Origin: Perkinsus olseni | Lineage: Eukaryota | Direction of reading: 5' to 3' | NCBI GenBank assembly: GCA_013115125.1 | Contig: JABANN010000102.1 | Span: forward strand, 1-64,000 | DNA length: 64,000 bases | Shown: piece after piece, positions 1 through 64,000 of the stretch | Position numbering within the stretch: position 1 is the first letter of the stretch | Layout of the letters: the number at the start of each line of letters is the position of its first letter | The notes under the pieces: model-generated | Told to the model about the DNA's origin: nothing | What the model saw: only the letters and a program-made list of their open reading frames with translations | The model's database searches: none | Position numbers and translations under genes: made by a program

Positions 1-99
1 TGGTATAGATATCCTCGACCCCCATATAGGCAACGGCAACCTTATCCGCCAAATAGACTTCTGAATGGTATAGTTCCCATGACCGCAGGCTATCAACGT

Positions 100-1450
100 T
101 GGAGCGAAACTCCTCGAAAAGTGATGCCGGATCACTGATGCGGTGTTGGTTATCGGTCACCATGGTTATCGATTAGCATGGGTCGTTCGGAGGCCTCTGC
201 GACGCGGTCCTCAAGAAAACCAACTTCTTCCTGACCGCCTGAGGCGCCTTCTAGCGGGAGGACGACGAGCCTTCGGTGAGCGGGAGCCTTCTGTGAGAAG
301 ATTCCAAATGTTTATCAACCGACTTACTTGATCGCCATTTATTATTCATGAAGCTTTTACAACGATAGGATGTTGCGATGGACCTCCTTCATCTGTACAG
401 CGGAAAACTTCTTCATCATTCTTGTGTGTTGGAAGACCAAAAAGACATCTTCATTATCCCAATCTCTGTGTGTAGATAAGGCAATGATATATGACTTGTG
501 CCTAGTGATGAGAGGTTGTGTTCGGCGAGCTCTACCGGTCACTGATTGCATGTGGTTTACCAGCACTAGAGATCCGTGTTTCGCGGTTCTTGGAGAATTG
601 CTGTTCGTTTGTACGCCAGAGAGATCCCTCACCCTCACCGCTAGGAGTGGGTCCAGCAGTCTGAAGGGGCCGTGTGCCCGACAGGGATCCTCTAACCCCG
701 ACATGATAGGAGAACCTGGATCCCGGCCCTGCATGATCGCGCTCATCCGTACTAGCGCCAGAGCCGCAAAGAGAGACACATAAGCACAATGGTATCACAG
801 TTATGTGGTCTGGATACTCATCAAGGCGTTACCGTTTTGAAGAACTTCACCGAGGGCCAGAGTTTTACTCACGATTGTAAGAATCAATTGTTTTATCCAG
901 GGCCCGAGGACCCCACGACATATATAGCTGTCGGACTTCGAGTGGTGCGATGTGGTGTCCGACTTCAAGCTGGAGGTGTCCAGTTATGAAGCCTTCAGAG
1001 GCTCACAGGCAACTCCCACGATCAGAGGATGGTTTCTGAAGCAGAAATTCTGATGTCCTCAATGATTTGACCGGTGTGCACAGTTGAACTCTACGAGACC
1101 ATCTCATCCGAGCTCGACCAGTCTGCCCGCCTGTGGCGAGCGATACCATCATCCATCGAGCAGCATTGCTCAGTTCCCTCAAGCATGCTGATCGCGCGTG
1201 TTCTATTTCCATCCAACTTGTGCAAGAACGGCTTCGAAGGGTAACCTATACGGATATGAGTATCCATCATATTCTGCATAACATACTTGGGTCCTGGCCA
1301 CAATGCTGTCCCCATCGCTCGCTGTTCACCTTCGCCTCGCTATCTCACGACTCGGCTGTCCTCAGGCCTTCCCTGGGCTCAAGGAGAACTCCCTGAGGCT
1401 CGCAAACAACGGAGTGGATTGCTTGTTCAGCTAAGGCTCTCCCAATTGGG
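100..1450 (-). mobile_element. Heavily degenerate LTR-retrotransposon integrase remnant (Ty3/Gypsy-like)
   Basis: Minus-strand fragments fall in integrase order: HIRIGYP...CCSM (HHCC zinc-finger-like, ORF 1091..1315), then GPLGEVLQNGNA, then TGRARRTQ...DWDNEDVFLVFQH (like GxAERxN...DWDxxL). Many frameshifts. Confidence 0.35.
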
Positions 1451-2629
1451 CGAATCATACTGCACTAGCACTTACAGTTGCACAGAACCGCGCGACAAAG
1501 ACACGTCTCATTGTTTGTCCCGAGACTTGGTACCGGTCCGCATTTGACATCAGCTAGTAGGGAGTGCACGCTGCTGGTATCTTTCTCGTTCGAACTTTGC
1601 TTTTCCCGTTTCAGTCCTGACCCGGATCCGCTCAAACATCTCGATAACTCGACTCTTACCGAAGGCCTGGTTGCCGTGGAGTCGGCCGCTGAGAAGTTAA
1701 ACTACCAACGGCGTAGCAAGAAGCAAGTTATTATCCTGAAGAGCACTCTAGAGAGACTCGGGCCTCCTGGGGAAGCTCTGGTTGTCGAATTGCGAGATGT
1801 ATGTCGACTGACATCCGAGGCTATAGAGAAGGAATACGACACGTTCGAAGGCCTTTGCGATGAGGTCTACAAAGGCCTTGCCCCAACAGACCTCTTGACC
1901 TCTAGAAGACTCCGCTTGGGTGGTTGTCTAGCTATGCGAGCATCTACTATGTTAGCGTATACTGTTGTTATATACATTATTGAATGTGCCCATGATATAT
2001 GAACATTCCGGCCCTTTCTTGAGTGATTTTCTCGACCAGACTGTACGCTGAGATGGACGCTTCTTCCCCTGTGCGTGATGCATCTTGTCTGCGTGTGAAG
2101 GGGATACATAGTGATGATGTTTTGTGTGTGTCCAGCGGTGTGCCTGTTCGCGTTTGGCCAGTCAGTAAATGAGGACGAGGAGGGTGTCAACGGCGACCTA
2201 TCACCCCCGCTATCGGAATGGTAGGCAACATAACAGAGCGGACGAAGGGGTTGTGTTCACCCTCGAGTTGAACAACCCTGATGCTCTCATGGCCAAGGGT
2301 CGCCTACCAGTCCTTCCTCACATTCGCCGCCATCGGGCTAGGTCCCGAGTACACCTCAGTGCTGGAGGTGCTTGACATCATCCCTGCTCACGCCAGAGCA
2401 GCTTCAGATGACTTCATTGATTTCCAAGTAACATATTCGGCTAAAGGTCACAGCTCAGCGTTTCGTCCCTACTATCAGGAGGGTGACCTTCGCCTGCCCT
2501 CTGAGATCATCAGCCGCCTGTCTCGTGTTGAGCCATTGAACATCACCGTTACAGGAGGTCCTTCAATGCCAACAGCCGTTATGGCTGACCGCCTCAGACG
2601 AGAGTAGCAGAATCGTTCCGCTGACTGCA

Positions 2630-4315
2630 TTGCCATTTTCCGGTAGGTTACCTCACGCCGATGTGACCGTCCTCCAGGGCAACCTCCGGGATGACACTGA
2701 GACCAGGGTCTTAGCGGAGCGAAGCATCCAACTGTCTAACTCGACAAGTCTCCCCACCGGTCGAACTGTTGTTATTGACTATTTGGGTTTGGCTCAGAAC
2801 CTTCGTGACGCTATGGCAGCAGTGAAGGGAGAGGAGATGCCGCTCGGGGAGTTGTCCCGGGCTGTGTTAGAGTACATGTCTAACCTCAGGAGCATGCTCG
2901 CACCCGGCGGTCTGTTGGTCCTCTTCAAACCCGGGGGTATACTGGACACCGAGCTGCTCGCAGCAATGGCCTTCCGAGCCTGCAATAGTACGGACGAGGT
3001 GATGGTGTGTCGGAAGGCCTCAGCGGAAGAACGCACTGATACAGCATGGGGGTTCTGGACTTCCTGCCGTCTTGGGGACTGCAGGCAACAGCGGCTTGGG
3101 TTGAGCGTTGGTGGTGAGTGGGTGACGGAGGAGAGGGCATGTCCGGAGAGCACTCATGGCTGTCAACTAGGGCATGCTGATACCAAGACTAGCGGTGAGG
3201 ACTTGGTTAGGACTCATACGGAACCGGGGCAGCCGTTGAGCGTAGAGGGACCTTTGAGGGAGGCCGTGACAGAAGGGGAAGTCGGAGACGTACGAGAGTC
3301 CCCGCCGGTCGTGGAGACCTCGGCGGACACACTTTTTGAGGAGGTGGCAAGCGTCGTCTCGATTGAGCCGCTCACTGTGGATGATGTGGCTTACCATGAA
3401 ACAGAAAGGGTCCAGTCAATATCGATAGAAGCGAGCGCTGTGATGAGAAGTGGGGCGGGCGTAACACTGAATGAAGATGAAGGCATATCCGAGGACGATC
3501 ATGGCCTCCAACGGGCAACTGCAGGGGAGCCTGGGCCGTCAGAGGCACAAGCCACTCAATCTCCAAGCTCGCTTTCGATGATCCAGGGGGAGCCTCTGGC
3601 GGTTGACGAGGGTCTGAGTCAACGAGTGGAAGATCCAACGCTGGGCACCGGGAGATTGGAGGGCTTCAGTATCACCACGCCCAACGACAACGGGGGAGAG
3701 ATGGCTGATGCTCCTAAGGAGAGAGAAGTTGGACGGACTCCAGAAATCGCTAGGGATGGGCTAGACGAGCCACTAGCGTTAGAGGAGGGTAACGCTGTCC
3801 CGTCGGTGGCAACCTCTCCCTATGACGGAGAGGAGGTGGTTGAAGGTGGGGCGTTGAGTCCTGGAGAGGTCGATTCAACGCAAGCCCTCGATGAGCCCGG
3901 GTCAAGTTTTCTTACTGTGGGTGAAGCGCCGCAGCATGGAGGTCAGGATTCGGATGCTCAAAGTTCTTCAGGCAAAGTGACTCCATCGACCTTGGAAAGC
4001 CCAGGAACGTATTTAAACGGGATGACGAAAGAAGGTTCACCGCACGACGACCTACTGGCAGGGACTCCGGCAATGGTGGAAACGGCTGCGGCGATTGTTG
4101 TCAACACAGCCAGGATTGTGGATTATGGAGAGGAAGATAACACCGCGATGACTGTGGATTATGGAGAAGAAGATAACACAGCGATGACTGTGGATTATGG
4201 AGAAGAAGATAACACAGCGATGACTGTGGATTATGGAGAGGAAGACAATCTGGTTACTGATATCAGAGGCTGCGAAGGCACTCCTGATGGGCAGTGCATT
4301 GACTTGTTCTCATGA
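2630..4315 (+). CDS. Intronless 561-aa ORF with an acidic low-complexity C-terminal half; unknown function, possibly element-borne; preceded by shorter same-strand ORFs 1478..2002 and 2281..2607
   Basis: Long open frame, E/D/S/G/P-rich, ending in a 12-aa repeat. No recognisable domain. Confidence 0.45.
   Translation: MPFSGRLPHADVTVLQGNLRDDTETRVLAERSIQLSNSTSLPTGRTVVIDYLGLAQNLRDAMAAVKGEEMPLGELSRAVLEYMSNLRSMLAPGGLLVLFKPGGILDTELLAAMAFRACNSTDEVMVCRKASAEERTDTAWGFWTSCRLGDCRQQRLGLSVGGEWVTEERACPESTHGCQLGHADTKTSGEDLVRTHTEPGQPLSVEGPLREAVTEGEVGDVRESPPVVETSADTLFEEVASVVSIEPLTVDDVAYHETERVQSISIEASAVMRSGAGVTLNEDEGISEDDHGLQRATAGEPGPSEAQATQSPSSLSMIQGEPLAVDEGLSQRVEDPTLGTGRLEGFSITTPNDNGGEMADAPKEREVGRTPEIARDGLDEPLALEEGNAVPSVATSPYDGEEVVEGGALSPGEVDSTQALDEPGSSFLTVGEAPQHGGQDSDAQSSSGKVTPSTLESPGTYLNGMTKEGSPHDDLLAGTPAMVETAAAIVVNTARIVDYGEEDNTAMTVDYGEEDNTAMTVDYGEEDNTAMTVDYGEEDNLVTDIRGCEGTPDGQCIDLFS
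4103..4250 (+). repeat. 36-bp coding tandem repeat, ~4 copies (VDYGEEDNTAMT)
   Basis: gtggattatggagargaagataacacmgcgatgact is repeated and is visible in both the DNA and the ORF translation. Confidence 0.95.
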
Positions 4316-6949
4316 CAAGTGCTGTGGCCAGAGCCTCTTGCATCACTCTTAGCGCATTGCGTGGTGCATCTTTTGGGTGCGGGTGTCGCTAAGTTACGTT
4401 CTTCTACGCATGTCGGATATCGACGATGAGAGTCAAGTGGTGGATGAGGGGGATCCGAGGGTGGACCAGTGCGTTGCTGAGGTCAGGCTGGTCTCCCCAT
4501 CACCCTTGAATTCTAGAAAACTTAGATAGAAGAGCTTACCCACTTAATCCGTGCCCAACAAAGACGCCTTGATGCCCAAGAACTACTCATTGAGGAATTG
4601 TGCCAGGCGAGCTTGTGTCGTAAATCAGTCGTTGACCAGACGCTCTCCCTGTCCCAGGCTCGGTGTGACGTCTGTTTGGCCCCCGAAACAGCCACCCGCG
4701 TGTTAAGTCAGGAAGTACGCAAAAAGAAGCAGGTATCCATAGCTCGTCATGAGCTCCCTGACTTCTCTCCCTCAGAGAGACACCTTAGCCTTGCGAGCTT
4801 CCATTATAGTATCAGCTGTCATGTTCGGCGTAGTTTCCAAAGTAACTACTCCCATAGGCTGTGATCGTGATGGCGGCCTCTCCTTCTAGGTGATGTACTC
4901 GCATTATCAACTGCAGTACTGCTTCGAGCTCTTCTATAAGACGGCAAAGGAATCGATTCCCGAGCTCGAGGATATCGATTTCAGTCGACTCTCGTAGGGT
5001 CCCTCTGGGGAGCATGTCGAGGGCGGAAGTCGTCCGGAGTGATTCTCTCAGGCCGCTTTACTTCTCCCCAATATCTGCGACGGATGCCACAACAGCACCC
5101 GTGTGGTTTTTGATGAGCCTGCTGGCCTCCCTGTACCCCCAACGAGGTTCGCTTTCAAGGCGCTATGCTGCTGCTGCTGCTTGCAGGTTATCGGCATTTC
5201 TGCAATTCGCTGCGGTTCTGGTTGACAGAATACTGAGAACCATCGTGATGATGTCGATTCTCGCCGGCGGTGTTGTCTTCGTTTTCAAGTGAGAGATGTT
5301 ACTCGACTCAAGTAACTTGAGCGCTCGCTAGCGAAGTGTGTGCTTCTTAGGAACTTCGATTCCATCGTGCGGTGGTTCCGAGAGGACAAGGGAGGCGAGA
5401 CCGTCAGAGACCATCTGGAGGAAGTCAGTGGTGCATCGGCTGACATCGCTGTGAGATGAACGCGTCTTCATCTCTTACGGGCTTCCCTCCATCACTGCCC
5501 ATTCTCTGTTTGAAGAACATCAATTGAACCTGTTCCAGCGTAGGACTATGAGCTCACCGTGCACACCATGTTTAGGTATCATCAACGGCTACGGAAGTAG
5601 CCAGCGAGTCGGCAACAGCGACACTGCCGAAAACGCAGTGGTCGATATCAACAGATGGCTCGATGGAGCGGTCCATGGGTCCTTCCTCCAATGAGGAGGA
5701 GAGTACAACGTCGACGATTGGCTTCACTGGTCCGGTAACCAGACGAAGAGCTAAGGTAGGGCTGTGGGTGATGCACACACTACTACGGTTACATCTTTCA
5801 GGCGGTCCTTTAAAAGCATGCCCGACAGTTGGGGTGATGTCTTTGCTCGTCGTGAAGGTCAGAGATGAGCGGTAAAGATTCGCATGGAAAGGTTGAGGAT
5901 TATCATGTATCGCTCGACTGTGTTGTTCTGTCCCGTTATTTCCTCAGCATCACAGAATACACATGGCTAGTATATTTGCTTCGCCTGCTGATGTTGTGTT
6001 CTGTTATGTTACAAGAGCCTTAAGGTAGCAGTATCCTATATTGCAACCATAGCTAAAGTGGGCAAGAGAATGAGGTTCTTCGCAATGAAAGCTCGTGAGC
6101 ACCTTCCCGTTACGGTCCTCAACGATCATCATCTATCCAGCTGACTCCTTAGACGAGCGTCGGGCAAGGACGGATCGAACTGGCTCAAATCATAATGAAC
6201 AAACACAGCGTTTGGGGAGCTTCGCGTGTATAAGCGTTGGTCGAATGGAAAGAAGAGGCTCCGAGCCTCCGAGAGAAAAACTGACCGATGTACTCTACTC
6301 GCACATTGGCATAGGATACAGCCATAAAGGAGGTGCGCACGGAGCGAAGCAAAATGGAGAGTTTCACGCCAACAGATGTTTTGGGTATCTCTAATAACCA
6401 AACCTCAGCATGAGGAGAAACCGAGGGACAGTTCTATTGTTGAGCAATCGATGCTTTTTGCACGGGTCAAGGAGAAGTTGTGCAAATTGTCCCCTTGGAG
6501 CACCCTGCACAACTGTCCCACTATAGCTTCACGCTAGTTATACGCTAAGTCCTTGCGCTCGTTATAGATTCAGTATCAAGCATTGATATCTAATTATTCT
6601 CTAGTATGGTTGTGGTGGGTGATAGTGGTATGACTTGATAATCATAGAGAGATTATCTCAGAAGAAGGTCAGGGTCGCTGTAAAGGGATTCATTGTGGTC
6701 CATACTCGGTATCAATCGAAGTATGGGTGCAGGATGGTATCTTTCTAGTGATGCTTGCCTTTGATGGATGAGATCGTGGTATGTTGGTCGTAGTTGATCG
6801 TGTTGGCCACGTTGATAATAATCTTGGGGGAGCTGTCCACTTGTGGATGGTCTTCAGTGTATGATCCGAGTCGCAAAGAGTCGTCATTAAAGTAGTCGGT
6901 TAATCGTCCATGAAGTCCATGAATCGTGGAGCTCTACGGTGTGCTCAAA

Positions 6950-9360
6950 ACCTCTCATACGAATACGGTCGAAATTTCTTCTATGAATATGGTGGAAACT
7001 TCTTCTACGTCGTATCGTTTTCTATATTGCGAATGTTTTGGTACGGTTCACTGAGGAATGGGTATGTTCGGGCTTCTTCTATGGATATGGTCAAACGCCT
7101 TCTTCGGCTTCTGTTCTGGTACGGGTTATTCAGTAATGAGCATGATAGAAACTTCTTCATAGATATGGTCCTAATTTCTTCTATAAATATGGTCGTATAA
7201 CTTGTTCTTTGGATATGTTCGAAAGTTCTTCTATGAATATGATCGCAACTTCTTCTTCAGTGAATATGGTTGAAACTTCGTCTACGTCGTATAACGTCTT
7301 CTATATCGCGACTGTTTTGGTACGGTTCACTGAGGAATGGATATGTTCGAGCTTCTTCTATGGATATGGTCGTAACTTCATCTTTGGATATGGTCGAAAG
7401 TTCTTCTATAAATATGGTCGGAACGTCTTGTTTGACCTTCTCATGGTCCCGTTCACTAGGAAATGATTATTGTCGAACTTCTTATATGAATATGGTCGTA
7501 ACTTCTGTGAATGTGGTCGTAACGTCTTGTTTGATCTCTCTTGGTACGGTTCACTAGAAAATGAATATGGTCGAACTTCTTCCATGAATACGGTCGTAAC
7601 TTCTTCTTTTAATGTGGTCGTAACTTCTTCTATGAGTATGGTCGTAACTTCTTCCATGAAAATGGTCGTAACGTCTTATTTGATCTCTCTCTTGGTACGG
7701 TTCACTAGGAAATGAATATGGTCGACCTTTTTCTATGAATATGATCGCAACTTCTTCTGTGAATATGGTGGTAACTTCTTCTACACCGTAACGTCTGTAT
7801 CGCGACTATTTGGTATGGTTCAATGAGGAATGGATATGTTCGAGCTTCTATGAATATGGTCGTAACTTCTTTTATGNNNNNNNNNNNNNNNNNNNNNNNN
7901 NNNNNNNNNNNNNNNNNNNNNNNNNNNNNNNNNNNNNNNNNNNNNNNNNNNNNNNNNNNNNNNNNNNNNNNNNNNGAATGTGGTCATAACTTCTATGAAT
8001 GTGGTCATAACTTCTATGAATGTGGTCATAACTTCTATGAATGTGGTCATAACTTCTATGAATGTGGTCGTAACTTCTGTGAATATGGTCGAACTTCTTA
8101 TACGAATATGGTCGTAACTTCTTCTGTGAAAACGGTCGTAACGTCTTATTTGATCTCTCTCTTTCGGTACGGTTCACTAGAAAATGAATATGGTCGAACT
8201 TTTCCTTTGAATATGACCGCAACTTTTTCTATGAATATGGTGGTGACTTCTTCTACATCGTAACGTCTGTATCGCGACTATTTGGTACGGTTCACTGAGG
8301 AATGGATATGTTCGAGCTTCTTCTATGAATTTTGTCGTAACTTCTTCTATGAATGTGGTCGTAACTTCTTTTATGAATGTGGTCGAACTTCTTATATGAA
8401 TGTGGTCGAACTTCTTATATGAATGTGGTCGAACTTCTTATATGAATATGGTCGTAACTTCTTCTGTGAAAATGGTCGTAACGTCTTATTTGATCTCTCT
8501 CTTGGTACGGTTCACTAGGAAATGAATATGGTCGTAACTTCTTCTGTGGATATGGTCGTAACTTCTTCTGTGGATATGGTCGTAACTTCTTCTGTGGATA
8601 TGGTCGAAACTTCTTCGACGTCGTAACGTCTTCTACATCGCGATTGTTTCGGTACGGTTCACTGAGGAATGGATATGTTCGAGCTTCTTCTATGAATATG
8701 GTTGTAACGTCTTCTATGAATATGGTTGTAACGTCTTCTATGAATATGGTTGTAACGACTTCTATGAATATGGTGGTAACGTCTTGTTTGATTTTTCTCT
8801 TGATACGGTTCGCTAGAAAATGAATATGGTCGAACTTTTCCTATGAATATGGTCGTAACGCCTTGTTGGTACGGCTCACTAGGAAATGAATATGATCGCA
8901 ACTTCTTCTGTGGATATGGTTGTAGCTTCTTATATGAATATGGTTGTAACATCTTGTTTGACCTTCCTCTTGGTACGATTCACTAGGAAATGGAAATGGT
9001 CGAACTTCTTCTATGAATATGATCGAAACTTCTTCTACGTAGTAGCGTCTTCTGTGAATATGGTCGTAACTTCATCTGTGAATATGGTCGTAACTTCACC
9101 TGTGAATATGGTCGTAACTTCATCTGTGAATATGGTCGTAACTTCATCTGTGAATATGGTCGTAACTGCTTCGTCTTGTTTGAATTTTCTCTTGGTACGG
9201 TTCGCTGTGGAATGGGTATGTTCGAACTTCTTCAATGAACATGGTCGTGAGTTCTTCTACGTCGTAACGTCTCGTCTGGCTTCTGTCTTGGCACGGTTTG
9301 CTGAGGAATGAATATGGTTATAACGTCTTCTATGGATATGGTCGAAAAGTCTTATGAATA
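6950..9360. repeat. Complex higher-order satellite: 21-24-bp gaatatggtcgtaacttcttctat units punctuated by ggtacggttcact-containing linkers
   Basis: Dozens of degenerate monomers. Two recurring linker types: ...ggtacggttcactgaggaatggatatgttcgagc and ...ggtacggttcactaggaaatgaatatggtcg. Confidence 0.92.
7877..7975. other. Assembly gap (N run) inside the satellite
   Basis: Run of N. Confidence 0.99.
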
Positions 9361-10769
9361 TGTATGTTGTCCTCCAAACTTGGATCTATTTCAATGTTTT
9401 GGAGGATGCACAGAGCACGTTGTCTGGTGCTTCTTTGGTTTCTATCTGCGAGGGATCGAGTCTTTCGCTATTACTATCGCTGGAAGGTCGCTACTCCGCC
9501 CTCGTTGGGTCGGGGTGCTCTGGTACAGTCCGATATATCATGGTATGAATGGGCAGACCCAACCTGCTTCGTGTTTCGGTACATCTTCAGGTATCCTCTC
9601 ATCGTCCTCTACAGCGCCACGAGTTCTGTTCCGGTACATGTCATGGTTCTTGGGTCGAAGTGCTCTGCTGCGAATGGTCTATCCTAGTTGAATCCGGGAG
9701 AGTGATGATCACTCAGCGGTTCACTGTGTCCTCTATCATGTATCGCTTCTGTGCTTTTCATCTCGGCTGTCAGGTTATTATCGGTTGTCGGTAATTTCTT
9801 CGTCATACTTGATTCTGGTTATCTACCAACGGACGTCGATGGCGTCGTGTATTCCCTAGGTTCGTGAACAACTTCGTGATGATGTACAAGAGTCCAGTGG
9901 CGGATTACTGTGTTGTTTGTTGTCCACGAATCGGTGTGGCTGAGTTGCAGTGAGTCCCATTGTTGAAGCAAGTCCCCTCACAATCATCATCTCTTCCCTT
10001 ATGTACAGTCTCATGCTTACACACGGTATCCGCCGATAAGGTATCCTACGACTGTCTTGGTTGGCTGCAAAATAGGTATCCCTAATCCTGGCTGAAGGTT
10101 GATGAGAGTGTCGTCTCTGGCGAGGCTATGACCGGTATTGTGTGCTCGATTGCGTTTACCGAGACCTTTGTTGTGGAGATGGTCATGATGGCTAAAGTAA
10201 GGTGGTCGGGAAAGCTCGAGCATGCCGACCCATGACATCTCCTTAACATCTATGTCCCAATGTCGTAGTGTTCTTTCGTTTCTTCAAGTTTCATTTCTCG
10301 TAGGCTTAATAAGTGCTTATATCGGTATACTACAGAGTGTGTTGCGTTGCCACTGTAATTTCAAAGCTCAATCTTCGGGAGAGCATTTGGTTGTAGCCAA
10401 GATATTCAGAGACGCATGCCCAAGTATACTAGCCAGTGGCTAGTAGCCACGTACGGTTAACGGCGACACACTGAGGACTTTAAGCGCTCAAGAATATCCG
10501 GTCAGTAAGTTGTTGTTCGATATCAAGACACGACGGCGTCACAGAAGGGGACAGTGTCTCATCACCAAGCCTGGGTCTTTATGACATTGCCCTGTCAAGG
10601 TCCATCATCCAAACGCGGAACACACACGGTCAGAAACAACAACAGCACTCCTCCATGTTAGCTGCCAACCGGCATCCAAAAATAAAACTTCTTCAAATGG
10701 TCAAGGAAGTACCCACATATGTCGTACCTGACTCGGCAATCACCACGAGCGTCGTTATACACAGTGGTT

Positions 10770-12400
10770 GTTACCAGACAGTCTGAAAGACGTTCTGGCC
10801 GGGGGGAGGGGTGTCGGTAAAATCAAACCGCCACACAAGATACACCTTCGACCGGTTGTACTTTCGGTTGCCACGCTCTCTCTTGATCTGCAACAGCGGT
10901 GCGAAGCCGGGCGTCTCCTTTCTGTGGAGGCTCACCATCTTTCCGCTGTATATGATGGCATCGCCAAGGTCATAAGTTATCGAAGTGTTGCCATCAGGAC
11001 CGCTGCTGGTCAAGACGCCCTTGAAGACCTTGAGGGCTCGGGTCCACCACCAGTCAGTACTGAAGGGAAACACCCTACAAAGTATACGGAATCTGCGGCA
11101 CCTCACGCGTTCTTTCCAGCAACATGATGGGAGCCTGGTAGCACCTACCGAGGCCACACCGCTGCAGCTACGGAGACAAGGCAGGCTGCTCACCATGAGA
11201 GGGCCCAGCATCTCATCATCCAGCGTTAGAGGTACTACCACAGTGAGGCCGCCAGCACCATTGTCCAAGTGCCAGAACTGTCCCTGGGCCACGGGGTTCG
11301 CCACCACCATTTGCATCTGGCAGCGGACTGGAGAGAGCATCGACCGGAGGAAGCCTTTCTACGTCGGAGATGTACAACCGTGGTGCCACCGAGGGTATCA
11401 AATCAGGCCCTGAACCTGACAGGCCGGCCGAGAGAGATCCGACCCGAAGGCCTCCTCATACCATCGTCCTTGATGACAGGCTGGACCTCGGGTAAGATGT
11501 CTTTCAATGGCGTGTTGGTATCTTTAGGCGCATCGCTGCCCTTGGCCAGCAGCGTGTCCTATCGATAATCCATTCATCCGAGTGCAATTGATGACGCCAC
11601 CTACGCTTCGCTCCGCCTCCATATATCGATAAATGAGGGGCATGATCCCTCTGAGCACCCCATGAGCCAAGGCTTCGTACTGTGAGCGTCGAATGAGGTA
11701 ATGCCTGCAGAATCACCTCTACAAGTGTCATTTAAATATTCGTAAGTTGCCATCGATATTTGTGTTATCATAAGTTACTGTTGATAATATTGTTATTTGA
11801 TGGAGCCAGCAGAGCCACAGAAGGCCCAGAGTTAGGTCACTATAGCGAGGACCCTAGCCTGATCGCATCTTCCCATCCGAAACTTTTCGGAGTACAAGTA
11901 GGAGAGACCAGCCGCGCCACGGACCAGTTTCTGGTATACTGTACAACTACCTTCGGCCATTGGCAGAGTCAACTACAAAGCACTCCTCATCGCCCTCCTC
12001 GACGTCTTCGGTATCCACTTCTTGCGTGGTCATCTCTTCCCACTCCTCACCTGCCGAGGGACGATCAAACAAGGACGCACAGTTGGGAGGAGGCCCCGAG
12101 CACCTCGTTGGTACACTTTCGGGCACTTCACGTGAAGCTTGTCTCGCACTGACTTGATCATGTCCAGGTCTATCAAATTCGACACCTGACCACGCCAAAC
12201 AAAATGGGTATACATGAATCGCTTCGTTCCGCCTACCCTCACGAATCCATCGTCCTTGAGAAGCTCAAGAGCCTTCTGTTCCTCGTGAGCATCGAGTGTA
12301 CGTGTTCCCTCGGGCACCGGCTGCGTGAGGATGTTGGGCACGGGCGATCCAACATCATAGCCATACCTGCCATCGAACAACTCGTCGATGCTCTGCTCAT
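10770..12400 (-). mobile_element. Degenerate reverse-transcriptase-like retroelement remnant
   Basis: With one frameshift near 11355 the minus strand reads ISDVE(K)AFLRSML (D-x-x-K-A-F RT motif). It is followed by PLTLDDEML (possible YxDD remnant) and SVYFVG (xFLG-like). Superfamily is uncertain. Confidence 0.4.
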
Positions 12401-12749
12401 CATCATCACCACTGCGGTTGCCACATAGTGAGCCGCGACAGAAATGTCAGGAATTACGGGTGAATGGCCAGATGAATGCGAAAGAATCTTTCTGTGAGCT
12501 GCATCGATTGAAAAACTCATTATCGGCGTTACTGATTCACGATTCACTTTACTCAATCTGATCGCCGTATTCAACTTACATAACAAACCTAATCTTGTTT
12601 GCTCACCACTCACCCTATCTAAACTAACTACCGACCCAGTTTACTTGAATTCTAATTAATTCACTTACATCACACTGCCATCGATGCTTCTCGGCACGCG
12701 TCGGAAGATCGGATCAAATACTCGGTTCTCGGACCATCGCCGAACCAGC

Positions 12750-14000
12750 AGGTCGTAGATCTCTATCCGAAGACGCTGTAGTGTCTCCCCTGCATGACAA
12801 CTGTTATATCTATGAAACGGTTGATCGATTTTGACAATTACCAATTCCTTCTCCCCGAGATTCCCTCTTCACTTTGTCCCATCTTATAGCTGTCAGCAAA
12901 GGGAAGTCACTGACCGCCGCTCGGTTGAGGACCCGTTCGGCCAGACTCAGCGCTGAGAGAGGCACGACTGATATACTGCCGTTGTGCAGGCACACAATCC
13001 ACGTGTCTCCCGGTCTTGGTAATTCCTGTTCCCTTAGTAGTACTTGTAATTTTACTCCCCTTCACATATTGATACTTTGTGGCATGATCGATATCATGAG
13101 TGTCATAAGATTCACCATAGCCGCGTTTCCGTGACGACAGAGGGTCGAACTCACCTGGTCCCGAGTCCTCCTCCCCGCGGGAAACGATAGCGTTGGCCAC
13201 CATGTGCAGGACCTGTAGACAGGATGGTCCAAGTCAGCACGCATGCACATGCTGAGGGGGTAGCTCACTCGCTCAGCCTTCAGCATCTGGGCCTCGCAAC
13301 CGCCGCAAACCATGTTGGCCTTGCGGACACGCATGAGCAGATCATGTGGGCTGGGATGACAACAGCGGGGATCGAACCCGGGACCTCCAGCACTGCAGCC
13401 TACTCAGATTTATGTGGGTTCACCACCGCCAGAGAGCTCCATACAGTTCGATATGAAGGCAGGTGACTTCGAGTCAGGTCCGTGGTGGCCGGAATGGCTA
13501 CAGGAAAGCCATGGCGATCACGACCGAGCCAGCAGCGGCCGACTTACTATGAGATTCCGTGAAGGACGGTTGCGCCCCCTCTCCTCGGAGATCAGTTCTA
13601 CTCTTCTTATGAATCGCCAGACCAGCCACACCAGATGCAGCGATCGCCTAGGGTTTACCGAAGGAGTGGTATTGAATATCATCGCACGGCAAAGGATACT
13701 CACCACAACGGCCACACCAGCCAGCTTCGCCCGAACTTGCCAGGTCTGAAGATCTTTTTTGGTCATCTTCAGCTTGCCATGGCTGAAGTTGATGACTCGG
13801 AAAGGATTCTTTAGCTCCATAAGAGATGAGAAAAACTGCTTCTGCAGGATTGACCAGACCTTGGGAAGTCCACTGCACGTCGTCAGAGCGATCCGTAGTA
13901 TAATGGGAGCATGGAAGTGGACGGGGTGACGAAAGGGAAGTCCTTACCCGTTGTCATTCTCGGGGCAACAGGGCAAAACTCGCCTCGGCTGCGGTCCAGC
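12750..14000 (-). mobile_element. Degenerate Ty3/Gypsy-like pol remnant (RNase H then integrase)
   Basis: Minus strand: YTTDRSDD (TDASD-like) and PFRVINFSHGKLK...W..KLAGV (RNase H-like), then CGGC, EFDPLSSRKRGY...DIDHATKY and SLAERVLNR (integrase core motifs). RNase H before integrase is the Gypsy/Bel order. Confidence 0.55.
13362..13406 (-). ncRNA. tRNA-like 3' half relic (T-arm/B-box), not a full tRNA
   Basis: Reverse complement reads ...ctgcagtgctggaggtcccgggttcgatccccgc, with a GGTTCGATCC loop and a paired stem. No D-arm or acceptor stem is evident. Confidence 0.45.
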
Positions 14001-14799
14001 AGTGCTCAGGTCGGTATGATATCTTCCCAAAATTTGCATCCTCGAGGTTCGAGGAGGTATCTTTATTCCTCCGCCCCCTGAAGGGCTACCAACAGCTCAA
14101 CCATATTTTCGGAAGTCCGCGAAAAAGGTAAAAACGGACAGACGCCGGTCCGCCGGGGCACAGTCGCTGCAACTTGGGGTCAGCTAGCTGAATCTCCTTG
14201 TAAGTACGCGTAGTGTTACGTCAATGAAATACGGTGACAAAAAGAATGCGCACGCTACACAATGTACGCACACGGTCTACGCGCAGCACATGAGATACTT
14301 ACGTGCAGATGCCGAACGCACGGATAGGATTCACTGTTTCAACTACAGTAGAACAATAATAGCAGGGTACGCATAGTGGTCACTGTGACTCCCACAAGAG
14401 CTCCGGTATATCTATTGGTGTGAAAGATGAACTCTTCCCTCCCAGCCCGGGAAATGCGTGCATGCGATGAGACGTCTAAGCACAGCTGCTAAGCGTAATC
14501 AATCCCCGCACACATTCATCTCTCTGCGAGAAGTTAGTAGCCGCTTCGGCCACAGCTATAACACAAAGTGATGCCAATCCCACACTCCCGTGTCGGCCGC
14601 AGTGTGGTGGCTTTCTTGCTAATTGCGACTACCCGTATACCACATTTTCCGTAATTCCCAGCACACATGATACCCAAGTCCAGAACCAATGCCCTGGTGG
14701 AATTGAACTGATGAACTCAACTCAACTTCTTCTTACCAATCGACAGTGTCGTAGTGCAAAAGCATGACCTCGCGCCACGAAATTGTGCGTGGTTAAACT

Positions 14800-15890
14800 G
14801 TAGTCTGATCTCAACCTGAACGACCTTCGTGACATACCAGTTCCAGCCTCCCCGCCGTCAACGACTCACAAGAAGCCGAGCAGGGACCCCCAACATCCCC
14901 TATTCGACCTTTCCAGAGGACCTCTTCTACGTCCAGGCCCTGGGCTGCGGCGTAGTACCTAGTTATGGAGGATATTCCGGTAGACAGGGGAGAGCTGACC
15001 CGCTGATCCTGAGATAGAGCCACTCGGCAGCAGCGAGACAGAAGACAGGGAAGGAGATGAGAAGGCTCAGAGCGGCTAGCACTGTGGTTACTCTGGCCTG
15101 ACGGAGGACCTGAGAGGGTCTTGGTGGCGAAGCGAGTACATCTTAACGTGAAAATTAAAAGTCATGGCGAATATTACTGCAAAATCAGAACTCAAATATA
15201 GTACTGACTACTCGCTACTTATACCTTGCCTCACTCGACGAGGCCATCGGCGAAAGAAATTCACACCTACTCATCACCATCCTGCGCAGGGATGACACGT
15301 TAGAATCGTACTATCAATACCCTATCGCTATATCCTTTTGGTAATGACTTTATTATATACCGACAGAACCACGCCATGCAATAGTGACCACATAGGTGGA
15401 ACACGAGGCCAACGGGAGCTTGTAGGAGGGATCTTAAGAAAGAGCTATTGCCCAGACTACTCTGCACGCATAAACATAGACGGAGCGTAACAAATGCCTT
15501 TGTCCATCTCACAAGCTCCCTTTGACGACCGCTCCTGCCAAATCCTGTAGAACACACTCCTCAGTTCGAAAATACGGGAAGCAAGACCCTCCCGAAGACT
15601 TTCGCATCCCCTTTCAATGGCACAACAGATCCGCCACGATACCATCCGAGGGTTCCTTCGCGAAATATCCCCGTCCTCAACCCACCTCAATGTAGCCCTT
15701 ATCAACCCTCCCAGTCATCTCTAAAACTGCGGAGACGGCAACCGCTGCTAGAAGCACATTAGCGACAATAGACGACCCACACCTGCGGCTGATCATCGTC
15801 ACTGCGCCACGAAATTCAACCCTACCTCAGGATACGCTTCTTCTGACTTGGCGATAGCTCGGCGGTCAAGCCTGCCGTATCGCCGCCCGG
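14800..15890 (-). CDS. Intron-containing host gene fragment, unknown product
   Basis: Short GT-AG introns (e.g. gtagggttg...ccgcag at ~15783-15825) join open frames ...SQKKRILR|CGSSIVANVLLAAVAV...GYIE, GCESLREGLASRIFELRS and YYAAAQGLDVEEVLWKG. Confidence 0.45.
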
Positions 15891-15899
15891 ATTGGTCCC

Positions 15900-18300
15900 T
15901 AAGAACAGCGGAGCGAAGCTGCTGAACCGAATGGGACGAACAGAACCCACTGAGGTTGTGGATTTTTACGGAGGCCTCCACGACGTTTAATATGAGTAAA
16001 CCCATGAAGGGAGTTAAGGTCAGTAGCCTGCACTTGACGTCATGCATTCCCCAAGGACTTCTGGTCACTACCAAAGGGCCGCTGAACCCCTCGAAGGGGA
16101 GAGGCCATCGAGCTGAGCTGTTAGAGTGATGGTTTGCAGGAGCAGAAGAATCTGTTAAGAGTACGTGTAACACTGGTATAGCCGGGAACTGGTACCTTCT
16201 GAATGACGCCCTTCGAGCGGCACCAAACTCCTATTCGTTGCTCATCGCTCTGCGGTCGACCCTCCAACAGGAGAGCATCTTTGACCAGCAGCAGACCGAA
16301 TAGGATGAACCTTGAAGTAGGAGGTATCTTGCAAGCGGGCCCAGTGATGGCGCTAGCGTAGCGAAGGACGATATTATTATCGATTTTGGGTTGGCCACCT
16401 CCCCGGAGCGTTACAGAGGTATATTGGTGTGGCGCCAAGTGCTAGGAGTTGCGAAAGTTGTGGTAACCAAAAGGATACTCCAAATTAAAATTAATACTGA
16501 GGCCAGGAGGAACTGAGACAGGTTGGGGGTCGAGAGGGTCGAAGGCGGCTCAGGCTCACCCCAGCGTTGTGCAGGGCCATCCTGCCGATATTCAGGTAGC
16601 CTAGAGAGCACCACCAGTAACTGAGGGAAGACGGTCAAGTCGGGAGGCGTGGAGACCCGCGCCCGGTTCAATAGGGTCATTCTGAAACTCAGAATCGATT
16701 GTGGAGTCAATTTTTACACGTAAAGAGCAGCTCCAGAGTCGATTGTGAGTTGCGGAATTGGTTTGTCGAACGACCCCTCATGAGGGAGGTCGCCGGATCT
16801 AGTCCTGGCGACTCCATGATTGGGAATATATGGGAGTCGGGAATCTTAGGTTGAAGACGGTTAATTACACAAGGTTAAGATACTATCACCGACTCACATC
16901 CCAACCGCCGTCGCCGCGGCCGCAAAGACTGTCAGCTCGATCGGTAAAATCAAGAACAGGGAAGGATGGAGACCTGAGGGGATCTGCTATGAGAGGCTCA
17001 TACATGGGCTGATGATCTCTAACCGTGTATGCCGCCCTTCAACCTAAGATACCCAAAGATACTAGTCAAGAGAAGTTGGACCTGATTCCAGCGGAAGTAG
17101 AGCCAGTTCAGGGAGGGGATCTTTACGTAAAGGACTGCAGTGGTTATCCAAACCCAAAGACGGTGGTTGCCCGTTCGCCAGAGCTGCCCTAGTTGGCTTC
17201 TCCGGTCCTGAAGGGGGTATTTATCTGTCTATGACGGTGTTGCTGGTGAGGATCGGTTCTTACAGTGGGGTCATCGGGGAAAGCTGGTATATAGATTCGA
17301 CGGTAGGGGAGGGTGACAGAGGCCGACCCTGGATACTTGGATGAATGTAGGATAGTGGTAGAATGGGAAGGGAAAGAAGAAGGGGCCTGGTAGTGTAAGA
17401 GATGGATAGTAACGACCGAGGTGAATTTTGCCGTTGAGGAACACTTAGATGAGGTAAGAAAGCAAGATTTTGGGATGTAGTCGTTATTGAAAGACACACA
17501 TCTCGCCAGTATAGTGGGAGTTGAGTTAGTGAAGGTGCGGTTGGGAGGAGCCTTCCGGGTCTTCTGGCATTGGAAGAACAACCGTGGGTTCTCAGGATCT
17601 GCTGTGCGGGCCTGCAGCTGCTGATCGAGAAGTTCGAAAGACTACCACGCCCTAGTCCATACGATAGCGTTACCTGGACTGTCTTTGAATAATAGCCAAC
17701 AGCAACCGTAGGCCGGTCGATGAGTTAAGGACGGTGGAGCTATGCTTGTCTACAACTGCGATGTGCGAGTCTGAGGTATAATGTAATAACTGGTTCATTC
17801 AACATCTCTTCAATGTCGAGTAGCTGCCAACGATCCATGGGCAGCCTTCTGGCACCCCTGGCGGGCTGTTCAAAGTCTGTGGATGCTCAGTAGTAGCAGG
17901 CCTGTAGGCCTCTCTGGGAGTGTTGGGTGATGCTTATTCGGTTATTGTTGTGGTTGGTAGTTTATCAATAATGTCAGTATCGTCTAATAATGAGGAGCTC
18001 CGAGCTGCTCTGAATCGTCGTTTAGCGAAGAGGGCCCATAGGGTAGTAGGAGTTGGGGAGGGAGTGGTACAGGACTAATGTGATGATGACAGGAGTGTAT
18101 GAGCGTATCTTAGGTCGATGCACGACTATCACAACCAGTCGCCATTCGTGGTTGCGCTTTTAGTTCTAGTAAACTAATGGGCTCCTGCTAGCTCTCCTCG
18201 AGAGGCCAAACGCTTGCGACCTTCCACAGCACTCCCTCAGGCACCTACTCGCCCTACCACAGCACCCCCTTCTGCATTCGATAAAAGTAGTACTCACAGG
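15900..18300 (-). mobile_element. Degenerate non-LTR (LINE-like) retrotransposon, endonuclease to partial RT
   Basis: Minus strand: AHGSLAAT near 17830 (APE N-terminal-like), PSTWRHTNI near 16430 (FPxxWK-like pre-RT motif), and a frameshifted PQGSV(L)SP near 15940. No introns. Confidence 0.5.
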
Positions 18301-18449
18301 CGCTGACCCCCTGACGATATGCACCCTTCAGAGCCTCCTATGCCTGCTAACGATACCGTCAACGACCGGCCACGACGCGACGTTGCCTCTCCGTCTGGTG
18401 GTGAGAGGGAGATGCTCTGTTCGCGTCGCTTCGTCTGTGCGTCGGCCCT

Positions 18450-19250
18450 GAAGTTCAGATCATCTTCATTCCCTTTCACGAGAATTTTTCTTCCGAAAGT
18501 AGATTATTAGTTACAGGACACCTCTTAGTATTCATGCTCCTAGGCTGTCCCTAGCGAAAATATCAACACTGAGGGGGCCCACAAGGGATGCCTTCAATTT
18601 TGGACCCGTCCGGTATCCTGAATGTGTGGGTCTGTGCGGACGTCAATAGAGATGGTACATCGGAGAGTGGGGCGAGTCTCCTCAGGCGGGAAGCGGTCAT
18701 CGTCTCCCGGGCTGAGACGGTTCTCGAGGTCGCACGCGCAAGAGGACCTAGGGGATACCAAGAAGCAGGGGGAGGGTGTGGCGTCGTCTGAAGGGCAGAT
18801 TGCCGACAAAGGCCTTGGGAAGGTAGTATTGAGGGTTAACTAGCAACGATAGCTCCCGTGGGGGTCAGTAGTATAATCAGCAGCACGCTATTGAAATTGG
18901 ACCGTGGAAGCCGACGTGGATGGTCGTTTGAGGAGATTCAGTCCGTCAAGGGGCGTAGGGGGAGTGACGAGGTTGCTTTTCTCTTGATGTTTGATAATGG
19001 ATTGTTGGTTCAAGTTTTTGACGCAGTAGTGGGCTCCTGTATTCCAACGCCATTCATCAGAGCGCATCTTCGGAAGGAGGTGCAACAACAACAGCAGCGG
19101 ACAGTGATGTAGCGAAAGTCCCTCCTCGAGTATCTCGCAGTAGAACTGTAATAATCTCCTCCCACCCTGATACCCTTCAATCCACCCTCCATCCATCCTC
19201 TCAGAGCGCAGCTGTTCTTTCAATTCTGCCTAAGTTCGGTTCGCATAAAG
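18450..19250 (-). CDS. Possible 5' exons of a gene divergent from the PH-domain gene; may continue at 15890-14800 beyond the LINE
   Basis: Open frames 18888..19223 and ~18590-18830 on the minus strand, head-to-head with the gene at ~19.5 kb. Confidence 0.25.
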
Positions 19251-19529
19251 ATTCCGATGGGGACGTATCGGAATCGGCTCAGCCATCGCTAGCACAGGAG
19301 CCAAGACCGAGGCAAATACCTCCTACCACTGCCGTACTAAGCGCTTTGTTCGGGGGGATGGGGATTTTTACGAGGTCCTGAATTTTGACGGGCTCCTCCT
19401 CAGTCCACTACGCCCGAGGCTGGCCCTGCTGTACCTCCGGAGAAGGACGATGATAGGGTACTGCGGTCCTGTCATGTTGTCTGGCAGCTGGCCGCTTGTT
19501 CAGGCTACCCGATGTGCTGCTGTTGCTTC

Positions 19530-22500
19530 GACAGTGACTGCTGCTGCTGCTGGGGGAGAGGGTGAGCAGTCCAGGGCTTCTATAGCGGGTGTGCATATGG
19601 AAGGGTATCTTTCCAAGCTTAGCTCAGGGAAAGTCAAACGATGGCAGAAGAGGTTAGTAGAGGTCGAACCTTGCGATTTACGGAAAGGAAGATACGCAGG
19701 TATTTTATTCTGGACGGAGGGTATCTGGGGTACTTGAGCGCACCGGGTCCGGCGGATCTGGCTAAGAAAACGTTCGACCTTTCGAAGGCGAGGTAGGCTA
19801 AAATTAATGCTACTTTCACAGCGTCAACCGCTTTCCTACATCAGCAATGTTGAGAAGGCCGACTCAGAAGATCCGAACAGCTCTGATTTCAATCTTATTT
19901 ATAGTAAGGAGCGGTCGTGGACGGCCGTCGTGGACAGCTGCTCTCTGCCAGATAATAACGTGTACTACATGCGTGCCCCCTCGGTTCCTGAAATGAGGAA
20001 ATGGATGAACTCCATGCAGATTGTCATCGCCGCCACGTAAGGAGTGCTGGTCGTCGTGGCTGCTGTGATTAGCCAGTTCTCAGGTATAGCGGCACACGGG
20101 CGTCCGGAGGGGTGGAGGCTTCGGAGGCAGACAAGATGTCGGACTCGGCACCAAGTACGTGTACTGTCCGGCCGGAGCTTGAGAGTGTCCGACAGACGGG
20201 CGGTTTTTCCGCGTCCATTGGTCTCGGGCGGGCTCTAGTTGGTGCTCTTTGGCAGGCCTCGGTGGTTCTTCTAACGTGAGTCGGCTGAACTCAGTGACTT
20301 CGCCTAAGCCTGCTGCTGCTAATAATATGCCATCAACGATCTGGGAGGTAGTAGCGGCAGTAGGCCTGGCGGTGAGCTGTGACGATCGTGCTGTCCTGCT
20401 GCTGTAGCTCGATACGGATAGGCTGGATAGGATGTTCGAGGAGAGCTGGTTCGAAGTGGTGGATGAACTGAAGGACGAAAAGTGTGATAAGGAGGCGATG
20501 GGTACTACATCAAAGGCGGGAGAGGTCCGTCATCGTCAAGACTAGTCGCTGTAGTCGTCGTCGTCGTAGTAGTTAAAACAACGAAGTCGTTATGTCCGCG
20601 AGTCTAGGAGGCCTCAGTTGGTATAATTTTTACCACTCTTGTGCTTGTTGATCAGCCCTGTCGACTAGTAAGATGATAGACGGTGTGACGAGGTGCAGTA
20701 GTGATCTCTATGCTACCTTGGCTAAGATGAACTCCAGCAATTATGTACTATGAGGGTTGGACGAGAGGGCGGCTGCAGTGGATTCTGGCGCTCAGTGGGG
20801 TTACTGAGGAAGCGAAAGGCCCCGCGGCAGGCAGAGCATTCTCTGTGATCGATCTTCGGGCTCCTATGCACAATAATAAATCAGAAATAATGACACCAAA
20901 AGTTTGTGCAAACCGGACAGTCACCCGTGCTCTTTCCGTCTTAGACGGTACTGACCTATGATGACACGCACGGGGCGATAGAAGCCCGGTTGAAGGGCTC
21001 CTCTGAGGAGAGAGATCAATGCCTGTGTATTGTCCAAGAGTATATGCAGAGGCTGGCTGTTTGGATTAACAAGTAGGATGAGGATCGGTGGTGGAGGAAG
21101 GAGGCCGATCGGTGCTGCAGATGGTTGGATGTGAGAGCACAGTGGAAGATGCACGAGAGCCATGGCGGAGGCATCTCGAATATCTTCAGCAGCGGCAAGA
21201 ACAAGGGCCCAGTCAAGGTAGTAGGTTTACAGTCTATCGAGGATTGGACAGCTTTCAACTGGCCTTCTATTGGTGCTTTTGAGGAAGTCCGTGGAGCCTG
21301 TCGTGTCCGCTCGTCAGCCCATGGCAGCCCCTGTTCTGTCGTCGGACTTCCCTGCCCTCCTGGAGGCAGTTGCAAGACTGCGGTCGGAGATCAACAAGCT
21401 CTTTGGACTAGACAAGGCTGACGAAAAGGTGGGGATAATTTTCGTGGCGCGCGACGGAATTCTGGGAAACGGGGCTCTAATACACGGGATGCCTCTTCTC
21501 TTTGAAGGTAGCGTCGGCTAACGGCAAGCGAGACAGCGTATCTTTGCGCACGCGGAAGAAAGCTGAGTGCACTGATCAGAACGGGTGAGCATATAAGCAT
21601 CTAAGCTTGCTTTGTGCGCTGTTGAAAGATACTCTTTCTGGTCAGACCTTACCATGCATGGCGTCAACAGCTGGAATCAGTCCTCCAGAGATTGGGCTCT
21701 GAATTAGAGGTTGGAAGATCTTTGCCTCTGTCGACTTGAGTGCTACCGAATCTTCAGACAGCTGTCATCGAGGAGCTTGACAAACAGTTGCAGACGACTA
21801 ACGTGTGGGAGCCCAAGTGCCAGAACTCCCTGGGGGAAGGGGTTCACGGGCCAAAATTAGTAGGAACTTGCCGATGAGTATCACAGAGCTGGACTGTTGG
21901 TTCGTGATTGTAGTTGTTGGATCGAGGACAGTATTGTCTCACTACGTCGTGGACGCCACACTTGTTGAAAACAATTAGAGGTAGGCTGTGGCTCGTGGCC
22001 ATTTTATTAAGCCAGGGACACGCGACCTCTGTGAGGCCGCGTGCTGCGGAAACTCGTAGTTTTTTGGTAGATGGTTGGGCTCTCGTGGGTGTTTCCAACT
22101 CCCATAAGTCTATGCGAGACTGCGTCAGACAGACTTCGCGAGACTGGAAGGCGAATCGCCGTTTCTGCAACCGTCTGCCGGATGTTTCCGACGAGAGGAT
22201 GCTCATTGGACTTTGCACCACTGTACCGTGATCGTTGGTTCTCAAGTTCGTATCCAGCCCCCCAAGAGAGAGAAGGCCGACGTACATTGTGCGAAAGTTC
22301 GGCGGCGTAGCTCTTACAGTAGAGCGATCGATTTCATGGCCTTCCTAACCCGCCGAGATATGCGTAGTATCTTGCACCTAACAAAACATCGTCCACCGCG
22401 GTGCCAGGGCCTAGCATGAACCTGGGCTGTATTGGTAGTTTCATTTCGCTCGATTCCAAGAGCCAAGATCGGTAGCCCGGCTGTCTCGGCGACAACGCCG

Positions 22501-25284
22501 CTCAACAGGAAAGCTTCAGTGGTCAGTCTTGGTGGAAAGCTCATCAGCGCCTTCCTGGTGTCTGTGAGTCTCGGCGTGGTGTAAACTCGTGTAAGTATCT
22601 GACGAAGTAAGTGCCCTGATTGGACCAAGTACCGCGGTAACAAATGGTACAAATAACGAATAAGGCCTATTGATGAGGCTGACATGCGGGACACCCCGGA
22701 GCAGGCTTATGTCTTCGAGATTGAATGGCCCGACGCGAAGGAGGAATCCGGAGCCGAAGGTCGTCCGAATACTCCACTGGGTTCATCACGCGGCTCACCG
22801 AATCCGAGCGAGGAGACTTCTCTAACGAGATCACTCAGTACATAGAGAGAGAATGGTGGATGCCAGAAGAGGACGCTACTATCCTGGGAATCGACCATAG
22901 TGGATAGTCGTCTTATCACTGGTATCCCCAGGCGGATCTACCCGCAGTCGCCCCTTTGTGGACGCCCGAGGCGAGAATGTCAGGCTACCTCAATGCGGAT
23001 ACTATGATCTGTCCATAGCGGATTTTTCTCTTCGCTTCGTCTTGCAAGTTCCTCCGGTACAAGCATATCGAGAGGCGTTCTATCGTGTGGAACGATAGGA
23101 CGCTGATAGAATGATGGACATGATTCGTTTCATCATGTAAACGATCATTATGGTGACGGTCATTCATCATCGAAAGCCTTGTGATTCTGACCATCAATAG
23201 AGGTCGATACTGTCTCGAAGAGTCGCGTTTGGATTCCGCTTTGACGTCCTAGCGCTCAGCTGCTATCTGGTTGCCTAACAAACTAGATGGCACCTGATAA
23301 GAAGACTTACGGGCGCTAGTGTCTTGTTGGATCAAGAAGTCACTGGTGGCCGCAAGTGTCTTCGAGAATCTTGATCACACCGAGCATGTCTTCGCTAGGC
23401 AGAGGCGTATTCAAGGAGTGCGGTGCCCTGAGCAAATAGGCCGGGCTGAATGAATCCGATGAAGATTGGTCAACTGATGCCATATTGAGATTCGTCGCCT
23501 CGCTACTGCCGCGCAGTATTTCCCTTCGCAGCCTATTGGTGGAGTGATCGGCCCATACCTTGATTCCAGTCGCGTGATCACAGCAGCACGTCGCGTAATG
23601 CCAAAAACCCTCATGCTTCTCCGTTGTTGTAGCGAAGTCATGAAACGTTAGTTTGATTCCTGTATGCTCGAGACTAGAACGGACCGTCATATTTCTCAGC
23701 CACTTTCGACGTTCAAGCGACGACAGTCCGGTCACATCCGTACAGTGCTACCATCATTACAGAGCATACCATTAGCGGAGTGGTCGCTGTTATCAACTGT
23801 GCTTGGTGAGGTGTCCTGTGAGAGGTGCTACTGCCACTCAGCTTCTTCTCACCACCAGGCGTTTCATGAAGAACAAAGTCGCTCGAACGGCCTCGGCTAT
23901 TAACCACAAGAAGGGCTTGAAGGGAAAGGCTTCTGGTATAGGGGATCTTTTACAGTTTATTGTGACGTGTGTCTCTCTGTAGCTGCCTTGGGGAAGGCCA
24001 AACGATCGAGTCAGAAGTATACTTCTTCTAGCAGCACATCGGGCGCTCCTGCCCGCAGTCCGTCGGCTGATGACGATTCTCCTGATCAACAGAGGGGAAG
24101 CACTTCGTCCAAGGGGTCGATACCGCCGTTGGAGTACATGGTGGCGTTCTCTAATGAGGCAGCGGTAAGGGGCTGCCGTGTGACGATGTCTCGGTATGGA
24201 TCGCTCCTCAGACTGTGGCTGGTTTTTGCGCTACGACGGCTGATGATCTGAACTCCCGCAAGACTCCGGAGACCCAGGGTGAGTTAGTCGCGGTCGGGAG
24301 GTGGTTCCCCTTTCGTCTAGTGTCGCTTGACTGGTCCTCTGCTTACCGGGTTTGTGATCCTCGGTGCCGTTTTTGCGCATTTGAGGGCGCCTACGGTTCT
24401 TTTAGTGTATGGCGCGTGTATGGCTGGGCAGTCCACAGCATTCGGCAACCTTGCACAGGAGACGGGTCATCACATTGCCGAGGTTTATTTCAAACCGAAA
24501 TATAAGTAAGACGAGGAAGCCGAGTGACGTTCGGGAAGGCTTTCATCGCAGGTCGGTGATATCTAAAGCCTTCAATAAAGATAGACTCCTCGTGCGAGTC
24601 GAGACCCCGATGACTGAATCGGTGCGGAATGCAGGGGTGAGTCAGAAGACAGTCGCGATGTCGTTGTGTGAGTTGGTCGATTGTTGGTAGGCCTTCGCCC
24701 AGCAGTTGAAGCAGGAGGGTGCTACGGAGGCTACTAATTCATATACAGTAGGCGAGTGTGGTCGATGCTGCATCGTCATCGACGGCGGTCACTTGCGAGG
24801 CTTTGTCTACTCGTCCGTGTCCGCACAGGTTCGAGGAGTGTTAGACGTGATCGTCTCGGGCTATATCAAATCCCTATGCGAGAACAAGCCGAAGCTAGAT
24901 CGATTTCCTAAGCTACCGGATGTGATGGCTGCTGATGAGGCCCTCGTGGTGGACTACTTTACCAACCATAAAGTTGGAGCCTTGGATCGAACAGAGTGAG
25001 CTCGCCGAGATTTGACAGTCATTCGAGAACAAGAACGTCGAGAACGTCTTCTCAGCGTGAACAAGTGCATCGAAATCAACGCAACGATACGGTCATTCCT
25101 GACTGACAACGACATCAACCTTCTGATGGTGCACTACCTAGAGGCCAACCGCCTGGTTGGCGCATCGAAGGCAAAGAAGATAGCGAAGGCTGTGAGTGGC
25201 GGGGGGTTTTCGAGGGAGAACAACTGGTTGGTCGTAGGTGGTGTCTATGAGATCGGCTCAGTGGAACAAGAAACAGCGGGCTGA
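19530..25284 (+). CDS. Multi-exon N-terminal PH-domain protein with a long helical C-terminus; interrupted by TE fragments, possibly a pseudogene or two genes
   Basis: Exons give MEGYLSKLSSGKVKRWQKR...TFDLS...DFNLIY...VYYMRAPSVPEMRKWMNSM (canonical PH pattern). Short GT-AG introns continue to ...VVGGVYEIGSVEQETAG*. Confidence 0.65.
21850..22690 (-). mobile_element. Degenerate integrase fragment inside the PH-domain locus
   Basis: Antisense and intron-free. Reads PMSILS...F...C...ETPTRAQP, resembling P..I.SDNG..F....GI..T...HP. No host exons are evident here. Confidence 0.4.
23100..23735 (-). mobile_element. Second degenerate integrase fragment inside the PH-domain locus
   Basis: FHDFATTTEKHEGFWHYATCCCDHATG matches the integrase first-Asp region (D....GY.YILV.VDHAT). 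Confidence 0.45.
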
Positions 25285-25714
25285 CATCCTCAAACAGCTT
25301 ACCAAAAATCAAGGTAGACGACCGCCACCGGGAGTTGCCGTTGAGAGCTTCTCTGTTGTGATAGGCGGCGTGGCCGTGTCCAGCGATGAGAGCCCTTGAA
25401 GGGTCCTTGCAGTACATTGCCTTAACTTCACTGTATAAAATTTTGAGTATCTTTTCATCAAAGAAGGCGTGCGTTGTGAATTTTTGGGATCGAAGATGAC
25501 TGGCAAGAATCATGACATTACTCGTACTTATTGTATCTACTATTTAATATAAAACTGCACGTAAATCTACTTGCCATTACTCAGGAATACATTAGAATGG
25601 AGATCAATGAGTGCCTGTTTCACTGTAGATGAGTATAATAGTCATCAATTAATTCACCCAAGATGCATTCTTGACGGGGGCTTGAATCTGGTTGTCGAGT
25701 ATTTACCAACTAGC

Positions 25715-28700
25715 ATGTCTAACGTCGGCAGTGGCTCGGTATCGACGATAAGGCCAGCTGGAACAGCAGCTGATGCTACTAGTACTTGCATTGAAAACAC
25801 TATGGAAGATGAACGCCTCATGTACCGTGCTTCAAGCGAGGTATCTCGAAGGCCCATCTCAGGACGGCTAAGATCGCCCCGAGGTATCGACAAGGACTTC
25901 CTGGTACTGCAGAGTCGGCCATGCCTCCCCGGGCTGAGCCGAGCGCTGATGCTGTTGAAGACTTCGATGAGGAGGTGGGTGACCACAGTACAAGGAGAGC
26001 AGCGCCTCCGTGGGCGGTATCCCTTTGGCACTAGGCGATCTCTATGCGTTGGAATTGACCGGGCTGCTTTAGGTGGTCGTACCCCCATTCAGCTGGCCTA
26101 CTGGGAAGCCCCGGGTTATCTTCTCATCCAGTTTCGCACTTCGCTCGCTTGAACTAACTAGGAATGTGTCGGCGGGGAGTTTGCCTTTCAGTGCGAGAAG
26201 TACTTGGCGAGCCATCCAGACTTCATGAGAACGCTGTGGCACGACCGGCTGGTGCAGAGGCAGACGGGCCTACTGGAGAAGCACATGCAGATGACGCAGC
26301 GGCAGCATCAGGATCTCACCATGGCTATCAAGCAGGTGGGGCTCTTGCTGCTGAGAGGAGTTGTGGGGAGGCAGTGACATGTTCCTTATGGCAACTCAAT
26401 GCCGCTTGTGACGAAGTGAACTGGGCTGGAAAGCCCCACCAGAGTAATAGAGATACTAGTCCTTCAATTGAGGCATTGGTACCTAACTTAGACTATCTGA
26501 TGCCCAAGATATCACAACTGTGCGCCAATCGTATCCTTGTGTCATGTTTGGCAGTAGGTGTTATCGCTGCATGTGGAGGGCATGACCAAGCAGATGGAGG
26601 CGGGGGAGCAGCAGAAGGAGAGTGCCCGAGACCGTGCTCAGAAGGAGGCTCAGGATAAGCTCGATGTGCGCCGGTGGCAGCGACAACTGCGACTACGGCT
26701 CTCCGTTCTCCTCTGTGGCGTCTTGTGGAATATTGCAATTTCCCATTATGAACTATTGATTGGATAGTGGAAGGCTTCCTCTATCGGTACCCGTAATACG
26801 GTCAAAATTATAATACGGGCACGGCATACACCCTTACAATAAGGGACGCCTCCGTACCGCTCTGTTGCTTAGCTCTAGTGGAAGCATCAGCGATCATATC
26901 GACTAAGGAAAGTCCCGGGCAATTGATGGGCGATGAGTGGGAGTTGTGGTAATGTTTGTCATCAGCTCGCCTTAACTCTGCTGAACGAGCGAAGTGAGAG
27001 GATCGTCGAGCAGTTGAAGACGGGGGCTAACTTCGAGGCGGCACTCAAGGCCACAGTGACGGAGATAACGAAGGACCAACAGCAGCAGCAACGTCGAGCG
27101 GAGGGCGATAAGGAGAATTGCTGCCATCACCATCATAACCAGTTTGCAGACTCGCCGAGTAGGCACGCCTCGGTTGTCCTTTTGGTCTTCGCGTTGGCAG
27201 GTTCCCCACCGGGCGTGGCAGTAGCTGGTCTGAAGAGTGAGCTGAAGTTGGTGCAAAGGCAACTGGATGAGGTTTGTGGTGAAAAAATGCGAGGTGCTGG
27301 GATTGAACCTAGGATTTCCCCAGGTGCTCACCAAGGCCGTTACTATGCGTACTGATGCAGTCCTTGAAGCCGACAGAGCACAGCAGCCCGTCACTCTTGA
27401 GGGGGGCGCAGGGCAACCGAGTCTGCCGGCGGGAAGTCGCGTGCAGGTGAGGGTAGTCCAATGTGGCGGCCGGCCCTCTCGACGACGATCGGGATGACCT
27501 AGTTCAGATCGGGGGGTATTACGACGAGGTCCGTTCCGAAGTAGATGGTATCATGGCTGAAGTTCGGGCCATTAAATGGGGCTTCGACGGTGACAAGAGT
27601 CTCCTGAAAGTACTTGATTTGGAGAAGGGCACTCTGAAGGGAAAGAGAGAAGCATCGCCATTGAGGCCTAGGATGACGAAGGTAACCCTGATCCGAGGGG
27701 GATTGGCCGGACCTCTTCTCGTCAGCCACCACCGATACCCTACTTTGGCGCCCGCGTCGCCGTTGGTACGGCGGGACCGGTAGAGGCCCCTCAAGGCTTC
27801 GCCGCTGCGCAAGCTGCTGGTGGGTGTGGGGCCATGGTAGCTTCGCTCCGCTCATTTTGTTGCAGTTCCTGGGTACGGCATATCATCGAAGAAGCCGGCG
27901 CACTTCGAGAAGTTGAAGGCTACGGAAAGGTTTCTGAAGCCAACAGTGAGGCGAGAGGGACAAGTCCGGCGTGGTGCTGGTGCACGACAGACGACCTCAA
28001 CCCCGCCGCCGAAGAGCATCAGGAGCCGATTACGGCAACCCCCGACGAGACCGGAGCGGAGAGCGAAGGCACCAGCAAGCGCTCCCACGAAGGCTGATAA
28101 GGGGGTGGCGACAAGCTCAATCTCCGACCGACAGCAGCAGCCAGAGTGGGACGATACCGTCCTTGGTTGTGAGATACCTCGGGAGCCTCCTCCGGTGAAA
28201 AGGAAGGCCCCACCGCCCCAACGAGAAAAGCTTCGGCCTCAGAGAGGGAAGGCCCGGAAGGGAGTTGGTAAACGACAAGGGAAGACGAAGAGCACAGCGC
28301 CCCCGGTGGGTAAGCCGAGCGGGCTGAGATGGGACGCCGTGAACGATCTGGTTATGCTCATCCCGCCTGCAATAGCGCCGCAGCCGAAGGCACCATTGGG
28401 GCTCGCCGTTACGGGAAGTACCTTGTCGAGCACTGCAGAGGTGCCTCGGTTGCAGCAGAGGGCAATGAAGTCCCGAGAGGTGCGGAGTGAGGAGGAGTCT
28501 CTAGTGGAGAGGCTGATGGGGAAGTATGGTGCGGCGAGTGGGGTCGAGGATTCTGTCTTGAGTGGGCTGGTTGATGATATCATGCTGGGGTCAGCGAGGA
28601 CGGTGGGCGGTAGGGCGGAGACCAGGGACTCGGCTAGGTCGGGTACTAGTCACAGAAGTGCTGATGTGCCTGTGGTGCCTCTCCCTGAGCGGAGCGAAGC

Positions 28701-30040
28701 GAGGAGCAGGGTACGCGGCGAAGAGCAGCCATGTCCTCAGCGGAGAGTTTTTCAACGGAGTCCGTCCGAAGATCGAGAGACGGATGGTACTGATGCCCAC
28801 CTGGCAGGAGTTGATGCAGAGATCACGAAGGTTGAGGTTGGCATTGACGCTCCCGCCGTCGAACTGAGGAATTCAGCTTTGCAAACGATTGAGGTGAGGA
28901 CGGTGATGAGGGCGGCGTGAGGTACGTTCAGGTGGAGTTTGTGGAGTCCGGAGTGGACCCCTTGCCAGTGCTGCAGGACCCACCCGGGGGAGAAGGAGAG
29001 GATCGGGTTAGACAAGAGACTACGCGGGTGAGGAACGCTGGTAGAGGGATGGGGCGATCCCCTCTGATGGGACTTCCCGCCTCAGGACACCGCACCAACT
29101 GAGTCGAGCGATCGACCAGTGACAAGAGCAGAAGTTAATGGTGAGTTCGGGTATCCTTACCCCTCAGGAACCTGGTGCCCCTCCGTCGGTTATAGAAAAC
29201 GCGAGATGGGAAGAAGTATGAAATCCCTCTACCTAGTCTTTTTAAGTTCACGCTCTCGAGGGCGATCAGCTATGCACGCATTCACGAGGCGATCGGCCGC
29301 ATGACGAGCAAGCGTGCTTGTCAGACGCTGCGGTTTCGGCGCATCTCGACACCGCGAGTGGAGGCGTCTCCTCCTCCTCCTCATCGTCCTTGAGAGTCTC
29401 CTCGACAGTAGTTGTTGATAGGTGGGTTGTGGTCGACTGTCGCTCGCATCGCTACGCAACAATTCCCTCAGTGTTGCTACGGCGTCGTTGCTGGGTTCGA
29501 GTGGGAATTCATTGGCGGAGCTTGAGGGGCAGAGGTCCCCAGGTGGGTGCCGATTGAGGTTGAGAATTTCGTGGCGCAGTGACGGCTGAGTTGCGAATCT
29601 GTTCAGGGGAAATACGGCAGAATCGGAGCTCAGCTCAGCGCAATGAAGGGTCATCCCTGTCTGAGGGTGAAATTAGGGAAAGTCGAGGCACCGATGGTGC
29701 ACAGCCAACATGAATGCTCTTTCTAACACCTGGGTAAAGTTTCGTTTCCTTCCGTGAAGTCAATGACGTAACTCTGAGATCTGCAGATGATGTCCACCTG
29801 AATGCGGCATCCCCGTGATGAGTGACTGGTGACTCACCAAAGCCAAACTGTCTGTCTGATGAACTGTTTCCAACGAAGCGCTCCAAACACTGGAGAAGAA
29901 ATACGAAAATAATTTCAGGTGAAGCTTTCCAGTAAGGTTCGCGACAGCTCCGATTCGGCCCTTGCTCCGAACGAGCCATCGATGCTGGCACGCAGGCCGG
30001 TAAGGGAAGGAATGGGGAATTCATTCCGCAAGGCAACTAA
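25715..30040 (+). CDS. Multi-exon hypothetical protein (coiled-coil N-terminal exons, low-complexity basic Pro-rich exon 27913..28920)
   Basis: Starts MSNVGSGSVST. Successive short exons with GT-AG introns (e.g. EGMTKQMEAGEQQKESARDRAQKEAQDK, LKSELKLVQRQLDE) and a 335-codon open frame. The end is approximate. Confidence 0.5.
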
Positions 30041-30399
30041 GAGACAGAGAGCGAGGTGGGAAGCGGGTGGTTGACGGCGCGGAGATAGTCCGTTTGACAG
30101 CTATGGAGGGTATAGCGGACGCATTGTCATCGACTCACGCCATTTGGAAGTGTGTGTGAGTTCGTAGTCCGACGCCGGTTCCGGCATAGTTGGGCTCTTA
30201 CCGGTGTGCTCAGTCGCTAACTGACAGTCAGGGGCTCAGTGCGACGTAGTTAAAGCAGGCTCGAAAAAGGCCATTGGGAATGCCAGAAAACAATGTCTCC
30301 TCGTACCCGCATTTTCTGAGAACATCTCATATTCATTGAGCTGGATTGTTACCTTTGTTTATGGAGTTTTTGCTAGTCATCGGGGACATAGGGTGTCTA

Positions 30400-31720
30400 A
30401 CTTATTGAATCATATGGATTCAATAAGTCAGGCAGAGAAAAAATTCTTTCCTCCCTTCATTCACTTGACGAACTCAGGGAAGTTGGAACTCAGGGAGGAC
30501 TCAGGCCAGGTCATCAAGCGTGAAAAGATCGTTCGTCCAGGTTGGGTAACTTGCAAGAAGCAAGAAGGGTGGGGATACGAGCAACTGACAAAAAGCGGAT
30601 TCCGCTTTTCCCAAGTTATCCGGAGCCACTTAATAACCGAGTCCTGATTGTCTTCGTGAAGCTTCAAGGGTAGAAAAGATAAAGCGAGACGTCACTGTAG
30701 GCCACCGTGGCCTGGCTACGCCTGACCTGACCAAGTGTCAGCCCGTAGTACCTCAAAATGGAAGAGAACACTCCATACAGCACGCCGTGTTTAACGCAGT
30801 ATCTTGAGGGGTGTATGATACCCAAGCATCGAAGCCAGGAGTGCGATGACGATTTCAGGCGAGCAGGTATGCTGCCCGGCAACTCGGTAGCAGTTACCTT
30901 CTTAAATTACCTAATTATCTCTGAATAACTGTGTGGAGGGAGGTGGTCCTGACGAAGGGTGTCGCGACAATGTTTTGGTCTTCGAATCAACCGTCATGGT
31001 TGATAGGTCATCAATGAGGATACTGTTGAACGATGATCAAAATCCGTTCGTGCTCAGTTGCTCAACAGAAGTGGGTGTTGGGGTGCGAGCTAGGCGAGCT
31101 CCATGGCAAAACCTATACTATTACTCGCCGTGTATATACTATTACTCGCAGTTGTTGCGGCGATACATCCACTGATCGGCTCTCATCCCAATAAGACATC
31201 CGACGGGACTGTTCGACTCTGTCAGGCGAAGCCTTAAGTGACGCTCTCATTCGTACTTTTGTTGATCGCCTTCTGTGAACCCTTTCGGTTATATATCCCT
31301 CGGTCTTCCAGATTAACAACTGGAAACACTAATCCAGGCTTGTAATAATAACAATATCAATAATCACCTATGATAGAAAATACCCACTCTCTACCACAAT
31401 ATATAACGACGTAAGTGGTTGATTGTGACCACCAAAGTAATATGTAATACAACTCGTAACTTAATGATTAATGACTGAACCCACAGCTAGCGTACTAGCC
31501 ACCCACGGAGTGTCCCAAAGGCATCTGAATGGGAGAAAAGGAGACAATCTACACAATTGCCGAGACTTCTTCATTAGTGTCCTTTTGGGACGCAACACTT
31601 TCTTCGTATCCTGAGGGGAAACCAGGGCCTTCAAGGTCGTTGATATTCGAGCTGCTCGACCATCAATGAACAGTATGATACTATTCTCACTCCCGATGAT
31701 GTACGTTTTCTCTTCCTTGT
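30400..31720 (-). mobile_element. Degenerate Ty1/Copia RT-RNase H remnant
   Basis: Minus strand, in order: FIDGRAA (DVxxAYL-like), VIIDIVIITS (YVDDI-like), KLHEDNQ (Copia RNase H xEDNQ) and a frameshifted DLFT. Confidence 0.5.
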
Positions 31721-33224
31721 TTTGTTCTACAGCATCGCGGTCGGCAGCGGAGTTCGTTGTCGTAACCTGGGGGGGGGTTGGGGTCTCGTGGTGGGTGCCG
31801 GACCGGCACTGCCGGTCGGAGTAGTGTTTCGACGAAACAGTTTCGTAGCACTCTCGAGGGTCAACGTCCTAACATTTAAGCAGCTGACTCATGACACGCA
31901 GTAGTACGTAAATAGCGGCTGAACTGTTCCTTAGGACCAACGGTCGCAGTCGTAGCAGACGGCTCGTTGACTTCGCTATGCTTAAGAAGGATTCTAAGGA
32001 GTGGGACGACGACAAGCGACACTGTGTCGACGCTCTCCTTATGGACACAGTTCATGTGTCACATGACATGTGATTACCCGATGGACAACGATCTGTTTTG
32101 AGTGTACAGAAGTTACCGCAATTATCACACTTCGTAGCGAAGCGACGAGCACTGACCGTAAGCATAATGGGGCTCGCCATGAGGAAGTGAACGCAAGATT
32201 GCAAGGTTCAGACTGTGACGTGATTGGCTCACCGCCGGATTTGCCTAGCTCGAGCTAGCTCTCCTGGCGAGGCCGCCACTAAATCGATCACACGATCTAT
32301 ATCGATATCCAAGAGCGCGCGGCTCACTCAGTGTTTGTGTAGTTCTCTGCGCTCCTAGGATTCGCTTGGCACTTTCATTGAGGAGCTCGTATACCTCTGA
32401 GATCACATCATGGCTGCCGTGTAAAGTTGGTCACTCTGAATAGCCTTCATTCCTCTGTGATCCTCGCTCGCCTTGGGCCAGCGACAATACTGTTTTTCGA
32501 GTGGGGGTATCCGATTCCGCCCATCGATCGTCTCCCGTTTGATAGAAGAATGGTTTGGATCACGATAGTCCGATCTATGTCTTGCCGATACGGCTGCAAG
32601 CGTTCACGCCGACACAGTTCCACCTAGTGTTTTGATGTGTGGTAGATAATAGTCGAGTATTGGTCACTATGCTGTCCCGATACAGTGTTAAGGCAAATCC
32701 CTCAAATGTCGACTAAACAGGTCGTCATCATCGCCGCCGCTGCTGCAGCAGCCCTGGTCCCTCTCGCCTCCGCTGGGGTAGGCACATAGGTCCTTGGCAG
32801 ATGTCGTTGCGCACTTCATTAATGTGCGGACCGCATAGTGCAGTTTCGCTCATGCGAAACGGTATGATGAGCTTTGGGTGTCGATTATCCCGTAGCCCAC
32901 TTTCAGGAGTTCCCACCACTCAAGAGCGTGAGCCTCCGTCGTAAGGGCAACGTCGCTATCATAGCGACGCTATGTGTTACTACAGCGAGAAGGACTTTGA
33001 TGTGAACAACCGCGCAGCTTTGGTCCTCTCAGTTGGCTTGAAGGACAACCTAAGAACGATGCACATCAAGTGCCCAGCAGATGGCAAACAGAAGCCGTTC
33101 GAGACCCTGTTGTAAGTCATATCTTGAAAGAAGTTTGATCTGCCGCCATCACTCTGCCTTCTTTCCCGTAGCTCCTTCGACCCAAACGTCGTCCAGCAAT
33201 ATCACCGTAACTTCCCACATCCCA

Positions 33225-33631
33225 ACTGGGAGAATATTTTCTATTTCCACGATCCTCCTTCTTACGGCGCTGGTGCTGACCCGTTGACGCGTATGAGCAA
33301 CTCACCCTTTCATGATTCGGTGGTTAAGCTAGACAAAGCCGCTAAAGAGATTGACTACACGCCTATCCGAGCAAGCGCCGAAGTGGTCCTGGAGGAAGAC
33401 TTGAAAGGCAAGCTGGGAGATGCTGGGGAGAAGACGCTGGAGGCGGGAAGAAACGTTTGTGGTGCTGTCATGGAAGTTCTGAAAAGCAAGTATGATTTAA
33501 AGCAACTGTGCAATGAGGTTCACGACGCCTCCGATCGTGCCATCGCCGCTGCTAAGCAGGCCGATAAGAAGTTCAGGAAGAATGAGGGTATTGTCCCTGA
33601 GGGTTCTTTCACCGAAATTGTGGACGCATAA
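33225..33631 (+). pseudogene. Small helical protein; hydrophobic leader out of frame with the 115-aa ORF (probable frameshifted secreted-protein gene)
   Basis: IFSISTILLLTALVLT ends in a stop just where ORF 33284..33631 (…DSVVKLDKAAKEIDY…CNEVHDAS…) begins. Confidence 0.4.
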
Positions 33632-35076
33632 CGACCTTTCATCCACGAGTTGCAGCGCGAATACGTTCAGTGTTGTACAAGAACCGATACTATTATCGTC
33701 ATGATTCACATGCACAGTTATTACTGTCCCCTTTTCAACACAACACAGCTTAGTGTGGCGAAGATTCATATTCAATCTACCTGTCGTTATTCAAGTACAT
33801 GAATGACCAATACTCTCGGTGCTGTGAGGTGATTCTTATCTTTTATTGTTCAAGATTTATTCCCATTCGTATAATATAACATGTGCTATGTTTATCAAGA
33901 GTGTTGGGTGTTGGCGTTTGAAGAGTTGAGGAATGACTATGAGCTATTCATAGCGGACGGTCACATTACTCTTGCCCGGTCTGATGATGATCTCAGTCCG
34001 GCTACGACTATCACCACTAGTCACCGGGTGCTGTCACGTGGTGAATTTTGCTGGTTCGAGCTGAAGACGCCACGGTAGGCTACAAGGAGTATACCGGCGT
34101 CCCCTGTATGCGTCATCATCGTCAGTGAGTGTTTGTCTTCAACACCGGACTATTCAGACTGAGAAGCTTTCTGTCTCAGGCCGGATCTGATCACGCATCC
34201 GAGGGGCTGTGCTTACCAGTAGTACGGTACCGCCATTACACCTGCGATGACAGATGGCGGCCTGTTTGGTCAGATGCGCCACCACGTGTCTCATCTCCAT
34301 GACTTGGAAGGTCAGTGAAACATGGCCACGTCGGTCCGCATTCTTTCAATGAGCTCGGATGTCCCACCAGTTCATCCTTCCACCTCTCGTCCAGCTATGC
34401 TTTTTGAAGTGAGGTTACTTTTCAACTTTCGCTTCCGACTTCAGTCAACCGGCGGCTGATCCTCTTTGACTATGAGTGACACCCTTGAGGACACTCAAAA
34501 TGACAGAGGAATCGCACCACAGTTTCATATTACCGCTGTCGGTCTTTCTTCATTCGTGTACTGACGGGAACCCTGAGGGCCACTGATAGTTACCCGTATT
34601 ACTCTTACCTCCGGTGGTATGTGTCATCTCTCAGTGTTGCTATCCAGCACAAGAGTGCTACGAGAGCACGTTGCCAGAACCCAAGGGGTTGGGTGGCAGG
34701 TGTCGCTGGAGGTTGATAATGTTGTAATATTATCAACCTCCGTTCCTGTAATCCACTCTGTGCGACTCCTACAGAGAGAAATAGACTGTCGGCTGTAAGA
34801 AAGAATGCTAGCAAGAATACGCTTGAGGACATACGAAAGATCTGTCGAGTGTGGCACACAGTCGCAACCGAGCGGCTCGCATGGTACACCATCAATGTGA
34901 CACATTGGTCATCAAATCATATCATGTATCATATGATGGAACTTCTATCATAGAAGTTTAATTTGTATCATGCGCGACTGGAGCATTATCGTCTTGATGC
35001 CTTACAAACCGTGGTATTGTGTCTCATCATCAGCTGTCTTGTCTTCACAGTACGTTCCCATATTGCGAATCACGGT

Positions 35077-35320
35077 GCTAGGCCCTGTCGGTACTGCAGT
35101 ACTGAGCGCTAGGCCCTGTCGGTACTGCAGTACTGAGCGCTAGGCCCTATCGGTACTGCAGTACTGAGTGCTAGGCCCTATCGGTACTGCAGTACTGAGT
35201 GCTAGGCCCTATCGGTACTGCAGTACTGAGCGGTAGGCCCTATCGGTACTGCAGTACTGAGTGCTAGAGCATTTCGGTATTTCAGTACTGAGTGTTAGAG
35301 CCTTCGGGTACTAGTCTAGT
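35077..35320. repeat. 31-bp minisatellite, 6 near-perfect plus ~2 decayed copies, each with the palindrome GTACTGCAGTAC
   Basis: Unit gctaggccctrtcggtactgcagtactgagy is directly visible. Confidence 0.97.
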
Positions 35321-36884
35321 ACTACTAGAATAGCTCGCCGCTCTGCGTTTGAGTAATAGGTTATTTCCTCGCAGTCTAGTTGGTCCTCATTTGGGGATCT
35401 GCCAGAAAGCCATAGGCCCGGCATCTGAGAACTTCAGTCACTCATATGGCAGCAGCCGCATCGACAGTCGAAGCGAACTACACTACCTTCTCATTCGTCC
35501 CTTCTACCGCTTCCCATCAGCAATGCGAAACAGCGGTGGGGCAGTTGGAGTCTGGTACGTAGAATTGATTAAAGCCCCCTCCAGTGATAGCGGAGTCCCT
35601 AGGCACCCTGCCGTCGGCCTCGAATGAGTCTCTACACCCCTACGATGTGACAGCCCACACCGCTGAACAGAATGAGTTGGATATGGTCGAAGCTCAAGAC
35701 TCGGGATGCTCTGAACCTCACTCGGATAACGCTGAGCCCGTGGGCTCTCATCGCTCTGTGGTGAGCTTGTGAAGAGACTGGCTGATTGAGAACACGACAC
35801 GGACAGACTCTTGCCGAAATCCAATCTGTGGCCTATTGTCTTCGCACCATCAACGCTTTAGCTAAGCTTCATATCGGAGCAAGATAGGGTCAGCGATCTG
35901 AACCTTAGAAGCTACAGCTGGCTGAAAGGAAAGGACCGTCGTTATACCAGAATAAACCCTCTTCTTTGTCGTCCCCTCAGGGCATCGGTGCAGGGGGAGT
36001 CCTGTTAGCAGCTACGGCAGTGGTGTCTGCTAAGGGGCCAGAATTCGGTGGGGGTGGCATCGGCCCTATGGATGATGTACAAAACTCTGCAGAAGTCAGT
36101 GACACATCTACTGCAGGTGACGACTGGATTGCCGAGTTGGCATTTCCGCTGATTCCGGTCATTCAACACAGAATATAGGTGTGACCTGGTCGTGTGTGCG
36201 TGCTGGAGTGACCATCTTTAATGACCTCTTCTGAACTTCTCAGAGTGATGGTGTTTAAGCAGCATATGTATCTTGGCGGTCGTGCAACAGAATCTATTGT
36301 TCGTAGCATGACAAGTGTTATTATGTAGAATCTTTCCACCGGATCGACGATTCTCCCAGAATCACCCCGGGCTATCGAGATACAACGACACGATTGGCTG
36401 TCTCTAAGACAGTGGGGCAGCTCGTGAATTGTTTTTGCACTCGCCTCAGCTCCCTCCTCGACGAGCACCGCTGGTCCACTGCGCCCAGGAGGATTGAAAA
36501 CCACTATAGCATACCCAGAGGCGCTGGTTAACGAACAGAGCTACCCTGCGATGGGTGTAACAGGGGACCGCCGGCTGATCCGTGTGTGAGCGCCGCTTGT
36601 GGTAGGTCGGGTGTTGCTGCCCCTCCTGCCAATCGAAGAAGCAGGAACTCCAAGATCAGCTGCGCCAAGGAAGTGACGGGGCTTCAATTCATCCTGACCT
36701 GGTGAGATCATGTTGCTAGTGCTACCCAGTCAGGTGAGAGTGACTACCATCATGGTAGTACCATAGTCGGCAAGAGAGCTTCCGCTGTTCTCTGAACGTG
36801 AGGCCTTCTCGCCAGGGGCCCTCCGATCTCCTTATAGCCCGTGTGGCGCTGAGCAGTCAGTTATAGTCGCCACACGCACTCACA

Positions 36885-37900
36885 ATGCAAGAATTGGAAG
36901 CGGTCTGTCGCAAATGTACCAATTCTGCGATCTTGGCCGAGTCTCTGATGAGGAAAGGAGTCGGGGAGGTACCGTATTGCATTCAGGAGTTGGAGATGTA
37001 TCGTCAGAGTCAGCAGATGATGTACGTGACGCAGTTGACTAACATTCTAGCTCAGCGCGTTGTTGACTTCAAAAGGGAACGGCGGGCAAGACGGGCGTCT
37101 AAGGCGAAGGCGGCCTCCCAGCAGAGGGAAAGCTGCCCTCCGGAGGAAAGCAGCATCCCGCATAAGTCAGCACCATGCAGAGCTAATTGGAGCTGAGTTG
37201 TTTTCTATTTCAGAGGAGATCCCGAGAACGCTCTGGACGGTTGGACATGCGCTCCGGTTCGTCGTGAAAAAAATTGCCGTACATTTTCTTTATCCCAGTG
37301 TTCACTCATGTGATTGCTGTGAGCCGTGATCTCGGATATCTTGTGTTCATGCTGGCATAATACGGAAAGGTTGTTGTACTTTCAATGGTCGGCGTAACAG
37401 AGCAGGTGGAATCCGAACATCACGGAAGTGGAGATGGTCAGGAGGAGGTGAAATTGGCTCACAGTCGAAGACGCTGTTAGAAAAAAATCTGTCAGGGGAT
37501 GTGTACCTGTGCAAGGTGTATAGCGCTAGCGTTGCAGCACACTAACGCGAGAGTCATGATGGCTCAGCAGAACTTGGAGATCGCCCTCAGAGCTGGACCG
37601 CGTCAGGAAGGGGACGACGGCGCCGGGCACAGTCGGGTGGCGGGAGAAGGCCCGACGGAACTCACCGACGTGGGTGGGACAACTGCCTGTTAGACGATCG
37701 AAACGGCCTGCAGGAACTGGAGCTGCGGCGAAGAGAGCTGCAGCTGGAGCGAGCTAGAGAGCTTCATCAGCACATCTACGCGCAAATGGAACTTTTCCAG
37801 TTTTGGGTGCAACAGTTGTATAACGCTCAACGTCCGGCGGAAGAGGACAAAGGAGAGAAGAGCCAGGCGAAGAACGCACCTTTCATGATCACGCCGTACA
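36885..37900 (+). CDS. Multi-exon hypothetical protein
   Basis: MQELEAVCRKCTNSAILAESLMRKGVGE...ELEMYRQSQQMMYVTQLTNILAQRVVDFKRERR, with helical downstream exons and GT-AG junctions. Confidence 0.35.
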
Positions 37901-38419
37901 CGTGAGAGACTCGACATCCCCGACGAAGTTCTATGCATCCGTTCAGCCATCAATGGCTTATAAGTGGCACGCACAGAGCAGCTGATCAAAGTTCATTTGG
38001 TGATGATGATGGAGAAGAAGAGGACGATGAAGAGACTTCAAGCCTCGGAAAGTGCGGAATTCTCTACCGCGGGATCGATTCGATCTATGTGATTCCCGTG
38101 ATTCTCTCGGGTTCTATTTCCTAGTCGCGGCAAATCGATGTGGACCTTGGCCGCCAAGGCTTTGCGTGACCTGTATGGGTCTTTGCATAGGTACCTCACG
38201 CCCCTCCTGGACCTCCTCCAGGGGTGGAAGAGTACCTTCGTTTGTGTGGATGAGAGCAGCAGTGTGACACCGTGACGCGTGTACCGTTCTCTCTGTTGCT
38301 GTATTGGACATGAGTCAGCATATGGTGTTAACATTGAGACATGATGAGTTGTGGATCGAGTTAGTACCGGGAGTTGCTGTGAGGCTGCTTCTCACTTGCG
38401 TTCGGCAAGTTATGTAGTA

Positions 38420-38487
38420 GGATGGGTGATTGAACGGACTTTGATTCAAAAGGTCGCGGGTTCTATCCCCCGCTGAGGTGCTTTTTC
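38420..38487 (+). ncRNA. Degenerate tRNA-like / SINE-like relic followed by a T5 run
   Basis: cggactttgattcaaaaggtcgcgggttctatcccccgctgaggtgcttttt has anticodon-arm-like and T-arm-like segments with a mutated loop, then a Pol III-type terminator. Confidence 0.4.
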
Positions 38488-38609
38488 GCAGATTTTTGCC
38501 GCCTGAACGCGAGTGTAGGTGACGCAAAATCCTGGCAACCTTAACCGATGATATCATTCGCGTTTCCTCCATCGATAGTTGTTGAACTCTATCAAGCCTC
38601 ATAGACTGT

Positions 38610-39923
38610 ATGGCTTCGACCGACGTGCAGCCTCGTCCCCTCCTAGGACCGAAAACCCATCTTGCCTTCTTCACGTTGTGCGAGATACTCGTGTATTTTG
38701 ATAGAGGCCTCATTGCTGGTCTCAACCTCTATCTCAAGGACTCGCTGAATCTCACTGACTTCGAAGTTGGCCTGCTCGGTGGTATGTTCATCCTGGGCTA
38801 CGTTGTAGCCTCCCCCCTGTTCGCGATCCTGGGCCAAGTTTCGGGCGTCTGGACCATTCGGTCAATCTGTATCGGCCTTATTGTCTGGGTTATAGCAAAC
38901 GTCCTCACCGGAGTGGTACCAACCTCCTTTGGTCTCATCGTGGCCTGCCGTACTCTCACCGGTGTCGGCGAGGCCGCCTTCTGTTCTCTAGCTCCCCCTA
39001 TCATAGACGACTCAGCGCCTCCGGGAAAGGGTTCTACTTTTCTGGGTATCTTTTTCATGGCCCTCTACGTGGGTCAAGCTCTGGGTTACGTGGGCTCCGG
39101 CTTTTTCTCCACGTGGGAATCCGGACAGTACGCGTTCTTGGGCGAAGCCTTAATCATGGTCGTCATCGTGGTTTTGGCGTTCATCTGGCGGAATCGATTC
39201 AAAGTCCCGGCTAGGAGACCTGCCAAGCACGAAGGAAGCCTCCTGAAGCAGTTCCTCGTCTTGGCTAGCAATCCGACGTACATGACTCTGATCTTCGGTT
39301 ACTCTGCCTTCATGTTTGCTGTTGGTGGTTTCGCCTACTGGGGTCCCGCGGTCATCCAGGAAATCTGGAAGGCATCCCAAACTGTGGGCAGCATGGGCTT
39401 CGGCGCCCTAACTGTTATCTGCGGTATCCTTGGTACTCTATTAGGTGGCTACGTGTTGGACGTGATGAGTCGTAAACTTGCTGGTCGCAAGTCCCGTCTT
39501 CATGTATCATGTATCCTATCTTTTGTCTTAATCACAGTCTCGATTCCCTTTGCCATTCCAGCGGCATGGAGCAACTCTGTTTATCTCTTTTTTGCTCTCA
39601 TGTTCATCGTAGAATTCTTCCTTTTCTCCACGACGGCGCCGACGAACGTCGCCATCATGGAAGCCGTACCAGCTCATCTTCGCGGTCAAGCCTTGGCGAT
39701 ATCCATCGGTGTCTCGCATATCCTTGGAGATTTCCCCAGCCCTATTCTCATGGGGATTTGGAACGATCACATTGGCTATAGATGGTCTTTGTGTATCTGT
39801 GGTACGTGGCTGTTGTTATGCGTCGTGCTGTGGTTAGCGGCGTCTTTGATAAGTCGCAAGTCTGATGTCGACATCGATGTCGAGTCCAAGACGTCTTCAA
39901 ATGCTGATGTGGTTGAACCTTGA
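38610..39923 (+). CDS. SPNS: MFS transporter, Spinster (SPNS) family, intronless, 437 aa
   Basis: About 12 hydrophobic segments, with motifs VYFDRG, CRTLTGVGEAAFCSLAPPIIDD, GQALGY and SHILGDFPSP. Confidence 0.9.
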   Translation: MASTDVQPRPLLGPKTHLAFFTLCEILVYFDRGLIAGLNLYLKDSLNLTDFEVGLLGGMFILGYVVASPLFAILGQVSGVWTIRSICIGLIVWVIANVLTGVVPTSFGLIVACRTLTGVGEAAFCSLAPPIIDDSAPPGKGSTFLGIFFMALYVGQALGYVGSGFFSTWESGQYAFLGEALIMVVIVVLAFIWRNRFKVPARRPAKHEGSLLKQFLVLASNPTYMTLIFGYSAFMFAVGGFAYWGPAVIQEIWKASQTVGSMGFGALTVICGILGTLLGGYVLDVMSRKLAGRKSRLHVSCILSFVLITVSIPFAIPAAWSNSVYLFFALMFIVEFFLFSTTAPTNVAIMEAVPAHLRGQALAISIGVSHILGDFPSPILMGIWNDHIGYRWSLCICGTWLLLCVVLWLAASLISRKSDVDIDVESKTSSNADVVEP

Positions 39924-40233
39924 GTAACAACATCATGAGACGAGTATTATATGCGTCTTCATCACTTTTCCTGTAGTTTAGTAATCCGAACTTTGTTGTT
40001 TCATCTGTAGTTCAACGGTCGGTCGGCCAGAGAGACTGATGATGGTCTTACTCGACACGAGGCTGGATTTTGACAGGTTGCTTTTGTCAGCGTCAAGGTG
40101 TACCATATACACTTTCAGATCTCTTGAGATCTCTTTTCCTCTTCACTCACAGTAGTTGTGTTGTACAGTACGGCAGTCGGGTCGATGAGTATTTCCTTGG
40201 TAGTAGCAACAACTCGAGCCCAGGCTTTCGAAA

Positions 40234-41565
40234 ATGACGTCGAAGATTCTCCGGCGAAGTGACGAATTCGGCAACCTCGGTCCGAAGACCCATCTCTGTT
40301 ACCTCACTCTAGCCTATGCTCTCGTGTATTGCGATCAGGGTCTGTTCGCTGGTTTCAATGTTTACCTAGGGAAAGAAGGCCTAGGGTTCAGCGACGTCGA
40401 GGTTGGCATCCTGGGTGGATTATTCATACTGGGCTTTGTTGTTATGTCACCGCTGTTCGCCAGAATCGGTCAGATTTCGGGAGTCTGGACGATAAGATCG
40501 ATCTACATAGGGATGATCCTATGGATCATCACCAACGGCGTCATGGCGTTGGTCCCGAGCTCATTCTGGTTGTTATTAGTGTGTCGAACTATCAATGGTG
40601 GTGCTGGCTCGGCATTGGTATCATTGGCGCCGCCGATTCTTGACGATGCGGCCCCCCCTGGGAAGAACTCCCTGTATCTTGGAATATTCTTCGTGGCCCT
40701 TTATGTTGGTCAAGCGCTGGGCTATCTGATTGCTGGCTTCTTCTCATCATGGGAAACAGGAAAATATGTATTTGGGGTAGAGGCCCTGGTGATGATAGTA
40801 TTTGCCTTTCTTGCGTACTGGTGGGAACGCCGCTTTGAAGTCAGCGACAGAGCTGAAGGTGACGAGCCCCGCGAGAGCCTAGCTCGACAGCTGGTCAAGC
40901 TAGGTAAGAATCCTATCTTCATGTGCCTGTCTTTCGGATTCTCAGCGTTCATGTTCACCGTGGGTGGCTTCGGTTTCTGGGGACCTGCCCTAATCCAGTA
41001 TATATATGACACCAGTCAAACGGTCTCCACTATCGCCTTCGGTGCTGTCACCGTCGTCTGCGGAATCTTCGGCACCCTGATAGGTGGTCTGGCTCTCGAC
41101 TATCTCACGGTTAGATGGGCCAAGAGTCGATCGCGTCTCTTTGTTGCCTCCCTGCTGTCTGCGGCGCCAATTGCCGTATCGTGGGCGGTGGGGGTGGGCG
41201 CCCCCTGGGTTAACAATCTGGCTGGATTCTTGGCGATGTTGACGATTATTGAACTATTCCTGCTCATGTCAACAGCTCCGTGTAACGTGGCTGTTATGGA
41301 CTCAGTACCAGCAAGTCTGAGGGGCCAGGCAGTGGCTGTCCTGTGGGCCATCACGCATGCCTTCGGAGATTTCCCGAGCCCACTTCTCATGGGCTGGTGG
41401 AACGACACTATCGGTCATCGATGGTCTCTTTGGATTTGCGTATGCTGGCTCATCTTTGGCGCCATTCTTTGGTCAGTCGCGACCGTCCTAAGTCGCAATG
41501 ATGTCGTCAGTGATGATGATTGGAGTGACGAACGAGGTGTAGAGTCTAAGGAGGTAGAGAGGTAG
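40234..41565 (+). CDS. SPNS: MFS transporter, Spinster family tandem paralog, intronless, 443 aa
   Basis: Collinear with the upstream copy (LGPKTHL, SGVWTIRSI, LAPPILDD, ALYVGQALGY, HAFGDFPSP). Confidence 0.88.
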   Translation: MTSKILRRSDEFGNLGPKTHLCYLTLAYALVYCDQGLFAGFNVYLGKEGLGFSDVEVGILGGLFILGFVVMSPLFARIGQISGVWTIRSIYIGMILWIITNGVMALVPSSFWLLLVCRTINGGAGSALVSLAPPILDDAAPPGKNSLYLGIFFVALYVGQALGYLIAGFFSSWETGKYVFGVEALVMIVFAFLAYWWERRFEVSDRAEGDEPRESLARQLVKLGKNPIFMCLSFGFSAFMFTVGGFGFWGPALIQYIYDTSQTVSTIAFGAVTVVCGIFGTLIGGLALDYLTVRWAKSRSRLFVASLLSAAPIAVSWAVGVGAPWVNNLAGFLAMLTIIELFLLMSTAPCNVAVMDSVPASLRGQAVAVLWAITHAFGDFPSPLLMGWWNDTIGHRWSLWICVCWLIFGAILWSVATVLSRNDVVSDDDWSDERGVESKEVER

Positions 41566-41759
41566 TGACTGTGGTGAAACGGTTATAAGATACCGATTCG
41601 TCCGTTCACTTTGGCTGGGTTGTAGCAGCACTACTAACGCAAGGTTTATCAAGAGTATTGGAATCGGTCCGATGCAGTCGACTTGGGTTTAGGGGTAGGG
41701 TTTTGGGGATCGTAATCCCGGCCGATCGATACCATTATGTATGCATTACAGTAAGTTTA

Positions 41760-42450
41760 TTACCGGTGGTGAGGCCATTTGTTCTTGATTGTTGTTGAAG
41801 TGTCGTCGTTTGCATTCTCTTCGTCATCAACTATTTTGTCGTCGTGTCTTCTCCCGTTTTCTTCGCAGTTTGGTCCCTTTCCCAGTCCCCATACCAAGCG
41901 TTGTGTAACACAGTGGAACAGAGTCATGTCATCATTTAGGATTAGTTTTTCCCCAATCAATGGCCGCCGCGGGTGGTGAGTTGAGGTCGAAGGTGTCCGG
42001 CATACTGGCGGGTGTGGAGTCATTACTGAAGGCTGGCAGCTATCTGATGCCGGTGGCGCCACAAGGGGCGACGGAGCAGGAGACCCTCGTATTTGAATCG
42101 AGGATTCAGCTGATGTAGTGGAGGGTGGTGGTAGGAGCAGCAGTGGTCTTGTTGCTTCTTTCATGGGCTTGGAGGGGACAGTGCTGTTTCTGCACTTCGA
42201 GGGTGATTGAGAGTATCCTGAGGTCGACCGGGTGGCCGTATCTTTGAGGTCGGATGTCGTCCAACGGAACTGATTGTTTTATGGGCTGTGAGGAAATCAG
42301 TATTGTGCGATCCTAACGGTGGTGGAGCAAAGGAGCTTCTTGATAAGATCGACTGGTGATCATCGGAAGTTGTGGTATGGTTAGTTCGGGGAGATTGAGC
42401 CAAGATCCAAGTGGAAACAACCCAGTGTCGAACTGGAGGAAGGGGTTCAC
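41760..42450 (-). CDS. Possible small hypothetical gene
   Basis: 134-aa Pro-rich ORF 41760..42164 plus an upstream open frame; divergent from PEX16. No domain recognised. Confidence 0.2.
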
Positions 42451-42518
42451 TGAACTCGGTTCAGCCGGTTTTCTGTCAAGTGCAATCGTGTAGCTGTCCG
42501 TATGCGTAATCGTGTTGT

Positions 42519-43482
42519 ATGAGTGAAGTACGGGTACGGCTCATCTCTCACGTTTTGCGCCATACCACACTTTTCGCAACTTCTGGTCTACGAGTCCGTC
42601 GAACCCCAGACTGCTACCCGTCCTATCTGCTGACCAGGTACACACTGGCTGACATCGCGGGCCTCCTACGCTCCCATTTCGATCACCCATCTCCGCCTGA
42701 TCTGAAGCGTCGCCTCCAGACAGCGTTCAAGCTGCTGAGGGCAAGCCAGCTGTCGCTTGAGATGGACTGTGGCGGATTGAGGGCAGCAGTGGTCGTCGAG
42801 ACCATCAAGTTAGCCATCCGGCTGCTGCTGCTGGCGCTGCAGCAAAACAGGACTCTTCTCGTTGACGTGGCAGAGGGAGAAGATCATGCAGAGGACGCTG
42901 GTGGATTCGTTGGCGCGCGGACAGGGCTCAGGCTGCCCCCTATGCGAACCATGCCGTATGCCGCGGTTGCAGTACCGAGGATTACAGGGTTCAATCCCGC
43001 CTTGCCCTGTCCCGAGGATTGCCTGATGATGTTGAGGCCCTTAGTGTACTTGGGAGCGTGCGCTTGGTGCTACAGTCGGAGGGGGAGGAGGGGCGGCGGC
43101 GGCGGCAGGTCCCCTCTGCAGCAGTGGGAGCCTTGGCTCATCGCCAGCAGCATGGACCTGCTTGGGGTTCTCATACTGCGAGAGAGGCTTAGGAGGGATA
43201 TGGTCAAGCCAGGCGATCCGCGTGAAAGAGAATACCGAAGAAGGGTCCGCGTGATGGTCATGGGAATCGTAAGTGGGGGACATCTTGCTTTCTTGCATTT
43301 CCTCAACGCTACTTTCTGTTCAGTTACTTCGGTCCCCCATGTTTGATGTACTACTGCGACGCCCTTTGGAGAGCTTGAGTAGGGCGTGGGAGAGGATTCC
43401 TGTTCTGAATTGTCTCAACTACGTCGGCTACTATCTATTCCTCCACCGCTTCTATTATGGTCTCGGCGCTGGTGACAGTTAG
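42519..43482 (+). CDS. PEX16: Peroxisomal membrane biogenesis protein Pex16 (intron 43269-43323)
   Basis: Q.SLEM...VETIKLAIRLLL, FVGARTG, LRPLVYL, WEPWL..SMDL, EYRRR and, after splicing, LLRSPMFD...IPVL...YY. Confidence 0.85.
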
Positions 43483-43804
43483 GGCCGTCGACCATCCCGA
43501 AATATCTGCATTTTTCATATCACGAGAGATTCTGTCGAGTGAGTCTTCAATTTTCGGGCGCGCGGTCGGAGTGCGAGGTAGCTACCCAGGGCCGCATTGC
43601 CTAGCAGGTTGCGCTCAGTCCTCGATGTTGCGGAGCAGCATCATCATCCGTGCTCCTTCCGTTCAAGCTTCATTCACACTATTACTTTACACAACTACGC
43701 TGCCCGCCCTGTTGCATCAGCGGCCTCGATCCACTCGGAGTCGATTGGAACGTGAGCCAGATAGAAAAGGAACGTACCGCAGTTGGCTCGGACGTTGATG
43801 TTGC

Positions 43805-43846
43805 ACGCATGCGCAATGAACGCATGCGCAATGAACGCATGCGCAA
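43805..43846. repeat. 15-bp tandem repeat, ~2.8 copies (acgcatgcgcaatga)
   Basis: Directly visible; encodes RMRNE in one frame. Confidence 0.9.
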
Positions 43847-44124
43847 AGAGAAAGCATTCATGCCACCACAAGGACATGATAGTCGTCCGCAGAGTCTCAC
43901 GTGGTGGTGGTGCTGCTGCTCGACCTTGGACCTCGGTAGAAGCTGGTAGGAATCGCAGACGGTCGCTGGTCATGATTAGCCAGGCCGCAGTGTTAATGGC
44001 CGCCACCGTTCTTGATCTCGAGAGAGGACCTTTGTTGTCCAGTAGAACTCCTCGTTCTGCTTGCGGTGATGATGATGGCTTTTTCGAGCGCGCGTATGTT
44101 CCAGTATTTTTTCTGAACTAGTAG

Positions 44125-45153
44125 ATGTCCCCCAGTAGGGAGCTCTTGAGAGGTCTCGAGGAAGCCTGTCAAGTTGATGTTGGCAAGAGGGGTATCGGCC
44201 CGCTCATTCGTCCGGGTGTCCTCGAGGAGGCTGTCGAGGCACTTCACTGTCCGCCAGCAGGAGGCAGGGCCATAGTCATCACTGGCATGCCTTGTTGCAT
44301 TCAAAAGCCCCCTCCTCAATTCGAATCAGATGGTCTTATCGGGTCTGTGTGTGTGGCGAAAGCTCTGAAAAGGGCGGGGTGGAAAGTCTTCCTCGGCGCG
44401 GAAGAAGATGTTGCCGATATTCTGACACTTCTAGCTGGTGATGCGATCGACGTCCTCGAATTCAACCCTAGGTCAACGCCTGATGACATCAAGAAGAGAG
44501 TCGGTAAACTGGATTTGCTCGTGTGCATCGAGCGGGCCGCTCCGCCGTACCGCACCATGCGCAACTTGCAAATGGACCCTGCCAAAATAGCTCCTCTGCA
44601 CACCCTGTCCGAGGGCGATGGGGTTAAGACTGTAGCCATCGGTGATGGTGGCAACGAGATGGGCATGGGTCCCCTTGAAGACCTCGTAGCAAGGTGAGTG
44701 CTCTCAGTTCATTCCGAGACAGCCATTCTGTTGCTTCTCCGTTCATAGTCAGCGCAAGGCGGGAAGGAGTGTGGAGTCTTCGTACCTAGTTGTATCACGG
44801 GGGTTGGAGTGTTAGCTCTGCACGCATGCACAAGAGGATCGGCGCGTGATGAGTAACAGGTCCTGATTAGGTACGTTCCCTTCGGCGATTCTATCAGAAC
44901 AGCTACACCGTCGGACATCTGCTTCGTCGCTGGCACCAGCGATTGGGGCTCCCTTGCCCTCGCTATGGCCTTGGGATTGTCTTGGTCACGCGAGGAGCAT
45001 CAGAAGCTGAGCGTCGTTCTGCAGGAAAGAGGCATCCGAGATGGAGTCACTGGAGAGGCCGGCCCGACTCTGGACGGCATACCGATAGAAAGAACGTACG
45101 AGTTGATAGACGAGATGAAGAGACTTCTTCTTCTTGAGCAAGAATGTATGTAG
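44125..45153 (+). CDS. D-glutamate cyclase-like / DUF4392 protein, ~283 aa (intron 44694-44870)
   Basis: GKRGI, ITGMP, ESDGLIG, CIERA, YRTMR, AIGDGGNEMGMG; exon 2 has VAGTSDWG and DGVTG...LDG. The splice is in frame. Confidence 0.85.
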
Positions 45154-45980
45154 TTTTTTACAGTTTTTTACTTTATTTTTTGCGGTCTTTCCCGCCGAAT
45201 GTAGATGAGTTTTCGGCTCAGATGGTTGTTTTGTTGATACACTGATGTTGGGGACCTTATTGTGTATTATTGGCGTGATGACAGCGGCCGGCGCCCTTGG
45301 TGCTAAGAGACGTGACGAATGTGCCACCTACAGCACGATGTACAAGGAAAGCTCCCAAGGGTGAATCAGTTAACGACCGCATCACTCGCCGAATAAGCAT
45401 TCAAGTAAATTCTCAGACTGTGGCTGTGCTCTGAATAGCGCGGCGCCGCCCTATTCGGATGTGCCAAGGTTCAACACTGACTTCTGCTCACCATTGATCA
45501 CTCCCCACAGGAGAATACAACACACAGTTCAGCAGGGCCGCCATTCGAACCCTGTTGTGGGGCTAAGGACTCCGTGGCGAGCGCGGTGGCTAAATGCGCA
45601 AGTAGAATCTCGCTCGCCTCAAAATCGATCGAGTTGATCTGTTTTTCTGTTTTCCACGTCCGCCGAATATGCCACCTGCTGCTTCGCTTGATTTTTGCGA
45701 GTGTTCGACTTGCTTGACGAGGTCCTCCAATCGCATTGGGAGCACCTTCTGACCTTCCTTGGTCGATCATGCTGCAGGACTCCGCTGAGGGGCATTACCC
45801 CTCCAGAATCCTCGTTGTTGAGCCTTTCGAGTGTATCGGCTGAAATGCGACGCAGCACACAGGGAAAGGTGTGCTAAGTTTCTGCATGTTCCTGATGGTG
45901 GAAGTGTCTCGAGCATAGCGGAGCGAAGCGCCTCACTCGATATCATTAGTTTGTCAACCAACACTTGCCTTTGTTCAATC

Positions 45981-48534
45981 ATGCTCTTCTACAACATCAT
46001 CATCAGGATTTTTCCACTGGTCAGCCCGGTCTTCGCGAAATCCCTTGACGCCTATGCAGCTGGTAAACCCCTTGAGGATATCTTCAACGACATCCCAGTT
46101 GGAGTGTACGAGTCCCTCCCTCTGCCTACAGAGCTGCGCCCTCTCGAACCAGTACGTCTCGAAATGCGTTCCACTGAAGTTGGCCACATCGTGGGCCTCT
46201 CTGTCGCTGGGATCAAGGTCGGTTGTCCCACTCGTGTAAGGCAGTACGAGAGCGGCTCCCTCGCTCGGGTAATTTCGTCCCACGACATATCGAATTGCTA
46301 TTGGTTTTCTTACTACGTCGTGAAACAGGCGGCATCCATCATCAAGAGACGGTTGGGCGGAACGAGAGATTTCGATCCGGACACGGTGGTGCTGTGTACG
46401 ACTACGAATTCGACCAAAGATGATCCACACCTAACGCTCTTTTTGCACGCCACACGGACGTATCATGGTTTGGTTGAACTGAACTGGCCTGTGCATTTGA
46501 GATTGAAGAGTGATCAACATGATCATGAGCATTCAATGACCTCAGCAAAATCCCCGATAAAGACTGCTCCCCTTCCGATGACAATGGCTGATGCAAATCC
46601 ACCCCTTAGAAGACGAAAAAGGAAAACAGAAAATGTTGATGGAGAGCCTATCGTATCTCGCGGGGTGAAAAGACAGGTTGAGGTCGCGCCTGAGGATATC
46701 TTCAACGACATCCCAGTTGGAGTGTACGAGTCCCTCCCTCTGCCTACAGAGCTGCGCCCTCTCGAACCAGTACGTCTCGAAATGCGTTCCACTGAAGTTG
46801 GCCACATCGTGGGCCTCTCTGTCGCTGATATTAACGTCGGCTGTCTCTTTCGTGTAACACAGTACAGCCGCCGCTACCTGGCTGGGATGATCTCATCCCA
46901 TGACATATCAAAGTGCTACTGGTTTTCCCACTACATCGTTCAGGAGGTGGTATCGATCATCAAGAGACGGTTGGGCGGAACGAGAGATTTCGATCCGGAC
47001 CAGGTGGTGTTTTGTACGACTAAGAATTCTACAAAAGATGAACCACAGCTAACGCTCTTCTTGCACGCCAAACGGAAGAATAGAACTGTTTATACCAAAC
47101 TGGACTGGCCTGTACCTTTGAGGTTGAAGGGCGCCCAACATCATTATGGTCATTCAACGACCTCCGCAAAATCCCCGGTAAAGACTGCCCCCCTTCCGTT
47201 GATGATGACCGATGCAAAGAAAAGGAAGGCTATGGACGTGGGTGGAAAGTCTATTGCATCTCCCGGAGTGAATAAACAGGTTGAAGCCGCGCCGGTAGCA
47301 CAAAGAATGGAGACCGTTGATGACGAAGAATCTCCCGTCCCTTGCGACTTTACTGGACAGGTTGGAGTCGCGCCGGTAGCACAAAATATGGGAGCCGTCA
47401 TCAAAGAAGAACCTACTGTATTTCTCGGGATGGACAATCAGGTTGGGGTCGCGCCGGTAGCACAAAATATGGCAGCCGTCATCAAAGAAGAACCAACTGT
47501 ATTTCTCGGGATGGACAATCAGGTTGGGGTCGCGCCGGTAGCACAAAATATGGCAGCCGTCATCAAAGANNNNNNNNNNNNNNNNNNNNNNNNNNNNNNN
47601 NNNNNNNNNNNNNNNNNNNNNNNNNNNNNNNNNNNNNNNNNNNNNNNNNNNNNNNNNNNNNNNNNNNGAAGAACCAACTGTATTTCTCGGGATGGACAAA
47701 CAGGTTGAGATCGCGCCGGTAGCACAAAATATGGCAGGCGGTGTTGCTGGTTGTGAAGAGCCTCCGATCCCTGCGGGCGTGTACACACCGACAACTTTCC
47801 CTTCTGGCCTCGGGAACTTGATGTTCGCCAAGTTGGAAATCAGCTACATCCTGACAACGCCGTTCGCAGGCATTTCCCTGTTCGAACCCGACAAGATGCA
47901 TTATGAGAAATGCCCTTTCTATGAGGTGCCGTCAGAGCAGTTGACTGACAATCTCCTGCATCACCATTCAATCGCCAAGTGCTATTGGTTTACACGTTAC
48001 TGTACTAAGCCTGTACGAGATCTCATCTCGGAACAGAGTGCCCTACCGCGAGACGACAAAGTTAACGAGATCCTTCTGTGTACCAGGAGCTTGGCTTCAG
48101 GAGTTGGTGGAGATTTGGTATTATTTCTGGATGCAATATGGCGAAACGAGAGTGTGTACGAGGAGTTGAAATTGCCGATTCATCTAACGTTTTCGGTTGG
48201 CCCGTCGGAATATTTGCAGCCATGGACTTACAGTACAGGTCTCAAAGACGGATATTACATTGGTACCTCTGCTGTTCTCCGAATCGAAATACGGGAAAAT
48301 AGGAAGCAATACGCTTCTTTTACCAGTGATGAAGGACCCAGCACGGCAGGTTTTGCGCCTCTGGTAAAAGCGAAAGATTATCCGACTACGGGAAGCTATC
48401 GCCTGCTGAGAGGAGCCCTTCCTTCCATTCGGATCTATCAGGTGGCGGATGACCAGCTTGTTGTTAGAGGTAAAGACAAAGAGCATATAGTGTTCCATGT
48501 CGACCCTGGATTACTTCAACCGCCTTCAAGCTGA
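45981..48534 (+). CDS. Intronless lineage-specific protein: signal-peptide-like N-terminus, three copies of a ~150-aa domain, basic NLS-like linkers, 27-aa tandem repeat (spans an N gap)
   Basis: MLFYNIIIRIFPLVSPVFA. The domain pattern IPxGVY...HxIxxCYWF...LCT...LxLFLxA...LxxPxxL occurs three times across ORFs 45831..47708 and 47692..48534. Linkers contain RRRKRK and KKRK. Confidence 0.75.
47274..47737 (+). repeat. 81-bp coding tandem repeat (VGVAPVAQNMAAVIKEEPTVFLGMDNQ); copy number unresolved because of the N gap 47570-47667
   Basis: caggttggggtcgcgccggtagcacaaaatatgg recurs at ~81-bp spacing on both sides of the gap. Confidence 0.92.
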
Positions 48535-49457
48535 CCTGCCTTTTATTTATGAATTTACGATGATGTTCATGCTGCGATTTTTTTTCACTGTTTTTCTGTT
48601 TTCTCTCTTCTATGCTCCCATTCACTTTCGATGGGTGTGGAGGGCCATGTTAATTTATGACTGTTGTTCATGTGATCTTACTCCGTTGTTGTGCATCCTC
48701 AACGCTTGCCGATGGACCGTGGTCCTTCCATCTACAGTGATAGTGAACGGAGAACTTCACACGCGCGATGAAAGCCTCGTCATAAAGTCGCAGAGCGGCA
48801 GGAACCCTCCCTCGAAGCCGATTGAGTATCTCTACTTAGGGACCCACCAAACGAGGCACGTGCTGATTCAAGGAATTGCCGGATTTCTTTATCACTTTCA
48901 TATGCTTTGAGTGATGCGACGACAGCGTACAGTATAGGACCATGGCGTTCCCGGAATTCTATTCAGAGATGGCTGTGCTAGCAGGAGTGGAGAAAAGGTG
49001 TACACTATCTCGTCATAGTAGGTGTGGTTATAGAACATGAGTAGTTTGAACTCATAGTGAATAAGATAGACCCTTATCTCATAGTATTCTCAACTACTCT
49101 ACTTTGTTTTTTCTGTATTTCATAGAGCCAATAAAAAGTAGAGTAGCTGAGATAATGGAAGTTGATAACGAGAGGCTAGTATGATGAATCCAGTGACCAC
49201 ACGGTTCAGTTGTGTCACGCAGACAGTACAGGTGCCCTGGTATGACCGAAGAGCGGATCGTGCCAGGAGAGACTAAGATGGTTCGGTCTTCTGCTTCGCC
49301 TCGTTGTGGCAGTATCATTGGGGCCTAGTTAACAACGCAGCACGTGAGATTGTCCTCAACTTGCCAGCACATCAGCTTCGGGTCTTACTGTGGCGTCGGG
49401 CTTCAAAATCACATCCACGCCTGTTCGTAGACAGGCTTTTTTCTGACACCTCTAGCT

Positions 49458-52400
49458 ATGTCTAACGAGTCCTGGCAACATCGATGGGCGGGATGCATGA
49501 CTGAGCTCCTCGAACAGATCCATGTGGAGCATCTGCCAGCGAACACTCGTGAAAATGGAGAGGTGAGTGTATCTTCCGCACGGCGAAGAATTAATTCCAT
49601 GAACGGCAGGCTGCTACTCTAGTCACAGTCAGCGATCACTAGTGTGGAATGAGGAATCTTGTTGCCCATTTGTGACACGCTTCGACATATGATATTTCCT
49701 GCAGGCTCTCGATATAGGGTTCCAGCCCTTCGCCCTGGTGTACATCAAGTACCTTCATATTTGCAGTAACCTCGAGGAGATCTACGACCAAATGATACAT
49801 CCGCAAAAACGGAAATTTATTCGCCGGGTGAGAAGTGCATAGAAGGTCGAGCGAGGCATTCGCGGAAGACAAGATACTCTCTGGTTTCATATTTCCCTCA
49901 TGCATGCTGTTGTCATACCACTCCATTCGCAACTCCTCAGGTCATGGAATCGATAATCCTCAGAGTACTCGAGCTCAAAGAGCAATTGATTTTCTTCAAC
50001 CCCCGCCATAAGAATCGCTTCATCGCACTGGACGAAGTAAGATTCCCTAGGAAGCATATCCCGGTCCCCATCTCCCGCCAGATCCTGGCAGACCTCAAGT
50101 TGAGCCCCGCCGTCCTGGACTGGCGATTTCCGCGATGCTTCACCGCTGACACGCACCTAGCAGACTGGCTGGAGATCCGCAACAAGCGCATACAGCACTG
50201 GCAAAAGACGTTCAACCTAAGCCGAACGCTAGACGACCTCGACGACCATACAGACCCCTTCCATGTCGGTCTGCTGCTGACGGATGGTGGTGATGGTGGT
50301 GACTTTAGATACCATTTACATTGGACCAGGCGATAAGGTTGATACAGCGGAACGAGCGAGGAAGGGCAGGCATTCAGAAGGCGATGATGATTGCTAACTG
50401 GCGGAGGGAAGCTGAGAGGTGGGCTACTGTGCTGCTCGAGTAGAAGCCTGTATGAAATACAAGGGGTAGCAGATTTCTGAGGTGCAGCATTGCGAGGACT
50501 GCTCGGAATTATGGGAAATTGTCGGTGGATTTTTGGTATAGCATCTTGTCTTTCACTCAACTACGTTCCCCCATGGCTTTTCAGTGGAAAGTTAGATCCT
50601 GCGGCGTCTCTCTTTCCGTGTGAGCGTAAAATAACACTTCAACTCGCTTATCACCAATAAGTAATTAGTGGATAATTATTAACCCTCACTATCATCATTC
50701 TCATGGCTTCATTATTATTTCTATCTTCCTATATATGGTGTCATACTTTGAATCATCCTTCGTCCTCTCGCAGGAGAGAAAGACGACTCGCCGAGGGAGT
50801 AAACTTCGCAGACCTTGACGATGACGTACCACTCCTCGCCATAATCACCCTGCTACCGCCATTTCCTCAGTCTGAAGAGTTGCTAGCAGCCCAGCGGGCG
50901 GCGGTATCGAAGATAGCAGCGTCATGGACGAGGAAATCGGCCATCAGGGTGAGCTGGTCGAAGCCCCTCGACCCTCGCCACCCCTCTGTACTCTCAGTGC
51001 GTTCAACGCATGAAACAAGAAGAGTACATCTTCCTCGGTATGCTGCCGCCAGTCGAGAAGCCCCCTGTGGACCAGGTAACAGTTGCCGCCTCTTTGGCTC
51101 GTGAACCCCTCCCTTAGATTGCGCTTGCCGAGGAGATCAGAGTACAGCGGCGACAGTCCCAGATGGAGGCGAGCAGTGATTACGATAAGGCTTTGGACGA
51201 TGAGCTTGCGTGGCCGCGGAAAATCAAGGTGAGGGGGTATCATTCGAAGATGCGCTTCTTTGATATCAATAATCGGGGGTGGTTGGTGAATTTTCCATTT
51301 CCGCCAGGGTCCCGATCTCCATAAAGAGATGCTCGACGAGCGACGCGAATGGATTCTTGAAGTTCGGAAACAAACAGGAGCCTTCCCCGCAAACCTCGAA
51401 GCCTTCTACACGCGATTCGTCGACCAACCAGAAGAGGTCAGGCTGGCTCGTGTGATCATGATAAAATCTGCCTGTCACAGACGGTTGAAGGTGAGGGCGA
51501 TGGAGGGAAGCAGAGCAAGGATGGCAAGAAAGCGTCCGATAAAAAGGTGGGCTCATTCACCCTTTCGTTGTAGTAGATGTAGTTGTTGAACATCAGTAGA
51601 CTGAGCTCGTAGTGAACGAGAGGGAGCAGATAGAAAGTAGGGTAGTTGAGAGAATGAGTTCCTAATGCGAAGCTAGCATGAGCACACCCGATTGCGCTAC
51701 GTAGACTGTGCAGTGGAGAGTATCCAAAAAAAACAGCTGGCCAGTTCCTGCCGAGATAAGGTCGATTCAGAAAGTTGCGTTGAACTCACACTGGCGAATC
51801 TTGAATAGTTGTTCGATGAGGAACTACCGACAGATCGGTGGCAATGAAAACCTCCAGCTGAGGGAACGAAAGAGGCACTCCTTTGCAGGGCGGCGATAAG
51901 AAGGCGTCCAAGACTGTTGCGGAACCCGAACCAGAGAATACGCACGACGTCGGCACCTCGGCGGTGTGTCTTAGGCCATGATCAACCTAAGATACCTTTC
52001 CTAGTCAGGTGGTCCAAAGTCTGGTCGAACAGCTAAAGGAATACGCTGCCACCTGGGAAACCATGGATGAGTCAAAAAATGTCGACCAACGTCATGACGT
52101 GCAGGTGGCATCGGACTTTTCTGGGGAAATCTTGCAAGCTTGCTCTTTGTCAGCTTGTCCGGGACAAAGTGTTCCCTGTCGTCGAACGGGAAATACAGAA
52201 CTCAGTAGACGAGTTGATGCGGGAGGAGCTGGCGAACTTGAAAGTGGGGCTACGGATCGTCACGAGACCTCATCGGGCCTCTTCAGAATATGTACGAAAA
52301 AGCGAAAAAGAAGAAGGAAAAGAAGGGCAAAAAAGGCAAAGGTTCGACCGGTTGCGCTGAAAGCTCTCGGAGCATCTGTGATGCAGGAAAAAAGGAGAAA

Positions 52401-54709
52401 AAAGGGAAAGTGAAGAAGTGGTGCGCAGCGGTTGGTATGGTAACGCACAGAGAAGATTGCCTACCGGAACTAGTCCAAGATGTAAGGCATCGTCCACATT
52501 AAACTCTGCGATAATCATAAGCCTTCTCGCGACAGGGCGGGGTTCACTACGCCAGATGTCTCGATCGGAAAAACTTTTAAACCCCGGAAATATGTTTGTT
52601 GCTTCGAAAAAAATCGAGGAAAAAATTGTTGGGAAGTTTCGGCCCGAAAAAAGTCGTCATGAGTGTTGGTTGTCACGCTCCTTCACACTCTTCCTCGCCG
52701 CTTCTCTCCTGACCAGACGACAGTAAATCGTCCCCCTCCTCATACCAGTCGACCTCCATTGCCAATCAAAACCCTATTCCCCTGTTAGGGTCTGGTGAAG
52801 TGCGTCGCCCCAGCCCGTCTGAAGGACTACATCGGCGAGTTCGGTTACCTCGGGGCCGCCCGACGAGTCTGTCTGCCAGCCTGTCCACCACCCAGCGCTC
52901 AGATGGTGGGAAACAGTGGGCAGCCATCACTGGTCATCATCATCTGGCAGGTGAAATCGTTGATAGTCGAGCATGTGGCCCTCCCTCTGGCTTCAACCAC
53001 CATCCGACAGCAGTGCAACTTAGCGGCGAGGTCAATACTATTGTAAGGATGCTTTCTACCGCACGCGGAAGAATCCTGCGGTCGAGATACTGATCCATCC
53101 CCCTTACCAGAATTTCGCGGCGCGCGGTCAATTCCCCTACTGCCAGGTACGGCCCGAAAGGCTGTGGGAAGTCTCTGCTTGCTCGAATTATTGCCACTGA
53201 GGCGGGTGCCACCTTCATCGACATATCACCGAAAAAGATCGAGGGGAAATACACCCAAGTCGGAGTGGCATCGCCCTCAGCGATGATTAAGTCTTCATCT
53301 GTCAGCCTAAGGTTGGCCCGGCGCTGCTGATCTACAAAGCCTTCCTCGTGGCCCAGGACAACGCTCCGGCTGTGATCTACTGTGACGAGATCCATCAAGT
53401 TGGTGGAAGCTGCTGGTGACTGGAGGCGGAGGGGTGTCTTGCAGGTGTTCCAAGCGGTGAAGAAAGGGAAGAAAAAAGGAAAGGGAGCGGCCTCGACGGC
53501 GGAGGGAGGCGGAGCTGATGAGGCCTCTCAGAGTGGGGAATCTTAGCTTGACTCTGGTTCTACTCGGATGAGGTCAGATGAACCCCCGAGCCGTATCAAG
53601 AAAGATTTCATCGCAGCTATTAAGCAGATCAAGACCGGCCCCGACAGCACCGACCAAGATCGGATTGTGTTCATCGGGTGTAAGGCGAAAATACACGCCA
53701 GGAGTTGCCGAAATTATGGTACCAACAATACTTGATAAATCGCTAATATTGTTTGGATTCGTTACAGAATATTAGATTTCTAATTATCGATCCGCGCTGG
53801 GCCGAATCGCTGTAGGTGAGCTACCGAAAATTCCTGTCTCTAAAACGTCCCGGAAGTCCACACGAGAAGCGCAACATTACCAACTATCACTAGTAATATA
53901 TCCGTAAAATTAACATAAAATTAGACGAAATAATTACTTCAATGATCATGGATGAACTTCTGATATTTCTAATACCTGATAACCATTAAATCACATGTCT
54001 ATCATCTGGTATCGAACCAACTTTACCGTTGATCGATCATTGCCTGCGACTGGAGGTACCTCAAATCCCTTTGGAGAAAGTATTGACACGAAAGAACTGC
54101 TGGCGGCATTTGATGAGAAGGTCTGGATATCCACGCCCGACTTCGGTACAAGAATTATACTGTGGAGGAGTTTTATGGAAGAGAAGGGAGTGGGCAACGG
54201 AGGGCTGACGAAGGGAGCCTGCAGTGCTGCTCCTGGTGACAGGTACCGTCGCAAGTGACGACCAGTGGCAGTCTGAACCTCCCCAGTTTGGCACATCTAA
54301 GTGAGGGGTACACCACAAGGTCCATCAAGCAGGCTGTGGATCGGGTAGGGAGGTCAGGCAGTGGAAAAACCGTGGATTAAATCTCCTTAGGTTTTGTCGA
54401 ATCGGCGCTTGTCGAGGTTAAAGCAGCGGCCACTGGTGAGTACTGATGGCGGTGTCGAGGGACATGGCCCTTCAGACACTTCATGAGTTTATTGAACCGC
54501 TTTCCCGGTGTCATTACTCCTGGAAAGAAGAATACAAAAAGTTTCAAGAATTTGATTATGAAGCTTCCGGCGACAAGGCGCGGAACCTGCAGATGCAGGA
54601 AGAGGTCGACTACAGTACTTCACAAAATAAAAGATACGATTCTCATTTTTAGACCAAGAAACTGGAGGCCTCTGCTGAAGCCGAAAAGGGTGATAAAAAG
54701 AAGAAATAA
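49458..54709 (+). CDS. IQCA1: IQ and AAA domain-containing protein (dynein regulatory complex protein 11), multi-exon
   Basis: NLEEIYDQMIHPQKRK, lysine-rich KKGKKG stretches, Walker A YGPKGCGKS, Walker B VIYCDE, FDEKVWISTPDFGTRIILW, and the end AEKGDKKKK*. Confidence 0.9.
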
Positions 54710-55179
54710 TGAAGTCATGATCAGTGGCAATGCCTGTGATGACGTTGTTGGACTCGAATAGTATATTGGGTTGATGAGTGGTCATGGCAGACAGTAGGAT
54801 ACGCGGTTGACGGATAAACAGCATCTCTGGGATGTTTCCGAGTTTGAGTATAAATGCCCTCATCCGATGTGTGCATGAAACCCCCATCCATGAGCCGGGT
54901 AAAGGCTTTTAACACACTCACGAAAAGTTGATAAGATTCACATCAACATCAGTACGAAGATGAAAGAATGGAAAACTGGTGGTTTTGAGGTAACGTCGCT
55001 CGAAGAAAATGATACCGGGCAAAGGAAGCTTACAAAAGCGACATTACACGGGTACGTAGGGGTCTCCGCATGAGAGCATCATCTCCAGGAGAGTAGCGCG
55101 ACTCCCCTTTCCAGAGCCCAATGACGATGTAAGAACGAGGGACGCTGCTCGAACTGATAACACGACACTTAGTGAACTG

Positions 55180-56619
55180 TTAAGAACCTTCTTTATACCG
55201 GATAATCAAATCTACAAGTTGCGATACATCGGTGAAACAGTCGGGGTCGAGTGCAGAGAGATGGTCAATGTCAAGCAGCAAAGATTCCGAGCCTGTGTCT
55301 TGATCTGGGGGGCCGAGCTAACAACAACAGAGTATGAAACGAAGGGTGAAAGAATACACTTACCGGCTTCAATGCTGCCGTTTTACGGGTGCGCATGAAC
55401 TCAACGACCAAGGCCAATTCTCGAGGTGACAAGGAACTGTGAAGTCTCCACCCAAGGCGTATCTTGGCCGCGTGTCTGAGAAGACAGAGGTTTCAAGGGC
55501 GATACTATCGAACCAGTTTATTCAGTATACTGAATGGTCATGATCAGCAAAGGCGACCTTACAATCCATCGACGGCTGCCTTGTCCATCGGAGGGAGTAC
55601 AGCAGGCGCCTCCGCCGCGAAGGGCTCGTCTTTGACATCAACTCGAGTGGACGGCGCCCACCTCGAGTTCTCAGCCGCCGTAAGACTCGACCGTCTGCTG
55701 CTTCTCGACTGCTTTCCTTCCGATAAGTGGCTCCTGATGATGATAAACACCGTGACTGGACATGAGGGGGATTTGGGGGTTCGTAGGCGTGTAAAATGAG
55801 AAGGGGAGGAATGTCGATATGAAAGGATGCTCGTCATGGGTCGTAACAGACGGCAGGAGACCGCCGAAGAGGGAGATCGTTGGTGCGAAAGCAACTTCTA
55901 CAATACTCTTACCAAGGGCTCGCGTGGAAAGGGCCGAGGACTGCAATAGGAGGTCTAGAATGATTTCTATATTTTCACATATTTATATTCGCATTTTTTT
56001 GTTACTTCAAAAAATTTACGTACAACTTTTTATTGATATTATGACTTCAAGCGGTGGCGATGAGGTCCGGGATACCTAACGCAGTATGAAGATTCTCTTA
56101 CGCTTTCCGTTTCTTTCTGGTGTGTCCCGCGACCGAAGATGCACACAAACTCTGACAGTAAGAACGCATCTTTGTAGCCATCTTGTATCTGGCATATGAA
56201 AGGTTAACCTGTAACAACCCAGCTTCGACCTAAGATACCACTGCCAACTCACATATAGGATCCCGGACGATTGAAGAGATGACAGTTATCCCAGATGAGA
56301 TTGAGATCGTCCTCGAACTCGCCAAAGTCGGCATACGCGTCATCGCCATCTTCCTCGACTTTCGCGAGTACCGTACCTTCCCCAACTCGTGGCCAACGCA
56401 TACCAAAATCAACTCACCCAGATCCATCGGCCTCTTAACAATAAGGGGGTAATCATGCAGCCCCGGCAAGTTCTTCCAATCGACGGGTTGTAGGAACTCC
56501 CCGGCGCAGTTGTGCTCTCGAGCCTTTTTCAGAATTCGTTTCGCTTCATCAGCGCTGAAGGGCGTGTCCGAATGTCGATGGTGATGGTGACTTCGAGGGG
56601 AGGATGACGACGATGGCAT
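55180..56619 (-). CDS. Single bromodomain plus ET-like domain protein (BET/GTE-like), multi-exon
   Basis: FLQPVDW...DYPLIVKRPMDLGTV...DLNLIWDNCHLFN (conserved Asn). C-terminal LSPRELALVVEFMR...LLLDIDHL is ET-like. Confidence 0.85.
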
Positions 56620-56726
56620 CTTTCTGACACCTCTAGATCAACTCTTTCCCTCCATTATCGACTCAACATCAAGTAGTATCCACGACGACAAAATATCTTA
56701 ACAATCATGCGCGCACAGCGAAGATT

Positions 56727-59700
56727 TCATCTTCCGGACGCTGCAGAGGGGGGCGTGGACGGGTTTGTGAGGACCCTTATCACATGAGTAGGAGGGACTT
56801 GCAGTTCTTGATTGACCTCACTGCCAAGATACTTATCCAAGGCTCCTTTCAACTGCAAACAACGACAGCATATAAAAGATACCACCAACGACTGAGTCGT
56901 CACCTCATGATTTTCCCGTTCGATAATGATGCACTTTTGTACGGCTGCCGCTCGTCTGTTTAAAAGCTTATACTGCCTGTTAAGGCAACTCTCAACCGCG
57001 GCGTGAAGGCGCACGCTCATCGACGGCAAAGCATGCCCGATCCGCTCCCAAAACCTGTCAGGTAGAGAGAATCCAGCTGTCTCTCTGAAAGTTGTGAGGG
57101 TTCACTTTCGCTCTTCTTTTCGTCTCCGGGCTGCCTTTTCCGCGTCCGTTTTCTCTCCACCTTTGCGATTCTTTTTCTTCCTGAATCCGTAATACGCCAT
57201 GATCGACCAAAGATACCACTGAAGTATCCCTACTTATCAGGAGCGACATCGGCCAGTCTAAGATTCTCTTTTTCCACTATAAATTCTGTTATCAAACTGA
57301 GCACGTCGTCCGCTTCCACCAGCCACGTCTCGTCATCTTCATCTTGGCCTCGGAAAAATTGCGAGACCAGCAGATCCACATCTCGCTGATCTTCGCACCC
57401 GGTGGCACGAAGTATCGCGTCAATCTGATGACACAAAGGGGCTGTTGCGTCTGAGAAATCCCCAGAAGCTCCCGAAGTCCAATTGGGAGCAACTCACGGT
57501 CATCCTCATCACGCCCACTCCGACGACATTGACAGCGGAGCGTGAGTAGATAATCACAGCCGGAACTCATCATCAACGAAATTCAAATCTCGCTACTCCT
57601 GCAGGGGTTGAACCCCCTTCTGGCAAATACTATCACTACGTGTACCATCCAAGGGAGCTGAGAGCCGCTACTAGCGACCCTGGTATTACCTCAACCACTG
57701 CCCTGTGTTCGGGTGGGAGGTCGCGGCATTGATCCTTCACGGAGATGTCCAACAGGAAGCCTGCCTCGTTCCTTATCCAGTCCATAACCGCTTTCACTTT
57801 GCTACCCTACAACAACATCAACAACCGCTCAACGACCAGAGACATGGCGCCCGGAGGAGATCTTCATACTCAAACGACAGAAAAGCGCATCTTTACAAAT
57901 TTCATCCTGGCATTAGTTAAGTTGTTTGGATACCACCAGCTTCAACCTACCGAGAATCTCCCTCCTGCTGATCCGGAAGTATGTCCACTCTCGCTGCTGA
58001 CGATCGCCGTGGATGACTTCCCCGTAACCGTGCCGGCCTCGCTCATCACTTCTATTTCCTGCTGGATCTGGTCCAGGCTCGGCGCCGTCCACGCTAACCC
58101 GAGCAGCTGATGAAAAAACAACAAAATCTCCAGGATTTTTTCCGAAAACACCAACTTTCCTTCCGAAAATCCGCGTCTCACTACCGCCTCTAGCGCTCGC
58201 CCCACTGATCGATTTCCCTCAATACCTGTTCGTGTATGATTCTATCACCATCCAATACCTTCTCCACGAGACCTCGAACCTCTGTCTCGTTATTGGCCCA
58301 GACATCGGAAATTTTTTTCTGATCTTGTTCTTCAAACCTCCTTGTTTTCTCCAGCACGTGTCGATACTGTTGCATCAGTCGGGCCAATTCTTCCGTTAAA
58401 TTGCCGTTGTCCTTGCGTGAGGTGGTCTCCATCTTGACGAACCTAGCAGACGAATCGAAGCTTCCTCGTACCACACCTCCACCGAATCACTGAACGGTTG
58501 ATTTTCAAAAAGACAATACTCTCCAAAGACGTATACAAACCGCGAGTGGAAATGTGTTTTTTCCAGATCTAGTCAGATTACTTGCCCAAATTTTTGAGAT
58601 TTTCCCAATTTTTCCCTTAATTTTACGTTCCTGCGATTTTTTCCCATCATCAGCATGATTTCAATCTCTAACATATTCACGTCCGGTGACCCGATAGCAT
58701 CCCCGAGCGAGGGTATCTTAGGTTGATGATGGGAAGATTTACTTGTCTGAGATTCTCTGTTTAGCATCTCGCAACTTGCTCAGCTTGACCTTATAACTCG
58801 CTTCTATCGCGCTATGTTCTTTATTTCGCTCCGCTAAAACCTGAACAAAAGCGTTGAGGAAATGCAAGAGACAGCAAGATAGCAAGATGGTCTACCTGTA
58901 GATTGTAATCTAGTTTCTCCTTATTCAACTGGTAAGTGGCCATAGTCCGTTCCAAGTGCTGCTCCAACTCGTGTATGGACCCCTCTAGCGACATCTTTAC
59001 TTTGTTAAATTCATCCAAGTCCTGAGGGAGTGCCACAAAGAGGAGATTGAACCGTTCCGAGAATAGCAGGAAATCTTATCCATTCATCACAAAAAAGAAA
59101 TAAAAACTAACGGAGAGTTTCCTACGTGGATAGTGAAACGGTTAGTAGACTTCAGCGGTAGCAGAAAATTATTTTTTTGAGAAAAAACGCAAAACAGCTG
59201 AAAAACGGGAAGTTCTCCACTGGGAAATGCAAAATCATTCGATCATCCCACCTGAATCATGTACGATGTAATAAGGATACGAAAGAGGCTCGAGGTTGAA
59301 CTAAATCTTTACGCAAATCACTTCTCCTGTGAAAACGTCGTGCACAGTTGAAAAAAGTTAAGAGAACACTTGCGGAAAATACACGATGGCCATGCAAAAA
59401 TACAAAATCCTTCCACTGGGGTACCCCACGGACTACGAGAAATGTATGAAAAATACCGTAGCTGACCCGAAGTAAATATGCAGGAATTCTCCGATTCCTG
59501 CCAGCTCCGTACGACACACTGAACGCCGTCTAATAGCTGCTTTAGGGTAAATTTTCAGGAGTTGAAATTTTGCCAAAAAATTTTCTCAAATTCGGGAAAA
59601 AATTATTTATTTCAGCACCAAAAAATCCAATATTCTCACCCGATGGCACAAGTCTTCGTTTTTCTGGTGAAATTGCTTCTCCCGCTCCTGCCGCTGCTCA

Positions 59701-61366
59701 AGGAACTCACTCTCTTCCCTCTGACAACATCACCCAACCTACTTCGTATCTTTCAAGGTTCAACCTAAGATACTACCTGCCTCCGCTGCTCGAAAAGAGC
59801 ATCTAGCTCCTTCTTTTGCTCAGCTAACAGGTCAGCTCGGTCCTTTTGAAGATACTCCTCAAAAAATTTCAACTGCCCTCTGTGAACCTCCCGCTGCCGT
59901 CGGACGTTTTCTGTTATCAACTTCGTCATTTTACGAACCTACTAGCGTCACTCGCCACGAAATTGATCATCGCATCGGGAAATTGTTCGATATCTAATCA
60001 TCTTCACGTACTGCGCAAAGGATATCATAGTGAGGCATTTCGGCCCGAGCAGGGCATTGCATTTTATGCTACTTTCCCAGCATCAACCTCTTTTCAACTC
60101 TCCCTCGCTTTATCTATTACATCCTCTTCCGCCCTTTTCATAGCTTTCACAAACGTGAAATTTTTTTCCTCCAATTCCGCCAAAAATTCTCGAATTCGTC
60201 GGTCCTAAAAACAGAACGCGTTGAGCATAATTTCGTGGCGCGTGAGAAACTCACTTTAGAATCGATAATAGCTTGACATGATATCGTCTGCGTCTCCAAC
60301 TCCTTTGCCAACTCCTAAGACAAAGGTCCCAGGTTCGATCCCCGGCGCCGACATCTAATATTATATCACCTGGGCTATATTTATTCGTGCCAAATCGGAC
60401 CACTTCATTTCAACTGCGGCATTTTTCCTATTGGACGTGATCGCTTCGATCTGTAGGGTTTCGTACCTGGAGACAGAAAAAGCGTACCAAATTAGTATCT
60501 ATAAGACCGTTCTTCCCCCAATATTTATACTATCCGCCTTCATAATCAAACTCTGGCGCTTCTAGTGCGCGGGAAAAAATCAAAGGAAAACGAGAAAATA
60601 AAAGAAAGAAACCGCAAAAAAATCCAAATTTAGAAGAAAATTCAACCAACAGCAACGCTGGTCGCTCCGTCCGCTGCAGTTTGACGGTTCACCCCTTGGT
60701 GAAACAATCATCTACGCGTTCACTGATGGTCACGGGTTCGATTCCCCCCAAGGGCACTTATTACCTATCCAAGCGGGCATTCTCATCCTGTATCCTCCTA
60801 CCATTCTCAGCATCATCAGCATCCACTTTTATGTTAGTAATTTCGTCGATCAAATCCGCATCCGATCGGGCAGCAATTGCGATGGCCTTATCCATTACAA
60901 GTTGAAAGTAATATAACGCAAGGCGGATAGTAGATCGGGCGCGGTATTTTGCACGCGCCGCGAAATTACGCGCGCGCCCACGGTGAGCTGGCGTCGGGAG
61001 ATTTCGAATACCCAAAATCCAAGGGGAAGGTGCCAAAGCCAAGGAGGCACTTTCGGGGATCTAGTTGCGCTCGGCAATACTTTGGGTTTCTGGTGGGCCT
61101 GGGTAACAGTTCCGGGTTCGGGTTGCCCTGTCGGGTTTCGGGAGGGGTTTCTGGTTTCCCGTTCCTGCCTTCACCCACAAATTGTGGGCCACAATTCCGG
61201 AACTTTTTCCGGAACTTTTTCTGTTGCCTTTGCCTCCCTGTCGAACGTGCTTCCTTGGATTTCGTACCTGTCCCGGAGATTTGGTACTTCACCTTTCGAT
61301 GATTATCAAACTTGATGTTTTTTCTCGGCTTGGACACATCGTAGCTTCCGACCGGTCCTCAGGCAT
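56727..61366 (-). CDS. DRC1: Dynein regulatory complex protein 1 (CCDC164), multi-exon; start codon uncertain
   Basis: EITNIKVDADDAENGRR, CQAIIDSKDRRI, MATYQLNKEKLDYNLQVL, VLDGDRIIHEQLLGLAW, and C-terminal LDKYLGSEVNQELQVPPT. Confidence 0.9.
60315..60353 (+). ncRNA. tRNA 3'-half relic filling most of a 55-nt DRC1 intron (antisense to the gene)
   Basis: ctaagacaaaggtcccaggttcgatccccggcgccgaca: variable loop AGGTC, T-arm GGTTCGATCC, acceptor-strand-like tail. Confidence 0.55.
60692..60756 (+). ncRNA. Degenerate tRNA-like element in a DRC1 intron (antisense to the gene)
   Basis: 7-bp closing stem cccttgg/ccaaggg, T-loop GGTTCGATTCC preceded by GGTC. D and anticodon arms are shortened or irregular. 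Confidence 0.5.
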
Positions 61367-62250
61367 TCCCAATTGGGTATCTCGAGTATATCTCGCTTGC
61401 AATTTATCGGTTGCGCTGCTTTAGGGACGAAGTTAGTTTTTATGGTTGACGAAGCCGTGGCTGGTACAATCTGCCGTCACAAAAGGGTATCATTCAGTCT
61501 CCGAAAAGTTTTCGATGTTCTTTCAGGTTGATTGTTAATTATGATAATTTCAAAATGGACGGCGGCTGTTGGACGGGTCTCCTTCGGGACTGTCCGTGTA
61601 TTGTCGCGCCGGGCTGTGGCGTCCGGGTTCAGTTCTATGGCTGCTGTTAGCGATGGTAGTAGTGAGATGTGGGCGATTTGCGGTATTAGTTAATTAGGGA
61701 ATACTGAGCATTTATGGCAGTGAGTATCTTACGTGAGGAACACCGTCTTCAACTTTCGAATAGCTATATCAGATGTTGCATAGTAACTCTTTTCTGCAAA
61801 TAGAAGAGAAGACAGTATAAGAGTATAAGAAGAAGCCACGAGCAGTTAACGTCCAATTATGAAGCTTCCGAATTGGAGCCGGAAAAATACCCGGGTGGAG
61901 AATTCTTGCTGAATTTCCAACGGTACATCTCTTTTTCGGCTGTAAACGGCGGTGTTACGGTAGTTGCGGTAAGCGGGGGGCGGTCCACAGTAGCTTGGGT
62001 AGGATTACATCTACGGCATCGGCCCAATTACAGCAGCTGGATGACCGCTGTAATTTCATGAGACCACAATTTCCGTTAATCGTGTCGATTGCGTCCGTCG
62101 CACGTCACTTCTGAGGAATCGCGAAGATGGGAATATCTTGGCCGCCAGGTGATAAGTAGTTATTCTTCTTCTTCTTCTTCTTGGAATGTGCTCTTTGTTG
62201 CCGATACCAAAAACTGCACAACTCGTGAGAGGAAATATCTTACCGTTGGA

Positions 62251-64000
62251 TTATGGATAAGACTTTGTGCGGATGTTTGAAAAAGTTTTACGCAAGTCAG
62301 TTCGGCAGACCTGATCGGGGAATCTTATTTTCTGTGCATCGCTCGGTTCAACCTTAGATACGTTGGTTGGTTCCAGTGCCTCGTCTGATGTTCCCATACA
62401 GCGGCCTTCTGAAGATTCTATCATGGAAGCTCCCGAGGGCGGGGGGGTTGAAAATATCAAATTCGGAGAATCGATCGATACTGAGTTGAAGACAGCTTCC
62501 CTAGCCCCGATGGTAGTGATGGGGATCTCCATGCTTATCGACCTAGCGACTGGTTTGCGAGTGATCGTATTGATCTTGGAGGGCGCGTCACCGAAATTCG
62601 GGGTTTGGAAATTTTTGACGGATGAGTCAGGCAAAATTGTGGCTAGCTTTAGATGAAGAAGCGAAGAAATGATTTCATCGGATACAGTGGTCCAAATAAT
62701 CTTGGAGTATTTGCGAAAGGAGCGGTATCTCCGTAACAATCACGAATCAGAAGCTGTTTCTTGGATATATTGTGTGTAATAGCAATCCACTTAGTACTGT
62801 AGTTCCGATGCTTATCTTTGTTGCCTATGAAAGATCATGGTGAGGTGCTGTTATAGGATTCCGTGATGAATAGAGTAGGACTTTCCGAGGCAAAGGTGGC
62901 GTGGTAGGCTATTGATCAGAGAATTTTTTTTGTGAGTATGAATCTTCAATAACGATCGGGCTCGCAGAAATTTCTTTTTTTCGACAAAATACCGAAGATC
63001 CGCTCCGCTTCGTTTGATGGATCGATAGAAATTCTCCAAAAACGAGTCCACTACTGGTTTGACGCTGATTGAGATCGGGCCTCAGGTGCGATCGATGTGG
63101 TTCAACGTACCCGGCGGAATGGCAGTTAGGAATTCGTTATACAGAGGGTCGTCGAGGGAGGCAGCAGCGCTGGCTGAGGGGGATGCAACGAGGGCGATGG
63201 TAGTAAAAAGGGAAGAATAGATCCAGGGATTTTACCTCAGTTGAAGACGGAAGCTTCTCACCAATTTCACGCGCGTCAGCGTACTTCTAGTTGAGCATAG
63301 TCGCTTCAGCTTCCGGGGGGAAATTTTGTAAAATTTTCAGAATTTTTTCCATTGTTGTTTCAACTCATTTTTCGGGTTTTCGTATTGCACTAGTTTGTCA
63401 GGTGGGGCCGTTCGGGTTGGCAATGGAAGCTGTGCGAAAAACGCTAGGATACTCGGCACCAATAGATATGTCGCCTAAGTAGGTTATTCCGTGTATCACC
63501 AGCATGAAAGATTCTCTACAAGATACTCTTGTAACCTGGTTATTGAACCCTACCATAAGGGTCAAACTGCAGCATATAATTGGACTAACGTGCTCATCCC
63601 GAGATCAGTTGCCTACCGGTGGCCGTTGGATCTTTATGTCGATCCGGTAGTAAGGGAAAAGGAAGAAGAGATTTTCTGGTATATTCATAGTACTGGAGTT
63701 TCGCTCGTCATGTTCTCAAAGTGAAAAACGCGACGTGATTTGAAGTCACTTCGCGAATTACATGCGGAAATGCGAAAAAAACAGTTTTTCGGGAAAAATG
63801 AGGAAAAAAATCGAGTTTTCCAGGAAAACACTCATATCGCACGACCCGGTGATAGGAATACTTGGTAAACGGTGAAGAACTTTTCCGTACCGTCCGGGGC
63901 GTGTGATTGGAGCTACCCTCGTGGAGGGGGGCAGCGGGGTGCCGCGTCTCGGGGCTCACCGGTAACAACCCAGTATCAGTGGGATAATTGGCGTCGGTCA
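62251..64000 (-). CDS. 3' portion of a multi-exon hypothetical gene running off the window edge
   Basis: Last open frame 62251..62739. Alternating AT-rich intron-like and exon-like segments upstream. No domain recognised. Confidence 0.35.

Follow-up and report, generated by a model that had tools for sequence, protein, structure and literature searches.

The window analyzed here, a stretch of 64,000 nucleotides (64 kb) of Perkinsus olseni DNA, raises the question of why a 14-base word, AATTTCGYGGCGCG (hereafter motif A), recurs in it, and whether this word is read as DNA, read as RNA, or carried by introns that have been copied into new genes. P. olseni is a clam parasite, and Perkinsus is a genus of commercially important mollusc parasites, basal to dinoflagellates, in which spliced-leader trans-splicing takes place. 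We found no description in the literature of cis-acting sequences controlling Perkinsus gene expression, and the word is apparently without earlier description. A recurrent motif had been reported in an earlier note on this DNA, and we confirmed its presence at each position for which it had been claimed, as follows.

14771-14784, minus strand: motif A, no mismatches; within no open reading frame (ORF) of at least 50 amino acids (aa); local GC skew weakly negative.
15798-15816 (core 15803-15816), minus strand: motif A in its 19-mer form; one mismatch in the core; shares 21 identical nt with the copy at 29565.
21438-21451, plus strand: motif A, one mismatch; sense to a plus-strand gene.
29565-29583 (core 29565-29578), plus strand: motif A in its 19-mer form; one mismatch in the core; sense.
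43549-43567, plus strand: variant of motif A with an indel, between the Pex16 gene and the next plus-strand gene.
53111-53124, plus strand: motif A, no mismatches; sense, in an intron of an AAA+ ATPase gene.
59951-59964, minus strand: motif A, one mismatch; sense, in a DRC1-like gene.
60229-60242, plus strand: motif A, no mismatches; in the DRC1-like gene, antisense, within a 50-nt intron (60205-60254).
60954-60967, minus strand: motif A, no mismatches; same direction as the DRC1-like gene.
62583-62598, minus strand: doubtful weak variant; antisense, in an RNA-confirmed 573-nt intron (62513-63085); at chance level by count.
63262-63275, plus strand: doubtful weak variant; sense, in an RNA-confirmed 202-nt intron (63200-63401); at chance level by count.

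All word counts refer to this single window of P. olseni. On its two strands, AATTTCGYGGCGCG is present at 8 independent loci with at most one mismatch, which corresponds to a density of about 1 per 8 kb. With up to two mismatches, 9 matches were obtained, against a mean of 0.59 and a maximum of 3 in 100 dinucleotide-preserving shuffles, none of which (0/100) reached 9; the shuffle check proposed in the earlier note, when run within the window, thus places the frequency above background. The ninth match (21448-21461, minus strand, two mismatches) overlaps the 21438 copy and represents a partial palindrome. The mismatch spectrum comprises 4, 4, 1, 5, and 42 matches with 0, 1, 2, 3, and 4 mismatches, respectively, and the second-order Markov expectation for 1, 2, 3, and 4 mismatches is 0.03, 0.37, 6.8, and 53.6 (30 simulations). 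Since the matches with 3 and 4 mismatches are at chance level, the excess is limited to near-perfect copies, and for these the recurrence is real. The 43549 variant has three ungapped mismatches, but we counted it as a member because GGCGCGCGGTC is common to it and to the 53111 copy. The identity between the 15798 and 29565 copies holds, even though it extends over 21 bases (15797-15817 versus 29584-29564) and not over the 19 originally reported, and the copy beginning at 59946 (core 59951-59964) is indeed one deleted base away from that 19-mer. The two weak variants, at 62583 and about 63263, do contain motif-like sequence, but by count they do not rise above chance; bases 62583-62584 differ in X8 and X9, DNA runs of a diverged strain (among the 40 of 1109 differences listed).

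What the copies have in common is confined to about 14 to 21 bases. In the alignment of 8 copies, each of the 14 core columns carries 1.1 to 2.1 bits, and the flank columns reach a maximum of 1.25 bits, most of them being below 0.7. The likeness between flanks was at chance level in 28 of 28 pairwise comparisons, and self-BLAST around the copies revealed no longer repeat, the only match being the 21-nt identity of 15797 versus 29564. The word is sharply edged, and in a drifting relic such an edge would be lost. No RNA fold common to the eight copies was detected (z scores from -1.0 to +1.2), and the four weak Rfam matches all lie away from motif A.

We also considered elements of other kinds. 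ARAGORN identified no tRNA genes in the window, with nothing but noise in the relaxed runs, and a tRNA gene or tRNA-derived SINE was rejected, given the lack of a cloverleaf and of an A box and B box at tRNA spacing. The reading of the 19-mer as an A box was discarded too, as only 2 copies match the consensus at 10/11 positions; A-box-like words are not enriched in the window (20 versus 23 expected). U12-type splice signals were likewise set aside, the 5' ends of the host introns being unlike the consensus, and the word showed no complementarity to the P. marinus spliced-leader exon and intron-start sequences (PMC3101222, Table 1). A metagenome scan with the 19-mer returned one match, as by chance and without a second copy, on L001, which looks by eye like a GC-rich bacterial contig, and a 30-letter filler from the read data had no match within the window.

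The copies of motif A lie in noncoding DNA. Five of the nine (21438, 29565, 53111, 59951, and 60229) have some intron support, in the form of homology, annotation, or an open frame, and two are outside introns, namely, those at 60954 (5' flank) and 43549 (between genes). The host of the 29565 copy is a hypothetical P. olseni gene; the copy falls within its last intron, annotated at 2.5 kb (~29422-31934), and the exons of the encoded protein, P0121, map to 26582-29422 and 31933-32070; P0121 has no PDB relatives, and an Atlas search assigned it to no named cluster. The 53111 copy ends 22 nt ahead of the 3' splice site of its intron (53146), and in the ORF 53094-53327 residue 19 is the start of the Pfam AAA match and residue 17 or 18 that of the PDB AAA alignments. 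The best PDB matches of this AAA exon are VCP-like ATPases, which give no backing to the name IQCA1, given to the host gene at first; a PDB search with the ORF 52713-53090 gave no match. In the DRC1-like gene, the inferred host intron of the 59951 copy is 182 nt long (59939-60120), and the copy spans its bases 157-170, ending 12 nt before the 3' splice site; the splice keeps the frame open, with ORFs as the only support for the flanking exons, and a PDB search with the exon 59768-59938 gave no DRC1 match. The 60229 copy occupies, in antisense, bases 13-26 of its 50-nt intron, and positions 20-53 and 54-76 of the NYD-SP28 profile are found in successive minus-strand ORFs. The 60954 copy precedes the first in-frame ATG of the same gene (60895) by 58 nt and lies in a region between divergent genes, and the 43549 variant is about 540 nt upstream of the likely spliced-leader acceptor of the next gene, at 44103, where a loose end carries CTTGGCTCA and an RNA contig spans 43501-44132.

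The 21438 copy probably begins 9 nt past a 5' splice site at 21429, and the alignment to the relatives P0125 and P0126 ends at 21416-21419, before the copy; the open frame continues across the motif, however, so that this copy could be exonic. A 143-aa ORF (15802-16230, minus strand) ends in the 15803 copy, and a homology search with it found no relative among longer proteins. From sequence reading alone, a possible 43-nt GT..AG intron was noticed around the same copy. Pfam searches on 150 ORFs between 11.7 and 27.8 kb retrieved only a sub-threshold PH domain, at 19738-20037. Overall, host intron lengths run from 50 nt to 2.5 kb, and the claim that the motif resides mostly in short introns is only in part sustained: one copy is in a 182-nt intron, one is in a 2.5-kb intron, two are outside introns, and two, at 14771 and 15803, were assigned to neither class. 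None of the nine spliced joints seen in RNA contigs belongs to an intron holding a sharp copy, and in runs X7 and X10 the cover of the AAA and DRC1-like genes is scant or unspliced.

This placement has to be weighed together with the possibility, which we regard as unlikely, that motif A is the conserved core of an intron family, i.e., that introns have been copied into new genes (introners or intron transposition) and that the word has been kept for splicing. The 15803 and 29565 copies, besides their 21 identical bases, share a GGTTGA just upstream, and the 15803 and 21438 copies both lie 9 nt past a GTRGGG start that resembles a 5' splice site. Moreover, related introns do exist in unrelated genes of the window: those at 43282-43323 (Pex16 region) and 58841-58880 (DRC1-like gene), both 55- to 56-nt GT..AG candidates, show 82% identity over 44 nt. 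Against these likenesses stand the flanks, at chance level in every pair, the spread of host intron lengths without a fixed distance to either splice site, and the copies that are antisense, in a 5' flank, or between genes; furthermore, passive relics would lose the sharp 14-base edge, so that a function would still be required. Whole-element likeness amounts to the 21-nt identity, the position with respect to the intron ends differs from copy to copy, and, compared with a MITE, there is neither a shared body nor a conserved flank column marking an end, so that the ends of an element are undefined. The suggestion that the motif could be the core of a tiny intron-associated mobile element was thus not borne out by the flanks (28 pairs) and the splice-site distances.

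Introner elements have been described in Amoebophrya, a related parasite (Farhat et al. 2021, PMC7789003). Inverted repeats of 8 to 20 nt there connect the two ends of the intron, the exon borders are overlapped by short direct repeats, and many of the splice sites are noncanonical. These elements are repeats inside the introns of unrelated genes of a parasitic dinoflagellate relative, a setting that the probable intronic copies of motif A would share. Motif A differs in being one internal word of 14 to 21 nt whose distance from the intron ends varies, in the GT..AG borders of its supported or inferred host introns, and in having some copies outside introns.

Orientation provides a further line of evidence. 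The host strand could be assigned for seven copies, of which six are sense to the gene and one, 60229, is antisense; for an orientation-free site the two-sided chance of such a split is ~0.125. The description of the motif as orientation independent is therefore overstated; the occurrence of both orientations within the DRC1-like gene, with 60229 on the plus strand and 59951 and 60954 on the minus strand, proved correct. GC skew was rejected as an indicator of strand, since clear agreement was limited to 6 of the 9 genes whose direction is known, and for this reason the 14771 and 15803 copies were left unoriented by it. As for spacing, 3 of the 7 gaps between neighbors are no longer than 1100 nt (P = 0.039 under random placement), and the 5' end of the DRC1-like gene has three of the copies within a 1-kb stretch.

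The six sense copies out of seven are a better fit to an RNA-level signal than to an orientation-free DNA site. It is conceivable, although we consider it rather less than probable, that the word is read in the nascent transcript (introns, outron, or 5' leader) by an RNA-binding factor or through base pairing; with the same reserve, such a signal might control the splicing or intron retention of particular genes, e.g., those of the flagellated zoospore. At least five copies are in sequence that splicing would remove, and the sense copies at 53111 and 59951 lie 22 and 12 nt ahead of 3' splice sites. More broadly, in several sense copies the word ends 12 to 28 nt ahead of a 3' splice site, actual or potential, and a GTGAC or GGTCA resembling a branch point comes after it; this arrangement hints at a role in splicing. 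The antisense 60229 copy has 13 of its 14 positions complementary to the 59951 copy, and likewise 13 of 14 to the 60954 copy, so that in the DRC1-like pre-mRNA it could pair with either of them, but the other host genes have a single sense copy and no pairing partner. Retained introns would suit the X7 RNA contigs, which are unspliced across 57950-58838 of the DRC1-like gene at a depth of 20 to 44; these contigs, however, may be DNA carry-over, the RNA status of X7 being a guess. An RNA signal is also disfavored by the lack of a common fold, by the ~540 nt that separate the 43549 variant from the nearest acceptor, and by the lack of a fixed distance to the splice sites, the word lying 9 nt after the 5' site (21438) in one case and 12 to 22 nt before the 3' site in others.

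The yeast Mer1 enhancer and the Dscam docking and selector sequences, which are intronic splicing regulators, are known to act on the sense strand only and at defined places near splice sites. Motif A resembles them as a conserved intronic word in a small set of genes, with a sense-antisense pair in one pre-mRNA, and departs from them in its variable position and in the copy upstream of the coding region.

Among DNA-level readings, a resemblance to E2F sites had been proposed. The E2F consensus, TTTSSCGC, has 7 matches in the window, but none of the nine copies contains it on either strand or overlaps any of these matches, and an E2F-type cell-cycle promoter element is highly improbable. Similarities do exist, as both combine a T-run with a CG-rich core after it and both are short, abundant DNA words in an alveolate, E2F motifs being numerous upstream of Cryptosporidium genes (PMC4117751); in addition, the C variant of motif A contains TTTCGCGG, one base from TTTCGCGC. 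However, the variable position is a T in 6 of the 8 sharp copies, which breaks the CGCG core, and the length is 14 nt and not 8. The copies are mostly intragenic, only 60954 and 43549 being outside gene bodies, and the identifiable hosts are the DRC1-like axonemal gene and the AAA+ ATPase, with no cell-cycle genes among them.

A further parallel is offered by the B-box-only "extra TFIIIC" sites and by other architectural-protein sites such as those of CTCF and ZNF143, which are long and sharp, are scattered in noncoding DNA in both orientations, and are often near promoters and in introns. Motif A shares with these sites a long sharp word, a noncoding location, and both orientations, and differs from extra TFIIIC sites in that it is not a B box and matches an A box poorly.

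On these grounds, we tentatively favor the reading of motif A as a selected binding site of a sequence-specific nuclear protein, which fits most observations and competes chiefly with the RNA signal and the intron family. In this sense the DNA-level binding site envisaged in the earlier note is retained, at a likelihood that stays below even. The word, often extended to ~19 to 21 nt, would be kept constant by selection while its surroundings drift, and the putative site would act as double-stranded DNA on which the protein docks, with a footprint that could accommodate a dimer or a multidomain binder. The candidate sites in introns and gene flanks could then tune the transcription of the host genes or the local chromatin. 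We infer selection, protein binding, and regulatory effect from several features that are consistent with a DNA site: the sharp edge, the unrelated flanks, the lack of RNA structure, the clustering, the antisense copy, and the 5'-flank copy. In particular, the antisense 60229 copy and the nonintronic 60954 copy are predicted by a DNA site and not by a sense-only RNA signal. Most transcription factor sites have fewer near-invariant positions than 14, and the 14 almost invariant positions of motif A count against a site of that class.

Several words of this kind apparently exist in the genome, motif A among them. In the window, no fewer than three further sharp words are overrepresented, scattered and in both orientations: AGCGGAGCGAAGC (7 versus 0.07 expected), TCAACCTAAGATACC (10 versus 0.13 expected), and the B-box-like GGTTCRANNCC (7 versus 1.16 expected), the last in a window with no tRNA gene. 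In other eukaryotes, B-box-only sites are DNA sites for TFIIIC. It is possible to speculate, at a distinctly low likelihood, that motif A, AGCGGAGCGAAGC, TCAACCTAAGATACC, and the B-box-like words form a lineage-specific lexicon of 13- to 21-base words in Perkinsus introns and flanks, serving as docking or RNA-pairing sites that switch the expression or splicing of stage-specific genes. The example would be the flagellar DRC1-like gene, with its three copies of motif A, a complementary pair included.

A sharp and frequent 14-base word provides a concrete handle for counts, for comparisons between species and strains, and for the search for its reader. The companion words and the related intron pair suggest that Perkinsus introns have more sequence in common than is known, and such shared intron sequence bears on the spread of introns in the Perkinsus lineage. 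If the lexicon were real, it would give an initial look at how cis-regulation is encoded in Perkinsozoa.

The 14-base word AATTTCGYGGCGCG, referred to here as motif A, is matched nine times at no more than 2 mismatches on the two strands of the single 64-kb window, against a mean of 0.59 and a maximum of 3 in 100 dinucleotide-preserving shuffles, none of which reaches 9. The recurrence pointed out in the earlier note thus stands against a shuffled background, and a pattern search of the window found all the coordinates that it had listed to be correct. One of the matches, 21448-21461 (-), is partly palindromic with the copy at 21438, which it overlaps, so that the independent loci number eight. 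The variant at 43549 is counted as a ninth member because it has GGCGCGCGGTC in common with the copy at 53111.

Copies of motif A (start, strand, placement)
14771, minus strand: copy, no host context given
15803, minus strand: copy, no host context given
21438, plus strand: copy 9 nt after a likely 5' splice site, just before which the matches of relatives end
29565, plus strand: copy in the last intron (2.5 kb, annotated) of a P. olseni hypothetical gene
43549, plus strand: variant between Pex16 and the next gene
53111, plus strand: copy ending 22 nt before a 3' splice site, in a predicted AAA+ ATPase gene
59951, minus strand: sense copy at bases 157-170 of the inferred 182-nt intron 59939-60120 of the DRC1-like gene
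60229, plus strand: antisense copy in the 50-nt GT..AG intron 60205-60254 of the minus-strand DRC1-like gene
60954, minus strand: copy 58 nt upstream of the first in-frame ATG of the DRC1-like gene, between divergent genes

Four matches in the window are perfect, four have one mismatch and one has two, while matches with 3 and 4 mismatches (5 and 42, where 30 second-order Markov simulations lead one to expect 6.8 and 53.6) form no tail of degenerate sites above expectation. Accordingly, the weak variants at 62583 and 63263, also proposed as copies, are not above chance in number; in DNA runs from a diverged strain, the 62583 variant has two changed bases. In the alignment of the eight copies, information content is 1.1-2.1 bits in each of the 14 core columns and at most 1.25 bits, mostly below 0.7, in the flanking columns, the sole extension seen being a mild one, with a G two bases past the core in 6 of the 8. 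Flank similarity over 25 nt on each side is at chance level in all 28 pairs of copies (2-12 identities, local scores of at most 7), and self-comparison of the window revealed no longer repeat around any copy than the 21 identical bases of 15797-15817 and 29564-29584. An ordinary repeat or MITE appears unlikely, given that the copies have neither a common body nor a fixed distance to splice sites. Since 14 nearly fixed bases are set in random flanks, selection on motif A itself is the best explanation. That the word is the core of a copied intron family appears unlikely; such an origin is plausible for the copies at 15803, 29565 and 21438, but the sharp edge would still require a function. Contigs of other runs end exactly at the AATT edge of the copies at 59951 and 60229, which is no more than a hint that motif A may occur elsewhere in the genome.

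As regards the hosts, both the AAA match in Pfam and the AAA+ alignments in the PDB begin at residues 17-19 of the ORF 53094-53327 (base 53147), by which the gene around the 53111 copy is classed as an AAA+ ATPase; the IQCA1 label given to it was not confirmed, its best solved relatives being VCP-like. In the DRC1-like gene, the reading frame is open across the splice of intron 60205-60254, successive ORFs match positions 20-53 and 54-76 of the NYD-SP28 profile, and the C-terminal NYD-SP28_assoc domain lies at 56730-57101; the exons flanking intron 59939-60120 are drawn from open frames only. P0121, the hypothetical P. olseni protein of the 29565 host gene, maps to 26582-29422 and 31933-32070. 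Before the 21438 copy, two relatives cease matching at 21416-21419, and an open frame traverses this copy, whose intronic placement is a candidate one and which may be exonic. No long ORF spanning the 14771 copy was found, the ORF ending in the 15803 copy has no relative among longer proteins, and GC skew proved unreliable as a strand guide, with clear agreement for only 6 of 9 control genes.

RNA contigs of the runs X7 (whose RNA status is itself a guess) and X10 confirm nine introns in 43501-63500, none of which contains a sharp copy, and the two host genes of this region are barely covered, or covered without splicing. The view that most copies are intronic is thus based on homology and annotation, for about 5 of 9; the claim that these introns are short held only in part, as they span 50 nt to 2.5 kb. 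Likewise, the alleged independence of orientation was overstated: six of the seven orientable copies are sense and one (60229) is antisense, although this bias is not significant (two-sided chance of about 0.125). The sense bias, the closeness of some copies to 3' splice sites, and the possibility that in the DRC1-like pre-mRNA the antisense copy pairs, over 13 of 14 positions, with either of the sense copies would be in keeping with an RNA-level intronic signal, a reading that we consider rather doubtful.

Known identities were not recovered. The resemblance to an E2F site was rejected, as TTTSSCGC occurs in none of the nine copies on either strand. No tRNA, Rfam family or common RNA fold was found at motif A. 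The 19-mer form fits 10 of 11 positions of the tRNA A box, but in two copies only, and A-box-like words are not enriched in the window. Spliced-leader pairing was discarded, the SL RNA sequences of Table 1 in PMC3101222 having no complementarity to motif A. A scan of a metagenome collection with the 19-mer gave one match, on a contig bacterial-looking by eye, as chance predicts. In the covered portions of the Perkinsus literature on introns, motifs, promoters, branch points, introners and the genome (including PMC7789003, PMC3101222, PMC9399869, PMC4117751 and PMC3706591), no description of motif A was found, and AATTTCGYGGCGCG led to unrelated papers only.

The window contains other words of the same kind.

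AGCGGAGCGAAGC, at most 1 mismatch: 2713, 10895, 11605, 15907, 27840, 28688, 45917
AGCGGAGCGAAGC, 2 mismatches: 6338, 12221, 58823
TCAACCTAAGATACC, at most 2 mismatches: 16840, 17039, 18104, 51982, 53537, 56225, 57203, 58712, 59760, 62348
B-box-like GGTTCRANNCC: 13368, 27299, 42988, 54008, 57604, 60332, 60735

AGCGGAGCGAAGC has 7 matches at no more than 1 mismatch versus 0.07 expected, in both orientations. Different from motif A, some of its copies fall in annotated or likely coding sequence, in differing frames (at 28688 the encoded P0121 residues are PERSEARS); another copy starts at base 21 of the 46-nt intron 27820-27865, right after an internal GGTA, and a further one comes immediately after a likely 5' splice site at 12233. 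TCAACCTAAGATACC, with 10 matches versus 0.13 expected, is associated with the ends of introns, two of them RNA-confirmed: the forward form is placed at 3' splice sites, the reverse complement at 5' splice sites or near them. In particular (a slash marks the junction), TCAACCTTAG/ stands at the RNA-confirmed 3' splice site 62357 and likely also at 58717, and the reverse complement is found as CAG/GTAGTATCTTAGGTTGA at 59774 and at base 13 of the RNA-confirmed intron 56189-56252; the copies at 16840 and 17039 are inverted relative to each other and together span 214 nt. The tRNA B-box-like word has 7 matches versus 1.16 expected, and ARAGORN finds no tRNA genes in the window; the 48-nt intron 27276-27323 contains one copy, at 27299, in antisense, and a common 21-mer resembling a tRNA T arm is present at 13366-13386 and 60324-60344. 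By eye, a degenerate tRNA-like sequence can be recognized at about 60285-60353 (+), antisense across a DRC1-like exon-intron border and 43 nt from the 60229 copy. Its acceptor stem (GTCTGCG/CGCCGAC) is paired at 6 of 7 positions, and a T arm and an AGGTC variable loop are present, but the D arm and the anticodon stem are not properly formed. For P. marinus, more than 500 tRNA genes have been reported, together with tRNA-targeting Dada transposons (PMC3706591).

Further features were noticed in the window. Between the divergent DRC1-like gene and the next plus-strand gene, 60843-61509, which includes tandem TTCCGGAACTTTTT, shows in two DNA runs a word depth roughly 10-fold above the sequence around it (989 and 889 versus about 50-130), with many loose ends at 61164-61216; a dispersed repeat is probably present here. 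A 24-nt (and 21-nt) unit, ATGAATATGGTCGTAACTTCTTCT, forms long arrays at 7337-9172 that an N gap interrupts, and 35075-35298 holds 7.2 repeats of a 31-nt unit. At 38586-41565 lie two spinster-like MFS transporter genes in tandem, both intron-less and 60% identical to each other in DNA sequence. An intron-less transporter ORF of the window shares 100% and 97% identity with two Perkinsus olseni proteins and 81% with a P. marinus protein. Immediately ahead of base 44103, CTTGGCTCA is found in an RNA contig and agrees with the 3' part of the Perkinsus spliced leader as published (PMC3101222); a highly expressed gene with a 177-nt intron at 44694-44870 probably has its trans-splice acceptor here. 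One plus-strand gene has RNA-confirmed introns of 702, 573 and 202 nt at 61656, 62513 and 63200, all starting at the same GATG/GTAGT junction, which suggests internally repeated exons.

Moreover, 43282-43323 (+) and 58841-58880 (-), candidate GT..AG introns of 55-56 nt in the unrelated Pex16 region and DRC1-like gene, resemble each other over 44 nt at 82% identity and carry an identical 20-mer, TCTTGCATTTCCTCAACGCT, containing a branch-point-like CTCAAC. This likeness suggests copying of introns between genes, and some Perkinsus introns thus share a common descent.

For motif A, we tentatively favour a putative docking site at the DNA level, as it accommodates the perfect antisense copy, the copy in a 5' flank, the clustering (of the 7 gaps between neighbours, 3 are no longer than 1100 nt, P = 0.039) and the parallel with the B-box-like words. 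It is possible to hypothesize that a sequence-specific protein would dock on the word in Perkinsus olseni DNA.
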